From: a virus
Taxonomy: Duplodnaviria; Caudoviricetes
Strand: one strand, 5' to 3'
Virus record (IMG/VR): IMGVR_UViG_3300007734_000743
Location: 1 to 62,388 of that record
DNA length: 62,388 nucleotides
Part shown: positions 1 to 62,388 of the stretch, in pieces
How positions within the stretch are numbered: the first letter of the stretch is position 1
How the letters are laid out: each line of letters begins with the position of its first letter
The notes under the pieces: generated by a model
Databases searched by the model: none
What the model was told of the DNA's origin: nothing
The model's input: the letters and a program-made list of their open reading frames with translations, nothing else
Translations under genes and position numbers: made by a program

Positions 1-1
1 T

Positions 2-178
2 ATTGATATTATCTTTGAAAAAAGAGATTATTTTGAAGATTTTCTAAAGTGTGTAAATGGACAGATACCTTCGTGGTTTGAAGACGACTGTAATATGTTT
101 GACATTAGACCTTTTGTTGAGGACATATTTTATTCTGATATGATTGTTAGGCTCAAGGCTGAAGGATTGTATCTTTAA
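2..178 (+). CDS. 3' end of a hypothetical protein (truncated by window edge)
   Basis: Open frame from position 2 (IDIIFEKRDYFEDF...LKAEGLYL) ending TAA at 176-178, just before the first cassette repeat. Confidence 0.6.
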   Translation: MDIIFEKRDYFEDFLKCVNGQIPSWFEDDCNMFDIRPFVEDIFYSDMIVRLKAEGLYL

Positions 179-239
179 TTCCCCTCTTGGGGTCGTGAGA
201 CTGTTTTTCCATATTTCACAATTTCAGCGTATAATAGAT

Positions 240-944
240 ATGGAAATCATTTACACAGCTACTGTTGGTTCTAAAATGCATGGTTTGTCAACACCACAAT
301 CTGATGAAGACACTAGATACATTTACAAGCTGTCGCTCAGGGAAGTGATTTCACCATTTGCCACAGATAGAACTAAAACCACATCTTCCAATGGCGAAGA
401 TACCGAATCTTGGGAGCTAAGAAACTTTGTTAAGCATTTAACCTCAGGCAATCCTACAATGTATGAAGTTATTAAATCTCCATTGTATATTAAGGATAGT
501 AACTCTGAATTGCTCAGAATAGTTCCTAACTATGCTTTTGATGGAAGAAAGATTTTATTTGCTCACATTGGTTATGCTGAGGCACAACTAAAAAGATACT
601 TGAGAAACTTTCAGCAACCAGCTGAGACTAACACTTTAAGACGAATACCTAAATCAATTGTTGCCGCTTATAGAGTATTAGCACAGGCTGACCAGCTTCT
701 TAATACAGGAACATTTGAGCCTGTAATTAAAGACTACTCACAATCTTTACATGATAAGCTGATGACAATCAAGCTGATGTCCGCTGATGATATTACTTTA
801 GATTTTATCAAAGAACATGAGCTAGGTATTGAAAAAGGTATTCAAGATTTGAAGATTATGTTTGAGGATTTACCAAGCTCAATAAAGGATAAAAAGCCAG
901 ATATTGACGCCTTAGAGGTCTTGCTCATGTCGTTTTACAAGTGA
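240..944 (+). CDS. Pol-beta-superfamily nucleotidyltransferase (YcgL/RlaP-like)
   Basis: GSKMHGLSTPQSDED = GS...SDxD NTase motif, plus GNPT.YE; start moved to ATG 240 directly after the promoter repeat. Confidence 0.75.
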   Translation: MEIIYTATVGSKMHGLSTPQSDEDTRYIYKLSLREVISPFATDRTKTTSSNGEDTESWELRNFVKHLTSGNPTMYEVIKSPLYIKDSNSELLRIVPNYAFDGRKILFAHIGYAEAQLKRYLRNFQQPAETNTLRRIPKSIVAAYRVLAQADQLLNTGTFEPVIKDYSQSLHDKLMTIKLMSADDITLDFIKEHELGIEKGIQDLKIMFEDLPSSIKDKKPDIDALEVLLMSFYK

Positions 945-1005
945 CCCCCTGCAAGGGGCTTTAAGCCCGTTTTTCCATATTTCACATTTTCAGCGTATAA
1001 TAGAT

Positions 1006-1623
1006 ATGAGCGAAGCAGACATCATCAGCAAATACACAAAAATTGATTGGGAAAAAATTTCTGAAACTGAAGGACTTTCCGAGAGCTTCTTAAGAGAAAA
1101 CAAAGATAAAGTTCTTTGGTCAAAAGTTCTTAAGAGAAACAAATTTTCTGAAGATTTTATCTTGGAGTTTCAAGATAAGTTGGATTGGTCTTGGCTTGCC
1201 AGCTTTCAAAAATTTTCTGAAGATTTCATTAGAAAATATTCTTATGCCTTGGATTGGGAAGAAGTTTTGCAACACCAAGTGCTTTCTGAAAATTTCATCA
1301 GAGAACATCAAGTTGGCATGAATTGGTTTATAATTTCAAGTTCTCAAAAATTATCTGAGGATTTTATTAGAGAATTTCAACATAAAGTGTATTGGTGGCA
1401 TATTTCTTGTCACCAAAAATTATCTGAGGATTTTATTAGAGAATTTCAGGATAAGGTGCATTGGTCACAAATATCAGAAAAGCAAGAACTTTCTATGGAT
1501 TTTATTGAAGAGTTTGAGGATAAAGTAGATTGGAACATTCTTTGGAACCATGAAAATTCCCACAGGTTATCTTCAGAATTTAAGAAGAAATTCAAGAAGC
1601 ACGAGCCAATGTCTAAGTGGTAA
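1006..1623 (+). CDS. Tryptophan-repeat protein (~8 x 23-aa W..IS..QKLSEDFIREFQDKV. repeats)
   Basis: 23-aa periodicity of Trp; 35-bp exact DNA repeat at 1345-1379 and 1414-1448. Confidence 0.85.
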   Translation: MSEADIISKYTKIDWEKISETEGLSESFLRENKDKVLWSKVLKRNKFSEDFILEFQDKLDWSWLASFQKFSEDFIRKYSYALDWEEVLQHQVLSENFIREHQVGMNWFIISSSQKLSEDFIREFQHKVYWWHISCHQKLSEDFIREFQDKVHWSQISEKQELSMDFIEEFEDKVDWNILWNHENSHRLSSEFKKKFKKHEPMSKW

Positions 1624-1631
1624 TCTTAAGC

Positions 1632-1657
1632 GATAAGGGTAAAAATTTACCCTTATC
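1632..1657. repeat. Perfect inverted repeat GATAAGGGTAAA-AA-TTTACCCTTATC
   Basis: 12-bp arms between a stop codon and the third cassette promoter. Confidence 0.8.
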
Positions 1658-1715
1658 CCCTCCTCACAATCTCAGCCCGTTTTTCCAGGTTTCACAATCT
1701 CAGCGTATAATAGAT

Positions 1716-1931
1716 ATGGAACCTTTAGACATGACACTAGAAGAAGCGTTGGAGCGAAACCAATTTTTACAAAAGGCTTTAGATGAAGCCATTAACTTGG
1801 CAGTAATCCGAACGTGGGATTACAAAGATATTGTAGCAGGTTGGGGTGGTGATAATAATGCAACTTATGATACTAGAGAGCCGAAAAGCTCTTTTCCTGC
1901 TCTAGTGGAATACTTGGAGGAGAAGAAATGA
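1716..1931 (+). CDS. Small hypothetical early protein
   Basis: ATG directly after promoter repeat 3. Confidence 0.75.
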   Translation: MEPLDMTLEEALERNQFLQKALDEAINLAVIRTWDYKDIVAGWGGDNNATYDTREPKSSFPALVEYLEEKK

Positions 1932-2044
1932 CATTGTATCAAGTCCAAGGATTGATTGTATTCTATGTTGTCCCATGCGTCATCGTTCTCTTGGGATACT
2001 TCTGGGTGACATATTCAACAAGAAAAAAGAAAGAGAAGAAATAA
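1928..2044 (+). CDS. 38-aa membrane peptide (MTLYQVQGLIVFYVVPCVIVLLGYFWVTYSTRKKKEKK)
   Basis: ATGA overlap with the upstream stop; one hydrophobic helix and a basic tail; too short for the ORF track. Confidence 0.65.
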   Translation: MTLYQVQGLIVFYVVPCVIVLLGYFWVTYSTRKKKEKK

Positions 2045-2108
2045 ATTAACCCCACAAGGGTTCTTCAGCCCGTTTTTCCAGTTTTCACAAATGCCAAGTA
2101 TAATAGAT

Positions 2109-2480
2109 ATGAGCGAAAAAAACCTAGTTTTTCATGTTTTCGGATATGACATCATTCAGCGACCAGTTGACAGTTACCGTGATTTCATTGGGAGACAAGC
2201 TAGAACACTTCCACAAATACAAGTAGGTAAAACTGTTAGTTATTATGGGCATCAGCACACAGAGTACGGAAGATGTATAGAAAATGATATTTTTGAGACA
2301 GCAGACGAGGCTTTGGAAGTAGCTAAAACTCGTTTGGCAAAAGAAATCCAAGGGTTACAAGAACAATTAGCAGAGTGTGAAAATCACGAAATAAAAATAA
2401 AACTTTATGAAGACATTTTGAAGGAAACAGCAACCAAAGAAATTAATAGACTTGCCAAGGAGAATCACCTTTTAGGTTAA
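2109..2480 (+). CDS. Hypothetical early protein
   Basis: ATG directly after promoter repeat 4. Confidence 0.8.
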   Translation: MSEKNLVFHVFGYDIIQRPVDSYRDFIGRQARTLPQIQVGKTVSYYGHQHTEYGRCIENDIFETADEALEVAKTRLAKEIQGLQEQLAECENHEIKIKLYEDILKETATKEINRLAKENHLLG

Positions 2481-2483
2481 AGT

Positions 2484-2510
2484 ACGGGTTCAAATCTCAC
2501 TGCTCCACCA
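2484..2510 (+). pseudogene. tRNA/tmRNA 3'-end remnant (T-loop, acceptor 3' strand, ACCA)
   Basis: ACGGGTTCAAATCTCACTGCTCCACCA; no matching 5' half upstream. Confidence 0.55.
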
Positions 2511-2573
2511 ATTTCCCCATAAGGGGCATTCAGCCCGTTTTTCCAGTTTTCACAATTGCCAAGTATAATAGAT

Positions 2574-2722
2574 GTAAGACGAAAATCTTACAAGGTGCAG
2601 AAAGAGAACACACCTTGGGAAGAACGAAATTGCTTCCTGAAAGACGTAGCTCCCTCGCTGAAAGGCAGGGAGTGAACAACCTTTATATGTATATGTGTGC
2701 GAGAGTAAAATAAAACACTCGC
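2574..2722 (+). ncRNA. Putative structured ncRNA with 4-5 hairpins, most with GAAA-containing loops
   Basis: Starts at the position of the repeat where other cassettes have ATG; no ORF; stems GTAAGA/TCTTAC, AAGGTG/CACCTT, GGAAG/CTTCC, GCTCCCT/AGGGAGT, GCGAG/CTCGC. Confidence 0.7.
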
Positions 2723-2785
2723 CTTCCCCTTCTTGGGGTCTTCAGATTGTTTTTCCAGGTTTCACTGACACCAAGTATAATAGAT

Positions 2786-3103
2786 ATGAAAGAATTAAAT
2801 GGGAAAATCTACAACGAGCAAAATGAGGTAGCAGTGATTATTAGCACCAATTATGGTGCTGGTTGGTCTACTTGGAATACACAATATCCCGAATGTCTTT
2901 TTGACCCAGATTGTGTGAGGTCAATTTTGAGTGGTGAAAGAAACCACGAAAAGATTGCTCAAGAAAAGTGGGCTGATGGTTGTTGGAGTGGTGAAAACAG
3001 CGACGTTGTTTGGGTGCCAGTAGGCACAAAGTTCATCATTCATGAATACGATGGCTTGGAAACTGTTGTAGATTTAATGGATTTTAATTGGAAAGAAGCG
3101 TAA
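2786..3103 (+). CDS. Conserved viral hypothetical protein (VAV.IS..YGAGWSTWN...LFDP...IHEYDG.E)
   Basis: ATG after promoter repeat 6; motif pattern familiar from phage proteins of unknown function. Confidence 0.8.
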   Translation: MKELNGKIYNEQNEVAVIISTNYGAGWSTWNTQYPECLFDPDCVRSILSGERNHEKIAQEKWADGCWSGENSDVVWVPVGTKFIIHEYDGLETVVDLMDFNWKEA

Positions 3104-3176
3104 AACACTTGCTCAATCCCCTCACGGGGCTGTCAGATTGTTTTTCCAGGTCTCACGAAGATTGGGTATAATAGAT

Positions 3177-3401
3177 ATGACAGCACAAGACCATAATGAA
3201 AAAAATCTAGAAACCATCAAATATCAGGAATCGTACATCAATCATTTACAAGAAAAAATTGACAAACTAACATCTGTCATTGAATCTGGTAAGCCTGTGT
3301 GTCCTTATTGCAAGACAGAACTGCAGTTGGTGAGGGAAGAAAGGTATTACCTGCGAGGCAGAGGTGAAGAAGATGTATGGAAGTGCTATTGCACTGATTA
3401 A
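3177..3401 (+). CDS. Small coiled-coil plus Zn-ribbon protein
   Basis: ATG after repeat 7; CPYC...CYC. Confidence 0.75.
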   Translation: MTAQDHNEKNLETIKYQESYINHLQEKIDKLTSVIESGKPVCPYCKTELQLVREERYYLRGRGEEDVWKCYCTD

Positions 3402-3459
3402 CCCCATACACAATCTCACCACGTTTTTCCAGGTTTCACGAAGATTGGGTATAATAGAT

Positions 3460-3726
3460 ATGAGCAGACATTCAGCAACAACAAAAGATGGATTGGAAAT
3501 GATAATTGGTTACGACAGACCACTTAGTGAATACTTTATTCAGGTGTACGACGAAAACGATGAATTGATTTCCGACTGGTCATCGTCAGGTAATTCGATG
3601 ATTAAGAATCATCCTCCTATGGCTAACAGCAAGATGCTCTCAATGATTGAGCAAATCATGAGCGACGAAAGCCAGAAGCTACTGGCTCCGCAGATTAGGT
3701 TGCTCGCCTTGGATTTGCCTTTCTGA
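3460..3726 (+). CDS. Hypothetical early protein (GYDRPL..YF.QV)
   Basis: ATG after repeat 8. Confidence 0.75.
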   Translation: MSRHSATTKDGLEMIIGYDRPLSEYFIQVYDENDELISDWSSSGNSMIKNHPPMANSKMLSMIEQIMSDESQKLLAPQIRLLALDLPF

Positions 3727-3749
3727 GATTGTGTGGGAAGGGAAAAGGG

Positions 3750-3782
3750 GCACTTTTTTAAAAAGTGCTTTTAATTTTTTTT
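3750..3782 (+). terminator. Probable intrinsic terminator closing the cassette array
   Basis: GCACTTTTTT/AAAAAGTGC inverted repeat followed by a T-tract. Confidence 0.55.
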
Positions 3783-3789
3783 CCTATAT

Positions 3790-4740
3790 AGAGCATAGGG
3801 GGTACTTTGTGTGGTGAAAAGGGAACCCATAACCCCCCTGATTTTTCAAACCCGCTCACATTTATCGACAGAGGCATAGGGGGGTGGGGTAAAAATAACA
3901 CCCGGTACTATTTTCAGTCACGCATAGGTGTTTTTTTATTTGATAATAAGTCCTTAGCTGCCGTTGTGATTGCATCGTTATAAAAACTCTTATGCTCTAA
4001 ACGATGGCATATTGCACAAAGCATTATACATTTAGGTAATTCGTTTAAAATTATGCCAAATGAATAGTTTTTAATTTTGCTAAATTCAAATGTCTTTTCA
4101 ACGCCTTCGGAGTGGTGGAAATCTAAGCAAATATATTCTGACATGTCCTTAGGTTTCCACCCACACAATTCACATTTCCCGCCTTTATTCTCAACAGCAA
4201 AATGTCTATAGCCTAATGTTTTTATTTTAGTTACGCATTTTGAGCAAAAAATTCCATTTCTTGATTTTGAGAATATTTTATCACATCCAGGACACAATCT
4301 TTCTGTATAAACATAGATTCTTGAATTTTTAAATATTTGTTTTCTTTTGTTAACATCTTGATTGTATTTATTTAATATCTTTCTATATTTTGATTCACTC
4401 TCATACATATATTCTATCAATTCTTTATCATAATTATTTAGTTTTATAGGAACGCAATTGAAGCAATTAACTCTGCCTCTATAATCAAACCTTTTTCCTT
4501 TAAACTTAAATCGCTTACAGAATTCGAAGTTGCAAATTTTACATTTAGCCATAATACTATTATACAAAATTAAAATATTAACACCCTTTATTTTTAGTGA
4601 CACCCCCCTGGGGGGGTAAAAAAACGGGGGTGTGGTTTGCAGAAAGGGTATAGGCTAGAATTTTATTATGATATTTTTAAAAACAACCTAAAAAAATAAT
4701 TTTGGGTAGGCACAGGGGGAGGGTAAAAATAACACCCCCG
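3790..4740. repeat. G/C-run-rich non-coding blocks with an imperfect direct repeat GGCAYAGGGGG..GGGTAAAAATAACACCC (about 3873-3903 and 4709-4737) flanking the HNH gene
   Basis: Repeats seen directly; G/C homopolymer runs contrast with the AT-rich background. Confidence 0.7.
3914..4552 (-). CDS. HNH endonuclease (homing-type, Zn-finger)
   Basis: CELCG...CLDFHH...ELPKCIMLCAICHRLEH; N-terminal CxxC pairs; start set at ATG 4552 downstream of TGTATAAT. Confidence 0.85.
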   Translation of the reverse strand: MAKCKICNFEFCKRFKFKGKRFDYRGRVNCFNCVPIKLNNYDKELIEYMYESESKYRKILNKYNQDVNKRKQIFKNSRIYVYTERLCPGCDKIFSKSRNGIFCSKCVTKIKTLGYRHFAVENKGGKCELCGWKPKDMSEYICLDFHHSEGVEKTFEFSKIKNYSFGIILNELPKCIMLCAICHRLEHKSFYNDAITTAAKDLLSNKKTPMRD

Positions 4741-4786
4741 TCTTCTCAGATTGTGTATAAGGTGGATTTTTAATCGTATATATTTT

Positions 4787-5005
4787 ATGCTTTACAATTT
4801 GATTGTTTTTTTAACAGTTTTTGAAAACACTATGTTTTTTTTCGCTTTAACATACAAAAAATTTTTTGTGCTTGCGAAATCAGTTAAATATCAAATTTCT
4901 CTTGATAAAGCAGAGAATAAATATTTTGAGCAACTTGAAATAGAATCCTTAGCACTTGCTGTGCTTTATGTGCTATGTTTACTTTATGGAGCTCACATAA
5001 TTTAA
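4787..5005 (+). CDS. Small two-TM membrane protein
   Basis: Two hydrophobic segments; CGTATA-N6-ATG start. Confidence 0.5.
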   Translation: MLYNLIVFLTVFENTMFFFALTYKKFFVLAKSVKYQISLDKAENKYFEQLEIESLALAVLYVLCLLYGAHII

Positions 5006-5044
5006 AATTATAGAACATTGTCATGTTTTTATCGTATAATATAT

Positions 5045-5142
5045 TGCGGGATAGAGCAATGGTAGCTTGTCTGGCTCATTGAGTGCCTTAAGAGACATTG
5101 AATAACCAGGAGGTTGGGGGTTCGAGTCCCTCTCCCGCTCCA
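5045..5142 (+). tRNA. tRNA-Met(CAT), initiator-like, with a 24-nt insertion (about 5080-5103) in the anticodon loop
   Basis: TGCGGGA/TCCCGCT acceptor with 1:72 mismatch, D-arm GAGC/GCTT (A11-U24), anticodon stem TCTGG/CCAGG, T-arm GGGGG-TTCGAGT-CCCTC; removing 24 nt gives loop CTCATAA. Confidence 0.8.
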
Positions 5143-5145
5143 CAT

Positions 5146-5217
5146 GCTCCGATAGTCTAGTGGTTAGGACATCGCTCTTTCAAGGCAAAGACACGGGTTC
5201 AATTCCCGTTCGGAGTA
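5146..5217 (+). tRNA. tRNA-Glu(TTC), no encoded CCA
   Basis: GCTCCGA/TCGGAGT acceptor, loop CT-TTC-AA, T-arm ACGGG-TTCAATT-CCCGT. Confidence 0.92.
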
Positions 5218-5235
5218 AATAACACACAATCTGGA

Positions 5236-5988
5236 ATGAATATGTATCTACCTCTTCTTGCCTTTTCCCTTATCACACAATCTTCATTAGATGATGCACA
5301 ATGCAAAAAAGCTCTCAATGAAATTTTGCCCACTATGCGAACAACCAATGCCATGAGCTTTAGACTAGAGGGTGAAAATGAATACAAAGGTTTTTTCACA
5401 AAATACTCTGGTAGCTTTAAATGGTTCAAGAATGAATCTGTAATCAAATCCGAGCTGAAGCTTTCAAGAGATAATACAAATCTTCAAAGAATAGTGGCTG
5501 ATGGAAAGAAAGTATGGGCACACAATCTGCAAAGAAATGAATACACTGTGGCCCGATATTCTCTAGAGCTTTCTGTAGGAGAAGACTACATGAAAAGGTA
5601 TATCAGCGGTGTTAAGTATCCTGTGCTTGGCATGGGCCAGCATTTAATGACCTTGGCAGACCAAGTGGGATTTGTATCACCTTCACTGAAAGATTGGATT
5701 GGCGGCATCTCTTGGCAAGGAAAAATAGAAATAGATAAAAACAATTCTTTGAGAATTGTGAAGAGAATTTATCAAACTGTGGCTGATTATCGTTATGTGA
5801 TGTGGGAGCTTGAATCGTTTGATGAGGGTGTGACATTTAGTTTCTCAAGCATTAAGATTTATAACAAAAGCTTTGATGGCTCTACCACCACCACCTATCT
5901 TTATTTGGACGATTGTGTGGGTGTGGATTATTCAGGATTTAAATTTGTGCCTCCATCTGGCAGTAAAGTATTATGGATTAAAGATTGA
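5236..5988 (+). CDS. Secreted LolA-like (lipoprotein-carrier fold) protein
   Basis: N-terminal signal peptide; IVADGKKVWAHN...NEY and C-terminal FKFVPPSGSK motifs typical of the LolA/DUF2092 family. Confidence 0.6.
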   Translation: MNMYLPLLAFSLITQSSLDDAQCKKALNEILPTMRTTNAMSFRLEGENEYKGFFTKYSGSFKWFKNESVIKSELKLSRDNTNLQRIVADGKKVWAHNLQRNEYTVARYSLELSVGEDYMKRYISGVKYPVLGMGQHLMTLADQVGFVSPSLKDWIGGISWQGKIEIDKNNSLRIVKRIYQTVADYRYVMWELESFDEGVTFSFSSIKIYNKSFDGSTTTTYLYLDDCVGVDYSGFKFVPPSGSKVLWIKD

Positions 5989-6024
5989 GAAGGAAGATTT
6001 TCGCTCGATTTTTAAATTGTAAAT

Positions 6025-6690
6025 ATGAACAAACACAATCTACTTAAACGAATAGCATCTGTTGCCACAGAACTAGATGTAAAAGGTTTCACTAAAGAAG
6101 CTAAATCTTTAGATTTGATTCTTCTAAAACTTGCTCAATCACCTGTTGCCGCACCTGGCTCAGATGATGATGGAAATGATGATATTGAATTTCTATCAGC
6201 TGATGAAAATGCATTCAGCCTCGAAAAATGGAGCAAAATTAAAGAAATATTGAAATCAATTTACGAATCTATCAGAAGTGTTTCATACATGCAAGAAAGA
6301 AGTTTTTTTGAAAAAGTGTATGCATACCTTTCTAATAAAGGATATTCAGGACAATATTTAGAGCGGTGCTTGGGGCATTTGCAGAAATTTAAAGAATTGC
6401 TCATTGACACTGAAATGATTTTATCAAAAATGAACACTGAATATGAAAAAGCTTTCATTGAAGATTTTAACAAATTGTTTCAAACTTGGAAAGTGGGCTA
6501 TAGAGAAGTGTATGAAGATGGAAAACCAGAATTTTTAATTACTAACAAGCCAGAACAAGATGAGAAAAAAATGCAAATATCAAGTAAGTTACAAGATATT
6601 ATTGATATAATTGGCTGGGACAATGTACGCTTATTGCCTTGGGAAGAAAACCCAGCTCTAAATGATAAACCTTTTTTCAATATTAATTGA
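6025..6690 (+). CDS. Hypothetical protein with shared N-terminal module (IAS.ATELD..GFTKEAK..DLILLKLA)
   Basis: First ~38 aa nearly identical to those of 12913..13728; remainder unrelated. Confidence 0.8.
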   Translation: MNKHNLLKRIASVATELDVKGFTKEAKSLDLILLKLAQSPVAAPGSDDDGNDDIEFLSADENAFSLEKWSKIKEILKSIYESIRSVSYMQERSFFEKVYAYLSNKGYSGQYLERCLGHLQKFKELLIDTEMILSKMNTEYEKAFIEDFNKLFQTWKVGYREVYEDGKPEFLITNKPEQDEKKMQISSKLQDIIDIIGWDNVRLLPWEENPALNDKPFFNIN

Positions 6691-6963
6691 ATGGAAAACG
6701 ATTCACCACCTGAATTAATTAAATCTTTATTATTTCTCAAAGAAATAGTTGAGAAGGAATATAAAGACAAGGTGGTAATTTGGAAACTAGACGATAAATA
6801 TTCTGAAGCCGCCAAAGAATATTTAAACAAAACTAGAAACACAATCTTACTTGATTCTGAATTTTACACAAGAGCCAAGTTTGCTGGAGCTTGCATTGAC
6901 CCCACAGATTGTGTTTCTTATTGTGTGGGTTATAATGGCAGGTATCCAGTAATTAAAGCATGA
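6691..6963 (+). CDS. Hypothetical protein
   Basis: Abuts neighbours in an operon. Confidence 0.7.
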   Translation: MENDSPPELIKSLLFLKEIVEKEYKDKVVIWKLDDKYSEAAKEYLNKTRNTILLDSEFYTRAKFAGACIDPTDCVSYCVGYNGRYPVIKA

Positions 6964-7970
6964 ATTTGCATTGGAATGTTTATGGCGGCGGTATAGCCAA
7001 TCAATTAATGTCAATTCAAGTGGGAATTATTTTATCATTTCTTTCAAAAAGAAAATTAATTCTATATCAAAAGTATCCTTTAGCTTTCTCTAACAAAGGT
7101 TTATTTATTAACGATTTGTTTGATTTTAATTTTGATTTTATGAAATCCGACATCAATACCACTTCTTGGTTCCCAGCAGATTTTTCCACATGTTATTATC
7201 ACCTTGATAAACCAAACGAAGATTTTATTTTTGGAAGAGAATGTGTAAATATATCTGATTATCAAGAAAATGATATTGGTAGCTCCACAGCAAATACCTT
7301 AGGATATTATTCTTTTAAGATTTTTTTCAATGATTGTAAAAAAGAAGCTGTTCAATACTTAATGAACAATCTACTACCTAAAGAAAAATATCAATTTTTG
7401 GCCCGTAAAATTTCAAATGAGCTTGGTTGCAAAAACTCAATACATGTAAGAAGAGGAGATTTTTGTCAAATTGAGCATTTTGCAAATAATTACACTGCAT
7501 CTTTCAACACACTAGAAAACACAATCTATAATAATTTTTATCATTATCCTATTTTAGTACATACAAATGAAGAAGATGAGAAATATTTCAAATGTGAAAA
7601 TGAATTGATTTTCATAGACAAAATAATCAAAGAAAAACATAAAGAATTAGATGATGTGGAAGTAAGTTTAATTTCAATGCTGATAGCTATGAGAAGTGAG
7701 AATTTTTTAGGAAGTTTAGGTTCTACATTTACAGGCTTAATACATCAAAATAAAAAATTGAATAACCCAGAAAGTAAATTCAAATATCTTTTTTCTAATT
7801 CATCTGCTCTGAACAGATTCGGAGAAGAAATAAAAGTGAATGGTAAATACACTTGGAATCAGCTTAAACTAAAGCATTGGTCGGAATGTAATTGGCAAAG
7901 AGAATATCCAGAATGTATAGACATTGATACAGAAATCACTAATGCAGAAGAATTAAATTTTAGCATTTAA
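6960..7970 (+). CDS. O-fucosyltransferase-like GT-B glycosyltransferase
   Basis: GGGIANQ, IHVRRGDF and FLGSLGSTFT motifs of the GDP-fucose-binding GT11/23/65/68 clan. Confidence 0.75.
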   Translation: MNLHWNVYGGGIANQLMSIQVGIILSFLSKRKLILYQKYPLAFSNKGLFINDLFDFNFDFMKSDINTTSWFPADFSTCYYHLDKPNEDFIFGRECVNISDYQENDIGSSTANTLGYYSFKIFFNDCKKEAVQYLMNNLLPKEKYQFLARKISNELGCKNSIHVRRGDFCQIEHFANNYTASFNTLENTIYNNFYHYPILVHTNEEDEKYFKCENELIFIDKIIKEKHKELDDVEVSLISMLIAMRSENFLGSLGSTFTGLIHQNKKLNNPESKFKYLFSNSSALNRFGEEIKVNGKYTWNQLKLKHWSECNWQREYPECIDIDTEITNAEELNFSI

Positions 7971-8276
7971 TGAAAAACCAATGATTTTTCGCCCGAATGG
8001 CTTCCACCAAGGTTTATTGTAAATTGCTCTAACATCAGAATATGACCTTGAATAACCCTGACATTCTAAAAACTCTTCTAGCTTTATTAAAGTGTTTGTT
8101 GAAGAATGTGAGCAGACAAAATCCACTGTGGGCTTGGAATTATTCAATCCACACACAATCTTGATTTGGCTGGGAGAATAGCCCACACCTGTCACTACTT
8201 TTAGTATAGAATGTATTTCTTTTTCGTTATAAGTGATTTTTTTAACTGTGTACATTTTCTTGTATTTTTTCCGCAA
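7953..8276 (-). CDS. Hypothetical protein
   Basis: Operonic with upstream minus-strand genes. Confidence 0.55.
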   Translation of the reverse strand: MRKKYKKMYTVKKITYNEKEIHSILKVVTGVGYSPSQIKIVCGLNNSKPTVDFVCSHSSTNTLIKLEEFLECQGYSRSYSDVRAIYNKPWWKPFGRKIIGFSLNAKI

Positions 8277-8406
8277 TCTTTCTTTCTAATTCATCTCTCA
8301 AAGCTTCAGCCTTTCCAATGTAATAAAATGTATCTGGTTTTCTTCTGTAAGCTAAATAGGCAACCACCCCTGTAAAAATTACCGCTAGTGTTAATTTTTT
8401 GCTCAT
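8242..8406 (-). CDS. Small membrane-anchored protein
   Basis: MSKKLTLAVIFTGVVAYLAYRRK; ATG overlaps the stop of the cca gene. Confidence 0.6.
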   Translation of the reverse strand: MSKKLTLAVIFTGVVAYLAYRRKPDTFYYIGKAEALRDELERKIAEKIQENVHS

Positions 8407-10004
8407 GTTGTTTCCTTTTGACTCTCTAACCATTGTAAAGCTCCAGCTCTATCACTGAATAAGCCCATGTTTTGTGCTTTCCAGGCCTCATCAAGCATGA
8501 GCTTGATAGCTGGGCCTTGAATACCCAATACTTGTTGTACATCATTTCCATCAATAAATGATGCAATTCTTTGCATTCTTTTATGAAGCCATGCAAGAGC
8601 TGATTCTCTTGATTCCATAGCTGGATTGTGCTCAAGAATAAGCTTTCTATGCTCCTTTAGAATTTCCCCAATTATTGGACCACCTTTGTTGCCAAGATAA
8701 GGCATAATGTCTCTACCTTGAAGAAGGTCTGGATGTTTGTGCTCGTAAACATTGTATTGTTTAGCCAAATCTGACATCTGCCTAGCCTCTGCTGGAAGCT
8801 CCTTAGGTAATGGTGGCCTTCCAGAGTGGTCGGCTTCAATAAGTAGCTCAAGCATTCTGATGTTTGCAGGATGAATTTTTTCAGCTAAGCTCTTGACAAA
8901 AGCTTCTTGTTTTGGTGTGTTAGAATGATGAATGTGGCTAAGGTGAAATTCTACCAAAGGAACCACTTTATCTATAATGTTTTTGGGAGCACCAATGGAT
9001 TCAAGAAAAGCTCTTGCTTTTGGCCCACCTTGTTCTTCATGTCCATGAGATGTAATTCGGTCTATTCCTTTTTTATTTATTACAGCTGTGGTATCAGGTT
9101 TAGCAAAGTCGTGAGCTAAAGCTGAGTAAATCAATACTTCTCTATCTTCTGGGCTAAGATTTTCTCTTTCAGCTATATTTGCAGCTTCGTTCATTACATG
9201 AGCTGTATGCACATCCACGTCTCCCTCAGGATGATACTCTGGCTCCTGCGGTGTGCCTCTCAGATTGTGTATTTCAGGAAAGTTTTCAGACCATCCAGTG
9301 GTGTAGAGAAAATCAAGAGCTTTTCCAGGCTCTATGCCTTTTGTGACAAGTTTTTTAAACTCCTCGTAAATTCTTTCTTTTGGAAGATGCTTGTATTCTT
9401 CTCTTATAGATTGTGCCAGCTCTGCTGTTTCTGGAGCTATGTCAAAACCAAATCGGGAAGCGAATTGCATTCCTCTAAGCACCCTCAATGGGTCTTCAGA
9501 AAAAGCCTCAGATGTGTGTCTCAGTATTTTATTTTGCAAATCTTGTCTACCATTGTATGGGTCAATTATTTCGCCAGTGATAGGGTTATATGAGATTGCG
9601 TTTATGGTAAAATCTCTTCTAGCTGCGGCTTCCTCAGGTGATAAATCACTTCTCACTTGCACATTAAAGTCTTTGTGGCCCACACCAGATTTTGAATCTA
9701 AGCGAGGTAATGAAAAATCAAAATCTGAGCCATCTTCGCCTACAAACTTAATCACACCAAATGATTGACCCACAAGGTCTGCCTTTCCATACTTAGACAG
9801 AATCTGATTTAGGTCTTCGTAGTTGACATTATATACTTCAAAATCTATGTCTTTAGGTGAAGCTCCAAGTATAGCATCTCTCACTGCTCCTCCAACAATT
9901 AAAGCTCTTCCACCTTTATTATTTATATCAGTTAAAATTGAATAAACATAACCTGGAAGTTTAATTGGGAGCTTTTGTATCTCCTGACTATACTTATACC
10001 ACAC
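8403..10004 (-). CDS. cca: tRNA nucleotidyltransferase (class II CCA-adding family) with HD domain
   Basis: VGGAVRD...KDIDFEV, RRDFTINA, EDPLRVLR, HPEGDVDVHT...HDFAKP. Confidence 0.92.
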   Translation of the reverse strand: MWYKYSQEIQKLPIKLPGYVYSILTDINNKGGRALIVGGAVRDAILGASPKDIDFEVYNVNYEDLNQILSKYGKADLVGQSFGVIKFVGEDGSDFDFSLPRLDSKSGVGHKDFNVQVRSDLSPEEAAARRDFTINAISYNPITGEIIDPYNGRQDLQNKILRHTSEAFSEDPLRVLRGMQFASRFGFDIAPETAELAQSIREEYKHLPKERIYEEFKKLVTKGIEPGKALDFLYTTGWSENFPEIHNLRGTPQEPEYHPEGDVDVHTAHVMNEAANIAERENLSPEDREVLIYSALAHDFAKPDTTAVINKKGIDRITSHGHEEQGGPKARAFLESIGAPKNIIDKVVPLVEFHLSHIHHSNTPKQEAFVKSLAEKIHPANIRMLELLIEADHSGRPPLPKELPAEARQMSDLAKQYNVYEHKHPDLLQGRDIMPYLGNKGGPIIGEILKEHRKLILEHNPAMESRESALAWLHKRMQRIASFIDGNDVQQVLGIQGPAIKLMLDEAWKAQNMGLFSDRAGALQWLESQKETT

Positions 10005-10026
10005 AATCTTAATTTACGAATGAAAA

Positions 10027-10569
10027 TTAATAAAACCTAGAATAAGGATTGCTTTTTTCATTTGACCACCAGTAAGTGCCTTTCATTTCTTGAGTTTCGT
10101 ACTCTGGAAATTTTTTTTCAAAATTGTGTGTAGATGATAAAAGATTTTGCAATATATATCTAAAAACCTGCCAAAAATCATTTTTAAGATTTATATTTAC
10201 AGAACTGATAGATTCTCTAAGGCCTGGAAAATTCACTGTTAAATCAAAAGCCTCTTCAACAATATTTTTGAAATTGTCTGGTAAAAAATTTGAATCAAAA
10301 ATATTTAAGATATTTAGAGATGCATTTTTTGCTGAGGAAAGTAATAAAGAAACATTATTATTTTCTTTAGCAATAGAATAATTATTAGACATGGCTTCAT
10401 AGATTTCTAAAGAAATTTTTTGAATAATATCTGAAATGGATGCTCCGTAAAGAGATGGCTGCATTTTATTAAGCTCTTTGTCGGATTCTATTTTAGCCTG
10501 AAACTCTAAATCATTCCATAGTTTTTGGAAAGCTTCATCTTGATTCTCCTGACTATACTTATACCACAC
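10027..10569 (-). CDS. Hypothetical protein, MWYKYSQE N-terminus
   Basis: GTG start inside the repeat; C-terminal FW.VFRY.L...L shared with 10590..11138. Confidence 0.8.
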   Translation of the reverse strand: MWYKYSQENQDEAFQKLWNDLEFQAKIESDKELNKMQPSLYGASISDIIQKISLEIYEAMSNNYSIAKENNNVSLLLSSAKNASLNILNIFDSNFLPDNFKNIVEEAFDLTVNFPGLRESISSVNINLKNDFWQVFRYILQNLLSSTHNFEKKFPEYETQEMKGTYWWSNEKSNPYSRFY

Positions 10570-10589
10570 AATCTTAATTTACGAATAAA

Positions 10590-11138
10590 TTAGATAGAAT
10601 CCTTAAAATTATTTACATCAAAATCATTAATTAATTCAGGATATTCAAAAACATTATTACCGTTTGTTAATTTTTGCTCAAGAAAATACCTAAAAAATTT
10701 CCAAAAAATTGGTAAACTCTTCAAGTTATTGCCTATGGGCATAAAGTTTGAATTAAAAGAACTTCTATGGTCAATAGGGGCACAATCTAAAATCGCTTCA
10801 TCTATTTTCGAATTTATATCATCTGGTATGTCATATCCCGTTTCTTTAAGAAACATAGCGGCATCTTTAGCAGATTTCCTAGCTGATTCTTTTACTTCAT
10901 CAAAAATTTCAACATCTGAAAAGTTGTATTTTGAAAAGGTGTACTTAGGTGGTTGATAAGAGGATATTATTCTATCTAATACATTTTTCACGTAAATGGC
11001 AATATGCTGAACTATATCTTGTGTGGAATATTTTTCATTTGTTGGGAAAATGTTTTCTTCATAAGGATTAGATTCAATTGCATCAAAATCAATATCTGGA
11101 GTAAAACCGTTATTTTCAACACAATACTTATACCACAC
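10590..11138 (-). CDS. Hypothetical protein, MWYKY N-terminus; distant paralog of 10027..10569
   Basis: S.QDI.Q.I, SAK.A, FW.FFRYFL...L and FEYPE similarity. Confidence 0.8.
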   Translation of the reverse strand: MWYKYCVENNGFTPDIDFDAIESNPYEENIFPTNEKYSTQDIVQHIAIYVKNVLDRIISSYQPPKYTFSKYNFSDVEIFDEVKESARKSAKDAAMFLKETGYDIPDDINSKIDEAILDCAPIDHRSSFNSNFMPIGNNLKSLPIFWKFFRYFLEQKLTNGNNVFEYPELINDFDVNNFKDSI

Positions 11139-11184
11139 AATCTAATTTTAAATGAAATTAGTCTGAAAACCTTTTGGTACAAAT

Positions 11185-12099
11185 TTATTGAGGTTTATAA
11201 TCTTTAAATAAATTTTGAATTTCAGCCACCACTCTTTGATATTCTTCATTACTTATTCTTTTAACAATTTCTTGGAACTTTTGTAAATCTTTCAAAGTTT
11301 TTTCTTTATCGAATGGTTTACGATATCGCTCAGGATATCTTCTATTTTGTGCTTCGTGCCATCTTTCTGACTCTGATAAATAGAAATCAGCATCGCCTTC
11401 AAAATCTCTTATTTTTGCACCATCCACCACATTGTAAAGAGGCCTTTTATTAGGTGAATTATCTTCTGAATATCCAGTTTGAAAAACATTTCCAGAGCCA
11501 AATGGGTCAAAATAGAAAAATATACTTTTAATCACATATGGCATAAAATTTAAAAGCTCTTTTTTATAATCGCCACTTTGCAATTCCCTTCTGTCTTCGG
11601 GAAGCAAAGGCTCATAAAGAACAGCATTTGCGTCCACTTTATAATCAGGGACGGCTAATTTTGGTAATTTTTCTGCATTTGATGGATTCATTTTATAGTA
11701 TAAATCATTATATTCATTAACCACCCTGGCAAAAATTCTTAACTCCATCACTCTTTCAAATGTTTGTATTAACTTGTCAAAATCAGTTCTTGTTGTTTCA
11801 ACAATTTTATCTTTATAGCTCACAGTTGACGTTGATATATCTCCTTTTTTCTTTGGATATTTTTCAATCATATTAGTTTCTGGATTTAAATATACAAATT
11901 TTTCAACACCCTGGCCAACAAGTTTTTTATTTTGAAAAGTTTCATAATCTCTATTATTTGGCCAAACACCTTTGGGAATCTTGTAATTTTCGTGACTTAA
12001 TCCCATTGCTTCAAGGGCATCTTTTACTGGTCCTTTTTGTACTTCGCCTAACATATATTCTGTTGGCTTTTCTGTCTCCTGACTATACTTATACCACAC
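11185..12099 (-). CDS. MWYKYSQE-leader protein, possible divergent protein-kinase-like fold
   Basis: GQGVEKFVY (Gly-loop-like), D....GNV and VVDG (catalytic-loop/DFG-like) in the expected order. Confidence 0.4.
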   Translation of the reverse strand: MWYKYSQETEKPTEYMLGEVQKGPVKDALEAMGLSHENYKIPKGVWPNNRDYETFQNKKLVGQGVEKFVYLNPETNMIEKYPKKKGDISTSTVSYKDKIVETTRTDFDKLIQTFERVMELRIFARVVNEYNDLYYKMNPSNAEKLPKLAVPDYKVDANAVLYEPLLPEDRRELQSGDYKKELLNFMPYVIKSIFFYFDPFGSGNVFQTGYSEDNSPNKRPLYNVVDGAKIRDFEGDADFYLSESERWHEAQNRRYPERYRKPFDKEKTLKDLQKFQEIVKRISNEEYQRVVAEIQNLFKDYKPQ

Positions 12100-12167
12100 A
12101 ATCTTAATTTAAATGAAATTAGTCTGAAAACCTTTTGAAAATATCGGGCCAAAAACGTATATTAAGT

Positions 12168-12437
12168 ATGGAGTATACAATTCAAGTGGCTAAAAGTAAA
12201 TTTTCTAAGGAAAATAATGCCATGAAAACTAGGCGAATTGAGCTTAAACTAAACACAATTCTGCTTTGGCTTGGAAGACATGTGGTATATGATTATTATT
12301 TGAATTCAGAATGGTTTGGCGGCTATGCCACTGATACAGATTATGTGTTTTGGTTTAAGCTTGAAAAAGACAGAAACAATGCTGAATTATTCTTAGATGA
12401 GATTATGGAAAATGGTATTCCAAAAATGAGGATTTGA
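12168..12437 (+). CDS. Hypothetical protein
   Basis: CGTATA-N6-ATG start. Confidence 0.7.
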   Translation: MEYTIQVAKSKFSKENNAMKTRRIELKLNTILLWLGRHVVYDYYLNSEWFGGYATDTDYVFWFKLEKDRNNAELFLDEIMENGIPKMRI

Positions 12438-12898
12438 TGATTCATAAATTAAACGAGCAAGTGCATGAATTTTACAATAATAAATATCTAAGAAATAGAT
12501 ATCCATCTTTGTCATATGTTGCCTCACATCGCTTTTCCAATGGTGATTCGCCAGATTTAGCCGCTGTAGCTCTTGGCTATAAACCTGCGGCTTTGTGGCA
12601 TGAAAATTGGACAGATGCAAATTCTGATTACATCACTTCATGTTGCTATAGAGGTAATGAATTATTGTATTTGGACACTTATACTGTAGTAGTTTGCGAG
12701 AAAAAAGATTTCGATAAGTTTAAGGCTATATTTAATAAGCCAAATACATCCAGAGAGTGGGGCGAGCTTTTAGGCTACCCAAAACATCTCATTGATTTGT
12801 TTGTGGAATGTAGTGAAGGAAGAGAAATTCCAGATTGGGACACTTACCATGCTAAAGCTGAAGAAATGGCTCTCAGATTGTGTATGGAAATGGATTAG
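12434..12898 (+). CDS. Hypothetical protein (G.KPA...WGELLGYP)
   Basis: Operonic ORF. Confidence 0.75.
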   Translation: MMIHKLNEQVHEFYNNKYLRNRYPSLSYVASHRFSNGDSPDLAAVALGYKPAALWHENWTDANSDYITSCCYRGNELLYLDTYTVVVCEKKDFDKFKAIFNKPNTSREWGELLGYPKHLIDLFVECSEGREIPDWDTYHAKAEEMALRLCMEMD

Positions 12899-12912
12899 CT
12901 CACTAACTAATA

Positions 12913-13728
12913 TCAATTTTCTTCTTCTTGGTCTTCAATTAGCGGGTCAAAATACTGTTGATATCTAGGCTCTTTTATTTGTCTTGGGCCTGTTCTCATA
13001 TCAAATCCTGGATTATAATTTTTAAACCAAGGTGAAAGTTGTCTTTCGTCATAAAAACTTTTATCAGATAAATACTTTTCTGAGTCAGCAAATGGGTCTA
13101 TTTGTGTTGGTTTATTTTCAATTAGGTCTCTTCCAAGCTCAATCATTTTATTAGCGTAATATATTACATATTCCGCCACAGGTATTGTTTGTTCAAATTC
13201 TACTTTACGGTCACTACTTAAAAAGACGGGATTTCTTAGTGTCTCTTTTAAATCTTTAATTACTTCTATGCAAAATTTAATCAAATAATTACAAGCTTCC
13301 TCAAAGTATTGCAATTTATTACCTAACTCGCCATACTGTCCTTGCGGCAAAAAAACTGTACTTGCGACATAATCTAGTAAATCCCGAAACCTAGATTGTA
13401 TGGCATTTAAAATTGGCATGGTAAAATTCCCATCTGGGTCATTATAATCAAAAATTCTTTTTCCTTTTTTTAAATTTTCTTGAAAATGAATTGGGTCATT
13501 TCCAAATTTATATCTTTCGGTTTCAAGCAATTCCACTTTATTGATTAGGAGTTTAAAAATGGTGTCAAACAAAGATTTGTAATGTTTTTTGAATTCTTTT
13601 TCATTTGAATTTTCATTAGCTAATTTCAAAAGAATTAAATCCATTTGTTTAGCTTCTTTAGTGAAACCAGTATAATCAAGCTCTGTAGCAATTGAAGCGA
13701 TTTTAATAAGTAGATTTTTCATTTTCAA
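12913..13728 (-). CDS. Hypothetical protein with shared N-terminal module
   Basis: IASIATELDYTGFTKEAKQMDLILLKLA, as in 6025..6690. Confidence 0.8.
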   Translation of the reverse strand: MKMKNLLIKIASIATELDYTGFTKEAKQMDLILLKLANENSNEKEFKKHYKSLFDTIFKLLINKVELLETERYKFGNDPIHFQENLKKGKRIFDYNDPDGNFTMPILNAIQSRFRDLLDYVASTVFLPQGQYGELGNKLQYFEEACNYLIKFCIEVIKDLKETLRNPVFLSSDRKVEFEQTIPVAEYVIYYANKMIELGRDLIENKPTQIDPFADSEKYLSDKSFYDERQLSPWFKNYNPGFDMRTGPRQIKEPRYQQYFDPLIEDQEEEN

Positions 13729-14312
13729 TTCCTAATATTTTTTACCACTTGGTTCCAATCCATAATTTCTAAAATTGCGTCAATGTATCCTTCGCGGTCT
13801 GTTCCAAAATCAGCAAAGTAGGCATGCTCGTACATGTCTATAGCTGCAATAAGCTCACAATTCCACATAGGAAATGTGTTCTGTGTATCTCCAATTACAT
13901 TGATAATCATTTCGTGGTCATAGCAATAACCGACAAATGCCCATCCTCTGGCTGCAAGAGCTGTGGCTTTTAAATCATTGATGTAATTTGAAAATGTATC
14001 ATAATTGGCCTTGATTAAAGCTAAAAATTCTTTGGTGGGTTCGCCGTTTCCATTAAGATGATTAAAAAACACTTTATGATTAAGAAAACCTCCATAAGCA
14101 AAAGATTCAGCCATTTTTTGGTTTCTTACATCTGAAAATGTGGCGTTTACATTTTTAAGATTTTTTCTTTGATTGAGTGCCTCTACAGCTTTGTTGTTAT
14201 TTTTAGCATAGCCTTGCCAAAGCTTCAAATGCTCTTCATTAGTTTTTTTAGAAATACCCACTTTTTCTAATTTATTTTTAGGCAGTTCTTTTGGAATCTC
14301 TAACTTTACCAC
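13725..14312 (-). CDS. sod: Fe/Mn superoxide dismutase
   Basis: EH..L..GY, GGFLNH..FF, GWAFVGY and DMYEHAY metal-ligand motifs. Confidence 0.9.
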   Translation of the reverse strand: MVKLEIPKELPKNKLEKVGISKKTNEEHLKLWQGYAKNNNKAVEALNQRKNLKNVNATFSDVRNQKMAESFAYGGFLNHKVFFNHLNGNGEPTKEFLALIKANYDTFSNYINDLKATALAARGWAFVGYCYDHEMIINVIGDTQNTFPMWNCELIAAIDMYEHAYFADFGTDREGYIDAILEIMDWNQVVKNIRN

Positions 14313-14360
14313 AATCTATTTTTAAAGGTAGAAGGTACTTTTACCTTTAAATAAGATTAT

Positions 14361-15527
14361 GTGGATGTATACAATCTGATACTTGACAGAGGCTATATCG
14401 GAGCCCTGGAATATGCAAGCAAAATTGAAAACAAGAATTATCGCCTTGCATCAGAAATAGACCAGATTGTGTGTGAGTTGTATAAAACAGCTAGCGGAGT
14501 TTCTAAAAACATAAAAACTGCTCAATCTGCCATGCCTCGATTTGAAACATACCGAGCTCCTGAGAGACCCACCGTCACAAGAACTGCACCATCTCAACCA
14601 GCATCATCTACAGATTTTGAAGGCAGACCTGAGGGCATGCCTGAATCTAAATCAGCTTTGTATGGAATGGGTTATGGAGCAAGTTTGTATGGAAAATTAA
14701 AACAAGCTGTTCCTCCTTCAGCTTGGCCAAAAATCTTGGAAATGATAAAAGGGATTTCACAATCTGGAAAAATTTCAGCAGATGAACTGCAAGTAATTTC
14801 AAATTTGATGCATACAGTACAAGATGCTTCTACAATAGAATTTTTGGCTAGCAAGATTGGCTTAGACGCAGCACAAACAGTTAAAGTAATGGAAACACTT
14901 AAACAAGGAAAAACTGCGGCTGAAATAGAAGCTCTCATTAAAGGTTTCAATTTGTCTACAAAGTCTACTGGAAAGCTTTCAAAACTCACTGAAATCCTTT
15001 TGAAAGCCACTGAAAAAGCCGGATTTTTAGAACCAGTAGTGAAATTTATTAAAGGTGCTTCCCGTTTTTTAGGCCCTTTAGCTATAGCTTTTGATACTTA
15101 TGATATTTTTACTGATTATGAAAGAGAAGGTATGAGTAATCGTGTAATTTGTAAAATTACTTCTGCAATTTTGGGTTTAAGTTCTTTATTGACCGCAGCT
15201 ATGCCAGCTGCATCTGCTATACTAGGTGCACTTTGGCTAGCTGCTTCATTAGGCTGTGGTTTGATTCCGCCAAAGAAAAATGAACAGGCAAAAAATAGTT
15301 ATCAATCTCTCTCACAATCTCAAATTAATCAAGCAGAAGCCACTGTTCAAAAAAACAACTTGTCTTCTAATGACCAAAAATTAATAGACGGATTGTTTTC
15401 TGGAGACAAGAATAGAGCAGAAATAATTAATAGTGTAAGAAACCTTAAAAACAATAAGCAATTTGAAAATCCAGTGGATTCTTTGGCTTTCATTCAGAAA
15501 CAATTGAAACAAATTAAAGCAGATTAA
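14361..15527 (+). CDS. Hypothetical protein with C-terminal hydrophobic helices (possible ejected/membrane-active virion protein)
   Basis: Ala/Gly-rich TM hairpin at about aa 235-300; N-terminal ..LASEIDQ..KTA motif; SigH-type promoter. Confidence 0.7.
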   Translation: MDVYNLILDRGYIGALEYASKIENKNYRLASEIDQIVCELYKTASGVSKNIKTAQSAMPRFETYRAPERPTVTRTAPSQPASSTDFEGRPEGMPESKSALYGMGYGASLYGKLKQAVPPSAWPKILEMIKGISQSGKISADELQVISNLMHTVQDASTIEFLASKIGLDAAQTVKVMETLKQGKTAAEIEALIKGFNLSTKSTGKLSKLTEILLKATEKAGFLEPVVKFIKGASRFLGPLAIAFDTYDIFTDYEREGMSNRVICKITSAILGLSSLLTAAMPAASAILGALWLAASLGCGLIPPKKNEQAKNSYQSLSQSQINQAEATVQKNNLSSNDQKLIDGLFSGDKNRAEIINSVRNLKNNKQFENPVDSLAFIQKQLKQIKAD

Positions 15528-15534
15528 ATACATC

Positions 15535-15588
15535 TGACACTTAAAACTAAACATTTTAAAAAAAAATTAAATGTTTTTTTAAGTGTCA
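15535..15588. terminator. Long AT-rich hairpin between convergent genes
   Basis: TGACACTTAAAA...TTTTAAGTGTCA. Confidence 0.6.
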
Positions 15589-15945
15589 GTTTAATGTAAG
15601 AAGATATTTCAACTTATTGAGCAAGCCTGTCATTTCATCTCTTATGTTGAGCAGGTCAGTATCTCTTTCGTCTAAAGCTTGCGGTAAATCTTGAGAAAGC
15701 ACATCAATAAATGCATCAATAACATTTACTTTATTATCTGCAAGGTTCATTAGTGAAATATTAAATTTATCTTTAGCTACAGGTCTCTCATTTTTCCCGA
15801 TATAAATTTCCATAAATTCATCAATTAAACCATCTAACTCAGAATAAGTGTCTCCAAACGCATTGTGCTCGGCAAAACTTTTAGTTTGCCAATGATAAAT
15901 TCTAAGTTGATTTTGTAATGTCAAAAATAATTCAACTAGGTTCAT
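15586..15945 (-). CDS. Ferritin/Dps-like four-helix protein (DUF5856-like)
   Basis: YHWQT.SFAEH.A....Y..L...ID.F.E; C-terminal LLNIRDEM...NKLKYLL. Confidence 0.85.
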   Translation of the reverse strand: MNLVELFLTLQNQLRIYHWQTKSFAEHNAFGDTYSELDGLIDEFMEIYIGKNERPVAKDKFNISLMNLADNKVNVIDAFIDVLSQDLPQALDERDTDLLNIRDEMTGLLNKLKYLLTLN

Positions 15946-16042
15946 AATACATTTTTATAATTAAAATCAAAGTTTACCTTTTATTTAGTATATTTTTAGA
16001 TTGCAGGTAGGTCATGAGAATAAAAAAACAAAATAATAAAAT

Positions 16043-16777
16043 GTGACAGCAATATATATGATTAAGTGCTCAAGTGGGCAATTTTACGTAGGCCAAACAA
16101 TAAATATTAAAAAAAGATGGAAGCGACATTTGCAAGAATTAAAGTATGGCTATCATCATAATAAACATTTACAAAATATTTTTAATAAGCATGGTTTAAA
16201 TTATTTAGAGTTTATTATAGTTGCAGAATGTAATATAGAAGAGCTTGATATTTTAGAACAAAAATACTTAGACGAGTACTTAGAAAATCCTCTTTGTCTT
16301 AATATTTCAAAAGATTCGACATCGCCAACTAGAGGAAGAAAAATGTCGGCTGAATCATCTCAGAAGAAATCAGATTGGCAAAAAGCTAACAGAACACCAG
16401 AATATTATAAAAAGCTAGGAGAAAAACTCAAAGGCATATCAAGAACTGAAGAAGATAAACAAAAAATGAGAAAACCAAAATCTGAAGAAACTAAGAAAAA
16501 AATGAGTGAATATGGAAAAAATCGCTCTGAGCAACATCGAAAAAAAATTTCTGAAAATATGTTAGGAGAAAAAAATCCTAATTTTGGGAAAAGATTAGGG
16601 AAAAAAACTGAATTTAAACCTAAGGCATTTAAAGTAATGTCTCCTGAAGGAATAATATATGAAGGTATTAATTTAACAGCTTTTGCCAAAGAGCATAACT
16701 TGAATCAATCAAGTATAATAAACGTAAATAATCGAAAAGCAAAAAGTCATAAAGGCTGGACTAAACCAAAAGATTAG
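16043..16777 (+). CDS. Free-standing GIY-YIG homing endonuclease with NUMOD3-type repeats
   Basis: AIY...FYVGQT....RWKRH...L; SEETKKKMS repeats; GEKNPNFGK. Confidence 0.9.
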   Translation: MTAIYMIKCSSGQFYVGQTINIKKRWKRHLQELKYGYHHNKHLQNIFNKHGLNYLEFIIVAECNIEELDILEQKYLDEYLENPLCLNISKDSTSPTRGRKMSAESSQKKSDWQKANRTPEYYKKLGEKLKGISRTEEDKQKMRKPKSEETKKKMSEYGKNRSEQHRKKISENMLGEKNPNFGKRLGKKTEFKPKAFKVMSPEGIIYEGINLTAFAKEHNLNQSSIINVNNRKAKSHKGWTKPKD

Positions 16778-16787
16778 TCCAGCCTTT
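16751..16787. terminator. Perfect 14-bp hairpin at convergent gene ends
   Basis: AAAGGCTGGACTAA-N9-TTAGTCCAGCCTTT. Confidence 0.7.
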
Positions 16788-16794
16788 AAATAAA

Positions 16795-17601
16795 TCAACG
16801 AAGAGTGACCATCTTTTCGTGTCCCACCTTAACCTCTGGGTCAACAAAACATTTAATTCCTTTTTCTCTAAGCTCAAGGAAGAAGCTAGCATCTTCAGAG
16901 CTAAAATCATAGATTTCACCACCTTTTAGCTCATGGAATTGAGGTTTAAAGAAAGGATACTCAAACTGCTCATGTACGCCAGAGCGAACCATGAGCCAAC
17001 CAAATCCGATGTATACACAGGGAAATACTCCGCCGAGCTCTTTAAATTCTTGCTCTTTCTTCTTTTCTTCCATGTCTGCCATAGTCAAAAACTTGAAACT
17101 ACCATTTTGTTGGAAGAAATCTTCATCCCACTTGTCTACACATGTGGTGTGATGTCCGTCTGCCATTAAATAAAGACCTGAAAGCATAGGCATTTCAGGA
17201 TTCTTTTGCATTCTTTCAAGCAGTTTGAAAAAGTCATCTGGAGTAAAAACAATGTCAGAATCAATCCACATGATGTAATCATATGTATATTCGCCATTAA
17301 ACGGTTTTTGATTTCTTCCACGAAGAACGTGAGCACGTAAGCAAGCAGACCGAGCGTAATAAACCACAGGACTATAAGCATTACTCAAGGCAAAAGAAAT
17401 ACCATTTTGATACATTGCATTACAAAGATTAGTCCAGCTTTGCAAAAAATTTGCAGTGAACTCTCTTCCGGGAATACAAAAAATCACATTGATATGTGGT
17501 TTTGCTCCTGGAGCGGCAGTTTGAGGTGCAGGTCTTTGTACAGACTGTTGAAGAAATTGTGCTTTTTGTTCTTGTGAGCTTGAGTCGTGCTTAAACTTCA
17601 T
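16795..17601 (-). CDS. GT-A (GT2-like) glycosyltransferase
   Basis: YDYIMWIDSDIVF (DxD), GFGW, SED.SF, VGHEK. Confidence 0.8.
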   Translation of the reverse strand: MKFKHDSSSQEQKAQFLQQSVQRPAPQTAAPGAKPHINVIFCIPGREFTANFLQSWTNLCNAMYQNGISFALSNAYSPVVYYARSACLRAHVLRGRNQKPFNGEYTYDYIMWIDSDIVFTPDDFFKLLERMQKNPEMPMLSGLYLMADGHHTTCVDKWDEDFFQQNGSFKFLTMADMEEKKKEQEFKELGGVFPCVYIGFGWLMVRSGVHEQFEYPFFKPQFHELKGGEIYDFSSEDASFFLELREKGIKCFVDPEVKVGHEKMVTLR

Positions 17602-17605
17602 ACTA

Positions 17606-17791
17606 TTATTTTACAGTATTTTTTGGCTCTTTCAGTCTTTCAAGTCTTTTTCTTCTTTTTTTAGCTGAAGGCTTTTCATACCTTGAGCGTTCTTTTTGCT
17701 CTTTGAGAACACCATCAAATGTCACAGCGGCATTGAATCTTTTCAATAAACTGTCGATACTTTCATTTTGTCTTCTTACTGTTTTAATCAT
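17606..17791 (-). CDS. rpsU: Ribosomal protein bS21
   Basis: VRRQNESIDSLLKRF...GVLKE.KER.RYEKPS.KKRRK. Confidence 0.9.
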   Translation of the reverse strand: MIKTVRRQNESIDSLLKRFNAAVTFDGVLKEQKERSRYEKPSAKKRRKRLERLKEPKNTVK

Positions 17792-18314
17792 TGTTAATTC
17801 CAAATATTTGTTTTGTAGTTTTCAATACTATTATACCATTATTTAACTCATTGAGTAAATCCAGCACAATCTTACAATCAAAATCTTCAACAAAGAAAGA
17901 TGACAAAGCCTTAGCATCATCAATTATAGACTGGTCAATAACAATATGCTCATCGTCTGTAAAAAATAAACCAGACAATTCTTTATCAAGAAGATAAACA
18001 TCGCCCAGCACTTTTAATCTTTCGAAATTGACATTTAAATGTTGAAGCATTAAAATTTGGTCTTTTTCAAGAAAATTTTCTGGCTTATCATTCAGAAAAA
18101 CTTTTACAGTGAATCTTTTCGCAGATTTCTTAAGCTTTGGTTTGTAAACCCACTTATTTTTACCTAGATAAAAAAATGGACTGTAATTACCTTGTATTTT
18201 TAATCGCACAATAGTATTAGGAAAAAGCTCTTCAATTCTTTTTGTCACTGAAAGTAAAGTGCTTTTTTCATTTACATCCAGGCAGACAAAAGGTTTTGAT
18301 TTGTTTTCTTCCAT
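17784..18314 (-). CDS. Hypothetical protein
   Basis: CGTATAAT-N5-ATG start. Confidence 0.7.
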   Translation of the reverse strand: MEENKSKPFVCLDVNEKSTLLSVTKRIEELFPNTIVRLKIQGNYSPFFYLGKNKWVYKPKLKKSAKRFTVKVFLNDKPENFLEKDQILMLQHLNVNFERLKVLGDVYLLDKELSGLFFTDDEHIVIDQSIIDDAKALSSFFVEDFDCKIVLDLLNELNNGIIVLKTTKQIFGINND

Positions 18315-18320
18315 AGATTA

Positions 18321-19058
18321 TTATACGGCTACTGTCAGTTTAATTTCGTTAAATTTGAATACATTTTCAAGAGTTTTATATTTAGTCAAGTGATAAATTA
18401 AGGTTTTTTCCAGAAAATCTTTATGAACAAAAAAACCTTGAGTGCTAAAAGTTTCTTGACTCACGCATTCAATAATGTAAAATTTCATCTCAGCTAATTT
18501 TTGACAAACACTCAACATCTCTTCGCTTATTCTCTCTCCAAAGTAAACATACATTGAATTAGAAAGCATGCAAGATACTATTTGCTCTTCTTTCGTTCCA
18601 TCAATCACCTGACACAATCTGTGGTCAGATTTATCACCTTTTACTTCAAGAAATGTATTTATTTCTTTTTTTTCAATCGGTAAAAGTATTTCTTGCCTGT
18701 AAGCATTTTTAAAATTAGCTTTAATATTCTTTATTATTAAAATTGGCTCATTTGTTTGAATTAAAATTGCTTCTCCAAAACTTCGCATTTCTTTATAAAG
18801 AATGATGGCCTCTTGCAAACTTCTTGGAGTAATGATTAACCATTTTGTTTGGCTAGTCAACAAGTTTCTCCAATAATATTCAATAAATTGCGGTGATTCT
18901 TTATGGATTAGTATTACATCTGATGTATCAGATTGTGTTAACTGCTTGGTTTGAATTAAAGAATTAATTCTTGAATGAAGTAAAAATGGCTCTCCTAAAA
19001 AATTCAATGATTTAATGTTTGTTTTTAATAAAACTGAGAACAAGCAATAATCAATCAT
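18321..19058 (-). CDS. Hypothetical protein
   Basis: 245-aa ORF with TGTACAAT-N6-ATG start. Confidence 0.7.
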   Translation of the reverse strand: MIDYCLFSVLLKTNIKSLNFLGEPFLLHSRINSLIQTKQLTQSDTSDVILIHKESPQFIEYYWRNLLTSQTKWLIITPRSLQEAIILYKEMRSFGEAILIQTNEPILIIKNIKANFKNAYRQEILLPIEKKEINTFLEVKGDKSDHRLCQVIDGTKEEQIVSCMLSNSMYVYFGERISEEMLSVCQKLAEMKFYIIECVSQETFSTQGFFVHKDFLEKTLIYHLTKYKTLENVFKFNEIKLTVAV

Positions 19059-19105
19059 TATTTAATTGTACAGGTATAAAAAGTAGCACTGGAGAATAAA
19101 AATAT

Positions 19106-20008
19106 GTGCCAGCTAAAAAACCTTCATTGCATGTTTTTGATTTTGATGATACATTGTTTACTACAGATAATACTGTTGGCATTTTGATTCCTGGCAGAGA
19201 AAGAATTGATTTAGATTCATACGAGTATGGTCAACTAGAAAAGAATCATGAATTACCATCGAAAAATATTACCAAAGATGATGTAAGAAATGCTAAGTTC
19301 ATGTTTGATAATTTTGAAGAGGTAAAAAATCCAAGACCAATCAAAAGAAATTTGGCTATTTTTGGCAACATTCTTCTACACAGTCCTGACAATCTATTTA
19401 TCCTTACAGCTAGAGGCTCAGGCTCTAACAAAGCCGATATCAAAAACATCATAGATAATTACTTCGGGCCAATTTTACCAGAGACAGGTTTTGATATTGG
19501 TCACATCATTACAAGAGATGAACAATCCCACTATCTGGGTGATACGGCTGAAAAGAAAAAGCAAACCATTGAAGATTTAAGAGATTTCAAAGGTATTGAA
19601 AAAGTACACTTTGTAGATGATGCACCAAAAAATGTTGAAAAGGTGCAAGAAATTCCTGGAGCCAGGGCGAGATTGGTGAAACATCCCAGAGAGGAAGAGA
19701 GTACACAATCTGAGAATAGTTTTAAAGGAGCTAGTAAAACAATGCCAAGAGAAAATGTGCCACACAGAGTAGACGAAATTGCTGATGCAATAGTTGAAAA
19801 AATGAAGAAAGATAAGAAAAATCTTTCAAAAGAAAAAATGTACGACATAGCTTACGGCACAGCATGGAAAACTTATTATAAAGAGAATCCAAAAGCTAAG
19901 AAAAACAGAGAGAAAAAATCTGAAGAAATACTTGCTAATTTAAGAATGGCAGAAGTATTAGATTCTTTATCGTACTACAGCTGGGCTGACCTTTTTCAAG
20001 AGATTTAA
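19106..20008 (+). CDS. HAD-superfamily phosphatase (RNA-repair-type HAD-like) with a C-terminal ChaB-like extension
   Basis: VFDFDDTLF, ILTAR, K, FVDD..N; C-terminal IAYGTAWK. Confidence 0.75.
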   Translation: MPAKKPSLHVFDFDDTLFTTDNTVGILIPGRERIDLDSYEYGQLEKNHELPSKNITKDDVRNAKFMFDNFEEVKNPRPIKRNLAIFGNILLHSPDNLFILTARGSGSNKADIKNIIDNYFGPILPETGFDIGHIITRDEQSHYLGDTAEKKKQTIEDLRDFKGIEKVHFVDDAPKNVEKVQEIPGARARLVKHPREEESTQSENSFKGASKTMPRENVPHRVDEIADAIVEKMKKDKKNLSKEKMYDIAYGTAWKTYYKENPKAKKNREKKSEEILANLRMAEVLDSLSYYSWADLFQEI

Positions 20009-20027
20009 TTCTACAGCATAACAAACT

Positions 20028-20051
20028 TAGCCCCGAATGGGGCTATTTTTT
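20028..20051 (+). terminator. Intrinsic terminator
   Basis: TAGCCCC-GAAT-GGGGCTA followed by TTTTTT, between convergent genes. Confidence 0.8.
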
Positions 20052-21036
20052 AATTTACTGATTTAACCCAAACTTCAAGTGCAGGAATCGTGCCAAGTCC
20101 AGCTACAGAGCCACTTGCAACAGCAATAGAAGTGATACCCAAAGATTTATACGTTGAGTTATTGTATATACCAATTGTAGCTCTACCAGGGTTTCCAATG
20201 TTTAAGTTAACAGATGTGCTTACACCCGTAGATAAATAAACAGTTAATCCCAAATTAGCTACAATAGCTGTTGAAGCGCCTCCTGTCAGAGAAGATGTTC
20301 CAAATCTAAACTCAAGATACTCTGGATTTTGAATTGGCCTAAAGGCAAAAAGATTTGTTGTTAAAGAGCTTACTGGCCCACTCAAAGTTAAAGTATTCGA
20401 ATTGTAATATCCTACCACTGTTGTATTTAAGGCAATGTTTGTTGCAGTGGGCATAGAGGCTGAATTGTTAGCAACAATAATGTCTCCTGGCAACGCAAAA
20501 TTAGATATTGATGTTTGAAAACCAGAAATTGCTACATTATTACCAGAAATACTAACAGCTGTAGCTGTATTTTGTCTGTTTGTAGTAGAGGAATTAGGAG
20601 GATAGATTACAAAAGTTGTACCAGTCCATGTAGCAAAACCCACTTGTTGAACTAGCTCTTGTGCGTTGGCTTGATACCAAATAGATTTAAAAGTATTAGA
20701 CCATGCTACGTTTCTTGATGGAATTAACCCAGTGAAATAGTCTCTTAAAGCAGAGCCATAAGTGCTATTGAAAAAAGTGTTTACTACTTGAGCAACACTA
20801 CGAGCGATATTTGTAGCTGCGGAGCTGTAGGTGCTTTCTGAAGCTAAATGAGCATTAACTACCGAAAGTCCATTAGCAACATCACTTGTACTCATGCTAG
20901 AAAGAAAAAGTTGCCTAGCTGGATAGTAATTTATAAGAGTGGAAGATGGATTATACACTTCCTCAAAACCTTTAGCATATGTGGAACCAATTATGCCTTG
21001 GTAATTATTAAAAAAACTTGTATCAGAAATAGCCAT
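20050..21036 (-). CDS. Probable virion structural protein (S/T/N/A/G-rich, few charged residues)
   Basis: Composition; SigH-type promoter. Confidence 0.55.
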   Translation of the reverse strand: MAISDTSFFNNYQGIIGSTYAKGFEEVYNPSSTLINYYPARQLFLSSMSTSDVANGLSVVNAHLASESTYSSAATNIARSVAQVVNTFFNSTYGSALRDYFTGLIPSRNVAWSNTFKSIWYQANAQELVQQVGFATWTGTTFVIYPPNSSTTNRQNTATAVSISGNNVAISGFQTSISNFALPGDIIVANNSASMPTATNIALNTTVVGYYNSNTLTLSGPVSSLTTNLFAFRPIQNPEYLEFRFGTSSLTGGASTAIVANLGLTVYLSTGVSTSVNLNIGNPGRATIGIYNNSTYKSLGITSIAVASGSVAGLGTIPALEVWVKSVN

Positions 21037-21062
21037 CCTGATACAAGTTTCTGACTACGAAA

Positions 21063-21320
21063 TTAGTTTTCCTTCTTAACTTGCATTGCTGCAACCATAG
21101 CTTTTACTTCTGGTTGCTTCAGGAAGTTGAACGTCAACTGGTCAAATCCAAAAGCACCCCAGAACGCAGGAATAAGCAATTTGATACCTGCTTGCAGTGC
21201 GTTATGAAAATCTTGTGAAGCAACAAGCTCATTGCTGAAACCAGCAAGGAACGTTCCTCCCATGATGATTAGTGCTTTGGTAAGCAACGGCGAAAGTTTA
21301 TAGTCTTGAAAATATTTCAT
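21063..21320 (-). CDS. Small two-TM protein, holin-like
   Basis: Two hydrophobic helices, charged C-terminus; AGGAG ribosome-binding site. Confidence 0.45.
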   Translation of the reverse strand: MKYFQDYKLSPLLTKALIIMGGTFLAGFSNELVASQDFHNALQAGIKLLIPAFWGAFGFDQLTFNFLKQPEVKAMVAAMQVKKEN

Positions 21321-21336
21321 TTTTATACTCCTTAAT

Positions 21337-22332
21337 TTATATACGACTTCGATAGCGTAAAATTGCAAATTTTTGAAAATCTTCTAGATTATTTACACCT
21401 GAATAAGTCAAAGAAGACCTAATTCCAGCAATAAACTCTTTCAAAATGTCAGTGGTTTCGCCAGCGTAAGCCATTCTTATAGCTTTACCTTCTGGTGCAA
21501 CATGCGATTTTCTACTACCGAAAAACTTATCCATAGCTGTTTTAGATGACATCCCGTAGTAAAGTTTATATGAGCTTCCATCAGGGTCATGCACTAATTC
21601 AGACGGTGAATCTGAGGTAGGTGCAAGAACGCTACCAAGGCAGACAAAATCTGCACCAGCAGCTAGAGCTTTAGATGCATCGCCTGAGGTAGAAATACCT
21701 CCATCAGCTATAATTGAAGCTGTGGTTTTTTCCTTTGCACATTCGTAAACAGATTGTAATGTTGGGACGTGATGTCCAGTTACATATTTAGTGGTGCAAG
21801 CTTTTCCGCCAGCAATTCCCACTCTTACAGCATCTGCACCATGCTCTGCTAAAAACTTATAACCCGCAGCTGTTGCCACATTTCCAGCTACAACAGTATT
21901 GTAACCAATTTTCTTTACCTTGGACACAAACTCCCCCATTTTTTTAGTGTGTCCGTGAGCAATGTCTACTAAAACAATAGCATCATTACCTAATAGATAA
22001 AATATATCTTTTGCTGTATTCAAATCTTCTTCTTTAATTCCAATTGAATAAGCAAAGTATTTCATTTTGCCTGGTTGAGATACTGTGAGATTGATTAATT
22101 CATCGCGAGTAAGAAATCTGTGGTAAAAAGCAAGAGACCCGAATTTATCGAAGGTATTTGCCATTTTTTCGCCTACCACTGAGGCCATGTTTGAGGCAAT
22201 TACGGGATTTTTTAATGTAACAGAAGATGATAATTTACTTGATAAATCAGGATGAGCTCTGCTTTCTATTTCAGAATATCTAGGCTCTAACCAAACATCA
22301 TCAAATGTTAATATATTAGAAGGTTTTAACAC
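21337..22332 (-). CDS. IMP dehydrogenase / GMP reductase family (no CBS domain)
   Basis: LTFDDV.L.P, VDIAHGH, AGNVAT, VGIAGGKACTT, IIADGGI, YYGMSS, APEG. Confidence 0.92.
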   Translation of the reverse strand: MLKPSNILTFDDVWLEPRYSEIESRAHPDLSSKLSSSVTLKNPVIASNMASVVGEKMANTFDKFGSLAFYHRFLTRDELINLTVSQPGKMKYFAYSIGIKEEDLNTAKDIFYLLGNDAIVLVDIAHGHTKKMGEFVSKVKKIGYNTVVAGNVATAAGYKFLAEHGADAVRVGIAGGKACTTKYVTGHHVPTLQSVYECAKEKTTASIIADGGISTSGDASKALAAGADFVCLGSVLAPTSDSPSELVHDPDGSSYKLYYGMSSKTAMDKFFGSRKSHVAPEGKAIRMAYAGETTDILKEFIAGIRSSLTYSGVNNLEDFQKFAILRYRSRI

Positions 22333-22346
22333 AATTATTTATACGA

Positions 22347-22811
22347 TTAAAAATCGTCTAAATCAAAAAATCTTTCTTCTCTTTCAAAATCTTCGCAGTT
22401 GTCAATTTTTCTGAGAGCATTCATCCAGTCTTCTTGCTCCACGGATTCAGAGCCAATGTCTTCAATTATAGCCTTTACCATGTGAAGAATTCCTTCTTTG
22501 TTTGGGCAATTACATTTGTTTAAGAAATCTTTGTCTAGCTCAGAAATTTCATCTTCGAAATCATCAGAATTTAATAATGTTTCAATCAAATGCTCACCAA
22601 CATTTACTAATGTTTCATGAGTTTTCCCGCTTGGCAAAAGTACTTTTACTTTTACTTGCTCATTCAAGTCATCTACATCAAGTTGGTCAAGTAGCTCTAA
22701 ATAAAGCATAAATACTTTCTTGGCGTAGTTATTCACGCAGTTTTGTAAACCTTCGCCTTCTTCTACTTGGCTTAGTTTGTAATATATCGAGTTTAATAAA
22801 TTTGGTTTCAT
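22347..22811 (-). CDS. Acidic hypothetical protein
   Basis: Operonic; N-terminal YYKLSQ. Confidence 0.7.
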   Translation of the reverse strand: MKPNLLNSIYYKLSQVEEGEGLQNCVNNYAKKVFMLYLELLDQLDVDDLNEQVKVKVLLPSGKTHETLVNVGEHLIETLLNSDDFEDEISELDKDFLNKCNCPNKEGILHMVKAIIEDIGSESVEQEDWMNALRKIDNCEDFEREERFFDLDDF

Positions 22812-22815
22812 TTTT

Positions 22816-23394
22816 TTACCTCATTGTTGTTTCTACTAAATACTCTGGAATCATATTAAAAACTTCTGTACCAGAATCGGGAAGCTCAAGCACTACATGC
22901 TTACTATCAATTATTACAGGAAGATTTAAAATATCCTCTGGAAATAATTCTAAAATCATTTTAGGAGTAAGTAAGTCATCAAAATCCCAGCTTCCTTTCA
23001 AATCAAAAAAATGGTCATGATACATTTTTAAACAATTTCTGAAAGAAGTTTCAATTTTCACCCCTTCTGATTTTACAAGTTTTTGAACAAGCTTATTACT
23101 AGCAGTTTTTGGATTAGACTTTCCACCTTGAGATGGTGTGTATTGAGTTATGTGTGGGCTTTTGCCTTTTCTTTTCTTTTTTTCGTTTTTTCTTTTAGCT
23201 CTTATTCTGCTTTTTCTTTCTTTTTCATCAAGCGTTCTGGCTTTTGCGGCAGGGGTGCACACTGGGTATTTTCCTTTGTCGGCATCTGAACGGCCACATT
23301 CTTCATAACCGCCACCTTTTTTGGGTCTTGAGACATCCACCCATTTTTCCTCTTTAAACCATTCTTTGAGGTCAGCTGCCTTAAAAATACCCAT
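22816..23394 (-). CDS. Conserved basic phage protein (WFKEEKWVDV...ECGR...YPVCTP)
   Basis: Motif familiar from aquatic phages; usually next to DUF5872-like genes. Confidence 0.7.
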   Translation of the reverse strand: MGIFKAADLKEWFKEEKWVDVSRPKKGGGYEECGRSDADKGKYPVCTPAAKARTLDEKERKSRIRAKRKNEKKKRKGKSPHITQYTPSQGGKSNPKTASNKLVQKLVKSEGVKIETSFRNCLKMYHDHFFDLKGSWDFDDLLTPKMILELFPEDILNLPVIIDSKHVVLELPDSGTEVFNMIPEYLVETTMR

Positions 23395-23675
23395 TATTTT
23401 TTGCGATACCCTCCGCCCCTTGCTTTGTAAGTTTTAACGAGCCAAGCGTTAGCATAAGCACTCGGATAAACATCAAATTTCCTTTTAGCTTCTGATTTTA
23501 CTCTATTATAAAGAGCCATATTTGTTGGAACGTTATTTGAAGTACCTTTATATTTAGATTTCTTTTTCTTTTTTGCTAAACGTAAAGCAAAATCAAGCAT
23601 GGCTTCTGCCAGCACTACATTTCCGTTTTCATATTCATGAATGCCTTGTTCAACAATCTCAGAAATTCTAAGCAT
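23394..23675 (-). CDS. DUF5872-like basic protein
   Basis: PTN.ALY.RVK..AK.KF.VYPSAYA.AWLVK.YK..GG.Y. Confidence 0.7.
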   Translation of the reverse strand: MLRISEIVEQGIHEYENGNVVLAEAMLDFALRLAKKKKKSKYKGTSNNVPTNMALYNRVKSEAKRKFDVYPSAYANAWLVKTYKARGGGYRKK

Positions 23676-23692
23676 AAAGTTTATTTATAACT

Positions 23693-24373
23693 TTATTCTT
23701 CAACATCCTCTACATCAAAACAACTAATATATCTTGACCAAGATTTATCTGTACCTGACTCAAATATTTCTTCTCTTGTTCCATTAATCAAAGGAGAGAG
23801 TTCTTCAAAAATCCATTTTTTGAACCTAGCAGTATCAAAAGGGATAGGAACCCAGGCTAATTCACCAGACAAATTGCCACTATTCAAACTAAAACTAAAT
23901 TTGCCAGGTTGATATGCAATTAATCCTAAACCTTCAATAGCTTTAGGCTCGCCTCTAAAAGGTTTTTGCAAACAATAAGCGTATGCCATTAATTGTAGAA
24001 AATAAATGTTAGCAAGTTTTTCAGAAATGTGGGTAGTTTTATAATCTACAACAAAATATTTACCATTTCTTCTGTCAAGCAAACAGTCAATTTTACCTTT
24101 AAATCCCACTTTGAAGTTTCCAAGGTCAATCAATTGACTTTGCACGTAAATATCGTCATGTGTAATATGTCCATCTGGAGCCCCTGTTACAATTTCTGTG
24201 CAGGTTACTTTTTCAAAAGCATCTTTCATACACAAATCAATCGTATTAAAAACTGAAGGAAAAGCTTGTTTAGGCCTTTGAATCTCCAAAACATATTTGT
24301 CGTAAAAACCTATTTTAGAGTCAGACCAGAAATAGGAAAGGTCGGAAGGCGAAAGCCAAATTTCTCTCATCAT
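23693..24373 (-). CDS. PD-(D/E)xK nuclease (RecB-like exonuclease)
   Basis: LSPS, GKIDCLL...VVDYKT, QL.AYAY. Confidence 0.85.
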   Translation of the reverse strand: MMREIWLSPSDLSYFWSDSKIGFYDKYVLEIQRPKQAFPSVFNTIDLCMKDAFEKVTCTEIVTGAPDGHITHDDIYVQSQLIDLGNFKVGFKGKIDCLLDRRNGKYFVVDYKTTHISEKLANIYFLQLMAYAYCLQKPFRGEPKAIEGLGLIAYQPGKFSFSLNSGNLSGELAWVPIPFDTARFKKWIFEELSPLINGTREEIFESGTDKSWSRYISCFDVEDVEE

Positions 24374-24912
24374 TTCTTTCTACGTTTTGTAGTGGCAGTT
24401 TTTCTTCTTTTTATTGGTTTTTTTTCTACTGTTTCATCTTCATCTTCTTCGGAGCAAAACTTCAAAGCGAAATTTTCTCTAGTTTCTTGAGGATGCCTGT
24501 ATCTAAAAATTTCAATTTTAGCCCCAGGATTTTCTTTGTCAGGCATTGTAATCATGTGCGAGCCATTGTCAATCCAGTGAATAAGCTGGTCGTTGGCAAT
24601 TACTCCGTATTTTTCTAAAATATCTCCAATAGCTTGCATGTATCCACACTCATCTCCTAACACCCAGGTGTTTAAAGTTATGGTCAGCTTTACTGAAACA
24701 CCATAAGACATCGGTTTGTGTCCGAGATTTTTCCAAGCGTTTTCAAATACTTCTTGAACGCTTTCTTCATATTTTTCAAATCTCTTCGATGGTAAAATTT
24801 TAGTAAATCTGCCTCTTCTCACAATCCTTTGAGAAGTTTTTTTAGTAGCTGGTCTTCCTGGCACAAAAAATTCTAAAATCTTTTCTCCATCCTTGAGATT
24901 TGAAATGTCCAT
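24370..24912 (-). CDS. RusA-like Holliday junction resolvase
   Basis: VPGRPATKK.SQ, D...Y.QAI.DIL...GVI.ND, D.ENP. Confidence 0.75.
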   Translation of the reverse strand: MDISNLKDGEKILEFFVPGRPATKKTSQRIVRRGRFTKILPSKRFEKYEESVQEVFENAWKNLGHKPMSYGVSVKLTITLNTWVLGDECGYMQAIGDILEKYGVIANDQLIHWIDNGSHMITMPDKENPGAKIEIFRYRHPQETRENFALKFCSEEDEDETVEKKPIKRRKTATTKRRKK

Positions 24913-24928
24913 AATTCAATTATACAGC

Positions 24929-25978
24929 TTAAGCTATATCTGAATAAAATAAATAATTAAGAGCGTAAGGACTATCTCCAGGCCCATAAGATGTTCCATA
25001 CATTGAAAAATCAAAAGTAGTTTTTGTTACATCTCCGGCATTTAGTTTTAAATCTTTAGATTTTACAATTAATGGAGCTTGGTATTGAATGAGAACAGCA
25101 TTTCCAGGCCCCACTGAGATTGTGTTTTCGGTGTAATAATAATCAAACTCTCCAGCAGAATAGTTGTCAGTAAGAACAAGTTGTTCAAATCCGGTAATGT
25201 CTACATTTTGTTTAAAAGAATAAGATTTTACCATAAACACAACAACATTTCCAGTATTGATAAAGTATTTATAATCAATTTCAAATGTTATTTCAAAATC
25301 CATCCCGCTCAAGAAAACTGGAGTGGAAGTTATGAAAAATGGAATGGAGGGCCCAGTTTGCAAAGTTCTTGAAAAAGCCATATTTGCCCAAATATCATAA
25401 TTTCGAGCTGTTCTGGCAATGTATTTAGTAATATCATAATATCCAATAGGTTCCCGAAAAGCATAATCTGCTATTGTAAATCCAGCAATAGGCAGTAAAA
25501 CATTTGATTGAATCACAAGAGTTTGGGAAACACCTGATTCGGTAACTTTTATTGAATAACTCTTAACAACAAGGTTATAATTTAAAGCTTGCTGTTGTGT
25601 TTGTGCTGTTGGGAAGCCATGTAGCTGTTGCCATTGCCAATTTACTAGCCATAACCCTAAATAATTCAAAGAATTGTAAGGCAAAAATTGAGAAGATAGA
25701 TTTGGCGGAGTGGTTTGGCCTCTTATTAAAAGTGGAGCTTCAATGGTATAAGTATAATAAGGAGTGGTTACATCTTGCACTGTTACTCCAGGTTTACCTT
25801 GCACCATTTGCTTAGCAGATGCTTGATTTTCCAACTTGATTTCAAATCTACTAGCAATAATTTTTGCTGAAGTAGAAACTGGACCGGGAGCCAAAATACC
25901 CAAGCTTGCAAAAATTGATTGTATGTTTATTTCAACTACATAAAAGTTTGAAATATATGAAATGGGAAGCAAGGGCAT
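24929..25978 (-). CDS. Probable structural protein (beta-rich, tail-tube-like composition)
   Basis: Alternating aromatic/Thr strands; SigH-type promoter. Confidence 0.45.
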   Translation of the reverse strand: MPLLPISYISNFYVVEINIQSIFASLGILAPGPVSTSAKIIASRFEIKLENQASAKQMVQGKPGVTVQDVTTPYYTYTIEAPLLIRGQTTPPNLSSQFLPYNSLNYLGLWLVNWQWQQLHGFPTAQTQQQALNYNLVVKSYSIKVTESGVSQTLVIQSNVLLPIAGFTIADYAFREPIGYYDITKYIARTARNYDIWANMAFSRTLQTGPSIPFFITSTPVFLSGMDFEITFEIDYKYFINTGNVVVFMVKSYSFKQNVDITGFEQLVLTDNYSAGEFDYYYTENTISVGPGNAVLIQYQAPLIVKSKDLKLNAGDVTKTTFDFSMYGTSYGPGDSPYALNYLFYSDIA

Positions 25979-26034
25979 ACTTTTAATTTCTAGTTCTAAA
26001 CATTACCTTCCTAATTTCTTGTATAAACGTAATT

Positions 26035-26691
26035 ATGAATCAGATTTCAAATCAAAACTTTGACGAAAAAAAATACATAAAAACAAAAATAATGAATAAA
26101 CTAAAAGAATCTGAAAATTACGACGTTAAATTCAATGATTCGGTGACTGAGTTAATCGAAAATATTAATGTAAGTTTATGGCCTCAAAATTCTGATACTT
26201 TTGAAGAGTCAGTGATTGGTTGGGTAAATTTCTGCAACATTGTCAAAGATTTAGTAGTTTCAAACTTAACCATCAATTTAGAAAACTTCAAGAGTAGTTT
26301 TTTGAAACAAGAAACAGGAAAAAAAGTTCACAAAAGTTTTATTACATCTGAAAGACCAATTGATGAAAGTCTTTTAATAGAAGAAGATAGTGCAGAGAAA
26401 ACAAAAAGATTACTGGAAATTTCTGAATCAGTGGATTTGATTGACGATGAAGAAGAAGAGTTTTTATCTGAAGAAGGGCTTAGGTCACGTGGTTTGATTT
26501 CACAAGATGCTACATCTTTAGATGGAGAAGAAGTGGCCAAGCCATCAAATGGCAAAGCTAAAGTTTTAAGGCTTGAAAAAGGTGAGGAAATAGTTAGTCC
26601 TTACACAGGAACTACGCATGTTTGCCAAATTAATTCCACTCTTTGGATGGACATTGATACAGAAGAAACATTTTATGTTTATTTCTCTTGA
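26035..26691 (+). CDS. Hypothetical acidic protein
   Basis: 218-aa ORF. Confidence 0.7.
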   Translation: MNQISNQNFDEKKYIKTKIMNKLKESENYDVKFNDSVTELIENINVSLWPQNSDTFEESVIGWVNFCNIVKDLVVSNLTINLENFKSSFLKQETGKKVHKSFITSERPIDESLLIEEDSAEKTKRLLEISESVDLIDDEEEEFLSEEGLRSRGLISQDATSLDGEEVAKPSNGKAKVLRLEKGEEIVSPYTGTTHVCQINSTLWMDIDTEETFYVYFS

Positions 26692-26999
26692 TTTTCTTCA
26701 TCTGCATCTTCTAAATCTTCTTCATCCAAGTGAATAATGCTGTAAACTGGATTCATTAATTCGTTAATGTTTTCTATAGATTCAAAAATAATCTCTTGAT
26801 TAATTTCCAGTTTACCCACTTGGTTTTTTAAGTCTTTAAGATGCTCTGAAAAAGATTTAAACATCTCACACACAATCTCACCCAAATCTTGATTGTCGCC
26901 TTCGCCAGCAGCAAACTTTTTTCTTAATTCTTCTAATCTTTTAGATGTCATCGTTTCCTTTAGCTTCATCAGAGCCTGAATCAAAAGCTCCTTCATCAA
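26679..26999 (-). CDS. Hypothetical protein
   Basis: Operonic on the minus strand. Confidence 0.6.
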   Translation of the reverse strand: MMKELLIQALMKLKETMTSKRLEELRKKFAAGEGDNQDLGEIVCEMFKSFSEHLKDLKNQVGKLEINQEIIFESIENINELMNPVYSIIHLDEEDLEDADEENQEK

Positions 27000-27180
27000 T
27001 TATATCTCGCATATCTGTGAGCTTACTAGTAATTACGTCTAGCTTAGTGTTAATTTGTTGCTCCGGAGTTACTCTTTTTTTGGTGAGCATAAAATTATTC
27101 ATCGCTATTAAAGTTTTTTCAAGCGAATCTGCTTGTCTGTGTAATCCTATGCTATCTAAATAATCAATTTTTTCAAACAT
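26941..27180 (-). CDS. Small protein with LD..G....AD.L motif
   Basis: ATG at 27180 follows the upstream stop; MFEKIDYLDSIGLHRQADSLE. Confidence 0.65.
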   Translation of the reverse strand: MFEKIDYLDSIGLHRQADSLEKTLIAMNNFMLTKKRVTPEQQINTKLDVITSKLTDMRDIIDEGAFDSGSDEAKGNDDI

Positions 27181-27181
27181 T

Positions 27182-27361
27182 TTATCTTCTAAATCTAATT
27201 TGTGGGTATACTGCATCAGGCTTTGCTTCTTCAGTGTAAACAATCATTTCTATCAATTCGTTCAATTTTTGTAAAGCTTCTCTATTATCTGGCTCAATCA
27301 GTCCTCTTAATTCGTATATTTTATCAAGAACTATGTCTCTGTCAATTTTAGCTAAAGCCAT
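27182..27361 (-). CDS. 59-aa hypothetical protein missing from the ORF track (MALAKIDRDIVLDKIYELRGLIEPDNREALQKLNELIEMIVYTEEAKPDAVYPQIRFRR)
   Basis: Preceded by an AGGA-N17-GAAA-N8-ATG promoter; fills the gap between genes. Confidence 0.7.
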   Translation of the reverse strand: MALAKIDRDIVLDKIYELRGLIEPDNREALQKLNELIEMIVYTEEAKPDAVYPQIRFRR

Positions 27362-27379
27362 ACTCTATTTTTCTGTGAA

Positions 27380-27799
27380 ATGAACGATTTTCCTCTTAAC
27401 ACAATAATAAAATCTGAGCTTGGATGGACATGCAATACATTTGAGTTGGATAAAATTAATGCTGGAGGGCTGTTTTTGAGCTCACAAGCGTATGAGCAAA
27501 TCACTGTTCTTCCATTCACAGATTATTCTTACAGATTTTATAAAAGAACCAAAAAAATTGTAATCTCATCATCTGTTTTTGTTGATTACCAATTTTGTGC
27601 TTTAGATTTTCAATACCAAAACTGGAAATGCTTACTTTGTCGAAAGTTGAATAAAATATCTGACCCAATCTGCTTTTGTCAAACGTATAGTAATTGTTGG
27701 ACTCCCATTGATGGAATAATTTCAGGTGTTTCATTTTCAAATAATTTGGATTTTTCATATCATTTGAACGACGATGGTCTGTCTAACATAATCCTATGA
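27380..27799 (+). CDS. Hypothetical Cys-rich protein
   Basis: CLLC...CFC; overlaps the start of the sbcC N-half. Confidence 0.6.
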   Translation: MNDFPLNTIIKSELGWTCNTFELDKINAGGLFLSSQAYEQITVLPFTDYSYRFYKRTKKIVISSSVFVDYQFCALDFQYQNWKCLLCRKLNKISDPICFCQTYSNCWTPIDGIISGVSFSNNLDFSYHLNDDGLSNIIL

Positions 27800-28920
27800 A
27801 TAGATATATTAAAACGGTTACACTAGAAAACTTTCAAAGTTATAAAAACCAAACTGTGCATTTTGAGCCTGGTTTAAACCTGCTACTTGGCACTTCAGAT
27901 TCTGGCAAGTCTGCTATTTTGCGAGCTATTTCTTTTGTTCTTTATAATTATCCCAAAAAAGATACTCTTATTCATTGGGGTGAAACAGAAACAAAGGTTA
28001 CTGTAGAGTTTAGCGACGGAGTGAAAGTTACTAGAATTAAAGGAGCTGAGAGAAATGGTATTGAGGCATACGATGCTGATGGCAAGTTTATCCAAAAAGC
28101 TAAAATAGACAAAGAAATACCAGATGATATCAAAAAGCTTTTGGGCAATCCTCCTCAAGACGATTTTAATGGTTTGATTTCTTACGCAGACCAATTTTCG
28201 CCAATGTTTTTGGTAGATTTATCACCCACAGATTTACCTCGCTCGCTTTCAAATCTCACTGGCATTGAGTTACTTGAAGAATCTGCAAAGCAATTAATGA
28301 GCAATTACAAAGCATTGGATAAGCAAAACAAATCAGATGAAAAAGAATACACCAACCTACTCAATGAGTCTCAGCAGTACAGCTATGTAGAAACATACGA
28401 GCAAAAATTGAAACTCTTATCTGAAAAGCTAGCAGACATTGTTGTGTTAGAAGAAAAAATTTCTAAGATGGAAAACATCGTGAAAGATTTTGATTTTAAT
28501 GTTAATTTCGATTGTGTGGAAGATTATGATGAAATAATTTCAAACATTACACAATCTTTAGATAAAGTAAAAAGCATTCAATCTTTAATTGAAAAACACA
28601 ATAAGCTACAAGTGTTCAATTTGATTGAGCATAAAGAATTAAACGAAGAATCATCATTTTTGCTCGATAATTTTCTGAAAAAATTAGAAGACAAATTAAA
28701 ATGTTTTTCTACATATAGCAATCAAGTGGAAGATTACAAAAAATTAGAGCAGATTAACATCAGTTTGGCAAGCATAAAGCAAAAGGGTGAAATACTTACA
28801 AATGAGTACCAAGACATGAAAAATAAACTTAACGAAGCAGAAACTGAATATAATGAATACAAAGAGTTTCTCATAAAAGAGAAAATACAATGCGAATCCT
28901 GTGGGAGTGTGTTGCAGTGA
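27796..28920 (+). CDS. sbcC: SbcC/Rad50 N-terminal half (Walker A, coiled coil, Zn-hook)
   Basis: LENFQSY, GTSDSGKS, Q-loop ADQF, ends in CESCG. Confidence 0.88.
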   Translation: MNRYIKTVTLENFQSYKNQTVHFEPGLNLLLGTSDSGKSAILRAISFVLYNYPKKDTLIHWGETETKVTVEFSDGVKVTRIKGAERNGIEAYDADGKFIQKAKIDKEIPDDIKKLLGNPPQDDFNGLISYADQFSPMFLVDLSPTDLPRSLSNLTGIELLEESAKQLMSNYKALDKQNKSDEKEYTNLLNESQQYSYVETYEQKLKLLSEKLADIVVLEEKISKMENIVKDFDFNVNFDCVEDYDEIISNITQSLDKVKSIQSLIEKHNKLQVFNLIEHKELNEESSFLLDNFLKKLEDKLKCFSTYSNQVEDYKKLEQINISLASIKQKGEILTNEYQDMKNKLNEAETEYNEYKEFLIKEKIQCESCGSVLQ

Positions 28921-29873
28921 TAAAAAGGTTTTTAGTAGTAGGAGATAATCATTTGGATTCAAAATCTCCCTCTTCACGCTTAGACAATTACATGGAAGCT
29001 GGCTTGATGGAGCTTAAAGAAACTCTTAAAATAGCTAAAGCAACAAATTGTGATTACTATATTTTACTTGGTGATTTATTTCATCGTATTGATGTGGGCG
29101 GAGAATGTAGAAACCGAGCGATTGAAATCTTAGCTTCAGATGAAGGTGAGCCGTGGCCATTTGAAAAGTATTTAATTATTGGCAATCATGACATAGCTCA
29201 TGACCCTGAAAAAATGATTAAATCTCCAGCACAATCTTTAGTTTCAGCAGGTATACTCAAGTGTGTGGATGCAATTCCTGGCTTAATCAGGTTTAAACAT
29301 TTCACTCCAACTTTGGACCAAGAGCTAAGAGATGGTGTTCTTGAAACGCACGATGAAAAAATCATTTGCTTACACGCATCTATCACCGACAAGCCTTTAA
29401 TTTTTGACCATGTATTGTTTGAAGATTTGAAAGTGAATCCAAAAACTAAACTTCTGTTTTCTGGTCATATTCATAGAAAAATGGAGGCTGAAAAAGATGG
29501 TGTTAAGTTTTTCAATCCAGGCTCGGTAGGCAGACCAGAAGTTTCATCAGATTTTGAAAAGAATAAAGTTAGTGTATTGTTGTGTCAATTTAATTTTGAT
29601 ACTGATGACTATAAAACAAAAACTGTTGAGCTAAAATATTCTTTGCCTTATGATGTTATTTTTGATTTAGATGCAAATAAGAAGAAGAAAATTGAGAATA
29701 AAAATACAGAACTATTCATTGATGAAATTACAAACGTTTCGATGGAAAGTGAAATTTCTTCTGACATCATTGAAGATTTAATTTTATTTGCAAAGAAAGG
29801 AAATATTTCAAAAGATGTGTCAGAAATGGCCGTACAAACAGTAAATATTATTAAAGCAGGAGGAGAATTATGA
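28917..29873 (+). CDS. sbcD: SbcD/Mre11 nuclease
   Basis: GDNHL, LGDLFH, GNHD, SGHIH, NPGS. Confidence 0.92.
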   Translation: MIKRFLVVGDNHLDSKSPSSRLDNYMEAGLMELKETLKIAKATNCDYYILLGDLFHRIDVGGECRNRAIEILASDEGEPWPFEKYLIIGNHDIAHDPEKMIKSPAQSLVSAGILKCVDAIPGLIRFKHFTPTLDQELRDGVLETHDEKIICLHASITDKPLIFDHVLFEDLKVNPKTKLLFSGHIHRKMEAEKDGVKFFNPGSVGRPEVSSDFEKNKVSVLLCQFNFDTDDYKTKTVELKYSLPYDVIFDLDANKKKKIENKNTELFIDEITNVSMESEISSDIIEDLILFAKKGNISKDVSEMAVQTVNIIKAGGEL

Positions 29874-30133
29874 ATTACGCAGACAAATTAAAACAAAAAG
29901 AAACAACACTTTTGAATCTCAAAGCACAGGCTATGGCTAAAAAACAATCTATTCTTGACATGATTGAAAAGAAAAAGAAAGCAGAAACTGAAGTGCAAAA
30001 TCAACTTGGTATTTCTTTATCAGAAGTGCCAGAAACTTTGAAACAATGTAAAGAAAAGTTAGATAAATTATGTGAAGAGCTGAATGAGGAGGTAGAAGAA
30101 ATTGAGCGTGAGTTCGCAAAAATTAAGTGCTAA
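29870..30133 (+). CDS. Coiled-coil protein (possible middle piece of SbcC)
   Basis: All-helical heptads; GGAGGAG ribosome-binding site. Confidence 0.65.
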   Translation: MNYADKLKQKETTLLNLKAQAMAKKQSILDMIEKKKKAETEVQNQLGISLSEVPETLKQCKEKLDKLCEELNEEVEEIEREFAKIKC

Positions 30134-30785
30134 AATAAATAAACTTTCTATTCAGTTGGCTACAGCTAAGGGAGTAAAAGAGCGTATTGATGAGCAATGT
30201 GAGAATATAAAGACTAAAATTGACAACAATACTAAAGACATCAAAATTAAAAAAGATGCTCATTTGCTTTTGCTTGGTTTTATTTCACAAAGGCGTGATG
30301 CTGCAATCAAGTCTATTGAAAACATCGGAACATACGCCTTGAGAGCAATTTATAACGATGACCGAAAACTTGTATTTCTTAAGAATGAAGAAAAGAAAAA
30401 CAGTGCCGCTTTCAAAATGGAAGTGGGAATTGAGTCTATGCTCAATGATGAAAAAATGGTAACAGGCTTAAAAGATGAGCGAGGAGGTGGTGTACTAGAA
30501 ACTGCATCATTTGCTCTTAGAATTGCGGCTTTAGAATGGCTAGACTACAAGGGACCATTGATGTTAGATGAAGCATATAAATCAGTTTCATCTGATTCTA
30601 AAATAGAAAATGTAGCTCAGTTTTTGCGTAAATATGTTGATAACTCTAAAAGGCAAGTATTTTTTGCCACACACAAGGCGGACGTTTTTGGGGAGTATGC
30701 CGACCATTTGATACATGTTACTCAAGAAAATGGAATATCAAAAGCGGATAAAGTAAAATGGACAGACATTTCGAACAAGCTTTAA
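30102..30785 (+). CDS. SbcC/Rad50 C-terminal half (signature, Walker B, H-loop)
   Basis: RGGG...SFALRIA, LMLDEAY, FFATH. Confidence 0.85.
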   Translation: MSVSSQKLSAKINKLSIQLATAKGVKERIDEQCENIKTKIDNNTKDIKIKKDAHLLLLGFISQRRDAAIKSIENIGTYALRAIYNDDRKLVFLKNEEKKNSAAFKMEVGIESMLNDEKMVTGLKDERGGGVLETASFALRIAALEWLDYKGPLMLDEAYKSVSSDSKIENVAQFLRKYVDNSKRQVFFATHKADVFGEYADHLIHVTQENGISKADKVKWTDISNKL

Positions 30786-31441
30786 CTGTACTGCTTAACC
30801 ACTGGTATGAAAATCTTTCACCAGTGGATGAGCAGGAAAAAGTGGTGTATGAGTTTAGTAAAAATAAGTTTAGAAACAAATACTTGGCTAAAACTGGCGA
30901 ATTTTTGAAAATTACTAAAAGACTCGAAACAATTCAATTTAACAAAATCTGTGCTGGATTATCTAAAAATTATCCTGTGGATGAAAGCTTAATAGATGAA
31001 TATCTTGAATGGTGTTTTGATAATTACGATTTCTTTATGAAAAAATATAAGTCTTTCAGTTTAAACTCTTGTGCTAATTTTGCAAGTGATTGGACTAAAG
31101 ATTTTCTCAAATTTGATTTCAATAATAAAATTACCTTGCATGACTTAAAAGATATAGAAGTGCATAAAAGTATGTTTTCATATTTTGAGCAATATGGAAT
31201 AGCCTTGGTAGCCACAAAACTCCAAGAAGAAAAACAATTTGATAAAGACTTTTTATGCAATTTAATAACACAAAAACTCAAAGAGTTAACTAATACTAAA
31301 GAGGGTTTGTCAAAATTAAAAAATATGTTGCGAATTACAGTAGAAAATGCTCCTTATTCTCCTGAAATATTATTTAGTGATTACAAATCATCTCTTTCTG
31401 ATTTATTTGTTTATTTTGGAAATGAGCCTTGGTGTAAATAA
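30758..31441 (+). CDS. Hypothetical protein
   Basis: Operonic. Confidence 0.7.
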   Translation: MDRHFEQALTVLLNHWYENLSPVDEQEKVVYEFSKNKFRNKYLAKTGEFLKITKRLETIQFNKICAGLSKNYPVDESLIDEYLEWCFDNYDFFMKKYKSFSLNSCANFASDWTKDFLKFDFNNKITLHDLKDIEVHKSMFSYFEQYGIALVATKLQEEKQFDKDFLCNLITQKLKELTNTKEGLSKLKNMLRITVENAPYSPEILFSDYKSSLSDLFVYFGNEPWCK

Positions 31442-33045
31442 TGTTAAAATCAGAAGAATATAAAAAAGAATTAGAAAATCAAATTAAATCAAATAGGTCT
31501 TTGATTTACATTACCACTCATGAAGAGCACAGATTAAACGATGCAATACAATCTATCGCTTGCGAGCGTTCCAAACCTTGGTCATTTGTCTTTTGGGATA
31601 TTGCTTCTGGAGGTTTATCAAACAGTGAAACTTTCAAACTTAAACCCAATCTAGACCAAACTGAGATTTTGTCTTGGTTTAACGAGCTTATTATTGAAAA
31701 AGACGATTTCTGCATTTTAGTTCTTCACGATTTTTATAAGTTTTTAGCACCTGATGGACACCCTGGGCAAATTGAAATTGCTACAATAAGAGCTTTAAAA
31801 AACTTAATAGAAAAATGCAACACAGAAAGGAAATGTGTAATTCTTACTGGAGCAAAATATTTCTTGCCAATTGAGTTTGAGAAACTTGTTTGTTTAATTG
31901 ATTGGCCGTTGCCAGAAAAAGAGCTAATTTATGAAAAGGTAAACAATTTAATAGCGATTACCAAAAAGAAACATGAGCTAAGAAATTTTAGAACTAATTA
32001 TGAAGAATCAGAATTAGAAAAAATTACTAGAGCATTTCAAGGCCTGTCATTGAGAGAAATTGAAATGATATGCACTTATTTCATCCTAACTGAAAAAGAG
32101 TTTTGCCCACAAAAAATTGCTTCTAAAAAACAAGACATCATTAAGCAATCTGGAATTCTTGAATGGATTGAGCTTGAGTTTGATTTGAACAAAGTGGGCG
32201 GTTTAGATAATCTAAAAAACTGGCTAAACAAAAGAAAAGATGCATTTTCTGAAAATGCAAAGAATTATGGTTTGCCCGAAAATCCCAAGGGTTTAATGAT
32301 TATAGGAATCCAAGGAGCTGGTAAATCAAGAATTTCTAAAGCTATAGCTTCGTTTTGGTCCCTTCCTTTATTAAGACTTGACATAGGTCGTGTATTTTCT
32401 GGAATTGTTGGTAGCTCTGAGGAAAATTTAAGGTCTGTGATTAAAACAGCAGAATCTGTTGCTCCTTGCATTATGTGGTGTGATGAAATTGATAAAGCTT
32501 TTTCAGGTGTAAGTGGGGCCACTGATTCAGGCACATCTTCAAGAATATTTGGAACATTTCTTACTTGGATGCAAGAGAAAAAAGCTCCCGTTTTTGTTGT
32601 TGCCACCGCCAATGTTGTGGCTAATTTACCGCCTGAATTAATAAGAAAGGGTAGATTTGATGACATCTTTTTTGTTGATTTGCCAGACAACGAAGAAAGA
32701 GAACAAATTTGGACAATTCACTTAGAGCAAAGAAACTTTAAGATAAGTGATTTCGATTTGAAAAAATTGATTTCTCACTCTGAGGGATTTACTGGAGCTG
32801 AGATTGAGGCGGCGATTATTTCTGCCATGTATGAGGGCTTTTCTGACAACGAAAGGTCAATAACAACCGTAGATATTATTAAGGAATTAAAAGAATCAGT
32901 TCCAATTTATATCACAATGAAAGAAAAAATCGAGGAATTACGAGAATGGGCTAGTAAACGTGCTAGAAACGCCTCGAAATCTAAACATGCTGTTGTAGTT
33001 AGAGAAAAATTGGCTATTCCTGTTTCCGAGGATGAAGAATTATGA
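31441..33045 (+). CDS. AAA+ ATPase (Ycf46-like)
   Basis: VGGLDNLK.WL, GIQGAGKS, WCDEIDK, ATAN...LPPELIRKGRFD. Confidence 0.9.
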   Translation: MLKSEEYKKELENQIKSNRSLIYITTHEEHRLNDAIQSIACERSKPWSFVFWDIASGGLSNSETFKLKPNLDQTEILSWFNELIIEKDDFCILVLHDFYKFLAPDGHPGQIEIATIRALKNLIEKCNTERKCVILTGAKYFLPIEFEKLVCLIDWPLPEKELIYEKVNNLIAITKKKHELRNFRTNYEESELEKITRAFQGLSLREIEMICTYFILTEKEFCPQKIASKKQDIIKQSGILEWIELEFDLNKVGGLDNLKNWLNKRKDAFSENAKNYGLPENPKGLMIIGIQGAGKSRISKAIASFWSLPLLRLDIGRVFSGIVGSSEENLRSVIKTAESVAPCIMWCDEIDKAFSGVSGATDSGTSSRIFGTFLTWMQEKKAPVFVVATANVVANLPPELIRKGRFDDIFFVDLPDNEEREQIWTIHLEQRNFKISDFDLKKLISHSEGFTGAEIEAAIISAMYEGFSDNERSITTVDIIKELKESVPIYITMKEKIEELREWASKRARNASKSKHAVVVREKLAIPVSEDEEL

Positions 33046-33758
33046 TTTCCACACAGATGTTTAATCAACCAGATTTAATAAAATTAGATTTAAAAAGCAA
33101 ACTTTCTAATCTTTATTCACAAGCTGGCATTCCAGTTAATTATCATTTCAAAACTTTGGAAACAGATTGGTCAAGAAGTTTTTCTCCTAATGGAACGCTT
33201 ACAGGGATTGCCAAAAAAAGGTCAGAGGATGTATTTAGCTTCGTAAAAGGCTATATAGCTTCACTTGATAACATAGTAGCTGGCGAGGGGCTAAAAGTTA
33301 AATTGAAAACCTCAGTTAGAATGATTACCGATTTAATTCTTGATGGAAGTAAGTCATCTGGCAAAACGCTTTTGCTTTCTGTTATCGCTCAAGAAGCAAT
33401 AAATCGTGGACACTCAGTTAAATATGTTGAATGGGCTGAGTATTGTGACAGATTTATGTCTTTTGAATCCAGAGGAGCAAATGAAGATTTTTTTAATGAT
33501 TGCCTGTATTGTGATTTCTTAATTTTTGATAATTTGTATCAATATGATATTTCTAATAATAAGTTTTTCATCGTTCAATTGGACCGTTTAATTTCCACAA
33601 GATTAAATAAAGGCAAAACTACTCTTTGTTCAATTGATACAATCAACAATCAAAATCCAGCATTTGGATTCATCTGGAATAAGTTTTCGAGAGAAACCTT
33701 CACTTTTAAATTACCTGAGGCAAGTATAAAAAATGAAAATAAGTCAAAGAGACCTTGA
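33042..33758 (+). CDS. DnaC/IstB-like helicase-loader ATPase
   Basis: AGIP..Y, GSKSSGKT, FLIFDNL, LISTR. Confidence 0.7.
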   Translation: MISTQMFNQPDLIKLDLKSKLSNLYSQAGIPVNYHFKTLETDWSRSFSPNGTLTGIAKKRSEDVFSFVKGYIASLDNIVAGEGLKVKLKTSVRMITDLILDGSKSSGKTLLLSVIAQEAINRGHSVKYVEWAEYCDRFMSFESRGANEDFFNDCLYCDFLIFDNLYQYDISNNKFFIVQLDRLISTRLNKGKTTLCSIDTINNQNPAFGFIWNKFSRETFTFKLPEASIKNENKSKRP

Positions 33759-35229
33759 ATTTAAAGTTTTAAAATGTATCACCACTTACGATACAGCATT
33801 AGATATGGCCACTGAAAAGTCGCTGAAAGAATATTATTTCTTATCAAAAGAACCTGGGATTGAAGTATCTCTCACTGGTAAAATCTTTAAACTCTGTGAA
33901 GAGTATTATAAAGATTCTGGAGGATATAAACTTACAGAAACTGTTTTAGAAAGTCTTTTGTTAAAAAAGAATGTGAAATCGGCAGCTCAAGGAAAAATCT
34001 TAACAACCTGGTATGATTTACGAGAAGAAGAAGTAGAGCTGGATGATTTACCGCATCTTATTGATTTGATGAAAGACAGATATGTAGTTACATTGCAGTC
34101 TGAGTGTATTGATAAAGTGGCAGACTTGGTTAACAAAGACCAGGTGAGTGAATCAATTACACTTATTTCAGATTATGTGAGTGTAATGCATGAAGTAAAA
34201 GACGATTTTCAAAAAGACAAAGTTGCTTTTGATATGTCAGAGTCTGCTAACTTTTTCTTTGAAGAGTATGACATAAGGTCAATGAATCCAGATTTATATA
34301 AGGGAGTGGATTGTGGTTTGTCACATATCGACCTTAAAACTTTTGGTTTTATGCCGTCACAACTTGTTGTACTTCTAGCACCCTCATCAGGTGGAAAATC
34401 AGTTCAGCTTCTTAACTGGGCAGACCATGCCCACAGGGTCTGCAAGAAAAACATTGTTTATTTTTCTTTTGAAATGTCATCTTGGCTTTGTAAGCTAAGG
34501 CATGCATCTCTTATAAGTGAGGTGGATTACAGCAAATTAAAGGGAATGAGTATTTCAGCAAGTGAAAGAGACCAAGTAGAAAAATCTCTCAAAGCTGTTA
34601 ACAATGGCAAATACTTCGAATATGTTGAGGCTATTGAAGACCCTACCCCTGAGTTTGTTGAGCAAAAAATCAAAGAGCTTACTTTAGCTAAGTGCAAACC
34701 AGATTTGGTGGTTGTTGATTACGTAGGTAACATGACCACTCGTTCAACTAGCAAAAATGCTAAGCATTGGGAAAAAAATGGTGATGCGGCTGAAGGTCTA
34801 TTTAAATTAGCAAAAAGATTTGGAATTCCAATTCTTACAGCTCAACAAGTTAACAGAGACGCAATAAAAGAAAACAGAAAACGAAAAGAAGATGGAAAGG
34901 CTGCCGCTTATTATCAAGATGCTGCTTCAGGTGACCAAAGATTAATGCACCTCGCCACTTATGTTATTGGTATGGAGCCAAACAAAGATGAACAACTGTG
35001 CTGGTATCATCCAGTAAAAATGAGAGATGCTTGGTTTGCTCCTTTTGCTGCACGTTGGGTTCCAGAGTACAATAAAGTAGTGGAAATGACAGATTCGCAA
35101 CAATCTGCTTTGGAATTTATTAAGTCTGCTGATATAAATAGTTTTGTTGATGAAAAGAAGAAACCTATAAAGAATAGTGTAGAGACACAAGTAGACTTGT
35201 CGGGGTGGGCGGACGAAATTGATTTCTGA
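33733..35229 (+). CDS. dnaB: Replicative helicase, DnaB family
   Basis: APSSGGKS, FSFEMS, VVVDYV, TAQQVNR. Confidence 0.88.
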   Translation: MKISQRDLEFKVLKCITTYDTALDMATEKSLKEYYFLSKEPGIEVSLTGKIFKLCEEYYKDSGGYKLTETVLESLLLKKNVKSAAQGKILTTWYDLREEEVELDDLPHLIDLMKDRYVVTLQSECIDKVADLVNKDQVSESITLISDYVSVMHEVKDDFQKDKVAFDMSESANFFFEEYDIRSMNPDLYKGVDCGLSHIDLKTFGFMPSQLVVLLAPSSGGKSVQLLNWADHAHRVCKKNIVYFSFEMSSWLCKLRHASLISEVDYSKLKGMSISASERDQVEKSLKAVNNGKYFEYVEAIEDPTPEFVEQKIKELTLAKCKPDLVVVDYVGNMTTRSTSKNAKHWEKNGDAAEGLFKLAKRFGIPILTAQQVNRDAIKENRKRKEDGKAAAYYQDAASGDQRLMHLATYVIGMEPNKDEQLCWYHPVKMRDAWFAPFAARWVPEYNKVVEMTDSQQSALEFIKSADINSFVDEKKKPIKNSVETQVDLSGWADEIDF

Positions 35230-35740
35230 TTTTAATGAAATTAATTTGAAATTTCATGCCGACAAATGGCTTGAAGAAAATTATGGTTGCGAGTTTTATC
35301 ACGGCAATAATGGTTTTTTGAACTCGTCTTGCCCCTTTGATGACCACACTGATACGAGTCCTTCTTTTGGCGTAAATCTTGAGAAAGGTTTTTTTAAATG
35401 TTTTGGTTGCGGAAGAGAAGGTTCTTTAATAAAGCTAGTGTGCTTGATTTTAGACGTAAACTTTTTTCAAGCTGTCAACACAATCGCAGTGTATGAAAAT
35501 CTTAATCTTGAAAACTTAGACACAATCGCAGTAAAAAGTGAAAAGTTCAAAAAAGCTATCACTGAAAAAGATTCAGATTTTTTAAAAGAAAAAAGATTAT
35601 TGAGAAAGCTAACAATCAAAATTAAAAAAATAATGCTTAAAGATTTTGAAAAGGCAGATGGAATGTTCTGTCAATTAGATAACTATATAAAAGAGAATGA
35701 TTTTAATTCAATCAAGGAGATGTTAAATGGAATTACATGA
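35219..35740 (+). CDS. Stand-alone CHC2 zinc-finger (primase Zn-binding domain) protein
   Basis: CPFDDH.D.SPSF...FKCFGCG. Confidence 0.85.
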   Translation: MISDFNEINLKFHADKWLEENYGCEFYHGNNGFLNSSCPFDDHTDTSPSFGVNLEKGFFKCFGCGREGSLIKLVCLILDVNFFQAVNTIAVYENLNLENLDTIAVKSEKFKKAITEKDSDFLKEKRLLRKLTIKIKKIMLKDFEKADGMFCQLDNYIKENDFNSIKEMLNGIT

Positions 35741-36017
35741 TGCTTTAGGAAAAAAAATAATTGACGCGGCCACCTTAGAAAAGATTCAAGAAAGAGTAAA
35801 AGCTCTTACTGAAAATCCACCTAATCTTATTTGCGTGAATGTGGTTTTAAATGGCACTGCGGCACTAAAACATATGATTTGCCGAGAAATAATCATGAAT
35901 GCCGCAGATGTTTCAGAGCAAGATGCTGATTGGTATATTTTGAGAGCTGGAGCTGAGCGAGAGCTTTTGAGACTTGCCACTGTTTCAGTGGAGGTTCCAA
36001 AAACAGATGAAAATTAA
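35727..36017 (+). CDS. Hypothetical protein
   Basis: AAGGAG ribosome-binding site; operonic. Confidence 0.7.
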   Translation: MELHDALGKKIIDAATLEKIQERVKALTENPPNLICVNVVLNGTAALKHMICREIIMNAADVSEQDADWYILRAGAERELLRLATVSVEVPKTDEN

Positions 36018-36621
36018 TGCTGAAATGGCAAAGTATGCATTAAAACACAATCTTCATGTTGAGCTTTTTATTTGGTGTTACTTGAAATCTGTCAACGATA
36101 GCGGATTCCACACCATTAATGATTTTAAAAAATGCAAAATAAATTTTTCTTCAATAAAAAGAAAACTCAAATCTAATTTATTTTTTTCTGTGGCAAATAA
36201 CAAGATTTTTTTAAAAAGTATTAAAAAGATGGAATTAAATCTTGGCAAAAGGACATTTATTTGCGAAATTGATGAGTTGAATAAGTTTGCTAGAAAAGTG
36301 GCTCATGGCTCAGGCAATTTAATAAAAGGCTGGAATAGCACTACAATTAAATATCTCATGATTTGTGTAGTGGCTTGTCAATATTCGGGTGAAAAACCTT
36401 ATGCCCTAAAATTAATTGCTCAAGATACAGGATGTAGCATAACAATTATTCAAAGAGCTTTGAAAAATCTTTTTGTAGAAAGATGGTTCACTGAGCAAAT
36501 GAAAGAAAGCGGAAGGTCATATTACAGTGGGAAAAAACTTCTTAACTTTTCACCAAATTATTATAAACTCAATATTGGTTCTTATTTTGTGAAACAATCA
36601 TTTTCCGCACGTATAAATTAG
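35974..36621 (+). CDS. Basic hypothetical protein, possible HTH (IAQDTGCSITIIQRALK)
   Basis: HTH-like segment; start likely ATG 36007. Confidence 0.55.
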   Translation: MPLFQWRFQKQMKINAEMAKYALKHNLHVELFIWCYLKSVNDSGFHTINDFKKCKINFSSIKRKLKSNLFFSVANNKIFLKSIKKMELNLGKRTFICEIDELNKFARKVAHGSGNLIKGWNSTTIKYLMICVVACQYSGEKPYALKLIAQDTGCSITIIQRALKNLFVERWFTEQMKESGRSYYSGKKLLNFSPNYYKLNIGSYFVKQSFSARIN

Positions 36622-36622
36622 T

Positions 36623-39600
36623 ATGTGCAATAATAAAGATTTTGTTCATCTTCACTGTCATACACATTTCTCAGTACAAGATGCTCTTCCTACTCCCGAA
36701 AAACTTATTTTGGGAGCCAAAGCACAAGGTTTTAGTTCTATAGCAATCACAGACCACGGCAAAATGGCAGGTCATGTAGAGTTTGCTGACGCAGCTCATA
36801 AAAATCAAATTAAACCAATTTTAGGTTGCGAGTTTTATCTGGCAAAAGATAGATATGATAAAAACCCATTAGCTGAGGATGGCTCTAAAAAAGGCAGAGA
36901 AAAACTATCTCACCTCACAATTCTTGCTCAAAACAGGCAAGGTTATAAAAACATTTTGCAATTAGGTCATGAAGCAGCTAATCCAGATTGTTATTACTAT
37001 TTTCCAAGAATTGATTTCAACTATCTTACAGAACATAGCGAGGGACTAATTGTACTCTCTGGTTGTCTGGCATCAGAGCTTCAACAAGCACTTCTGAAAG
37101 GTTCTTATGAAGATGGCTTAAAAGTAGCTAAAAAATATAAAGAAGTGTTCGGTGAAAGGTACTTTATTGAGCTTCAATATCATGGCATAGAAGAACAAAA
37201 ACACAATCTTCCAATGCTGATGAAAATCGCTAAAGATTTAGATATCAGAACAGTGGCTTCCAATGATGTGCATTATGTAGAGGCATTAGATTGGGAGTTG
37301 CACGATGTCCTTATTCAAATGAAAGATTTGAGAAACGATAAAGGCTCAAAAAATACTGGCAAAAAAGAAGCCTACGGCTCCCATCAGTTTTGGTTAAAAT
37401 CTTATGACGAAATGTACAAGATTTTTGGACAAAGAGTGCCAGAATCTTTGTCAAATACTAAATTAATCGAAGAGATGGTTGAGGATTTCTATCAAGTGGA
37501 TTTACCTCACATGCTCCCAGAAGGTAAAATTGACCTTGATAATTCTACTTTTAGAAATTTCTGGAAAACAAAACTTCCGCATCACGAATCTAAAGAAGCT
37601 TATTTAGCTTATCAATGCTTTGTTGGATTGAAAAAACTTGGCTTGGACAAAGACCCAGAATATGTAAAGCGACTCAAATACGAAATTGAAACTATTTGGT
37701 ATATGGGCGTCACTGACTATTTCTTAATTCAAAAAGAAATGGTTGATTACATGAACGAAAAAGAAATACTTTTTGGCGTAAGAGGTTCGGGCGTGGGTTC
37801 TTTGGTTAACTATTGTCTTGGCATTTCTTCTGCCGACCCAATTAAGTTTGGCTTGATGTTTGAAAGATTTCTTAATCCAGGCAGAGGTAACCAATACAAG
37901 ATTGATATTGAGGGCTTTGAATCAGAAGATACTGAAATTGATGAGATTGAAGCAATAAATTGGCTCAAGCTTACTTGTAAAGAGTTTTTGTCTAAACCTG
38001 AAAACAAACAGTACGAGTCAAGAGTTTCACGTGAAATTTGGATTCTTGAAAATCAAAAAATGGTTGTCCCTTTGAAGGCCGCTGTTGATGCTGGACACAA
38101 ACTCAAAAAGAACTCTTCAAACTTTTTCACCTTTTACGTGATTGGCTTAGCTGATGAACTTCCTAGCGGAGATTTAATCATTAAAAAGGTTTCAGGCCTT
38201 CCAGATATTGATACTGATATTGATGATTCCAAAAGACAAGAAGTGATTGAATGGGCTAAATCAAGATTTGGTGAAGAAAATGTTAAAGCAGTGGGTACAT
38301 GGGGTACATATAAAGCTAAAGCCGCTGTTCAAGGCACTTTAAAAACATCAGAAAAATTCAAAAAACAATTTGGCGACAATTTAGCACAAATGGCAATGAA
38401 AGTGTCTGGAACGATTCCTAATAAACCTGGAATTACGATTGAGGAAGCTAAAAAGGAAAGTGAAGACTTTGCTTATTGGGCAAATAGATTCAAAAAAGAA
38501 GTGGATAATGCCACGAAACTTAATGGCACAATCTCAAACCTTGGCGTACATGCTGCTGCAATTGTTGTTTCTAAAGAACCAATTCATCATGTAGTTCCAA
38601 TTGAAAACTCAAAGGGAACTATGTGTACAGCTTTCGATATGTCTAACGTAGAAAGAACAGGTACAGTAAAATATGACTATCTTGGTCTAGCCACTTATAG
38701 ACAGATTTCGTTAGCCAGAAAACTTATCAAGCAAAGACATAATAAAGAAATTGATTTGTTAAGTATTCCATTGGATGACCCTCATGTTTTCAAAAGTGTA
38801 TTTACTAAGGGCTTAACTGCCACCGTTTTCCAATTTGCAAGCCCTGGCATGCAGAAAGCACTTAAAGAAATAAAGGCATCTACAATGAATGACTTGATTG
38901 CTGTTGCGGCTTTGTATAGGCCTGGTCCGATGGATTATATTCCAGAGTATGCTAAAGGCAAGTTTAATCCAGGGACAATTAAGTATTGTCATCCTATGGT
39001 TGAAAAGCACCTTTCGCCAACATTTGGAATTATGGTTTACCAAGAGCAAGCGATGTTCTTGGCTCGTGAAATGGCTAATCTTGATTGGCTTGAAGTGGAC
39101 AAACTCAGAAAAGGTATTGCTAAAAAATCAGGAAAACAATTTGATGAAGCCTGTGAAAACTTTGCAAAGAAAGCTTCTGACAGAGGCGTTTCAGGTGGAG
39201 TAATTAAAGAAGTGTTGCAGTTGATGTCTAAGTTCGGAGGCTATGCTTTTAACAAAAGCCACGCTTGCATGTATGCTATTGTAGCGTATTGGACGGCATA
39301 CTTAAAAACTTATTATCCAGCAGAATGGATGGCGGCTTGTATTGAAGCAGATAAAGATGATACTGACAAGCTTGATATTTACATCGCTGAATGTGAAAGA
39401 CTGGGAGTAAAAGTTAAAGAGCCAAATGTGAATGAATCTGAGCTATCCACTACAGTATCTGAAGATGGTTTGATTTACCTTCCTATCACTTCTTTGAAAG
39501 GCGTGGGGACGAGCGGAAGTAGCATTGTTGAAAACAAGCCTTATAAAAACTTAGATGATTTCGTAGAAAGAAGTGGATGTAATAAGTCTTTGTTTGTAGC

Positions 39601-39829
39601 CTTGTCTGCTGGAGGTGCTTTGAAATGCCTCGTAGATGACCCAGAAGTGGATGAAGAGTTCTTTTTGGATTATTGGCTTGAATATTCTAAATCAAAGTCG
39701 AAATCAAAGAAACAATCTGCCTCTATCAACGTAAATACTAATAGCATGAGTTTGCTTGAGATGCGAAATCTTACAAAGAAATCAGAATCATCTGGGGCAG
39801 ATTTACTATCAATGCTGGATAACTTCTAA
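36623..39829 (+). CDS. dnaE: DNA polymerase III alpha subunit (family C)
   Basis: PHP domain HLHCHTHFS, ITDHG; RGSG.GS; FERFLNP.R; PDIDTD; HAAA; KYDYLGL; YAFNKSHA. Confidence 0.97.
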   Translation: MCNNKDFVHLHCHTHFSVQDALPTPEKLILGAKAQGFSSIAITDHGKMAGHVEFADAAHKNQIKPILGCEFYLAKDRYDKNPLAEDGSKKGREKLSHLTILAQNRQGYKNILQLGHEAANPDCYYYFPRIDFNYLTEHSEGLIVLSGCLASELQQALLKGSYEDGLKVAKKYKEVFGERYFIELQYHGIEEQKHNLPMLMKIAKDLDIRTVASNDVHYVEALDWELHDVLIQMKDLRNDKGSKNTGKKEAYGSHQFWLKSYDEMYKIFGQRVPESLSNTKLIEEMVEDFYQVDLPHMLPEGKIDLDNSTFRNFWKTKLPHHESKEAYLAYQCFVGLKKLGLDKDPEYVKRLKYEIETIWYMGVTDYFLIQKEMVDYMNEKEILFGVRGSGVGSLVNYCLGISSADPIKFGLMFERFLNPGRGNQYKIDIEGFESEDTEIDEIEAINWLKLTCKEFLSKPENKQYESRVSREIWILENQKMVVPLKAAVDAGHKLKKNSSNFFTFYVIGLADELPSGDLIIKKVSGLPDIDTDIDDSKRQEVIEWAKSRFGEENVKAVGTWGTYKAKAAVQGTLKTSEKFKKQFGDNLAQMAMKVSGTIPNKPGITIEEAKKESEDFAYWANRFKKEVDNATKLNGTISNLGVHAAAIVVSKEPIHHVVPIENSKGTMCTAFDMSNVERTGTVKYDYLGLATYRQISLARKLIKQRHNKEIDLLSIPLDDPHVFKSVFTKGLTATVFQFASPGMQKALKEIKASTMNDLIAVAALYRPGPMDYIPEYAKGKFNPGTIKYCHPMVEKHLSPTFGIMVYQEQAMFLAREMANLDWLEVDKLRKGIAKKSGKQFDEACENFAKKASDRGVSGGVIKEVLQLMSKFGGYAFNKSHACMYAIVAYWTAYLKTYYPAEWMAACIEADKDDTDKLDIYIAECERLGVKVKEPNVNESELSTTVSEDGLIYLPITSLKGVGTSGSSIVENKPYKNLDDFVERSGCNKSLFVALSAGGALKCLVDDPEVDEEFFLDYWLEYSKSKSKSKKQSASINVNTNSMSLLEMRNLTKKSESSGADLLSMLDNF

Positions 39830-40479
39830 TGGATGAAAATAACTTTATTGAACAAATAATTGATTGGGAGAAGTTTGATGCTTCTTCACAAATCTCACGA
39901 AGAATTAATGGTGTAACAAAAGAACACATTGAAATGGAAGTGAGACTTTGGGAAAAACAACTATCTCTCCTTGACCCACTAGAATACAAGAAAGTAATGA
40001 AGGAAATAGATGCCTGGGATATCTCAGTGCCATCTACTCATGCTTTAACACAAGAAAATATAGCTTCTACTTATGCTCGTTTAGTTGCATATAAGGTAAG
40101 AGTAAGTAAACTTTGGGCTGATGCAAGAGCTTGGCGTGAAGTTTGTGAATCTGCTGTGAAGTTTATAGAAGAACTTGCTCAAGGTGCTTTTACAGGCACA
40201 GCTGCTGAGAAAAAAGCAAATGCATCACATGTTGTTCAACCATTTGTGCATTTGAAAGTACAAACTTCTAGACTTGAAAATTATTTAGATAAGATTCATT
40301 CATCTATTACATTTTGTGCTCAGCAGCTTGATTTACTTTTGAAAGAAAGACAATCAAGAGCAAAACTCAATCACAGGCTTGGAATGGAAGGAGAGCAGAT
40401 TCTATCAGAATCATCCTCTGCTGAAATTGAGGAAGACGGAGAAAATTGGACTCCCATTCGAAAAAGCTACAAAAGATAA
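39829..40479 (+). CDS. Helical hypothetical protein (possible recombination mediator)
   Basis: Position between dnaE and ssb/recA; all-alpha. Confidence 0.55.
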   Translation: MDENNFIEQIIDWEKFDASSQISRRINGVTKEHIEMEVRLWEKQLSLLDPLEYKKVMKEIDAWDISVPSTHALTQENIASTYARLVAYKVRVSKLWADARAWREVCESAVKFIEELAQGAFTGTAAEKKANASHVVQPFVHLKVQTSRLENYLDKIHSSITFCAQQLDLLLKERQSRAKLNHRLGMEGEQILSESSSAEIEEDGENWTPIRKSYKR

Positions 40480-40537
40480 TCTTATTTTTTACAAATAAGA
40501 CAATAATAAATTGACTTCTTAAGTCCTAAGGAAAAAA

Positions 40538-41410
40538 ATGAAAAGAGTAACACCAAAATCATTACAAGATAGACAAAACAACAAAGGCAAATATGCCGAC
40601 CTTCCAAAGTTGAAGGACATTCTCGTAGACCTCTCAGTGAAAAATAACCCAAAGGTAGTTCGTAAGTTACGACTTATTGGCGACCCTATGGAGTTCACTG
40701 AAATGCAAGACAAGGTTCGCATTCCTAATTCAAAGGAAACTAAGCGAGTTCCTTTCCCTGATGCAGCTAAAAATGCTTCTCCTACACGAATTGGTCATGA
40801 CGACCCAGCTTTGTGTCCTTGGAGAAAAATGGGCTACATTGGTGCTAGACGATTTGCTCAACGAGTACTTGAAGAGCAAGAAGATGGCACTTGGGTTCAT
40901 AAGATTCTAGTAAAGGGTCCGTCAGTTTTTGACCCATTCTTCGATTGGCAACTTGGCCGCAGAGAAGAAAATGACCCAGAAATCTCTACTTTTCTTGGTG
41001 GAGACAAGGCCCCTCCTGTAAAAATTCAAGCTACAGAGGATAAAAGCAAGCTCGGTGGAGTAGATTATCGAGTCTTTGTTAATCCAAAAGATATGGAGCT
41101 TACAGAAGACCATATCAATCTTTTGAGAGCTGTCAGAGTTCCATCCGCTGATGAACTCAACGCATTCAGAAATGAATACAATGCCGAGAGAGAAGTATGC
41201 CCTGAAATGCCAGAGTGGCGAGATTATTACGAATACGGTCACGATATTCGAAGAATCTTCAAGTTCACTCCACTTGTTGAAGAAGAAAACACATCTTCAA
41301 GCACTTCTTCTCAGTCTCATACTGAAGAAGATGAAGCAGAAGAAACTACTTCAACTAAATCAGACGCTACTGATAATCTTGACATTTCAGACGTTAACTG
41401 GGACTTCTAA
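40538..41410 (+). CDS. Probable single-stranded DNA-binding protein
   Basis: Acidic S/T/E-rich tail ending DVNWDF; directly upstream of recA. Confidence 0.55.
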   Translation: MKRVTPKSLQDRQNNKGKYADLPKLKDILVDLSVKNNPKVVRKLRLIGDPMEFTEMQDKVRIPNSKETKRVPFPDAAKNASPTRIGHDDPALCPWRKMGYIGARRFAQRVLEEQEDGTWVHKILVKGPSVFDPFFDWQLGRREENDPEISTFLGGDKAPPVKIQATEDKSKLGGVDYRVFVNPKDMELTEDHINLLRAVRVPSADELNAFRNEYNAEREVCPEMPEWRDYYEYGHDIRRIFKFTPLVEEENTSSSTSSQSHTEEDEAEETTSTKSDATDNLDISDVNWDF

Positions 41411-42612
41411 TGGCAAAGCAACCTTTAAGCAAAGAAGAACGACAAAAGCTTTTAGAAATAAAGCTAAAGTCTATTGGCTCTCTTGACAAAATCGTTAAGG
41501 GAGACGGTTTTGATGCTAGACACAAAGACTACATTCCTCTTGGGATTACTGAGATTGAGTGTGAAATGGGCGACTTGCCTGGTTTTGTTATGGGCAATCT
41601 AATCGAGCTTATTGGTGAAAGTGGTTCTGGAAAAACATATGTTGCCTTGAAAACAGCGGCACAAGCCCAGAAAAAAGGCATGAAGGTGGCTTTCTTTAAC
41701 GTAGAAAATTCTTTCTATGAAAAGAGAGCCAACCAAATTGGGGTAATTACTAGAGACCCAGAACTCTTCGAAATGATTCCTAATTTAGGCTCAGGAGAAG
41801 ATATCTGTGACACTGTTTGTGCAATGGTAGAATCGGGCTTATACGGATTGATTATTGTTGATTCTGTAACAGCATTGATTCCCAATGACAGCTTAGAAAA
41901 AAGCTTCAATGATGCTCGAAAAATTGGTGCACATGCTGTGCTAGTAGGCGAGCTCGCGAAAAAACTCACATACTTAACTGGAGAATACAATACAAATGTA
42001 ATCTTGATAAACCAGTTTAGAATTGGGTCAGGAGCTATGCCAAATACTTTTGTAAAGAAAGCTACAGGCGGAGAAGGTTTATACTTCTATGACCACTATA
42101 GATTCACTTTCAAAAAGATTGGCGGTGCTGCTGGAGCTATTTATAATGCTGACAAACAAGTGATTGGAGGGAAGACAGAGCTTACTATGCATAAGATTCG
42201 TTATGCCGCTCCTAATACTAAGGTAATTTTTCCAATCTACTTCACAGAAGAAGACTCAAATCCTGTTGTTGACTTTTTAATGAGAGCTAAAGCAAGAAAT
42301 ATTGAGTTGATTAAAGAAGTGGGAGCTAAAAGCAAAAAACGTTATCAATATATCACTGAAGATGGTGAAATTATTGAGTCAGGTGATACAAAAGAATTCA
42401 TTAAATTGTTAATGGAAACTCCAGCACCTACGAAGCGTACAAGAAATGACCAATCAAATACAGCATTCGAATTTATTTGTCGAAAGATTAAGTTCGATGA
42501 CAAGATGGTAAGCGAAATGCTTGACAAACTTGAAAAAGAAAGTGTTTTTGAAACACCTGCTGAGTTGATTGGCTATACTGAAGAAGTAGATTTCGATGAT
42601 AGCTCAGATTGA
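41410..42612 (+). CDS. recA: RecA/UvsX recombinase
   Basis: ELIGESGSGKT, IIVDSVTAL, ILINQFR, TGG. Confidence 0.92.
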   Translation: MAKQPLSKEERQKLLEIKLKSIGSLDKIVKGDGFDARHKDYIPLGITEIECEMGDLPGFVMGNLIELIGESGSGKTYVALKTAAQAQKKGMKVAFFNVENSFYEKRANQIGVITRDPELFEMIPNLGSGEDICDTVCAMVESGLYGLIIVDSVTALIPNDSLEKSFNDARKIGAHAVLVGELAKKLTYLTGEYNTNVILINQFRIGSGAMPNTFVKKATGGEGLYFYDHYRFTFKKIGGAAGAIYNADKQVIGGKTELTMHKIRYAAPNTKVIFPIYFTEEDSNPVVDFLMRAKARNIELIKEVGAKSKKRYQYITEDGEIIESGDTKEFIKLLMETPAPTKRTRNDQSNTAFEFICRKIKFDDKMVSEMLDKLEKESVFETPAELIGYTEEVDFDDSSD

Positions 42613-43321
42613 ACAATTCCAGAGAGAACTAACTCTGTCCTCAAATGCTAAAACAGTACTTGAGGACAGAAATTTCCTACCTGATACTTTAGAAAGATTT
42701 CAGGTAGGTTTTTGCCCAGCTTATGCTGGGTATGATTTTGATTTATTGAATGGAAGAATTGTACTTCCAATTCATGACACTTACGGAAATTGGATTGGAT
42801 TTGCCGGAAGAAAAGTAGATTATTATTCCACCACCGTAAAAGATTATTATCAGTTAAAAACATCTAATTTACAAGGACTTGACAGGTTCTTGAAATGGAA
42901 AGTTACAAAGTGGGTAAATACTCCTTATCAAAAAGCCAACCATCTTTTTAATCTACATCGTGCTAAGAAAAGCATTTTTGAAAAAGGCTATTGTATAATT
43001 GTTGAGGGTTATTTTGACGTAATGAGGCTCTCACAGCTGGGATTTGATAATGTGGTGGCTCTTTCAGGTACAAGTTTAACTGAAACACAGTGCGAATTAA
43101 TTTTTAGATACTGTAATAAGGTTCTAATTATGCTTGATGGAGATGACGCAGGAAAAAATGCTACTAATAAAACAATGGATAGGGTGAGGCAAAATAACAT
43201 TTTTGCTAACGTGGTAGAGCTTCCTGATAACCTTGACCCTGATGATTTAGATGAAGAAACAATGAAAATTATTAATTCAGAGATAACAAACTCTGATGAG
43301 GAGCTGTATATTAAATTATGA
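42596..43321 (+). CDS. dnaG: DnaG primase catalytic/TOPRIM domain without a Zn finger
   Basis: GRIVLPI, GFAGR, KWVNTP, IVEGYFDV, VALSGT, LDGDDAG, DPD. Confidence 0.9.
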   Translation: MIAQIEQFQRELTLSSNAKTVLEDRNFLPDTLERFQVGFCPAYAGYDFDLLNGRIVLPIHDTYGNWIGFAGRKVDYYSTTVKDYYQLKTSNLQGLDRFLKWKVTKWVNTPYQKANHLFNLHRAKKSIFEKGYCIIVEGYFDVMRLSQLGFDNVVALSGTSLTETQCELIFRYCNKVLIMLDGDDAGKNATNKTMDRVRQNNIFANVVELPDNLDPDDLDEETMKIINSEITNSDEELYIKL

Positions 43322-45063
43322 TTTCAAAAGAATGGATTCTGATAGATGTGGACAGAGATGTTGCTGCTGAATTAGCAGATGAATGCGAAATTCCTAAGCC
43401 AATCGCTAATGTTTTAGTTGGCAGGGGTTTTGATGATAAGGAAAAAGCCACTGTGTTTATGGAAAAACCTCCAAAATTAATCAGAAGTCCTTCTAAGCTT
43501 CCTGATTGCGACAAAGCTGTAGCTAGACTCAAGCAAGCAATAGAAAATAAAGAAAAGATTTTTATTTGGGGCGACTATGATGTAGATGGTATCACTTCTA
43601 CCTCCGTTATAGTTACTTGTTTTGAAATGTTTGGAGCAAAGTTCATTTACAAAGTACCAAATAGGTTCGATGATGGCTATGATATTAAGCGGCACTCTGT
43701 TGATGAATGTCTAAAAGAAAAAGCATCATTGTTACTGAGTGTTGACTGCGGGATTGTAGCTTTTGATACTGCTGAATATGCCAAAGAGCAAAATATTGAT
43801 GTAATTATTACAGACCACCACTCAGCATCTGAAGATGGCAGAATACCAGATTGTGTAGCTGTAGTAAATCCTTCAAGGATAGATTCAGAATATGGGTTTG
43901 CTGGCCTCTGTGGAGCCACTGTAGCTTTTAAATTAATGCTTGCTCTCGGCAAGGCATTGAATTTTGATTTAAATAAAATTATTGCAGAAACAATCGAATA
44001 TGTAGCACTTGGAACAGTGGCTGATGTGGCTCCAATGATGGATGAAAATAGAGTTCTAGTTCACAAAGGTTGTCAGGTACTTTCTAATTCAAACAAGCCA
44101 GGTATTCAAGAATTATTAAAAATAGTTGGCACAAAAGATGTGGATACCACAACAATTGGGTTTGGTTTAGGGCCAAGAATGAATGCAATTGGTAGACTGT
44201 CAGACCCTATGATTGCAGTGGAGCTTATGCTTGAAAAAAATCAACAGCGAGCTAAATTTTTAGCCAGCCAATTAGATGCCGCAAACAAAAGAAGACAATC
44301 TAAACAAGAGCACATGTATCAAGAAGCAATTTCTCTTGTTGAGGCTGAAAAGCTTCACGAAATGCCAGCTATTGTTTGCTGGGCCAAATCTTGGCACTCA
44401 GGCCTTATTGGGCTTATGGCTGGAAAACTTGCAGAAAGGTATCATAGACCTGCAATAGTTTTGGCTTTGAACGATGAAGGAAAGGCAAAAGGCTCTTGTC
44501 GCTCTACCAAAACAGTAAACATTCTTAAAATATTAAAGCACCCTAAAGCTTTAGAATTTTATTCCAAGAAGCTTGACGGCTCACCAATTGTCGGAGGACA
44601 TGCTTTTGCCGCAGGTATGGAAGTGCCAGAAAATAATCTTTTAAGCTTTAGGCAAGCAATTTGCGAAATTTTACCTGAGTTAAATCCTGAATTTATTGCT
44701 GGGAAAAAAGTATTCATTGCTGACTCCAGAATTGTACCAGGTGAAATAAATGATAATACATTTGATTCTTTGCAAGGGCTAGCTCCTTTTGGCTCAGGAC
44801 ACCCAGAGCCTGTATTTTGGGTAAAAAATTTAACAGTTCAAGACCAAAAATTATTGTCGTCTGATAAACACTTAAAACTTACGCTTTATCATGAAAGGGT
44901 GAAGTATAAAAAGTTTTCTGCACTGTTATGGCATAAAGCATCAGACTATGCTGGAGATTATGTTGATAAAAAAATTGATGTTTTATTCTCTTTTGGTAAA
45001 GAAAACCGTGGTTTTGGACCAAAATTTTATTTAAATATTATAGATTTTCGAATTTCTGAATAA
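43318..45063 (+). CDS. recJ: RecJ ssDNA exonuclease
   Basis: GDYDVDG, VDCG, TDHH, GTVAD, PRMNAIGR, GSCRS, GGH..AAG, APFG.G.PEP. Confidence 0.95.
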   Translation: MISKEWILIDVDRDVAAELADECEIPKPIANVLVGRGFDDKEKATVFMEKPPKLIRSPSKLPDCDKAVARLKQAIENKEKIFIWGDYDVDGITSTSVIVTCFEMFGAKFIYKVPNRFDDGYDIKRHSVDECLKEKASLLLSVDCGIVAFDTAEYAKEQNIDVIITDHHSASEDGRIPDCVAVVNPSRIDSEYGFAGLCGATVAFKLMLALGKALNFDLNKIIAETIEYVALGTVADVAPMMDENRVLVHKGCQVLSNSNKPGIQELLKIVGTKDVDTTTIGFGLGPRMNAIGRLSDPMIAVELMLEKNQQRAKFLASQLDAANKRRQSKQEHMYQEAISLVEAEKLHEMPAIVCWAKSWHSGLIGLMAGKLAERYHRPAIVLALNDEGKAKGSCRSTKTVNILKILKHPKALEFYSKKLDGSPIVGGHAFAAGMEVPENNLLSFRQAICEILPELNPEFIAGKKVFIADSRIVPGEINDNTFDSLQGLAPFGSGHPEPVFWVKNLTVQDQKLLSSDKHLKLTLYHERVKYKKFSALLWHKASDYAGDYVDKKIDVLFSFGKENRGFGPKFYLNIIDFRISE

Positions 45064-45127
45064 TTTTTAGCGTATATAAATGTAGTTCGTCTCCATCCGC
45101 AGACCGTAGAGCTAAAAGGATTTTTCT

Positions 45128-46045
45128 ATGAAAGGAGATTTAATAAATTCAGAAATACAATTAAGGCTTGAAGAAGCTGTTTTAAATTATCAAAAAGTAT
45201 CTAAAAGTAGTGACAAAAATGAAATAGAGTGGGCTTATAAAAAAATAACCAATCTATACAACCCTTTGGATTTTTATCACAATTGGTACGACCAATATTA
45301 CTATCTTTTTGACTCTCAAGAAGATTTTGTGGCGGATTACTTGCGAGTATTTGCCACTGTTTTATTAGGCTGGAAGCCCAGAAACCAACGCTCAAAATCA
45401 AGATACGAAGGTTCTGGTGAGTTCAAAAATTATTTTATTGGCTCGCTTTATCACAATTACATAAATATGGTAAAGTCAGACCAGGCGGCTAAAAGAAATG
45501 TTACCAAGCAATGCCCAATATGCGAAGACTGGGTTAATCCAATTTCAACACATTTAATTACTTGCCACTCTAATTTGTTATGGCAATATCTAGAAGAAAT
45601 GGATATTGATATTGAAAGTTTATCTTCTTGTCCATTATGTGCTAATTTTAAAGTGGCCAAAACAAACAACGACCCTAAAAAAATCACTGAGCTCTTGAAA
45701 GCACATTTTATTTCTAAACACACAAGCTTATTATTTAATAAGTTTAATGAAATGTATCCAGAAATATCAACTATCTCTCCAAAAATTACCTCTACATCCA
45801 TTTCAGAAAATGATGAAGAGCTTGATTTATATGAAGTGGTAGAAGAAAAAGACAGTTTATTGAATAAGCTTCATCTTTTAAATCTTACTGATTTGCAAAA
45901 AAGTGTAATTGAGCAAATTTTAAATGGAGAAAAAACTGATTTAGCTTACAAACCAGAGAAATATAAATGTACAAAAGAACAATGGGAAACTGAAATGGAA
46001 TCCTTAAAGGAGACCATTAGTATTTATGGATATGGAAATGACTGA
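45128..46045 (+). CDS. Putative transcription factor (sigma region-2-like N-terminus, Zn fingers, region-4-like C-terminus)
   Basis: G.FKNYF...L.H.YIN.VK; CPIC...H...H; CPLC...H...H; LTDLQK.VI. Confidence 0.45.
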   Translation: MKGDLINSEIQLRLEEAVLNYQKVSKSSDKNEIEWAYKKITNLYNPLDFYHNWYDQYYYLFDSQEDFVADYLRVFATVLLGWKPRNQRSKSRYEGSGEFKNYFIGSLYHNYINMVKSDQAAKRNVTKQCPICEDWVNPISTHLITCHSNLLWQYLEEMDIDIESLSSCPLCANFKVAKTNNDPKKITELLKAHFISKHTSLLFNKFNEMYPEISTISPKITSTSISENDEELDLYEVVEEKDSLLNKLHLLNLTDLQKSVIEQILNGEKTDLAYKPEKYKCTKEQWETEMESLKETISIYGYGND

Positions 46046-46424
46046 AAAAACTGTTTTAGCTGAAAATCCTTCAGCAACCGATGAACGATTTATCTTCCCC
46101 GATGACCCTAACACACTTAGGGTTCGGGGCGGAGATTATGACCCTGAAAAACCTGAGAAAAAACCCACAGACCCTGTAGCTTTATCAAGAGCTATTTTGC
46201 ATGTGCTTGGCAAGAATGAGTATGTGCGAATTTTGTCTGTTGGGCCAAAGGCTCTTTCAATTGTTATGAAGGCTTTTAGACTCGCTGCAAGTGAGGCTGA
46301 AAGTAGAACAAATGGAGCTGTTTTAGTTTGTAGACAATCAGAATATGAGGCCATTATTGCAAATAAAAAAACTAAGGGTGTATGCACAAGAATTTTCGGA
46401 ATACCAATCAAGAACGCCCTTTAA
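46026..46424 (+). CDS. spoVS: SpoVS-like (Alba-fold) protein
   Basis: LRV...PVALSRAI..VL.....VRILSVGPKAL....KA..LA. Confidence 0.7.
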   Translation: MDMEMTEKTVLAENPSATDERFIFPDDPNTLRVRGGDYDPEKPEKKPTDPVALSRAILHVLGKNEYVRILSVGPKALSIVMKAFRLAASEAESRTNGAVLVCRQSEYEAIIANKKTKGVCTRIFGIPIKNAL

Positions 46425-46798
46425 TTCAACAAATAATTGAAAAGTTTGCCCCGAAATCACAAGAAATTGTGAATGAAAATAATGAGCAAAATTTGCCTGT
46501 TTTGGAACGAAAAATTATTCAAAATTTAATTGAAAATAGAGTAAAATCCGTAGGCGAAATATACCCATTACAAGAAGATAAAATAAGAAAAAGGCTTATC
46601 AAGTTTATTAAAAAAAACAAGATAGCCTTGCGTTATGAACACGTTTGCTGCCGACATGTAAAGCGATTTACTGTAGCAGCTTTTTTGTTCTGTGAAGTTT
46701 GTGGAAAAGGCCACGAAACACTCTTTTGGGAGCGTTGTGAAAGTTGTGGAAATTTCAACAAATACAGAATTTACAGCATAGATGGAGAGTATAATTAA
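46382..46798 (+). CDS. Zn-ribbon hypothetical protein
   Basis: CEVCG...CESCG. Confidence 0.55.
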   Translation: MHKNFRNTNQERPLIQQIIEKFAPKSQEIVNENNEQNLPVLERKIIQNLIENRVKSVGEIYPLQEDKIRKRLIKFIKKNKIALRYEHVCCRHVKRFTVAAFLFCEVCGKGHETLFWERCESCGNFNKYRIYSIDGEYN

Positions 46799-46836
46799 GT
46801 ATAAAATGAATAAAAAAACACTCAAAAACACAATCT

Positions 46837-47838
46837 GTGCCAGACGAATGGAGAATAATAAAAATGCTTTTTGAAGAACAATTATCAAGAAAACCAAATT
46901 TGTATCCTTGGACACAGGATTTTATCGACGTAATGGAAGAGGGCCATTGGACAGCAAAAGAATTTAATTTCCAGAGCGACTTGCACGACTACCTAGTAAC
47001 ATTTACAGACGCTGAAAGAGAGGTGATAAAAAATGACCTTTCAGCAATTGCTCAGATTGAAGTGGCTGTAAAAAAGTTTTGGTCAAAAGTGGGAGATAAT
47101 TTTCCCCACCCAAGCATCAATGATTTAGGTGTTGTTATGAGCCATGTAGAGGTAATTCATAACATTGCTTATGAAAAACTACTCAACGTTCTTAATCTTG
47201 ATGACGTTTTCGAAGAAAACTTAAAACTGGATATCATAAAAGGCAGAGTAAAGTATCTTCGCAAATACACACACAGGTATTATGAAAATTCTAAAAAACA
47301 ATATCTGTACGCTTTAGTTCTTTTCACATTATTCGTTGAAAACGTATCACTTTTTTCTCAATTTTATGTAATTAATTGGTTCAATCGGTACAAAAATGTT
47401 CTCAAGGATACAGCTCAACAAGTGGCATATACCGCTAAAGAAGAAACTGTGCATGCTCTTGTTGGAACTAAGCTTATCAATACTCTTAGAGTAGAATATC
47501 CTGAGCTATTTGACGAAGAGCTTGAAAAAAGGATTTTAGACGAGGCTCAGGAGGCTTTCGAGTGTGAAGCTAAAATAATTGATTGGATTTTGGGTGATTA
47601 TGAAGGCGAAAAACTTTCAAAAGAGCATCTCAAAGTTTTTGTCAAGGATAGAATCAACCAATCTTTAGCCGGAATTGGTTTCAAGCAAATTTTTGAAGAC
47701 ATTGACCAGAAATTACTTTCTGAAACTGAATGGTTTAATGAGGATGTACTAGGTAACACAAATACAGACTTTTTCTATGCCAGACCTGTCAATTATTCTA
47801 AAGGAAATAAGAGTTATGATGTTGAGGATTTATTCTAA
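46837..47838 (+). CDS. nrdB: Ribonucleotide reductase class I beta subunit
   Basis: E.IH..AY, ENVSLFSQF, EE.VH, DFF. Confidence 0.95.
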   Translation: MPDEWRIIKMLFEEQLSRKPNLYPWTQDFIDVMEEGHWTAKEFNFQSDLHDYLVTFTDAEREVIKNDLSAIAQIEVAVKKFWSKVGDNFPHPSINDLGVVMSHVEVIHNIAYEKLLNVLNLDDVFEENLKLDIIKGRVKYLRKYTHRYYENSKKQYLYALVLFTLFVENVSLFSQFYVINWFNRYKNVLKDTAQQVAYTAKEETVHALVGTKLINTLRVEYPELFDEELEKRILDEAQEAFECEAKIIDWILGDYEGEKLSKEHLKVFVKDRINQSLAGIGFKQIFEDIDQKLLSETEWFNEDVLGNTNTDFFYARPVNYSKGNKSYDVEDLF

Positions 47839-49487
47839 TGAGAAATATTGAATGGTTAAATGAGGATTCGCGTGTGTTTTTGGCACGAGGTTATTTGCGA
47901 GAAGGAGTAACACCCGAAGAAAGAATTGAAGTAATTTCAAATGCTGCTGCAAAATACCTCCACAAGATAGATGGGTTTAAAGAAAAGTTTTTAGACTATC
48001 TTGCCAGAGGATATTATTCATTGGCGTCTCCAGTGTGGAGTAATTTTGGTGAAACAAGAGGCTTGCCAATTAGTTGCAATGGTCAGTTTGTGGATGATTC
48101 TATGGATGACATTTTATATTGCAATGGTGAAACAGGCATGATGACTAAACATGGAGCGGGAACCTCAGCTTACTTCGGAGCCTTACGAGGTCGAGGTAGT
48201 GACATTTCTGCTGGAGGTAAATCTTTCGGAGCTGTGCATTTCATGCAAATGTTTGATACAACTACACGCATTGTCAGCCAGTCTAACGTTAGGAGAGGCT
48301 CATTTGCCGCTTATTACCCAGTAGAAGGGCCTGACATCATGGAATTCTTAGAGATAAGAGAAAATGGAAATGCAATTCAAGATATGAGTATCGGCGTGAC
48401 CATTTCTGATAGCTGGATGGAGCAAATGAAATCAGGTGACAAAGACAAGAGGAAGATTTGGGCAAGAATTATTAAAAAACGATTTGAGACTGGGTATCCA
48501 TACATCTTCTGGACGGATACTGTAAATAAAAATGCACCTCTTTGGTACAGAGATAAAGGATTGAAAATACATGCTTCTAATCTTTGCTCCGAGATTTGTT
48601 TACCGTCTGATATAAACAACTCATTTGTTTGCGATTTATCATCTATGAATCTTCTATTTTTCGAAGAGTGGAAGGATACCGATGCCGTGGAAATCCTTAC
48701 TTATTTCTTAGATGCTGTTATGGAAGAATACATTGAAAAGACTAAAGATTTGCCATTTATGAAAAAAGCACATAACTTTGCCAAAAATCATAGGGCATTA
48801 GGCAGTGGTGGTCTTGGATGGCATTCGTATTTGCAATCTAAATCAATTGCATTTGAGTCTACTGAAGCAAAAATTAAAAATGCTCAGATTTGGAAGCTTA
48901 TAGAGCAAAAAAGTATTGCGGCATCCAAGAAATTGGCTGAATTGTACGGCGAAGCTCCTATCTTGAAAGGGTACGGCTTAAGAAATGCAACACTTCTTGC
49001 AATCGCTCCTACTACGTCATCATCTTTCATTCTTGGACAGGTTTCGCCAAGTATAGAGCCTTTAAACTCTAATTACTTTGTCAAAGATTTGGCTAAAGGT
49101 AAATTTACCTATAAAAACCCCTATCTTAAAAATGTTTTAGAAAATTATGGCAGAGATGATGCTAAAACTTGGAAATCAATTATGGTGCATGGCGGCTCCG
49201 TACAACATTTGGACTTTCTGAGCGAGCATGAAAAGATGGTTTTCAAGACCTTTGGTGAAATTTCACAAAAAGAAATTGTGATACAAGCTGCCGCTAGACA
49301 AAAGTACATTGACCAAAGCCAAAGCCTCAATTTGATGATTCATCCTGACACTCCTGTAAAGGATGTTAATGAATTGATGTTGTTTGCTTGGGAATCTGGT
49401 GTTAAAACTCTCTATTACCAAAGAGGAACTAATCCTAGCCAAGAACTGGCCAGAAATCTGCTTAATTGCGAAAGCTGTGAAGCCTAA
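47838..49487 (+). CDS. nrdA: Ribonucleotide reductase class I alpha subunit (no ATP cone)
   Basis: GLPISC, RRGSFA, SNLCSEI, APTTSSS, KTLYY, C-terminal CESCEA. Confidence 0.96.
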   Translation: MRNIEWLNEDSRVFLARGYLREGVTPEERIEVISNAAAKYLHKIDGFKEKFLDYLARGYYSLASPVWSNFGETRGLPISCNGQFVDDSMDDILYCNGETGMMTKHGAGTSAYFGALRGRGSDISAGGKSFGAVHFMQMFDTTTRIVSQSNVRRGSFAAYYPVEGPDIMEFLEIRENGNAIQDMSIGVTISDSWMEQMKSGDKDKRKIWARIIKKRFETGYPYIFWTDTVNKNAPLWYRDKGLKIHASNLCSEICLPSDINNSFVCDLSSMNLLFFEEWKDTDAVEILTYFLDAVMEEYIEKTKDLPFMKKAHNFAKNHRALGSGGLGWHSYLQSKSIAFESTEAKIKNAQIWKLIEQKSIAASKKLAELYGEAPILKGYGLRNATLLAIAPTTSSSFILGQVSPSIEPLNSNYFVKDLAKGKFTYKNPYLKNVLENYGRDDAKTWKSIMVHGGSVQHLDFLSEHEKMVFKTFGEISQKEIVIQAAARQKYIDQSQSLNLMIHPDTPVKDVNELMLFAWESGVKTLYYQRGTNPSQELARNLLNCESCEA

Positions 49488-49506
49488 AATATTGTAAAAT
49501 AAAATT

Positions 49507-49884
49507 ATGACTACGGAATATGAGGCAAAAGTTGTAAGAATTCTAGATGCTCTTCATGAGCACGAAGAAGAGGAAAATAAACATACATTGCAGCTTTTGC
49601 TTCAAGACGTGGAGGAAGCTTATGTCTTTAAAGTAGTTCTTGAAGAAAAAAATGTTCGTGAGATTGTTGGTGCTAGAGACCCGCTTACAAGCAAACAAAT
49701 GATAGAATTAGCCATCTTACTTCGTTCAAGAGAGGAGCCTGTTAAAATGTTAGTTCCAGTGGATTCTAAAGAAATATCTTTAGAAGATTTTCAGGAAACT
49801 AAGAAATTAGATACGCCAAAAAGAAATCGAAGACGAAGAAGAAATAATAAAAAACCAAACAATTTTAAACAGCAGAAATCGTAA
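49507..49884 (+). CDS. Hypothetical protein with Arg-rich tail
   Basis: TGTAAAAT-N6-ATG start. Confidence 0.7.
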   Translation: MTTEYEAKVVRILDALHEHEEEENKHTLQLLLQDVEEAYVFKVVLEEKNVREIVGARDPLTSKQMIELAILLRSREEPVKMLVPVDSKEISLEDFQETKKLDTPKRNRRRRRNNKKPNNFKQQKS

Positions 49885-49890
49885 AGATAA

Positions 49891-50343
49891 TTGATGGATA
49901 ATTACATTGAATTAGCATTACGAACAGACCCTTCTCCAGAGCAATATGAGATAATTGCCAAACGAAACGAGCAACCAAACATGATGCGTCTTGAGCATTC
50001 CCTGATGGGAATTGTCACAGAAGCTGGTGAACTCATGGACCAGCTCAAAAAACATATAGTTTATGGCAAAGAGCTTGATTTAGTCAATTTAGCAGAAGAA
50101 TGCGGTGACGTTTTTTGGTATTTAGCCTTGTGTATCTCTACATTAGCTGAACTTATGGGCAGAGACCCTGTTGAGCTTGAGCAATCTATTAAACAAATTA
50201 ATATTGCTAAGTTAAAAGCAAGATACCCTGAAAAGTTCACAGAAACTGACGCAGTGATAAGAAACTTGACAGCTGAAAGAGATATCTTAGACAAGGTAGA
50301 TGTGCCAGAAAAAATGATTCGATATGGGGAGGAAAACATCTGA
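49891..50343 (+). CDS. MazG-like NTP pyrophosphohydrolase
   Basis: G..TEAGEL.D..KK, EECGDVFWY, NIAKL.ARYP. Confidence 0.9.
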   Translation: MMDNYIELALRTDPSPEQYEIIAKRNEQPNMMRLEHSLMGIVTEAGELMDQLKKHIVYGKELDLVNLAEECGDVFWYLALCISTLAELMGRDPVELEQSIKQINIAKLKARYPEKFTETDAVIRNLTAERDILDKVDVPEKMIRYGEENI

Positions 50344-50825
50344 TGGGAAAATCTGTGACATACTCTGAATCAAAAGAGCTTTTAGAAATTGCTAAAAAAT
50401 TAAAAGCAAAGTACATAAATCTTGTTGGCTACATTGATTTAACAAAAATCTTTTTTGCCTATAAGGGTGGTGATTTAAATGACAACTTTACCTATGAAGT
50501 TTTAGGACTTAAAAATGAATGGGTAAAGCATACACAAGATTCCCAAGAGGATGCGAAGCTCTATTGTATAGCAATGACTTATGATTTCTATCAAAAATGT
50601 GAAGGCTCGCTGCTAGAATGGATTATGCTTGACGCTCTTTATTCTTGCCATCCTAAAATGGATGGAAAAATTAGAAGAAAGGATGTCCATGAGTTTTCTA
50701 GAATTCTTAATACTTTAGATGACCTTGGTCATGCAAAAGATTGGCGAACAAACAGCCACCTGCCAGAATTACTTGGCGACGAAACTATTATTTTTGGTTT
50801 AGAGGAAGAGGATGAGTCTATATAA
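50343..50825 (+). CDS. Phage metallopeptidase-like protein (degenerate)
   Basis: C-terminal R.KDV.EF..I pattern; HEL.H motif not intact. Confidence 0.45.
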   Translation: MGKSVTYSESKELLEIAKKLKAKYINLVGYIDLTKIFFAYKGGDLNDNFTYEVLGLKNEWVKHTQDSQEDAKLYCIAMTYDFYQKCEGSLLEWIMLDALYSCHPKMDGKIRRKDVHEFSRILNTLDDLGHAKDWRTNSHLPELLGDETIIFGLEEEDESI

Positions 50826-51789
50826 CAAATATCGCCCACAATCTTTTGATAACTTGATTCAAAGCAAATATAATAAAGGGCTGTCGAAAGACAGCCTAAA
50901 TCATCATGCTTATTTATTTTTTGGCCCTCCAGGCACTGGAAAAACTTCTGCTGCCAGATTGTGTATGGCTGAGTATTTAGATGAAAAAAATAAACATTTA
51001 GCAATTTCTGGAAGCCATCCTGATTATGTGGAGATAAACTGTGCTGTTAATAATGGAGTAGATGATATCAGAGCTATTGTTTCTGATGTAGTTAACACAA
51101 TTCCAATACAATCTGAGTATAAGTTTATCATATTTGATGAATCTCATATGCTAACTACACAATCTCAAAATGCTTTGCTTAAAACTGTTGAAGAGCCACC
51201 AAAACATGTAAAGTTTTTCTTCTGCACCACGGAAATCAATAAAGTGTTACCAGCAATTCGTTCCAGATGCCAGATAATGCCATTTATTAAGCTGTCTGAT
51301 AAAGCTTTGATTAAAATTTTAAGCAATGTCTGTAACGGTGAAAACATTAATTTCAACGATGAATCGGCACAAATGATAATTTCATTTGCTGATGGTTCTG
51401 CCAGAACAGCCATAAACATTTTTGAGCAATGTGCTTCTGTATTTGATAATCCTGAGGCTGTAGGCCAAATTGTTGGAACAACAAGTATAAACAATTTTAA
51501 GCTACTCACTGAATTAATTTGTGATAAACAAGCAGTAAAAGCTATCCAGCTTTTAGACGAATTATTCAACAACTCTATTGACCCAGGTTCATTGATGAAT
51601 AAGTATGCTGATTACTTAGCTGATTTAATTACTCAAAGATTGGTAGACAAAAATAGTGTGCCTTACGATGGCAAAAAATTGCTTTTGATAGCAGATTGTG
51701 TCACAGATATTTTAAAAGATTTCAAAATACTTCAAAATATAAAACTTATTTCTAAAATAAACGTACTAAAAACTATAAGTAAGATGTAA
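50812..51789 (+). CDS. dnaX: Clamp loader gamma/tau subunit
   Basis: LY.KYRPQ.F, HAYLF.GPPGTGKT, DESHML, NALLKT.EEPP, SRC, GSAR. Confidence 0.95.
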   Translation: MSLYNKYRPQSFDNLIQSKYNKGLSKDSLNHHAYLFFGPPGTGKTSAARLCMAEYLDEKNKHLAISGSHPDYVEINCAVNNGVDDIRAIVSDVVNTIPIQSEYKFIIFDESHMLTTQSQNALLKTVEEPPKHVKFFFCTTEINKVLPAIRSRCQIMPFIKLSDKALIKILSNVCNGENINFNDESAQMIISFADGSARTAINIFEQCASVFDNPEAVGQIVGTTSINNFKLLTELICDKQAVKAIQLLDELFNNSIDPGSLMNKYADYLADLITQRLVDKNSVPYDGKKLLLIADCVTDILKDFKILQNIKLISKINVLKTISKM

Positions 51790-51819
51790 ATTAGGTTTTT
51801 TTTCTGTAAAATTAACCTA

Positions 51820-52545
51820 ATGCAAGATAATGAGCACATTTTAACTACATTAGCCAGAAAAGCAAAAGAGGGTTGCCAAAAATCTTTTGATGAAATTCTT
51901 AAAATCTTAGACCCAGAAATAAAAAAAATTGCTCATAAGTTTTACATTGTTGGAAGCGATGAGCAAGACGTAATTCAGGAATGTAGACTTGGTGTTTGGA
52001 AAGCGGTTAAGGATTTTGACTCAGATGCTGGAATGTCTTTCAAAAATTTTAGTTTGAGTTTGTGTGTAAAAAGGCATTTGATTACAGCAATGTCACACGC
52101 AAATACTCAGAAGTTTAGGTTACAAAATGAGGCTGTGAGCTTAAGTGCTCCTGTTTCACAAAGCGATGATGATGGTATACAAACTTATGCTGATTATATT
52201 CCTGACCCGAACAGCGATTTGCTAAATCAGTACATAATTCAAGAAGAGTTTAGTACCAATTTAGAAATGATTTCAGAAAGATTGACAAAACTTGAAATGT
52301 CTATTTTTGGTCAATATGCATATTCTTCTTCATATAAAGACATAGCTGATGCACTTCAAGTGAAACCAAAAACTGTGGACAATGCGTTGATGAGGATTAG
52401 AAAAAAATCGAGCGAAACTTATCAATACTATCTAGAAACTCACTCTCAGATAAATTTAGGATTTTCATCTATTGGAACAGCTTTTGGAACATCTTTCTTT
52501 GTTGAAACCCTTATAGGATTTACTACAAATCTTTCAGTGGTTTGA
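51820..52545 (+). CDS. sigH: SigH-like RNA polymerase sigma factor
   Basis: FYIVGSD.QDVIQE..LG.WKAV.DF, SFK.F..LC.KR.LITA, SY.DIA..L....K.VDNALMRI.KK. Confidence 0.88.
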   Translation: MQDNEHILTTLARKAKEGCQKSFDEILKILDPEIKKIAHKFYIVGSDEQDVIQECRLGVWKAVKDFDSDAGMSFKNFSLSLCVKRHLITAMSHANTQKFRLQNEAVSLSAPVSQSDDDGIQTYADYIPDPNSDLLNQYIIQEEFSTNLEMISERLTKLEMSIFGQYAYSSSYKDIADALQVKPKTVDNALMRIRKKSSETYQYYLETHSQINLGFSSIGTAFGTSFFVETLIGFTTNLSVV

Positions 52546-52559
52546 ACGTATAAATATGT

Positions 52560-53654
52560 ATGAAAGCAATTTTATCCACAGATTTACTAAGAGTGGCCCT
52601 ATCAAGATGCTTTGATGCTTGTGAAAAGAAAACTTCTGAATCTGTTGTCAGTTTGTCTTTTAGCGATTCGAATTTAACACTGTCTGCTAAGGGTTCTTTT
52701 ACTTTTTATGAAGAAATAATTTCGGTAATTTCTGCCGACGAAGATTGTGATTTTTGTATTAAAACATCTACTCTTCTTGAGTTTGTGAAATATGTTTCAG
52801 CCGACAGTATCATTTTAGTTTATGACAAAGACAAAAAATCTTGTCTTGTTTCTACCTCTGATAAAAAATCAAAAATGGCTCTTCAAGTGGTAGAAGCGGA
52901 AGTTGATTTGGGCCAAATTGGCGAGTATGTAGTTTCCTTTGATGTTGAAAATTCTCATGAAATTATATCAAAACTTAATTTTGCTTCAAAGTTTTGCTCA
53001 AATAATTTTCAAGACCACCCTTTAACGGCAATTCATTGTGAGATTGACATAAACGCATTCAATATTCAAAGCACAAATGGTCCTTCATTTTACTCATCTA
53101 GTTTGCCAATTACATCAAGCTCTGCAATGGAGATATTTTTGCCCAAAAAAGCTCCAGCTATTTTGAAAAATGTTTTTCATGAGCAATTATTCAATAAATG
53201 CTCGTTCAATAAACGCTCTGTTTTGTTTGAATCTGACAAGTGCAAGCTCACATTTTTCGTTGAACAAAGTAATTCAACATTTCCCGACCAAGTTAGGGAC
53301 TGGATTAAAAAAGATTCCAATGCTAAAATTAAAGCATCAGTTTATGAATTATCTAAAACTCTGAAGTTTTTCAATGGTGTATTCAATGAATCATCTGTTA
53401 ATTTCAACATTAAAGATGGAAAGCTTAATTTAGAATCGAAAGAAAATAATCTAGCCGCTAAAGAAAACGTGGTAACCGAAGAATGCACAGGTGATGCTAC
53501 TTCGGCTTACAACTCAAAATACTTCTTGGATTGCTTAGAATCTCTTCAATCATCTTGGGTAAATCTTGATTTTATAGAAATGAGTGAAAGTTTCTACATT
53601 TGTAAACTCACTCACGGTAGCACATTAATATTACTATGTCCAACTACATTTTAG
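52560..53654 (+). CDS. dnaN: Sliding clamp (DNA Pol III beta-like)
   Basis: 364 aa; STNG, FPD, YNSKY.LD.L, C-terminal LLCP; located between dnaX and the delta-like gene. Confidence 0.75.
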   Translation: MKAILSTDLLRVALSRCFDACEKKTSESVVSLSFSDSNLTLSAKGSFTFYEEIISVISADEDCDFCIKTSTLLEFVKYVSADSIILVYDKDKKSCLVSTSDKKSKMALQVVEAEVDLGQIGEYVVSFDVENSHEIISKLNFASKFCSNNFQDHPLTAIHCEIDINAFNIQSTNGPSFYSSSLPITSSSAMEIFLPKKAPAILKNVFHEQLFNKCSFNKRSVLFESDKCKLTFFVEQSNSTFPDQVRDWIKKDSNAKIKASVYELSKTLKFFNGVFNESSVNFNIKDGKLNLESKENNLAAKENVVTEECTGDATSAYNSKYFLDCLESLQSSWVNLDFIEMSESFYICKLTHGSTLILLCPTTF

Positions 53655-54484
53655 AAGGAGAATCTTTTTTTATTCTTGAGAAGCTTTACGAGCTGACAGA
53701 AGGTAAAAAGATTGAAATTAACCCAGAGAAAATTAATCCGTTTTCACTTTTTGGAAATGTGGATTACTATGTATTTTTTGACCCAGATAAAGAAACTTTA
53801 GAAAAGCAAAATTTGGATAAGTTTATTTTATGTTTCATGGACAAAAACATTGACCAGAGACTTGATTACATTAAAAAAATTAAGCAGAAAGCTCAATTAT
53901 TAAGTTTTGAACCTATACCAACAACAGATTTTGATTCTTTTAAAAAGGTTTTTCCAATGTTCAAGACTAACTTGAATTCATTGCCATTCAAGAAAAATAG
54001 CTTAAAGTACAAAGGCTCTAAGCAAAATTATGAGTGGTTTGATTTATGTTTAATTTCTGACTTATACGAAATCGGAGACATAAATATTTATCAACAAGTA
54101 TTTGAGTCATATTTTGACATTTGGAGGTTTACGGATTTGTTATGGAGCGGCAACATAAAATGCTTGGAGCAAATTAAATACATAAACGATAAAAACTTCG
54201 AAGACTATTTTAATAGAATACGCGAAACTTCCAAAGACTATCTTGAAGTGATACAAACTGGGGCAAGTAATTTTTATTCTCACAAGAAGCTCTACAGTGA
54301 CTCAGTGGTAAACAATGAATTTAGATTTAATAAAATAAAAGAAAAATTAAATCTCATTAATTCAGATTGTGTGCTAGATTGTGTGGGATATTTTGATGTG
54401 TGCTTAAAGAATGTTAGAGAGGGTTCTAATCCGAAAGTAGAAATGATAAAGCTATTTTATAAGTTTAAAGAAAATGCTCTCTAA
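53636..54484 (+). CDS. Possible clamp-loader delta (HolA-like) subunit
   Basis: YILEGE.FF, FSLFG, FDI..F.D; C-terminal D...K...G.NP...M. Confidence 0.5.
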   Translation: MSNYILEGESFFILEKLYELTEGKKIEINPEKINPFSLFGNVDYYVFFDPDKETLEKQNLDKFILCFMDKNIDQRLDYIKKIKQKAQLLSFEPIPTTDFDSFKKVFPMFKTNLNSLPFKKNSLKYKGSKQNYEWFDLCLISDLYEIGDINIYQQVFESYFDIWRFTDLLWSGNIKCLEQIKYINDKNFEDYFNRIRETSKDYLEVIQTGASNFYSHKKLYSDSVVNNEFRFNKIKEKLNLINSDCVLDCVGYFDVCLKNVREGSNPKVEMIKLFYKFKENAL

Positions 54485-55028
54485 TGATTACGTCCATATA
54501 GATTACTTAGTTGAAAAAGTAAAACAAAATGACTCAGAGGCTCTCAGTGAGCTTTATGATTTTTATAGACCAATTATTTCAGCAACCGCCTCAAGAGTTT
54601 GCAATAGATATAAATCTGTAGAAAAGGACGATTTAATGTCTGAAAGTATTTTCATTCTCAAAGAACTTTGTGAGAAATATGACAAGAACAAAAGTTTTTT
54701 TTCCTACTTTTTGGAGACTAGAATACAATCTTACATGATTGCAAAAGTTAAATCTAAATACACTGAAAATGTAACAATAGTGCCTTTAGATGAGCATGAT
54801 TTTTATGAGCCTTGCGAAAATTGTAGCATTTTTGAAGAACACACAGAGCTTAGGGAAGAGATTGATAATTTGCCCGAAAAACTTCAACAAATTATAGATT
54901 TAATTTACTTCAAACAATTCACACAATCTGAATGTGCTGTAATTTTAAATGTTTCACAAGCCGCAGTAAGTAAAAGATTAAATAAGGCAATAAAAATTTT
55001 GAAAGAAAATTTAGAAAAACGGTTATAA
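54474..55028 (+). CDS. Sigma-70-family factor (regions 2 and 4)
   Basis: A...LY..YRPII, DDL.SE, YD....F.Y; LPEK...I.L.Y....TQ.ECA.IL.VSQ.AVS. Confidence 0.85.
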   Translation: MLSNDYVHIDYLVEKVKQNDSEALSELYDFYRPIISATASRVCNRYKSVEKDDLMSESIFILKELCEKYDKNKSFFSYFLETRIQSYMIAKVKSKYTENVTIVPLDEHDFYEPCENCSIFEEHTELREEIDNLPEKLQQIIDLIYFKQFTQSECAVILNVSQAAVSKRLNKAIKILKENLEKRL

Positions 55029-55094
55029 AAAATGCGTTTCATTATTACTATAGTTTTGTGCTTCTATTTTTTAGAAGTGTTCTAGAGGGTTCTC

Positions 55095-55814
55095 ATGCAA
55101 AAAAAAGACAGTGAAATTTTTTACAATTGGACAAATTCCAACAACACCAACGACAAACTTCAATTCCGCACTATTCAATCAAGAATCGCCCCGCTTTTAG
55201 AGAGAAACGCTTACAATCATTCTGAAATTGAAGAAATTTTAGTTTCTGAAGGATACAAGCAAAACCTAATTAAGGAAGCTCTTAAAATGGCGAGCATGGA
55301 TGAAGAGATAGAAGAAACCGAAGAGGTAGAAGCAGAAGAAACTTTGCCTAAGAAATATTCTGACCTTTCGCACAAGTTCGAAAGAGTGCTTGAAGCCAAA
55401 GGCCCTACTAAGTTCGTCAAGATTATGACTCAAGGAGAAAACCCTCTGATGAAACTTTCAAAGAAAGAATTGGATACATTCCAAAAAATTGCCGACACAG
55501 CTTACACTAATTCTGTTCACTATGCCACACTTCATGCATTTATGAAACCATCTATTATTTCTGAGCTTGCTGAAAATGTTTGCAGAGCTAGAAAAATTAG
55601 AAAAAATTGCCGAGTGGCCAAAGTAGATGACGGAGTATATCAAATTGAGCACAATGGTAAAACAGTAAAGGCTTCTTATAAGCCCGTAATTTCAACAAGC
55701 AATAAGTTTGCAAGCTCAAACTATGCTGAATTTGGCTTCCCTGATGAGTATGTTATTTTGGCATACGAAGAAGCGTCTCCTTATTCCCAAATTAAGAAAG
55801 ACCTTGGTCTTTAA
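55095..55814 (+). CDS. Hypothetical protein
   Basis: 239-aa ORF. Confidence 0.7.
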   Translation: MQKKDSEIFYNWTNSNNTNDKLQFRTIQSRIAPLLERNAYNHSEIEEILVSEGYKQNLIKEALKMASMDEEIEETEEVEAEETLPKKYSDLSHKFERVLEAKGPTKFVKIMTQGENPLMKLSKKELDTFQKIADTAYTNSVHYATLHAFMKPSIISELAENVCRARKIRKNCRVAKVDDGVYQIEHNGKTVKASYKPVISTSNKFASSNYAEFGFPDEYVILAYEEASPYSQIKKDLGL

Positions 55815-55871
55815 TACTAAGCAGTTCCAATATACAGGTTAATTTTTACAATTAGCCTGTATAACTTATTT

Positions 55872-56555
55872 ATGACATCTTCAAATGAGCCTGTAATTGA
55901 TAACATAATTTTAGATGATACAAAATTAGTTACAATAAATGATGCAGATAGTTTAGTTCTATTCAGCACTTTAAAGGCAGAAGCAAAACCAGTAGTTCCA
56001 TACAATCTAAACGTTTCTGGGATAGAATATCCTCAATTGTATTCTCCAAAATGTGCAATTTGCAACTCTCCGCATAGAACTTTATTAGAGCATGTGTACA
56101 TTGATTGCGGACAAAAAATAAACACCACTATTAAGTTTTTTGAAAAACACTTTCTGGCAAAACTAAATTGGACTCAAGTTAATCAGCATATAAAGTACCA
56201 TTGTGACTTGAATAAAATTGAAACTCCAGGCTTGCTTCATTATGAAGACAGAGAACATGAAGTTTCCAGATGGAAATATAGAGAGTTTGAGTTAGCTGAA
56301 ACTATGATTCTGATGGAAATCAATGATGTAAGAGGAATCAAAGCCAAATCTCCTGATGATATTTTGAAAAGAGCTTCAATGATTGAGAAACTCACAGGAA
56401 AGCTTCTCTTAATCAAAGAAAAACGAGATGATAACTCTCTTGGATTGCCAAACGTTTTTGAAGTGTTACATGAATTGCATGATTTAATGACAAATGATGA
56501 AGATAAACGAATAATTAGAGAAAAAACCAAAGCATTAAAGCAATCTATTTCATAA
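55872..56555 (+). CDS. Possible terminase small subunit (Zn-binding)
   Basis: CAIC...H...H; directly upstream of terL. Confidence 0.45.
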   Translation: MTSSNEPVIDNIILDDTKLVTINDADSLVLFSTLKAEAKPVVPYNLNVSGIEYPQLYSPKCAICNSPHRTLLEHVYIDCGQKINTTIKFFEKHFLAKLNWTQVNQHIKYHCDLNKIETPGLLHYEDREHEVSRWKYREFELAETMILMEINDVRGIKAKSPDDILKRASMIEKLTGKLLLIKEKRDDNSLGLPNVFEVLHELHDLMTNDEDKRIIREKTKALKQSIS

Positions 56556-56556
56556 G

Positions 56557-58659
56557 ATGGATAAGAAAAAACAACAAAAGCAAATTATTGAGCAACGCGA
56601 GAAAATGTTGCGAGATGCAGCAAAGTTAGAACAAATTTTTGCTCAACTAGACGGTGATGAAATTGAGATAGAATACAGCTCAAGATATGAAGTTCCGCCT
56701 CCTGAGCCAAAAGACCAATCTAAATACAATCCGAACAAGCTTGTAGATATTGAAACATTTATCACTCATCCATACTATCTTAATTTAAGACCTTATCCCT
56801 GGCAGATTCTAGCATTAAAATTATTCTATGCTGGCTCGGAAGGAAACACAATCTTAGAGTTTAATGAATCCAAGAAAGAAGAAGCCGTAGGTTGCTCAGA
56901 TTGTGTGTGGAAGTATGTGGTTGATAATGAAAATGAATGTGCAGAAAAAATTGAAAAAGAAGAAAATTATCAATCCGTACTAAAGCCATTAAATTCAAGG
57001 TGCTTAAAGTGCGAAAGATGTCCTTTAAAAACTAAACAAACTAGATTAAATCATGAAATAAAAATTTCAGCTGATAAAGAATCTGAGAAAATTTTAACAG
57101 ACATTCTTGAATCTGAGCCAGAAGATTTATTTCAATCTGAAATTGATTTAATAGATGAAATTCCTGATGAAGCAGTAAAGTTGCAAATCAAAAATAAATT
57201 AAGGAATAAATTTCAAGAGCTTGTTTTGATTATTGGAAGACGGGGTTCTAAGTCGTTTATGACTGTTGCCATAGCCTTGTATGAGCTTTATAGGTTATTG
57301 TCAATGAAGCATCCACAAAAAAAACTTGGTTTGCCAGATTTTCAAGAAGTGGTAATTTTGAACGTGGCTAAAAATGAAGACCAGGCAAAAGACTCAATCT
57401 TTACACCTATGAAGAATGGTGCTGTATCTTCTCCTTTCTTTCAAAAATACATTGGAGTGGACAATGCTTTAGAAATGAAATTTTTAACCGACAGAGACAT
57501 TGAAGAAAACGAAAGAAGAAAAGCTAGAGGTTTAGCCGAGCTTGATGGCACAATTATTCTGAAATGCGGCTCGTCCTCTGCATCTGGCTTGGTTGGTAAA
57601 ACCTGCTGGTGCATTATTCTAGACGAGCTTGCTGCTATGGCGGGAGATAACCCAAACTCTGGAATTGATAAAAAATTATACGATGAACTGAAACCTTCTA
57701 TCGCAACATTTGGTAAAGAAGGAAAGATTATTTGTTTGTCCAACCCTAAGGGTCCTTTTGGCCAGTTATTTACACTTTATAATACTAGACTTGAAGACAG
57801 CATGACTTTGGTGTTAAAAATACCCACATGGCAAATAAATGCGAACATTGACAAACTTTGGTTAGAAGCACAAAGAAAAAATGACCCAATCGAGTACAAC
57901 ATGCAATTTGGTGCAGAGTTTGGAAATAACTCGCAGAATCCATTTCTTTCTCCAGAAGATGTAGATTATGCCTTTGTTAATTCTACGCAAGTATCAAGAA
58001 TGGAAAAGCGTGAAACTTCTGGCGAATATTATTGCCACGTAGACCCAGCAAATAGGTCTGATTATTATTGCATAGCTGTATGTGAAGCAGTGCCCACTGG
58101 AATAAGAGATTTGAATGGTAAAATGATAAAATCTTTTAATATTGTTCACATTCATTTTTGGGCTCCTAAAAAAATGAAACAACCAGTGCCAGTTAGAGAA
58201 GTGGAAGAATATCTTTTGCAACTTCATGACAAGTTCAGATTTAAACAAATTAGTTTTGACCAATGGGGCTCAATGGAAACTATTAATAAACTTCAACAAA
58301 TGGGGCTTCCTGTAGTGCTGAGAGTGTTTAACAAAGAGTACAAAGATAAAATTTATCTAAATCTGCTTGAAGCTTTCAGAGATAAGAGGATAAGATTTTA
58401 TAAAATGTCAGGCGGTAGAGTAAAAGACTCAAGAGACCAATGGATGGAAATAAATGAGATACCTGAGGCAAAAGACCAATTTATGTTTCTCCAAAAAAAA
58501 TGGAGAAATGGAAGGCAAATTATCGAAGCACTATCAGGCTATAAAGATGACATTCCAGATGCTGTTTCGGCTGTTATTTATGAAGCAGATGCAGAAATGA
58601 TGATGGCAAGAGCTTTACCAAGAGCAAGGGTGGCATATACAGGCAGAGGCTTAAGGTAA
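56557..58659 (+). CDS. terL: Terminase large subunit
   Basis: PYPWQ, IGRRGSKS, ILDELA, LSNP, HVDPA, SFDQW, DDIPDA. Confidence 0.92.
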   Translation: MDKKKQQKQIIEQREKMLRDAAKLEQIFAQLDGDEIEIEYSSRYEVPPPEPKDQSKYNPNKLVDIETFITHPYYLNLRPYPWQILALKLFYAGSEGNTILEFNESKKEEAVGCSDCVWKYVVDNENECAEKIEKEENYQSVLKPLNSRCLKCERCPLKTKQTRLNHEIKISADKESEKILTDILESEPEDLFQSEIDLIDEIPDEAVKLQIKNKLRNKFQELVLIIGRRGSKSFMTVAIALYELYRLLSMKHPQKKLGLPDFQEVVILNVAKNEDQAKDSIFTPMKNGAVSSPFFQKYIGVDNALEMKFLTDRDIEENERRKARGLAELDGTIILKCGSSSASGLVGKTCWCIILDELAAMAGDNPNSGIDKKLYDELKPSIATFGKEGKIICLSNPKGPFGQLFTLYNTRLEDSMTLVLKIPTWQINANIDKLWLEAQRKNDPIEYNMQFGAEFGNNSQNPFLSPEDVDYAFVNSTQVSRMEKRETSGEYYCHVDPANRSDYYCIAVCEAVPTGIRDLNGKMIKSFNIVHIHFWAPKKMKQPVPVREVEEYLLQLHDKFRFKQISFDQWGSMETINKLQQMGLPVVLRVFNKEYKDKIYLNLLEAFRDKRIRFYKMSGGRVKDSRDQWMEINEIPEAKDQFMFLQKKWRNGRQIIEALSGYKDDIPDAVSAVIYEADAEMMMARALPRARVAYTGRGLR

Positions 58660-58688
58660 AAGCACTACACTTTTAGAATAAAACAAGG

Positions 58689-59714
58689 ATGAGTATCAGG
58701 CTTGGTCAATATGGTGGTGTAGGTGGTCAGTATGCTCCGTTTTCGCCAGGTGGTTCTCCAAATTTCCGTGGAGGACCGAGTGGATATGCTGGTTACGGTG
58801 TAAACAATTTTTCTGGCGACACATCTATGGATGACTTAATGGGATTCTATAGAAAACCTGACATACTTTCTTTCGATAGACCAATCGAAAGCTTGCTAGA
58901 AACTTTTCATGATAATTTAGAGCTTGATGCCGAGCCATATCTTTTAGACTTTGATGAAAGAACAAAACTTAACCTAAAAAAGAAAATAAGAAATAAAGAA
59001 CAATACATAAAAGATTTGGGGAAGGAAAAACCTGTAGAAAATCCTATTCCCAAAAAAATCAAGACAGTAGAAGAGCTTCTTCATGAATTTAGAAGAAATG
59101 ATGATATAGATTTTAATAAGTTAGCTTCTAAAACTTCAAGCTATTACAGGCCAAAAACGGCTCCTCCGCTTCTTGACCAATTTTTACCTACAGTTGAAGA
59201 GTATGAAAATGAAGATAATCCTTTAAATCTCACAGGAAACAAATTAAAAGAACCTTGGCTTGGTCCCTACGACCCAATTTACGAGCCTGAAGATGGAATT
59301 GATAAATATATTGAAGAAAAACAAAGCCCTGAAAGAATTGATATGCATGCTTATTTCACAGGCTTGATGGATGCTTGGCAACCTGGGACCTCCCCTTCTT
59401 TCAATAATCCAAAACCTTTATACGATTTGCCATCAGCTGTAACTCCTGAATCAAAAAAAAATAACAAGAGTCTAGAAAGTAAATTAGAAGCTTTGAAAAA
59501 TAATCCAAACAATCTTGGCGGACAAGGAACTAATTTAGAATACACTCTTGACTGGGATAGAATGCTCAAAGGACAATATCCAGAAAGAGGCGTTACTAAT
59601 GAAGGCCCATATACTAATTCAGGACTAAATGATTATTCTCAAAATGATATGTTGAGTGTATCTTCCGACCCTATGTACAGCAGAAATCCTTATTTTGGGG
59701 TGAGCATACTTTGA
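58689..59714 (+). CDS. Hypothetical late (probable head-associated) protein
   Basis: SigH-type promoter; Gly/Pro-rich N-terminus. Confidence 0.65.
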   Translation: MSIRLGQYGGVGGQYAPFSPGGSPNFRGGPSGYAGYGVNNFSGDTSMDDLMGFYRKPDILSFDRPIESLLETFHDNLELDAEPYLLDFDERTKLNLKKKIRNKEQYIKDLGKEKPVENPIPKKIKTVEELLHEFRRNDDIDFNKLASKTSSYYRPKTAPPLLDQFLPTVEEYENEDNPLNLTGNKLKEPWLGPYDPIYEPEDGIDKYIEEKQSPERIDMHAYFTGLMDAWQPGTSPSFNNPKPLYDLPSAVTPESKKNNKSLESKLEALKNNPNNLGGQGTNLEYTLDWDRMLKGQYPERGVTNEGPYTNSGLNDYSQNDMLSVSSDPMYSRNPYFGVSIL

Positions 59715-60151
59715 AAAATGTTTTGAAAGCAATTGATTTGTTAGAACAAAATGGATGCTATAGGCTTGCCGATTTATTTCAAGACCAACTTATAAAAACT
59801 GCTGCATGGCCTTATAATCTTTCAGCTATTGATGAGCTGCCTCTATCGGCAAGGTTTTACACTTGGCAAAGAAATGAACAAGATTTCAATGAATTTGATA
59901 GAAAATTTTATAAAGAATTGTATTATAGATTACCAGATTATAGAAATCTTAAAACAGATTCAGATGAAAAACTTAACATGGAAGGTGAAATGCATGGTGA
60001 AGACCCCACACCTGGTCCAGCTTATGTAGACCCTGTTTACATGGTTAATTCACCTTCAATGAATGGAAGTCTTGACTACTTTACTTGGGACCAAGCTCAC
60101 GATATCAATCAAGGGCCAGAATATTGGAAAAATCTCAAACCAAGAGGATAA
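59711..60151 (+). CDS. Hypothetical late protein with LE..G...LAD.F...KTA motif
   Basis: N-terminal motif shared with other putative late genes. Confidence 0.7.
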   Translation: MKNVLKAIDLLEQNGCYRLADLFQDQLIKTAAWPYNLSAIDELPLSARFYTWQRNEQDFNEFDRKFYKELYYRLPDYRNLKTDSDEKLNMEGEMHGEDPTPGPAYVDPVYMVNSPSMNGSLDYFTWDQAHDINQGPEYWKNLKPRG

Positions 60152-60178
60152 AAACAAAACAAAGGAGAAAAATAATTT

Positions 60179-60625
60179 ATGCCACAGCCTATCGTACCAA
60201 TTCATAAACAAGAAAGTATGCCAATTACATTTGGAGAATCTATGCAGCCTGAATTTCAACTTTCTGAGCTACAATCAATTTTACTTCAAACTACAGCTTC
60301 TGCCAAAAGCAACACAAGATATTCTATAAATACGATTGCAGCTCTTCAAGATATTGATAAAAATACAGATTTTGTGGTCACAGCAGTAACAGATTCAAAC
60401 GAAAGGTATTGCTCTGTTCCTACTGAAATTGACGAAAATACAGTTTTAGCTTTGAAGGCAGAAGGCTTGATTTCAGGATACGGCAGGTCGGTAAAAATTA
60501 CTGAAAGGGGAAGAACTGCTCTTAGAGATGCTTATCTTTCAACAAAAAATAGTTTAAAAGAAAACAGAACATCTGATAAATTTGATTTTCGTTCATTTTC
60601 AAGAATTGCCAAAAAAGGAGAATAA
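60179..60625 (+). CDS. Late protein with a winged-helix-like segment
   Basis: LKAEGLI...VKITERGR..L. Confidence 0.6.
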   Translation: MPQPIVPIHKQESMPITFGESMQPEFQLSELQSILLQTTASAKSNTRYSINTIAALQDIDKNTDFVVTAVTDSNERYCSVPTEIDENTVLALKAEGLISGYGRSVKITERGRTALRDAYLSTKNSLKENRTSDKFDFRSFSRIAKKGE

Positions 60626-62388
60626 TGTTTAATAAAAGCGTTTTAGAATTACTTGCCAAGCAAGCACATAAGGACACAAACAGCAAGAAAACATCTGACA
60701 TATTTTTCTCTATGCTTAAAATTGCTCAAAGCGATAGTATGTATGATGAAATGCTTGATTTGCCTAATAAAAGAATTCGAAGCTTGCTGTCAGAGCCTGG
60801 TAAATACGAATACAAAACTCAAGACATAAGAAATGAATTACAAAAAAATCTAAATATCATGAGTGCTTTTGTTATTTCCAAAGCAAAAAATGAAGAGATT
60901 TCTGAAGCAGTGGGTGAGTTTATGCCTGTTAAATTCATCGAAAGTGCTTTAAACCAATTGGAAAAATACAACGGTGCAAATGCAAATGATTTTTCACTTA
61001 AAGGTCTTTTGAATGGAGCTTTAAGTTCAGCTACAAGACTTGTGGAACAAAGAAAACAAAAACAACAATCAAAAGGTGAATCTTCTTTAGAAATGTCGGG
61101 CGTTGAGGAAGGTGATACGTTCAAAGAACGGACAATAGACGAAAGTGCTCTAGCTAGGTTCGATGCACTTTTTGAAGAAGGGGCAGAGGGTGATGTGGAA
61201 GATAAAGAAACCGCTCTTGAACAAGCTTTAAATATTGTTTTAAGAAACGAAGAGTATGACATTTTAAGCGTCTTCGTTGAGGGAATTCTTTACCCAGCAT
61301 TACAGGAATTAAAACAAAGATTATCTGGTGAAATTACATCAAGTGTAATTGAAAAAGTAAAACCATTAATTACTCAAGGCATGAGTCAGCAACAAATTCA
61401 AAATCTTGTTTCAAAATTTGTTGAAGAAGATTCTGTACAAGCTCAAGCTGACTTTGATAAATTTTATACAGATACATTTAAGTTCATTAGAGACAATTAC
61501 GGGGTGCCAAAACGTAAATCTGGTCAAAGAGGACAAAAACAAGAGTTTAGCTTGAGAGAAGTGCAGGATGAAGTAATAAGACGAATACAAGCTTTGGACT
61601 TGGATAACATGGTTGATTACATCTTCAAGCAAAACTTTTATAAATTGCCAAAATGGGCTACTGGAGAAAATCAAGAATTAACCAAGGAAATAATTAAGCA
61701 AATTATTAAATCTGAAGTTATCATTAATGCTAAACAAGATATGAAAGTAAGCTTACCTGGAATTAAAAATAGACCGCAAGGAGGAAGAGCAAAGCTTTCC
61801 CAGATTGATATTGTTGAGCACCTAATGATGAAGAGAATTAAAAATCTTACAGAGGATGAAGCTGAACAATCTAAATTGATTTCTGAAACATTAAAACGCT
61901 TAGGGTCAAAAGTAGACCCTGAAACAAAACAAGTGATTCATAAACCAAAAGACATGACACAATATCGTCTTTTCCAACACACCACTCCAATGATGATGGC
62001 AGCTTACTTTCAAAAAGCTTCCGAAGAATATGGTGAGAAGTTTTCAGAATTATCTGATGAGGAGCAACAAGACGTAATTGAAAAAGTACAATCGGCTATT
62101 TACAGAGGCGGAAAACTTCCTTACACATTTGATGTAGGGGCAAATGAGTTGAGGGCAACTCCTTATAGTTCGGTTGGAGAGGATGCAGAAAATATTACCA
62201 GGCAAAATGTTCAAGAAAGACTTCAGCAAGCTATGGGAATCAGAGGTGGAAGGCTTCAAGGAGGTGGTTTCATGAAATCAATGATGCCAATTCAGCCTAA
62301 GATTACCCCTCCAACACAATCTGATAAACCAAAACCAGAAAAACCAATAGAGCCCGTTTCTTATTCTGGTGACGATTTTGCTTCAAGC
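60625..62388 (+). CDS. Large protein, 5' part only (at least 588 aa; absent from the ORF track because no stop is reached)
   Basis: AGGAG ribosome-binding site; ATG overlaps the upstream TAA; frame open to the window end (MFNKSVLELLAKQAH...MLKIAQS...). Confidence 0.85.
   Translation, partial: MFNKSVLELLAKQAHKDTNSKKTSDIFFSMLKIAQSDSMYDEMLDLPNKRIRSLLSEPGKYEYKTQDIRNELQKNLNIMSAFVISKAKNEEISEAVGEFMPVKFIESALNQLEKYNGANANDFSLKGLLNGALSSATRLVEQRKQKQQSKGESSLEMSGVEEGDTFKERTIDESALARFDALFEEGAEGDVEDKETALEQALNIVLRNEEYDILSVFVEGILYPALQELKQRLSGEITSSVIEKVKPLITQGMSQQQIQNLVSKFVEEDSVQAQADFDKFYTDTFKFIRDNYGVPKRKSGQRGQKQEFSLREVQDEVIRRIQALDLDNMVDYIFKQNFYKLPKWATGENQELTKEIIKQIIKSEVIINAKQDMKVSLPGIKNRPQGGRAKLSQIDIVEHLMMKRIKNLTEDEAEQSKLISETLKRLGSKVDPETKQVIHKPKDMTQYRLFQHTTPMMMAAYFQKASEEYGEKFSELSDEEQQDVIEKVQSAIYRGGKLPYTFDVGANELRATPYSSVGEDAENITRQNVQERLQQAMGIRGGRLQGGGFMKSMMPIQPKITPPTQSDKPKPEKPIEPVSYSGDDFASS

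Follow-up and report, generated by a model that had tools for sequence, protein, structure and literature searches.

The window analyzed in this study, a 62,388-base stretch of DNA that makes up a whole IMG/VR virus record, contains within an array of early promoters a real gene for a small RNA of ~110–175 nt, which is conserved, structured, strand-specific, non-coding, and modular. The RNA constitutes a new family in the already established class of small phage RNAs, and its setting, a slot among apparently leaderless cassettes, is unusual. Much less has been mapped out about the small RNAs of phages than about their proteins, and the few for which a role is known (put RNA, RNA anti-CRISPRs, and pseudo-ToxI) have each uncovered a novel means of controlling or disarming the host. 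The present candidate is a clean one, having a defined promoter and a covarying fold and being kept while its neighbors are swapped. At its length, the RNA is a testable unit for pull-downs and for transcription or defense assays, and a covariance model derived from it can be run over metagenomes.

Results

Source phage and early-promoter array

The window is rated 17% complete and encodes a DnaE-type polymerase, RecJ, ribonucleotide reductase, a RecA-like protein, a DnaB-like helicase, a CCA-adding enzyme, and a large terminase (56557–58659); we read it as a piece of the genome of an uncultured freshwater jumbo phage. Its best relative is a 347,392-base record rated 99% complete (G001), whose CCA enzyme and terminase are 78% and 75% identical, respectively, to those of the window. 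No close cultured relative was found in the GenBank phage collection, where the DnaE identity stayed below 37% and the matches at the DNA level were limited to one repeat protein and one tRNA; searches of viral contigs with the flanking proteins, and with the exact window promoter pattern, likewise recovered no relative. The metagenome DNA runs containing 75–94% of the words sampled from window 2100–3100 were of viral, river, and lake-water sources. The first full cassette (240–944) encodes an RlaP-type nucleotidyltransferase, a member of an RNA-repair-associated family (E 1.2e-18), which together with the gene for the CCA-adding enzyme (8403–10004) points to a heavy investment of the phage in RNA/tRNA maintenance.

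The promoter repeat, GTTTTTCCA-N2-TNTCAC-N9-GTATAATAGAT, has eight exact matches in the window, all of them on the + strand, vs zero expected from 100 shuffles. The eight elements are located between 203 and 3459 and consist of TTTCCA, 18 nt, and TATAAT, followed by AGAT; in seven of the eight cassettes, an ATG comes exactly 4 nt after TATAAT. The exception is the fifth copy (2537–2573), which is followed by GTA, starting with G2574, in place of ATG. Its −35-like TTTCCA (2540–2545), 18-nt spacer, and TATAAT (2564–2569) form the cassette promoter of the RNA (2540–2569, + strand). The original prediction had stated that an intact promoter repeat precedes the region and that the first stem begins at the base where other cassettes have their ATG, and both statements agree with the array, the repeat being one of the eight exact matches and G2574 occupying the position at which seven of the eight cassettes have A. 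G001 contains 77 copies of the promoter element, all on the + strand and mostly in its first 68 kb; under a separate, stricter pattern that gives 74 elements, 52 are followed by ATG at the same spacing, 4 by GTG, 1 by TTG, and 6 by GTA. A looser promoter pattern gave arrays in G001 only, the six other loci (in five records) being single chance matches.

The fixed spacing from TATAAT suggests that transcription starts at the base concerned and, by this positional argument, that the cassettes of the array are mostly leaderless early mRNAs. For a sigma-70 promoter, a start only four bases downstream of TATAAT would be close, and we know of no description of leaderless early mRNAs on such a scale; a literature search found no description of the promoter array. 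The lineage, one of uncultured freshwater jumbo phages, has up to 77 near-identical early promoters, most of them positioned so that the mRNA would begin at AUG, and the array looks like a natural system in which the first three transcript bases decide between mRNA and RNA. The order of cassettes varies among related phages, and in G001 the same promoter also precedes tRNA genes and a second ORF-less unit of 421 nt (60019–60439; 246–666 in L009). This unit, with an early promoter in front, begins with GUAAGA and folds with z −2.86; it matches no Rfam family and has no equivalent in the window. Also in G001, five early promoters are crowded into ~730 nt (67105–67831), three of the gaps being only 32–58 nt long and geneless. 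Just beyond the end of the window array, an HNH endonuclease gene (3914–4552, − strand) is flanked by G-rich GGGGGTAAAAATAACACCC-like repeats.

Fold and strand of the RNA

Transcription is presumed to start on the + strand at G2574, the fifth base after TATAAT. RNAfold of 2574–2722 gave −39.3 kcal/mol (z −3.24), none of 200 shuffles being as good, and reproduced the four back-to-back hairpins and the terminal hairpin, with their loops, that had been described originally. Hairpin 1 (2574–2591), with a 6-bp stem flush with the 5′ end, has the GNRA-type loop CGAAAA and reads GAAC-GAAA-GUUC in G001. Hairpin 2 (2592–2616) consists of the invariant stem AAGGUG/CACCUU and a variable loop of 9–13 nt (CAGAAAGAGAACA in the window), and hairpin 3 (2617–2638) of a 6-bp stem with one G–U pair and a conserved 10-nt loop, AACGRAAUUG (AACGAAAUUG in the window); hairpins 1 to 3 abut without a spacer. 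The single-stranded linker that follows (2639–2648) has the conserved GAAAnnnGUA and, with U2638 included, gives the extra UGAAAG that had been noticed from the sequence and is conserved in the alignments. Hairpin 4 (2649–2673), formed by 7 + 3 bp with a bulged C, an inner GCU/GGC stem, and the loop GAAA (variants GAGA and AAGA), contains two G–U pairs, and only its outer five pairs are retained in G001.

Downstream of hairpin 4, an AU-rich unpaired spacer (2674–2698) leads to the terminal hairpin GCGAG/CUCGC (2699–2722) in the RNAfold structure. In 5 of the 14 distinct sequences described below, the loop of the terminal hairpin has 37 extra nt; copy L062 has two changes in the 3′ arm, and a different, 13-bp hairpin is found at that place in G001. 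The AU-rich spacer is not conserved in G001, for which reason an origin or primer RNA at this stretch was dropped from consideration. Further downstream, an inter-cassette element (2726–2754) composed of a CCCC-UUCUU-GGGG hairpin (2726–2738) and a T run overlapping the next −35 (2750–2754) is a possible 3′ end or terminator of the RNA. All these parts are given for the + strand.

The minus strand of 2574–2722 also folds (z −3.44), and energy alone therefore does not assign the strand. Three of the 28 pairs in the window copy are G–U, and one variant carries a U–A to U–G change in hairpin 1; because G–U pairs would be A–C on the opposite strand, the pairs fit only the + strand, with which the orientation of the promoter agrees. 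The G001 copy folds alone into hairpins 1, 3, and 4 and the 13-bp terminal hairpin (z = −3.09), hairpin 2 being absent from its minimum-energy fold. The GC content had been described as above background, which holds only mildly in comparison with the adjoining DNA (0.42–0.447 in windows 2476–2775 vs 0.33–0.39 alongside) and does not single out the region, since 0.45–0.47 is reached also at 3300–3750.

Homologues and covariation

A search pattern made from the parts common to the window and G001 copies gave 18 metagenome loci, 15 of which are real copies and 3 chance matches. There are thus 17 copies in all (the window, G001, and 15 metagenome contigs), corresponding to 14 distinct sequences, 13 of the window type (W-clade) and 1 of the G001 type. 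The G001 copy (62166–62266) begins with the same GUAAGA and has the hairpins in the same order. A covariance model built from the W-clade only matched this copy over its full length (55.3 bits, E 1.6e-8) and detected no other copy either in the window or in 1–72 kb of G001, and model R2, built from both clades, scored it at 75.9 bits as the sole match in the whole G001 genome. R2 had no match in the terminase-related G002–G005, which are 8–46% complete fragments without the early array and hence give no information on presence or absence of the RNA. Weak extra matches of model R1 to L054 and L058 (E 3.8 and 7.4, respectively) were treated as chance. Prokaryotic genome contigs, scanned with a pattern that extended past the putative CRISPR-type repeat considered below and was thus blind to CRISPR arrays, gave no copy and four chance matches, of which only L074 reached 10.8 bits (E 0.35), inside an apparent coding region. 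A further scan of viral records gave no copy and two chance matches in coding-like DNA without an R2 match.

In the alignment fitted to the covariance model, 219 of 219 stem cells pair and five pairs are changed on both sides, a result reached by none of 500 shuffles; controls with slid partners were 40–50% paired and had 0–1 double-changed pairs. Compensatory changes among homologues, set beforehand as a test of the prediction, were thus found, two in hairpin 1 (A–U to G–C and G–C to A–U) and three in hairpin 3. All five stem from one split, that between the W-clade and G001, and may therefore reflect few independent events, although they make a strong pattern in that none of the stem changes disrupts a pair. 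RNAalifold, run on a structure-free MAFFT alignment, returned the same four hairpins and the same five compensatory pairs; a sixth pair that it reported is due to the misaligned hairpin 4 of G001.

The conserved core comprises 111–112 positions. Both clades have kept the hairpin-1 loop (CGAAA across clades, a clean GAAA tetraloop in G001), the entire stem sequence of hairpin 2, the hairpin-3 loop (AACGAAAUUG in the W-clade vs AACGGAAUUG in G001, GNRA-like in both), the linker UGAAAnnnGUAG, and the outer five pairs of hairpin 4. The hairpin-2 loop, which reads CAGAAAGAGAACA, AAGAAAAAGAUA, or ACGACUCUG, is not kept between clades, and neither is that of hairpin 4 (GAAA, GAGA, or AAGA in the W-clade; UGUCAAAU in G001). 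Half of the GAAA motifs noted originally are consequently not kept, and the idea that a repeated GAAA loop serves as the functional motif in the manner of CsrB/RsmZ is not supported, only the loops of hairpins 1 and 3 being conserved. Within the W-clade, the core is 93.8–100% identical, vs 69–97% at the DNA level for neighbor genes in the same contig pairs. Between the clades, it is 67% identical, below the neighbor genes (73–94% at the DNA level), the loss falling mainly on the hairpin-2 and hairpin-4 loops.

These data also bear on whether the cassette is merely decaying or empty, that is, a former gene or leader with chance or leftover hairpins and no function. Cassettes are indeed shuffled and lost freely, and the copies fall into two clades only; moreover, a G001 protein cassette has a leader sharing the 5′ GTA...UACAAGGU of the RNA, from which we conclude that leader and RNA have recombined. 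A functionless remnant is nevertheless very improbable in view of the complete pairing of the stem cells with five double changes, the W-clade core being more conserved than the adjoining genes, and the preservation of promoter and spacing in all copies in view.

Coding potential

The ATG-TAA noted originally is present at 2572–2577, and no start-codon ORF longer than 39 aa overlaps 2574–2722 on the + strand, in accordance with the original prediction. The overlapping + strand frames are TTG 2556..2675 (39 aa), whose start is upstream of the presumed +1, and TTG 2615..2713 (32 aa). We consider it extremely improbable that the region encodes a small peptide from GTG 2595 (26 codons) or TTG 2615 (32 codons). 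Both frames exist in the window copy, but the hairpin-2 loop is 13 nt long in the window, 12 nt in five distinct W-clade sequences, and 9 nt in G001, so that these indels of 1 and 4 nt shift the GTG-2595 frame as well as both minus-strand frames; the 26-codon frame is accordingly not coding, as had been expected. The TTG-2615 frame stays in register between hairpins 2 and 4, where the compensatory changes swap residues (GR to RG and LP to PL, read by eye), as would be expected under RNA pairing but not under selection on a protein, and it then enters the variable 3′ part with the 37-nt insertion. On direct reading, neither GTG 2595 nor TTG 2615 is preceded by a spaced Shine-Dalgarno sequence. 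Hairpin 4 shows further, longer indels among the copies, and no reading frame is kept among the homologues of the RNA cassette.

Genomic neighbors and expression

All 15 homologous copies with upstream DNA visible retain the promoter and its four-base spacing, copy L056 being cut within the promoter and therefore outside this count. The cassette has at least 7 different upstream neighbors in the 15 contigs with one in view, and at least 8 different downstream neighbors. As judged from these sequence comparisons, the RNA cassette is a module under selection, kept while its neighbors are swapped. In the 16 copies with downstream DNA visible, the next early promoter follows directly after the RNA cassette.

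This arrangement is relevant to a possible cis action of the RNA as a put-like processive antiterminator, whose nascent hairpins would bind their own RNA polymerase and carry it through the inter-cassette hairpin/T-run elements and past the array end. The put RNAs, which resemble one another in sequence, act in cis on the beta′ zinc-binding domain of RNA polymerase and suppress termination. [quoted passage not shown] The RNA described here resembles put in being an ORF-less folded RNA directly after an early promoter, with adjacent stem-loops (hairpins 1 to 3 abut), and the downstream cassettes have terminator-like ends. It differs, in a comparison by description only, in having 4–5 hairpins rather than two and 110–175 nt rather than ~70 nt, as well as its own 3′ hairpins and a following promoter. 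As the next early promoter comes directly after the cassette, read-through would be unneeded for expression of the neighbors; these neighbors vary between contigs, and the unit is provided with its own terminal hairpins. We therefore regard cis-acting antitermination as unlikely. A lambda nut-like reading was also dropped, the hairpin-1 GAAAA loop being present but no boxA-like element being seen by eye and no N-like protein being known here.

Two metatranscriptome runs of one study contain contigs of 200 nt (2546–2745) and 173 nt (2544–2716), which share two base changes with some metagenome variants. The contigs hint that the RNA was present in the samples, DNA carry-over being possible; they stop at the repeat borders, their first base lying ~28 nt before the presumed +1 where the promoter repeat begins, and thus show neither start nor strand. 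The flanking genes (2100–2507 and 2814–3100) have no contig cover in runs X19 and X20, and X18 covers only 2361–2500, this cover being that of assembled contigs, in which gaps give no measure of the abundance of the RNA relative to its neighbors.

Some tRNA-like sequences are found around the cassette. In L060, a W-clade variant, an insertion of ~150 nt directly after the RNA carries an odd tRNA-like gene (1015–1100, − strand; ‘tRNA-???’ in ARAGORN) and also a second copy of the terminal-hairpin end. Between the upstream gene and the RNA promoter, window ~2483–2510 (~1500–1535 in L009) resembles the T-arm and acceptor 3′ end of a tRNA/tmRNA, ends with CCACCA, and is conserved in G001; its Rfam tmRNA match has E 0.68, and no complete tRNA/tmRNA was found at this stretch.

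Comparison with known RNA families and systems

In an 8-kb scan, Rfam 15 gave nothing in 2574–2722. The best results of sensitive Rfam scans were E 0.69 with 16.9 bits (cut-off 45) for a 201-nt stretch and E 0.59 with 12.5 bits (cut-off 70) for a 191-nt stretch containing the G001 copy. ARAGORN and Rfam called tRNA/tmRNA only at 5045–5218 and none in the RNA, and a literature search found no description of this RNA. With no Rfam match, conservation among homologues, and no frame kept, the proposal of an undescribed, promoter-driven, non-coding structured RNA is upheld. As for the tRNA-Met(CAU)-like gene at 5045–5140, it has a 24-nt insertion in the anticodon loop relative to the intact G001 gene, scores 45.7 bits with Rfam tRNA with a 28-nt insert, and is not called by ARAGORN; it either contains a mini-intron or is disrupted.

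T4 species 1 and 2, RNA C, and RNA D are phage small stable RNAs of unknown role. Like these and the ncRNAs reported for the jumbo phage PA5oct (PMC7318152), the present RNA would be a short, stable-looking non-coding transcript of a large lytic phage, here with tRNA genes behind the same promoters; unlike them, it has a slot in an apparently leaderless early array, and no sequence or Rfam link connects it to them. Similarly to the CsrB/RsmZ sponges, it consists of consecutive short hairpins whose loops could be displayed to a protein, but no motif recurs in all loops, only two of the four loops are conserved, and GGA is confined to a single loop in a single clade. In common with ToxI and phage pseudo-ToxI, it is a non-coding RNA carried by a phage and may be directed against a host protein. 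Type III antitoxin RNAs consist of tandem direct repeats with a unit of ~36 nt, whereas Tandem Repeats Finder detected no tandem repeat units here (0 rows in 2450–2850), and the RNA is present in a single copy per genome.

A hairpin with a short tail ending in GAAAG/GAAAC is the shape of many class 1 CRISPR repeats, for the hairpin of which a 10-nt loop is large. The RNA might be an RNA anti-CRISPR, a special case of a decoy, in which hairpin 3 with UGAAAG/UGAAAC mimics the CRISPR repeat of the host and thereby sequesters a Cas6-type or effector protein. Hairpin 3 with its GAAAG/GAAAC-type tail resembles this shape, and its stem covaries between the clades, as if each tracked the repeat of its own host. 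The RNA is furthermore solitary, intergenic, small, non-coding, and immediately downstream of a promoter, among likely takeover genes, as are the solitary repeat units in PMC10651486, according to which the RacrIF1 construct tested comprised 161 nt from the predicted start. However, no Rfam CRISPR-DR family matches the window or the G001 copy, the conserved region is far longer than one repeat, and the loop of hairpin 3 is large compared with those of repeat hairpins. We regard this identity as decidedly unlikely. Solitary repeat units found in IMG/VR are listed in the supplementary tables of PMC10651486 and might bear on it.

Discussion

In the proposed mode of action, the cassette promoter would start transcription at G2574, and the RNA gene would extend from 2574 to about 2722–2750 as a self-standing module in the early-promoter array. 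Lacking an initial AUG, unlike its leaderless neighbors, the transcript would not be translated. Hairpin 1 would seal the 5′ end, and one or two hairpins would close the 3′ end, a build that is expected to favor stability. The conserved surface, to which the GNRA loop of hairpin 1, the stem of hairpin 2, the loop AACGRAAUUG of hairpin 3, and the linker UGAAAnnnGUAG contribute, is a putative protein-binding site, and the RNA may act in trans in host takeover by modulating a host or defense protein or serving as a decoy for it.

We tentatively favor, at slightly less than an even chance, such a stable, trans-acting, protein-binding RNA used in host takeover, for which we infer the start, the early timing, the stability, the trans action, and the partner alike. 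This preference follows from the RNA having its own promoter and 3′ hairpins, a sealed 5′ end, and conserved loops and linker on covarying stems, and from its independence of neighbors. GNRA loops are common structural devices that need not bind protein, and any compact RNA may carry two.

Base-pairing sRNAs typically display short, conserved single-stranded stretches on a scaffold that is stable, and the RNA may instead be a regulator of this type, the unpaired conserved parts (hairpin-3 loop, linker, and 3′ tail) of which would pair with host or phage mRNAs. Such stretches and scaffold are present, and the RNA would be expressed from a strong promoter. In the search for complementarity, which covered phage sequence only, no complementary stretch of ≥13 nt was found elsewhere in the window, but two 12-mers, vs roughly one by chance according to our own estimate, both of them in paired or variable parts; the long complementary matches in G001 represent the repeated inter-cassette element only. 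In addition, the RNA does not end in a clean hairpin with a U run immediately behind it. Base pairing with mRNAs appears quite unlikely.

With regard to host takeover, we further speculate that the phage deploys the RNA when infection begins, as a counter-measure made of RNA alone, being either a decoy of a host defense or RNA-processing protein (e.g., an uncatalogued CRISPR-repeat mimic) or a factor-free antiterminator reprogramming the host polymerase, a possible but rather doubtful proposal. If it is true, the RNA would represent a new family directly involved in host takeover and would travel as a mobile module in an array of dozens of early genes that appear to be leaderless.

Apart from the early promoter, a 10-nt motif, CAGATTGTGT (complement ACACAATCTG), recurs before genes on both strands of the window (e.g., 3727–3740, 6905–6937, 9987–12137, 54363, and 56897). 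The motif is found also inside the early-promoter spacers of G001, and it may represent a second promoter class or a regulator site.

Follow-up and report, generated by a model that had tools for sequence, protein, structure and literature searches.

In a freshwater, uncultured, giant (jumbo) phage of ~350 kb and some of its relatives, the nine-base word ACACAATCT is a signal at the level of the DNA that is under selection, clade-specific and located in promoter spacers. Our explanation, a tentative one, is that the word is the recognition site of a sequence-specific DNA-binding protein, probably phage-encoded, which would be regulatory at cassettes and have a genome-wide role elsewhere. The DNA under study is a 62-kb piece of the phage genome (62,388 nucleotides; hereafter the window).

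An exact search of both strands of the window recovered 39 copies of ACACAATCT, 24 on the + strand and 15 on the - strand, at the same coordinates as in an earlier note on this DNA (Table 1). Among the 9-mers of the window, the word ranks first. About one copy had been expected; 100 dinucleotide shuffles of the window gave a mean of 0.75 and a maximum of 4, and an order-3 Markov model gave 1.22, in agreement with that estimate and with an enrichment of 30- to 50-fold. The 8-mer core CACAATCT is present in 53 copies vs 4.7 expected, and the tenth base, following ACACAATCT, is G in 19 of the 39 copies. The word is sharply defined, as exact copies (~32 times expectation) are far more enriched than one-mismatch variants (~2 times; 62 vs 29 expected). 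The excess of one-mismatch copies, described earlier as many, is thus real but had been somewhat overstated, because it is much weaker than that of exact copies. In a relative whose genome is 99% complete (G003), the 10-mer occurs outside its array in 130 exact copies, and no variant with one of the first nine bases substituted exceeds 19.

Positions 2900-14500 make up 18.6% of the window and hold 20 of its 39 copies. The density there is 1.72/kb vs 0.37/kb in the rest of the window (binomial P = 4e-6), so the crowding of 20 copies at 2.9-14.5 kb reported from the left end was upheld. Spacing is clustered rather than regular (CV 1.22-1.52), with gaps of 4-7.5 kb in the window that lack the word. 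Across the records that carry ACACAATCT, its density is 0.39-0.97/kb, or about one per 1-2.5 kb.

Table 1. Exact copies of ACACAATCT and early promoter cassettes in the window. G002 and G003 are relatives; "same position" means that the copy is also found there.
Feature	Position	Strand	Context
copy	2908..2916	-	antisense within ORF 2747-3103
copy	3408..3416	+	just upstream of early promoter cassette 3414-3465
copy	3726..3734	-	3' edge of ORF 3364-3726
copy	4292..4300	+	antisense within ORF 3914-4603(-)
copy	4748..4756	-	5' edge of ORF 4751-5005
copy	5224..5232	+	intergenic; 5 nt past tRNA-Glu (5145-5218), 3 nt ahead of ATG 5236
copy	5275..5283	+	sense, ORF 5236-5988; G003 same position
copy	5520..5528	+	sense, ORF 5236-5988; G003 same position
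copy	6033..6041	+	sense, ORF 6025-6690; G003 same position
copy	6839..6847	+	sense, ORF 6691-6963
copy	6906..6914	-	antisense, ORF 6691-6963
copy	7519..7527	+	sense, ORF 6960-7970
copy	8153..8161	+	antisense, ORF 7953-8276(-)
copy	9262..9270	-	sense, CCA-adding enzyme ORF 8403-10004(-)
copy	10001..10009	+	shared 5' cassette (AGATTGTGTGGTATAAGTAT on - strand), CCA-adding enzyme gene
copy	10566..10574	+	shared 5' cassette, ORF 10027-10569(-)
copy	11135..11143	+	shared 5' cassette, ORF 10590-11138(-)
copy	12096..12104	+	shared 5' cassette, ORF 11185-12099(-)
copy	12875..12883	-	antisense, ORF 12434-12898; G003 same position
copy	14464..14472	-	antisense, ORF 14361-15527; G002 same position
copy	18612..18620	+	antisense, ORF 18321-19058(-); G002 same position
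copy	18930..18938	-	sense, ORF 18321-19058(-)
copy	19703..19711	+	sense, ORF 19106-20008
copy	25117..25125	-	sense, ORF 24929-25978(-); G002 same position
copy	26870..26878	+	antisense, ORF 26679-26999(-)
copy	28549..28557	+	sense, SbcC-like ORF 27796-28920
copy	36045..36053	+	sense, ORF 35974-36621
copy	37201..37209	+	sense, DnaE-type polymerase gene 36623-39829; G002 and G003 same position
copy	43848..43856	-	antisense, RecJ-like gene 43318-45063; G002 same position
copy	46828..46836	+	intergenic, adjoins GTG of RNR small-subunit ORF 46837-47838
copy	50956..50964	-	antisense, clamp-loader gene 50812-51789; G002 same position
copy	51157..51165	+	sense, clamp-loader gene 50812-51789; G003 same position
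copy	51693..51701	-	antisense, clamp-loader gene 50812-51789; G002 and G003 same position
copy	54364..54372	-	first of tandem pair 12 bp apart; ORF 53636-54484, ~100 nt upstream of ECF-like sigma gene
copy	54376..54384	-	second of tandem pair beginning 54364
copy	54921..54929	+	sense, ECF-like sigma gene 54474-55028; G003 same position
copy	56846..56854	+	sense, large-terminase gene 56557-58659
copy	56898..56906	-	antisense, large-terminase gene 56557-58659; G002 same position
copy	62314..62322	+	sense, ORF 60625-62388 (open at window end)
early promoter cassette GTTTTTCCAnnTTTCAC-N10-TATAATAGATATG	194..245	+	spacer near-copy (CACAATTTC)
early promoter cassette	960..1011	+	spacer CACATTTTC
early promoter cassette	1670..1721	+	spacer with 8-mer core CACAATCT
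early promoter cassette	2063..2114	+	
early promoter cassette	2528..2579	+	
early promoter cassette	2740..2791	+	CAGATTGT in upstream half
early promoter cassette	3131..3182	+	upstream CAGATTGT; spacer AGATTGGGT (8/9, reverse orientation)
early promoter cassette	3414..3465	+	spacer AGATTGGGT (8/9, reverse orientation)

By a crude greedy ORF call, 31 of the 39 window sites are fully within ORFs, another 6 meet an ORF boundary and the remaining 2 are intergenic; the 31 are split 17 to 14 between coding and antisense strand and use all three phases in both orientations. This agrees with the earlier description of sites mostly inside genes, in different frames and on both strands. Sense and antisense sites are near balance in the relatives as well (111:77 and 36:23), and phase use is biased in ways that track codon compatibility. 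Relative to ORFs, the word is ~5 times over-represented outside them. The earlier note had set codon and peptide bias aside and proposed codon-shuffled statistics as a check. Shuffling synonymous codons within genes, which leaves non-coding sites unchanged, gave 12.0 copies (maximum 17) vs 39 observed, and redrawing codons from genome usage with the proteins fixed gave 3.16 (maximum 9) vs the 30 observed in coding sequence. Enrichment thus remains under both nulls, and such bias does not explain it.

The sites are also retained between relatives. Compared with G002, 8 of 20 intragenic sites are kept vs 1.58 expected from phase-matched local 9-mers (P about 1e-4); compared with G003, the figures are 8 of 16 vs 1.77 (P about 8e-5). 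Positional retention is therefore ~4-5 times that of the controls, rather than the neutral decay that the earlier note had named, together with loss of the excess under codon shuffling, as evidence against a signal in the DNA. Since the excess outlasts the codon nulls, every phase and both orientations are used and the sites are retained, the notion of a DNA-level signal stands. Orthologous non-sites differ from sites by substitutions, not insertions, and mean per-base identity is only modestly higher in sites than in flanks (0.80 vs 0.74). About half of the sites are subject to turnover among relatives, and what selection maintains may thus be their density rather than each single site.

Three relatives hold 12 copies in 30 kb, 65 in 166 kb and, in the 347-kb genome of G003, 336 (144 on the + strand and 192 on the - strand). 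The word is present in the clade of the window and in that of G003 and L217; it is not found in 29 kb of the sister L213/L214, and it is absent from lineages whose TerL identity is no higher than 70%. In the lineages that lack ACACAATCT, no replacement word was found, though the core genes nearby are all conserved. Its occurrence is limited by clade and labile. Neither the sharing within these clades nor the absence from sister lineages had been seen by the earlier reader.

Early promoters are sigma-70-like (TTTCCA-N18-TATAAT). In G003, 28 of 70 early cassettes carry exact ACACAATCT between -35 and -10, 3 nt upstream of TATAAT, and 11 also carry an inverted copy bracketing the -35-like TTTCCA. 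The promoter role is shown mainly in this relative, with 75% TerL identity, because none of the eight window cassettes holds an exact copy. A non-coding stretch of 450 bp in G003 (33.19-33.63 kb) contains a 46-bp unit repeated four times. In every unit two copies stand in tandem, their starts offset by 10 bp, and there are inverted copies as well; this cluster has no counterpart in the window. The promoter spacers, the inverted pairs around -35 and the tandem arrays with 10-bp spacing suggest a protein that binds double-strand DNA and has a regulatory role.

Many small early genes in a plastic region are preceded by repeated terminator-promoter cassettes. Similar mobile promoter cassettes, the promoter-early stem-loops, are found in T4-type phages. 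They would explain the cassettes here, but not the ~80% of copies scattered inside conserved genes. In the window, ACACAATCT overlaps the GTG head of four minus-strand ORFs (8403-10004, 10027-10569, 10590-11138 and 11185-12099). The overlap with the starts of these "MWYKY" genes had been pointed out before; what had been missed is that the starts are part of a repeated 5' cassette, with ~45 nt of common sequence that includes the first eight codons, VWYKY(S/C)(Q/V)E. In these four cassettes and at two places in G003, the reverse word adjoins an extended -10-like TGgTATAAG.

Only cassette-linked sites are at a fixed distance from gene starts. The ~80% of non-array sites at no fixed distance from start codons follow a random distribution, and no -10 or -35 signal is found in the flanks of 239 scattered sites in G003. 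This does not fit a promoter element of a host or phage sigma factor, which would keep a fixed distance and orientation to gene starts.

Among the rival explanations, we regard as rather unlikely that ACACAATCT is a Chi-like signal that stops or modulates a helicase-nuclease, either a host enzyme of the RecBCD/AddAB type or the phage's own, so that phage DNA ends would be protected or channelled into recombination while word-free host DNA would not. Chi and other polar chromosome words (KOPS) are likewise short, asymmetric and over-represented, act at the DNA level and lie within genes. ACACAATCT is also sharply defined, occurs inside genes on both strands and is maintained with turnover. A signal of this kind promotes its own spread, the phage depends on recombination (RecA/UvsX-like, RecJ-like and SbcCD-like genes), and clade-limited presence could track host range. 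However, when G003 is read in 10-kb bins, leaving aside its array and early region, strand polarity does not switch, and the promoter spacers, inverted pairs and tandem arrays are left unexplained. Known Chi words are 5-8 nt long and G-rich, whereas ACACAATCT is longer, not G-rich and also placed in regulatory contexts. Ten bacterial genomes, which were chance picks and not host candidates, carry the word at background (~0.01/kb); this is a point against a Chi-like signal and against a site for a host protein.

A host protein, such as a global regulator or a protein of the nucleoid, which the phage would recruit or titrate (a decoy, or hijacked regulation), would fit most of the same facts as a phage-encoded binder, yet we consider it fairly improbable. 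Since the early promoters look sigma-70-like, host factors act there, and loss from sister lineages could reflect a host switch. A phage binder did not emerge from the searches made: among ~60 window proteins scanned (Pfam or PHROGs), the only DNA-binding candidates are two sigma-family proteins, and the models HTH_3, Bac_DnaA_C (E up to 0.1) and ParB_N matched nothing in five phage records. To our knowledge, ACACAATCT matches no host-factor consensus (DnaA, IHF, CRP or LexA).

It is very unlikely, in our estimate, that the word is a replication signal, be it an initiator box or a site where priming or helicase loading is preferred; such a signal would be dense near an origin and otherwise spread out at the scale of Okazaki fragments. 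In its favour, the replisome of the phage is of bacterial type, and its DnaG is split into a stand-alone zinc-ribbon ORF (35219-35740) and a separate Toprim core (42596-43321). About half of the copies end in CTG, the trinucleotide of E. coli DnaG, there is about one site per 1-2.5 kb, and the G003 cluster is iteron-like. Like DnaA boxes and iterons, ACACAATCT is an asymmetric 9-mer with phased tandem arrays in a non-coding region, sites at promoters and single sites elsewhere; unlike in those systems, the matching initiator domain (DnaA domain IV) was not found in the five records, and the genome-wide excess is far above that of DnaA boxes. The site-free gaps and over-dispersed spacing in the window also speak against it, and that sister lineages have the same conserved replication genes with neither the word nor a substitute argues against a core replisome requirement.

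The closest match in statistical form is to uptake sequences (USS/DUS) of the Pasteurellaceae and Neisseriaceae, and there is a slim chance that the word was inherited from, or is common to, a naturally competent host that carries ~1/kb through biased uptake. Shared features are a core of 9-10 bp, a density of ~0.4-1.0/kb, both orientations, occurrence in genes in all frames with frame bias, origin by point mutation and a relatively higher density outside genes. PMC2817400 gives 1,471 9-bp cores in 1.83 Mb of H. influenzae and describes the spacing of uptake sequences as more even than random, whereas ACACAATCT is clustered (CV above 1). Moreover, it occurs in a phage genome rather than a competent bacterium, in promoter spacers and tandem arrays rather than terminator dyads, and the phage is lytic-looking, with no match to Phage_integrase in five records, one of them 99% complete, and no obvious gain from uptake bias. 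A scan for direct pairs of the word, with one genome per species, gave at least 120 matches scattered over more than 100 taxa; among the matches listed there were no more than two loci per genome and no genome saturated with ACACAATCT, and the multi-copy loci that were checked are local tandem repeats.

That the word has no function of its own and results from repeated cassettes, paralogous peptides or composition is hardly credible: some copies do stem from repeats (the four window 5' cassettes and, in G003, 28 promoter-cassette copies and 69 in the conserved first codons, MINTDCV, of the tandem tiny-gene array), but ~35 of 39 window copies and 239 of 336 in G003 have unique flanks, genes that are conserved but unrelated to one another contain copies (DnaE, RecJ, clamp loader, terminase), and the codon nulls and retention test largely refute this reading.

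For the explanation that we tentatively prefer, a binding site for a phage protein, the nearest parallel is the operators and stoperators of Cluster A mycobacteriophages, bound by monomers of an L5-type immunity repressor. The L5 genome is ~52 kb, which puts stoperators at roughly 0.5/kb. Both systems have a short asymmetric site at promoters and at many other places in the genome, at comparable density; one protein binds the stoperators, and here the binder is putative. PMC9283540 gives more than twenty 13-mers in L5 and places stoperators in short intergenic spaces with an orientation that follows transcription. In contrast, 31 of 39 window sites and 188 of 255 non-array sites in G003 are inside ORFs, orientation is near balanced, and copy number reaches hundreds. 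Cluster A phages are temperate, whereas no integrase or Cro/CI-type HTH (HTH_3) was found in the five phage records. Against our preferred reading, there is no known reason for a regulator to require hundreds of intragenic sites.

We infer that a protein binds ACACAATCT, usually extended by GA, as double-strand DNA, and that this protein is the phage's own; it would probably be an accessory factor outside the core replication or packaging machinery. Its sites would form two populations, a minority in regulatory cassettes and a majority of single sites dispersed over both strands within ORFs. The regulatory sites would comprise those in early -35/-10 spacers, exact in the complete relative and degenerate in the window, those in the shared 5' cassette of the four minus-strand window genes, and the tandem and inverted arrays in the non-coding control region of the relative. 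At cassettes the protein may switch transcription, most simply via promoter occlusion. The scattered sites would be born and lost through point substitution, with selection keeping their presence, and may load, concentrate or bridge the same protein genome-wide, most densely over the early region.

A motif search of the whole window recovered all 39 exact copies of ACACAATCT counted in an earlier note, 24 on the plus strand and 15 on the minus strand, at identical coordinates. Dinucleotide shuffling (100 shuffles of the window) gave a mean of 0.75 copies and a maximum of 4, an order-3 Markov model predicts 1.22, and ACACAATCT is the top 9-mer in the window, above A/T-rich words. The 8-mer core, CACAATCT, is present 53 times, and 3' of the word base 10 is G in 19/39 and base 11 is A in 20/39 of the window sites. 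The density was described previously as highest at the left, and indeed 20 copies lie within 2900-14500 (1.72/kb compared to 0.37/kb in the rest of the window, P = 4e-6). The many one-mismatch copies mentioned alongside were borne out only as an excess, with 62 in the window against 29 expected.

To ask whether the word is a by-product of coding, we used a mechanical ORF map (crude greedy calling), which places 96% of the window inside ORFs. On this map, 31/39 sites fall wholly within ORFs and occupy every phase (17 in sense and 14 in antisense orientation); 6 are at an ORF edge and 2 are intergenic. They are found in unrelated conserved genes, including those for the polymerase, RecJ, the clamp loader (3 sites), a sigma factor, and the terminase (2 sites). 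Shuffling synonymous codons within genes, a null that keeps every non-coding site unchanged, yielded 12.0 copies in the window (maximum 17) compared to 39 observed. When codons were redrawn from genome usage with the proteins fixed, the window yielded 3.16 in-CDS copies (maximum 9) compared to 30 observed; for two related contigs, G002 and G003, the values were 5.85 compared to 59 and 33.3 compared to 258, respectively. Because the excess outlives both codon-preserving nulls, codon bias is not its cause, and the previous proposal of a signal at the level of DNA withstands this comparison.

Four related viral contigs were found by terminase. The word occurs 12 times in the 30 kb of G001 (88% TerL identity), 65 times in the 166 kb of G002 (87%), 336 times in the 347 kb of G003 (75%; 99% complete), and not at all in the 35 kb of G004 (66%); the reversed word, used as a control, occurs 0-13 times in these contigs. 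At the density of G001, the chance of 0 copies in G004 would be ~1e-6. The word is sharply defined: outside an array of tiny genes in G003, there are 130 exact copies of its 10-mer form, no variant with one base changed among the first nine exceeds 19 copies, and near-invariance is seen at positions 3 and 5-9.

In blastn alignments (~74% nucleotide identity), of the window sites that align, 8/21 are intact in G002 and 8/18 in G003, compared to a background intactness for all aligned 9-mers of 8.9% and 11.9%, respectively. Relative to phase-matched local 9-mers (same gene, same codon phase, within 300 nt), 8/20 sites are retained in G002 with 1.58 expected (P about 1e-4), and 8/16 in G003 with 1.77 expected (P about 8e-5). 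Retention above the phase-matched controls is not the neutral decay between relatives that the earlier note had named as evidence against a signal. Mean per-base identity is 0.80 in the sites and 0.74 in their flanks. Where a site is not conserved, the partner position differs by substitutions, with no gaps, indicating that sites are gained and lost by point mutation. About half of the sites are lineage-specific and lie in regions with about one chance copy expected; thus, new sites are still being formed.

A metagenome scan supplied a further 29 related loci. Near the terminase, the word is the first or near-first 9-mer in the clade of the window and in that of G003 and locus L217. Loci L213 and L214 have 0 copies in 29 kb, yet the terminase tree groups them with the window clade as its sisters, and in lineages at 70% identity or less the count is at chance level. 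No substitute dispersed word was found in the loci of ten relatives tested, most of which lack ACACAATCT, or in G004. Two candidates for a second dispersed word, GATGGAACAG in G002 and ACCCATTCC in G004, were rejected as local peptide repeats. Within 46.8-60.6 kb, no gene covaries with the word, each being kept in lineages with and without it. The signal is clade-limited and labile, which argues for an accessory or host-dependent system and against a need for the word by conserved replication or packaging machinery.

No close cultured phage was found when 20 kb of the window was compared to cultured phages by megablast, and the best TerL match among them is 25% identical (tblastn). Sequence near-identical to the window was found across 11 studies (20 public runs), labeled freshwater, riverine, estuary, aquaculture, aquatic, sediment, or viral metagenome. 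In 3/4 runs, contigs join 15949 to about 16801-16808 and bypass a free-standing homing-endonuclease gene, so that this gene is present or absent between populations.

The window, a whole virus record of 62,388 bases, is rated 17% complete, and from this rating the full genome would be about 350 kb. It encodes a DnaE-type polymerase, a DnaB-like helicase with a DnaC/IstB-like loader, RecA/UvsX-like, RecJ-like, SbcC-like and SbcD-like proteins, a stand-alone DnaG zinc ribbon and a separate DnaG Toprim core, a clamp loader, a beta clamp, a sigma-70-family protein and a second, ECF-like sigma, the large and small RNR subunits, MazG, a CCA-adding enzyme, the large terminase, and one tRNA, tRNA-Glu. 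Judged from these genes, the predicted replisome is of bacterial type. DnaG appears split, its halves lying 7 kb apart with polymerase and recombinase genes between them. One member of the sigma pair has regions 2, 3, and 4, and both members are kept in relatives whether or not these have the motif.

Features of the window and of G003, with their coordinates
Feature	Position	Strand	Remarks
RlaP-family nucleotidyltransferase gene	144-944	+	auxiliary gene
Early cassettes	194-3465	+	n=8, all on this strand
Four consecutive genes	8403-12104	-	CCA-adding enzyme and three without assigned function; common ~45 nt upstream sequence and first eight codons; metagenome contigs from other runs end at these repeats
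Fe/Mn superoxide dismutase gene	13725-14312	-	auxiliary gene
Homing-endonuclease gene	16043-16777	+	PHROG 314, GIY-YIG/HNH-type matches
DnaG, CHC2 zinc-ribbon ORF	35219-35740	+	
DnaG, Toprim/catalytic-core ORF	42596-43321	+	
Two sigma-70-family genes	51820-52545 and 54474-55028	+	either side of beta-clamp gene
G003 tiny-gene array	14.4-32.7 kb (loci L013-L014)		
G003 cluster with 46-bp repeats	33.19-33.64 kb (L014 13190-13640)		non-coding

A fraction of the copies is associated with promoter-like sequences. In the leftmost 3.5 kb of the window, each early cassette, of a repeated terminator-promoter type, precedes a small early gene and consists of a C/G-rich hairpin followed by GTTTTTCCAnnTTTCAC, 10 bases, and TATAATAGATATG. 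The ATG within the cassette is likely a start codon, and the cassette, read as TTTCCA-N18-TATAAT, would be a sigma-70-like promoter whose transcript has a very short leader or none at all. Since this ATG lies only 4 nt downstream of the -10-like box, the arrangement suggests that the early mRNAs are leaderless or near-leaderless. There are 70 such cassettes in G003, on one strand throughout; in 28 of these the spacer contains an exact copy, located 3 nt upstream of TATAAT, and 11 have an additional inverted copy just upstream, the pair bracketing the -35-like box. The exact word is present in 0/8 of the window cassettes, where near-copies consist of the 8-mer core in one and AGATTGGGT (8/9 bases, reversed) in two. 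The promoter-spacer evidence is strongest in G003, a relative at 75% terminase identity. Pairs of inverted words in the viral contig collection were found at 29 loci, with copies beyond the two that seeded the match in G003 loci only, and are above chance only in G003. In the four minus-strand genes of the window, the reversed word overlaps the opening GTG codon of the ORF, as had been noted, and within their shared 5' cassette it adjoins TGgTATAAG, an extended -10-like box.

The tiny-gene array of G003 comprises 57 or more genes in tandem, with products of about 55 aa (range, 25-83 aa) that begin MINTDCV, with ACA GAT TGT GTG constituting the reversed word. This array is the source of 69 copies and of a GC skew as high as 0.45. 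Its genes are translationally coupled, and a four-residue xQVx periodicity (e.g., DQVWDQVELQV) is common; we know of no family resembling them. The G003 non-coding cluster contains four 46-bp direct repeats, each with two tandem copies of the word whose starts are 10 bp apart, 4 more copies in both orientations, and one further copy 4 nt before TATAAT. Two G/C-rich hairpins follow the repeats. The cluster may act as an origin, as a partition region, or as a master control region. The sites outside cassettes and arrays (~80%) have no favored distance to a start codon, and neither a -10 nor a -35 signal was found in their flanks, where the word is followed by G and A and preceded by a ~10-nt G-poor stretch. 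Spacing between sites is clustered (CV 1.2-1.5).

We tentatively favor a reading in which the word is recognized by a double-stranded-DNA-binding protein. Such a protein fits because the word is exact, asymmetric, and 9-11 bp long, because either orientation is used beside -10 boxes, because inverted pairs surround the -35 and tandem copies are one helical turn apart, and because sites cluster over the early region. At the cassettes, a bound protein would most simply occlude the promoter, and the hundreds of single intragenic sites could retain the protein along the genome, concentrate it, or serve to bridge it. The role of the scattered sites may be silencing, compaction, marking of phage DNA, or titration.

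Less probable is that the word is a phage-autonomous 'self' tag, by which a phage protein would distinguish phage from host DNA. A freshwater jumbo-phage clade would have placed hundreds of copies of one exact 9-mer in its own genes, and the protein could serve in nuclease protection, in coating or compaction, or in recruiting transcription or replication. Such a tag would be kept via selection on density while sites turn over constantly, and it would be lost whole in sister lineages. Chi-like control of a nuclease is similarly unlikely, as is the recruitment of a host factor by the word. Other mechanisms, among them nicks or base modification at the word, together carry a slightly smaller chance, and a priming or initiator signal is improbable.

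A host word resembling uptake sequences seems equally poorly placed, if not more so. A scan for two direct copies within 30 nt, using one genome per prokaryote species, gave at least 120 matches, spread over more than 100 taxa among those listed. Fourteen multi-copy bacterial loci inspected among the matches listed were set aside as local tandem repeats. In 10 whole bacterial genomes taken from the scan matches (5 Bacteroidota and 5 cyanobacteria, which are not host candidates), the word does not exceed background (one 6.4-Mb genome has 54 copies); a host with the word may lie beyond the genomes covered. A word without function, set beside the retention of sites above phase-matched controls, is the most remote of these explanations.

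Selected genome-wide short words are present in bacteria as uptake sequences, Chi, and KOPS, and temperate mycobacteriophages have such a word in a limited, oriented, intergenic form. Uptake signal sequences are the nearest known system in statistical form (PMC2817400), and the operator-plus-stoperator sites of Cluster A mycobacteriophages are the nearest in architecture (PMC9283540). Because the word lacks some of the defining features tested for each, we assign the word to neither. No classical repressor was found by Pfam or PHROGs among about 60 proteins, and in five phage records there was no match to a tyrosine integrase, the ParB N-domain (ParB_N), DnaA domain IV (DnaA_C), or a Cro/CI-type HTH (HTH_3 model). 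Without integrase, ParB_N, DnaA_C, and a Cro/CI-type HTH, a temperate, stoperator-like system is without support. G003 is labeled a provirus in the collection; an integrase was not found, the motif extends to both ends of the 347-kb record, and a host flank was not visible in the sequence examined. We found no prior description of the word in open-access text, where the matches listed concerned GFP, cell biology, and other unrelated topics, and keyword searches of open-access text gave no account of a large phage with a word dispersed inside its genes.

The word can serve as a simple marker by which to recognize a widespread clade of freshwater phages in sequence data, and lineages with and without it constitute a natural experiment toward the reader protein. 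If it is a 'self' tag, viruses would have their own equivalent of Chi or uptake sequences, one for which the host genome need not carry the word. Were the word read by a phage protein, it would provide a handle on how huge phages organize, regulate, or mark 350 kb of DNA.

What the first reader, a model, noticed from the sequence alone, without database searches (positions are those of the whole stretch)
5045..5142. Phage initiator-like tRNA-Met interrupted by a 24-nt intron-like insert
Seen: CTCAT-[TGAGTGCCTTAAGAGACATTGAAT]-AACCAGG. The insert is far too short for a group I intron. It can fold as an imperfect bulge-helix-bulge (CTCA/TGAA helix, TTG and TAA bulges). Canonical 37/38 cleavage would leave an unusual U37, whereas excision between 34/35 and 36/37 restores CTCATAA. 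Known: short protein-spliced tRNA introns are archaeal/eukaryal, bacteria lack the EndA splicing endonuclease, and intron-like tRNA inserts have been noted in some very large phages. Inference: either a phage-specific splicing route, or an unspliced tRNA-fMet decoy or nuclease-resistant precursor (VapC toxins cut tRNA-fMet in the anticodon stem-loop).
Basis: partly seen in the sequence, partly recalled or inferred. Interest (0 to 1): 0.7.

Follow-up and report, generated by a model that had tools for sequence, protein, structure and literature searches.

The report
Optional 24-base insert in phage tRNA-Met
A huge freshwater phage carries an initiator-type methionine tRNA gene split by a 24-base insert that some near-identical strains lack; the split gene is not decaying, so the insert behaves like a tiny optional intron whose removal route is unknown.

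Summary
Window 5045-5140 is a tRNA (Rfam 45.7 bits) with 24 extra bases in the anticodon loop. Removing them in any of three equivalent registers gives CTCATAA.

- Same-lineage contigs L029 and one contig of run X19 carry that uninterrupted loop with otherwise near-identical DNA.
- Four more metagenome contigs and three run assemblies carry the identical insert.
- It is therefore a single-origin DNA presence/absence polymorphism, not an artefact.

It is not a bulge-helix-bulge intron. The central helix has 3 of 4 pairs, the canonical cut would leave U37, and a second lineage has 1 of 4 pairs. It is not a group I intron either. No EndA, RtcB or Rnl family was found, but only about 17% of this phage is in hand.

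Two new results argue against junk. The interrupted gene has 1 variable site in 96, against about 9% at neutral sites (p about 0.009). An unrelated huge phage (L166/L167) has a 23-base insert at the same site with the same end letters.

Best reading (0.35): an intron-like element removed from the RNA by an unidentified cut-and-rejoin route. Rivals: disabled allele, homing-endonuclease site disruption, unspliced function.

The parts
5045..5079 (+). 5' part of the tRNA-Met gene: acceptor strand, D arm, 5' strand of the anticodon stem, and C32 U33 C34 A35 U36
   Evidence: Rfam RF00005 alignment; ARAGORN cloverleaf; identical in L029, which lacks the insert
5080..5103 (+). 24-nt insert, written in the 36/37 register. 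Registers 5078-5101 and 5079-5102 are equivalent.
   Evidence: Absent from L001, L002 and L004, from L029 and from one X19 contig. Identical in L005, L008, L010 and L016 and present in contigs of X1, X2 and X9.
5104..5140 (+). 3' part of the tRNA-Met gene: A37 A38, 3' strand of the anticodon stem, variable loop, T arm and acceptor strand
   Evidence: The only variable site among insert-bearing copies is 5131 (U64/C64), which pairs with G50 either way.
5145..5218 (+). tRNA-Glu(TTC), 4 nt downstream and probably co-transcribed
   Evidence: ARAGORN; Rfam 64.8 bits; the same Met-Glu pair occurs in L001
5018..5045 (+). Promoter-like region. TATAAT at 5035-5040 is conserved with L001. The consensus scan calls TTGTCA-16-TATATT.
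   Evidence: 3 sites found against 2.5 expected, so weak; conservation in alignments A1 and A2
3914..4603 (-). Free-standing HNH endonuclease gene (HNH1), about 440-490 nt upstream of the tRNA on the other strand. It lies within a segment (about 3727-4998) that the relative G001 lacks at this place.
   Evidence: PHROG phrog_2255, E 6.1e-20; no counterpart in L001/L003; full length in L005, L008 and L016 and in no other locus; dN/dS 0.22-0.51
144..944 (+). RlaP-family nucleotidyltransferase (RNA-repair associated)
   Evidence: Pfam PF10127, E 2.2e-19. G001 has one next to tRNA genes.
8403..10004 (-). tRNA nucleotidyltransferase (CCA-adding type, with an HD domain)
   Evidence: Pfam PolyA_pol, PolyA_pol_RNAbd and HD; PHROG phrog_2244, E 5.2e-81

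Best explanation
The 24 bases are an optional, intron-like insertion element in the anticodon loop of the phage's initiator-type tRNA-Met gene.

Shown:
- It entered the DNA once in this phage lineage.
- It coexists in the population with the uninterrupted allele.
- It is invariant wherever found.
- The gene around it is still held constant.
- An unrelated huge phage has a 23-nt counterpart at the same site.

Inferred:
- The gene is transcribed together with tRNA-Glu from the conserved promoter.
- The insert folds into a small hairpin on top of the anticodon stem.
- It is cut out at two points 24 nt apart, and the loop is resealed to CUCAUAA, giving a working initiator-type tRNA.
- The enzymes are not those of archaeal or eukaryal splicing and not a group I ribozyme. 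I expect a host or phage endoribonuclease plus a repair-type RNA ligase. Neither has been identified.
For: - The insert is real and a DNA polymorphism. The identical insert is in the window, L005, L008, L010 and L016 and in contigs of runs X1, X2 and X9. Same-lineage L029 and a 357-nt X19 contig lack exactly 24 nt.
- A single gain is likely. L029 keeps the outgroup base A at 5124, while all 5 insert-bearing copies have G.
- The interrupted gene is not decaying. It has 1 variable site in 96 among 5 insert-bearing copies. Fourfold-degenerate sites of the next gene have 9 of 95 variable (Fisher one-sided p 0.009; exons alone 1/72, p 0.027).
- Fourfold sites elsewhere vary at a similar rate: 6/73, 34/402 and 12/164.
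- The one change keeps the G50 pair.
- Diversity is normal on both sides: HNH1 pS 2.6-5.3%, ORF 5236 pS 5-7.6%.
- There is independent recurrence. L166/L167 have no blastn similarity to the window. They carry an initiator-like tRNA-Met (Rfam 54.3 bits) with a 23-nt insert between CTCAT and AACC. It begins with T and ends with AAT as here, which gives the same three-register ambiguity.
- Removing the insert gives a better tRNA: 59.0 bits for L029 against 45.7-47.3 bits interrupted.
- There is a precedent. Lak megaphage tRNAs have inserts that are identical across cohorts and present or absent between close genomes (PMC6784885 and bioRxiv 10.1101/356790; passages read).
- tRNA-repair type genes lie nearby.
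Against: - No RNA evidence of any kind exists.
- No splicing enzyme was found. Pfam on 57 of 57 ORFs of 150 aa or more gave no RNA ligase or splicing endonuclease.
- Six-frame searches for RtcB, RNA_ligase, tRNA_int_endo and RNA_lig_T4_1 found nothing in the window or in G001. G001 has no interrupted tRNA, the window is about 17% of a genome, and the RNA_lig_T4_1 control was silent.
- Neither insert has a fold better than shuffled sequence (z -0.44 and -0.77).
- The two minimum-energy folds differ in detail.
- Protein-dependent tRNA splicing has never been shown in bacteria or phages, to my knowledge.
- The conservation signal rests on one short region and about 5-8% neutral divergence. A local selective sweep of the insert allele would look the same.
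- The insert alone (0/24, p 0.12) is not significantly conserved.
- The relative G001 has two further CAT tRNAs, so some redundancy is possible.
Confidence: 0.35

Rival explanations
1. Disabled allele. A one-off 24-bp insertion inactivated a dispensable phage tRNA gene. It persists by drift or hitch-hiking, because the host supplies initiator tRNA.
For: - No splicing signals or enzymes were found.
- The uninterrupted allele still circulates.
- Inserts are rare. 4 of 26 metagenome loci with this arm carry one, all of one lineage. 2 of 115 viral loci with the L166 arm carry one, representing one genotype.
- Bacterial initiator genes with short inserts found were tandem duplications or chance matches in coding genes.
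Against: - Only 1 variable site in 96 against about 9% at neutral sites.
- The insert allele is the commoner one: 8 assemblies against 2.
- An unrelated phage has an insert of nearly the same length and with the same end letters at the same site.
- Neither insert is a duplication of neighbouring sequence, and no donor was found in 290 kb.
Confidence: 0.25
2. Homing-endonuclease site disruption. The uninterrupted anticodon arm is identical in many phage lineages. It is proposed to be the cleavage target of the free-standing HNH endonuclease next door. The insert splits the site and so protects genomes that carry the endonuclease gene. The arrangement resembles 'collaborative homing' of a free-standing endonuclease with an intron. 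tRNA function may be lost.
For: - HNH1 lies about 440-490 nt upstream, in a segment absent from G001 at this place.
- 4 of 4 insert-bearing loci with upstream cover carry HNH1, and no other locus does.
- L005 has a second, unrelated HNH ORF ending about 38 nt before the tRNA, so this spot attracts such genes.
- HNH1 is under some purifying selection (dN/dS 0.22-0.51).
- Strains are mosaic around the locus.
Against: - All HNH1 carriers belong to one lineage, so this amounts to one event.
- The two uninterrupted same-lineage contigs share the window-specific upstream flank (from 4682 and from 4811). They are too short to show whether HNH1 is present.
- Site disruption does not explain why all 72 exon bases stay constant.
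- HNH1 and the spacer have normal diversity, so there was no joint sweep.
- In L166/L167 no HNH gene was found among 20 neighbouring ORFs. Only a T5orf172-type domain lies about 2 kb away.
Confidence: 0.2
3. Unspliced function. The 96-nt tRNA-like RNA is the product. For example, it could act as a decoy or competitor for an enzyme or toxin that recognises initiator tRNA.
For: - Constraint on exons and no change in the insert.
- The acceptor, D and T arms are intact.
- Release from a Met-Glu transcript needs only normal end processing.
Against: - There is no evidence for any target.
- The uninterrupted allele persists in the same population.
- The two lineages share little insert sequence beyond the end letters.
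- Inserts also occur in other tRNA types in phages, which suggests a general intron-like class rather than a specific decoy.
Confidence: 0.12
4. Archaeal or eukaryal type intron, cut at a bulge-helix-bulge motif by an EndA-like endonuclease and joined by RtcB.
For: - The length is typical. Archaeal initiator tRNA introns of 12-25 nt appeared.
- The CUCA/UGAA register with 3-nt bulges exists.
Against: - The central helix has 3 of 4 pairs and the inner helix 1 pair.
- The cut would give CUCAUUA, not the ancestral CUCAUAA.
- L166/L167 have 1 of 4 pairs in this register.
- No PF01974 or PF01139 match, although the controls rang.
- The replication and transcription genes are bacterial in type.
Confidence: 0.02

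Closest known systems
'Enigmatic introns' in tRNA genes of Lak megaphages (Devoto et al., Nat Microbiol 2019, PMC6784885; preprint 10.1101/356790). I read passages only. Supplementary Table 6, which holds the sequences, was not available.
   Same: - Huge phage.
- A tRNA recognisable only if an insert is allowed.
- The insert is present or absent between close genomes.
- The insert is identical across cohorts.
- Excision points were defined by aligning alleles with and without the insert.
- No mechanism and no RNA evidence.
   Different: - A different phage group: about 350 kb, freshwater, standard genetic code, against about 540 kb, gut, code 15.
- An initiator-type tRNA-Met rather than Thr, Phe, Gly or Tyr.
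- 24 nt, whereas at least one Lak insert is long enough to look like a tRNA.
- Here there is also a test against neutral sites and a second unrelated lineage hit at the same site.
Archaeal bulge-helix-bulge introns of initiator tRNA, as seen in DPANN and Asgard contigs
   Same: Similar length (12-25 nt there) and location in the anticodon loop of a CAT tRNA.
   Different: The archaeal ones sit at 37/38, with a full CUCA/UGAG helix and two 3-nt bulges. Here the insertion lies at 34/35-36/37 and the helix is imperfect. The host is bacterial in type and no EndA was found.
Group I introns in bacterial and phage tRNA anticodon loops. Review PMC3984707 was seen as a search listing and abstract only; the rest is recalled.
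   Same: Optional intervening sequence in the anticodon loop. Presence or absence varies among relatives. Often linked to homing endonucleases.
   Different: Group I introns need a catalytic core of some 200 nt. This insert has 24 nt. It has no Rfam match and no terminal G in any of the three registers.
Free-standing homing endonucleases that target an intron insertion site: F-CphI with psbA, and mobE with I-TevIII. PMC6083498 and PMC2790892 were seen as listings and abstracts.
   Same: An endonuclease gene beside a conserved gene whose interrupted form would be immune.
   Different: There the interrupting element is a self-splicing intron and cleavage has been shown. Here nothing is known of HNH1's target, and the insert cannot self-splice.
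Phage repair of anticodon-loop breaks, and the RlaP and CCA-adding enzymes of jumbo phages (Iyer et al. 2021, PMC7824862; passages read)
   Same: Cut-and-reseal chemistry in a tRNA anticodon loop. RlaP and a CCA-adding enzyme lie within 5 kb of this tRNA.
   Different: Repair restores a broken loop and removes nothing. No RNA ligase was found in the 62 kb. G001, which has no insert, also has RlaP.

Membership tests
Bulge-helix-bulge (EndA-spliced) tRNA intron | Two 3-nt bulges on opposite strands, separated by a 4-bp helix and flanked by helices | tested here: not met
   In the only possible register, C32.A is a mismatch and U33-A, C34-G and A35-U pair, giving 3 of 4. The inner helix is 1 pair followed by a mismatch (read). 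The minimum-energy fold is a different hairpin (z -0.44). L166/L167 have 1 of 4 pairs in this register.
Bulge-helix-bulge (EndA-spliced) tRNA intron | Cuts in the bulges remove exactly the inserted DNA | tested here: not met
   The bulge cuts would give CUCAUUA. The uninterrupted alleles have CUCAUAA.
Bulge-helix-bulge (EndA-spliced) tRNA intron | A splicing endonuclease (PF01974) and a ligase such as RtcB (PF01139) are available | tested here: inconclusive
   0 of 2 records (window, G001) match, and the controls rang in 4 and 10 of 14 genomes. However, only about 17% of this phage is in hand, G001 has no interrupted tRNA, and the host is unknown.
Group I intron | A catalytic core, a U before the 5' splice site and a G as the last intron base | tested here: not met
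   The insert is 24 nt. No RF00028 match at E up to 10. The last base is A, A or T in the three registers.
Bacterial-type initiator tRNA | CAU anticodon in a 7-nt loop | tested here: met
   Met only once the insert is removed. L029 has CTCATAA and scores 59.0 bits.
Bacterial-type initiator tRNA | A11:U24 in the D stem (feature recalled) | tested here: met
   D stem GAGC/GCTT in the cloverleaf. The other two CAT tRNAs of G001 lack it.
Bacterial-type initiator tRNA | Unpaired 1:72 (feature recalled; canonically C.A) | tested here: met
   U1.U72 in the window lineage. The orthologue in L001 has U1-A72 paired.
Bacterial-type initiator tRNA | Three consecutive G:C pairs at 29-31/39-41 (feature recalled) | tested here: not met
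   2 of 3: U29-A41, G30-C40, G31-C39.
Huge-phage tRNA inserts ('enigmatic introns', Devoto et al. 2019) | A non-group-I insert in a tRNA gene of a very large phage, present or absent between close genomes and invariant where present | tested here: met
   Whether the Lak inserts share sequence or position with this one could not be checked, because the supplement is closed.
Free-standing homing endonuclease with a protected (interrupted) target | An endonuclease gene adjacent to the interrupted gene and confined to genomes that carry the insert | tested here: inconclusive
   4 of 4 insert-bearing loci with upstream cover have HNH1, and 0 of the other loci do. This is one lineage, and the two uninterrupted same-lineage contigs do not reach the gene.
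Free-standing homing endonuclease with a protected (interrupted) target | The endonuclease cuts the uninterrupted allele at or near the insertion point | not testable with these tools
   Needs purified HNH1 and DNA of both alleles.

The most novel reading that the evidence does not exclude
Huge phages of bacteria carry a class of 23-24-nt (and longer) mobile mini-introns in tRNA anticodon loops. A protein-dependent cut-and-rejoin pathway unrelated to EndA splicing removes them. This would be a new kind of tRNA splicing in the bacterial world, possibly built from an anticodon-loop nuclease and a repair-type RNA ligase. This locus, with both alleles in hand, would be the smallest and best-defined substrate for finding that pathway.
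Probability: 0.3. Interest if true: 0.9.

Novelty: new member of a known kind. Interest (0 to 1): 0.62.

Why it matters
Non-group-I inserts in phage tRNA genes were noted in 2019 and never explained. My searches found only the Lak megaphage paper and its preprint, with no follow-up on mechanism.

This locus makes the question testable.
- The insert is only 24 nt.
- Both alleles exist in nature with the same exons.
- The phage is widespread: contigs of 20 runs from 13 studies hold the region.
- The interrupted gene looks selected.
- A second, unrelated phage was hit at the same site.

If the insert is spliced, bacteria or their phages have a tRNA splicing route that nobody has described. If it is instead a shield against a homing endonuclease, or a decoy, that would be a new use of a tRNA gene in phage conflicts. 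Either way, annotation pipelines run in bacterial mode miss such genes, as one search shows.

Tried and rejected
- **RNA evidence.** No RNA holder is listed. Runs X19 and X20 are labelled RNA-Seq, but the tool rates them probably DNA. X19 has contigs up to 109 kb. Its uninterrupted contig starts 234 nt upstream of the tRNA, and its depth (5.55) is like that of the downstream gene contig (4.2). I therefore read it as a DNA allele, not a spliced RNA.
- **X19 coverage.** X19 gave no cover over 4500-4593 and 4688-4781, so nothing can be said about HNH1 in that strain.
- **L029.** It starts inside an 11-nt tandem repeat array, after a 17-nt end sequence that is repeated inverted at its other end. 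I recall that sequence as a random-amplification primer. HNH1 presence is therefore unknown in L029 too.
- **GenBank phages.** Only tRNA-Glu matched, in 3 records.
- **Exact searches in viral contigs.** The interrupted arm and a 16-nt core of the insert each gave 0 matches. The window's own record may be left out of these scans.
- **Donor for the insert.** None in 290 kb held. The best matches were one 13-mer and 12-mers, at chance level.
- **HNH1 relatives.** No close relative in viral contigs. GenBank phages hold only distant ones: 205 records, all under 60% identity and none covering 80% of the protein.
- **RNA_lig_T4_1 (PF09511).** No match, but its control rang nowhere, so this answer is void.
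- **Whole-record searches.** The records behind L008, L166 and L167 are not held.
- **Promoter scan.** 3 sites found against 2.5 expected.
- **Ideas considered and dropped:**
  - The direct repeat CATTGA inside the loop has period 19. Removing one period leaves a 12-nt loop, so it cannot mark the excision.
  - A transposon footprint with a 2-bp duplication has no terminal inverted repeats and the element is single copy.
  - The resemblance of the insert's start to the reverse complement of the stem is patchy and at chance level.
  - An RNase III-like staggered cut is geometrically possible in the 36/37 register, because AU pairs with AU. But the helix is short, and the L166 minimum-energy fold does not keep it.

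Full report
**What the window is**

The window is a whole IMG/VR virus record of 62,388 bases. It is linear and CheckV rates it 17% complete, which implies a phage of about 350 kb. The standard bacterial code fits: ORFs of 100 aa or more cover 95% of it.

I ran Pfam on 58 ORFs, including all 57 of 150 aa or more. They show a bacterial-type replication and transcription set:
- DnaB, primase, Pol III alpha, beta clamp and clamp loader
- RecA and RecJ
- ribonucleotide reductase
- two sigma factors
- a weak terminase match

The host is therefore bacterial in type.

**The observation**

The quoted sequence is present.
- Default ARAGORN sees only tRNA-Glu(TTC) at 5145-5218.
- With introns allowed it finds a tRNA at 5045-5141 with a 24-nt insert in the anticodon loop.
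- Rfam's tRNA model scores 45.7 bits over 5045-5140, with the extra bases in the loop.
- The insert occurs once in the window at up to 3 mismatches.

The insert ends in AT, like the anticodon CAT. Removing 24 nt after position 34, 35 or 36 therefore gives the same loop, CTCATAA. ARAGORN's own register (32/33, anticodon AAT) and the canonical 37/38 register (CTCATTA) do not give it.

The tRNA body is initiator-like. It has A11:U24, an unpaired U1.U72, and 2 of the 3 G:C pairs expected next to the loop. These defining features are recalled.

**Relatives without the insert**

The gene downstream (5236-5988) led to L001, part of the 347-kb record G001, which is 99% complete. The protein is 93% identical there. 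At the same place L001 has an uninterrupted tRNA-Met(CAT) followed by tRNA-Glu, with the loop CTCATAA and the same TATAAT box upstream.

Two other viral contigs with the same anticodon arm are also uninterrupted. None of G001's 24 tRNA matches is interrupted. G001 has two further CAT tRNAs, neither initiator-like.

**The insert is a DNA polymorphism within one phage population**

A metagenome scan for the arm, allowing 0-30 extra bases, gave 26 loci.
- 22 are uninterrupted.
- 4 (L005, L008, L010, L016) carry the identical 24 nt and are 95-98% identical to the window.
- No locus has an insert of any other length.
- One of the 22, L029, belongs to the same lineage. It aligns to window 4682-5793 at 94.8%, counting the gap. 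Its tRNA differs from the window's by one T-loop base only, and it lacks the insert.

Contigs of public runs tell the same story.
- X1, X2 and X9, from three studies, carry the insert with no change in the tRNA.
- X19 has a 357-nt contig over 4811-5186 with exactly 24 nt left out at 5078. It has one other substitution and one extra A that X9 and L001 share.

X19 is labelled RNA-Seq, but I read this contig as DNA, for three reasons:
- The tool rates the run probably DNA, and its longest contig is 109 kb.
- The contig begins 234 nt upstream of the tRNA.
- Its depth equals that of the flanking gene.

At 5124, L029 keeps the base of the outgroup (A), while all five insert-bearing copies have G. 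A single gain with no reversion is therefore the simplest history. Some of these assemblies may come from the same samples, so eight with the insert against two without is an upper count.

**Not a known kind of intron**

*Group I.* The insert is 24 nt, has no Rfam match and has no terminal G in any register.

*Bulge-helix-bulge.*
- The only register pairs CUCA with UGAA, which is 3 of 4 pairs. By my arithmetic, with 6 of 16 base combinations pairing, a random insert reaches this about 15% of the time.
- The inner helix is a single pair.
- The cuts would give U37 rather than the ancestral A37.
- The computed fold is a different hairpin, no better than shuffles (-9.0 kcal/mol, z -0.44).
- The whole pre-tRNA does not even prefer the cloverleaf (z -0.64).

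- The tRNAs there with non-duplicative inserts were archaeal. They have a full CUCA/UGAG helix and 3-nt bulges.
- The bacterial matches were chance hits inside coding genes, partial tRNA copies or tandem duplications.

**Enzymes**

RtcB, the RNA_ligase family, the T4 Rnl1 family and the tRNA splicing endonuclease family found nothing in the window or in G001. This is weak evidence, for three reasons:
- G001 has no interrupted tRNA.
- The window is a sixth of a genome.
- The Rnl1 control was silent.

An RlaP nucleotidyltransferase (144-944) and a CCA-adding enzyme (8403-10004) lie within 5 kb. Jumbo-phage RlaP is reported to travel with RNA ligases (PMC7824862; passages read). G001 has RlaP too.

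**The neighbourhood: homing endonucleases**

An HNH endonuclease gene, HNH1 (3914-4603, minus strand; PHROG E 6e-20), lies 440-490 nt upstream. It sits in a segment (about 3727-4998) with no counterpart at this place in G001.
- It is full length in L005, L008 and L016 and in no other locus.
- L005 has a second, unrelated HNH ORF that ends about 38 nt before the tRNA.

This suggests that the tRNA region is a target for such enzymes and that the insert could shield it. The link could not be tested, because the two uninterrupted same-lineage contigs stop short of the gene.

**The interrupted gene is not decaying**

Variable sites among the five insert-bearing copies:

| Region | Variable sites |
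|---|---|
| tRNA-Met with its insert | 1 of 96 (U64/C64; both pair with G50) |
| tRNA-Glu | 5 of 74 |
| Fourfold-degenerate sites, downstream gene | 9 of 95 |
| Upstream spacer 4691-5011 (4 copies) | about 20 of 321 |
| Fourfold sites, other genes | 6/73, 34/402, 12/164 |

Fisher's one-sided test against the 9 of 95 fourfold sites gives:
- p 0.009 for the 96 nt;
- p 0.027 for the 72 exon bases;
- p 0.12 for the insert alone.

Diversity is normal on both sides. HNH1 has pS 2.6-5.3%. The downstream gene has pS 5-7.6% and dN/dS 0.03-0.07. The dip is therefore local. It means either purifying selection on the interrupted gene or a recent sweep centred on it. Both say the insert allele is not neutral junk. 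The evidence is modest, because it rests on one short region and shallow divergence.

**A second, independent case**

A generalised arm pattern with 2-30 extra bases found two viral contigs, L166 and L167 (198 and 225 kb). They are 100% identical over the 1,955 nt they share and have no blastn similarity to the window.
- They carry an initiator-like tRNA-Met (54.3 bits) with a 23-nt insert between CTCAT and AACC.
- Like the window's insert, it starts with T and ends with AAT, so it has the same three equivalent registers.
- It forms a small hairpin but has only 1 of 4 pairs in the bulge-helix-bulge register.
- Of 115 viral loci with that arm, only these two are interrupted, and none is a close relative.
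- Among 20 neighbouring ORFs there is no HNH gene. A PP-loop ATPase lies about 500 nt upstream and a T5orf172-type domain about 2 kb away.

The search fixed the position, so only the similar length and the shared end letters count as coincidences. I estimate these jointly at roughly 1 in 1,000.

**Wider context**

ARAGORN with introns allowed found 691 tRNAs in 156 held loci (1.34 Mb) and flagged 22 of them. Ten of the 22 are the two lineages above.

Rfam supports at least three others as whole tRNAs with long inserts:
- L268:10358-10506, 149 nt, 54.5 bits
- L221:1962-2095, 134 nt, 41.5 bits
- L201:6495-6616, 122 nt, 32.3 bits

A 635-kb GenBank phage has a 124-nt tRNA scoring 40.9 bits. I did not study these further.

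Devoto et al. described the same pattern in Lak megaphages: inserts that are identical across cohorts and present or absent between genomes. They called them enigmatic. My literature searches found no paper that explains them.

**Verdict**

The feature is a single-origin, optional 24-bp element in a conserved initiator-type tRNA gene.

| Reading | Weight |
|---|---|
| Intron-like element removed from the RNA by an unidentified route | 0.35 |
| Disabled allele | 0.25 |
| Homing-endonuclease site disruption | 0.20 |
| Unspliced function | 0.12 |
| EndA-type intron | 0.02 |

The remainder covers artefact or something not considered. What is shown is the DNA history, the conservation and the recurrence. 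Everything about the RNA is inference.

Noticed in passing
L005 (reverse-complement orientation) 1484-2140, between the equivalents of window 5011 and 5033: A second HNH-motif ORF of about 219 aa, unrelated in sequence to HNH1. It is inserted about 38 nt upstream of the interrupted tRNA in this strain only.
   Followed up: partly
window about 4613-4690; L029 20-117; L005 (oriented) 1072-1127; loose end of an X1 contig at 4678: An 11-nt tandem repeat array (unit CAATCTCACAA) is present in some strains and absent from the window. It lies beside a G/C-rich hairpin-like element (4613-4678) that also occurs on separate short contigs.
   Followed up: no
window 6025-6138 and 13612-13719 (inverted); extra copies in L005, L008, L010 and L016: An element of about 110 nt is repeated in the window in inverted orientation. 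It is present in varying copy number between strains.
   Followed up: no
window 1617-1700, 2747-2790, 3138-3180 and 3364-3460: Several small ORFs are preceded by the same stretch, which translates as ..FFQVS..IIDM. This suggests a repeated upstream regulatory element, not coding sequence.
   Followed up: no
window 5172/5186-5188 (tRNA-Glu positions 28 and 42-43): The window and L016 have a C28.A42 mismatch in the tRNA-Glu anticodon stem. L005, L008, L010 and L029 have G42 G43, which restores the pair.
   Followed up: partly
window 5137-5142: CCA follows position 72 directly, with no separate discriminator base. L001 has one more C. A CCA-adding enzyme is encoded 3 kb away.
   Followed up: no
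L038, L039 and L041 (viral contigs): A phage initiator-like tRNA with an 8-nt anticodon loop, CTCATTAA, identical in three contigs.
   Followed up: no
L268:10358-10506; L221:1962-2095; L201:6495-6616 (same as L225:443-565); L164:20100-20223: Other phage tRNAs with long inserts (roughly 37 to 75 nt) that still pass Rfam's tRNA threshold. ARAGORN reads L268 as a tRNA-Asn(GTT) with 75 extra bases inside the anticodon.
   Followed up: partly
L221:2941-3164: A group I intron match (RF00028, 70.1 bits) inside a phage tRNA array.
   Followed up: no
L231:9963-10329: A phage-borne tmRNA (RF00023, 130.5 bits), next to an ARAGORN 'tRNA-Asn with intron' call that is probably an artefact of it.
   Followed up: no
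L166:7015-7605 (minus strand): A PP-loop ATPase (PF01171, the family that includes lysidine synthetase) lies about 500 nt from the interrupted CAT tRNA of the second lineage.
   Followed up: no
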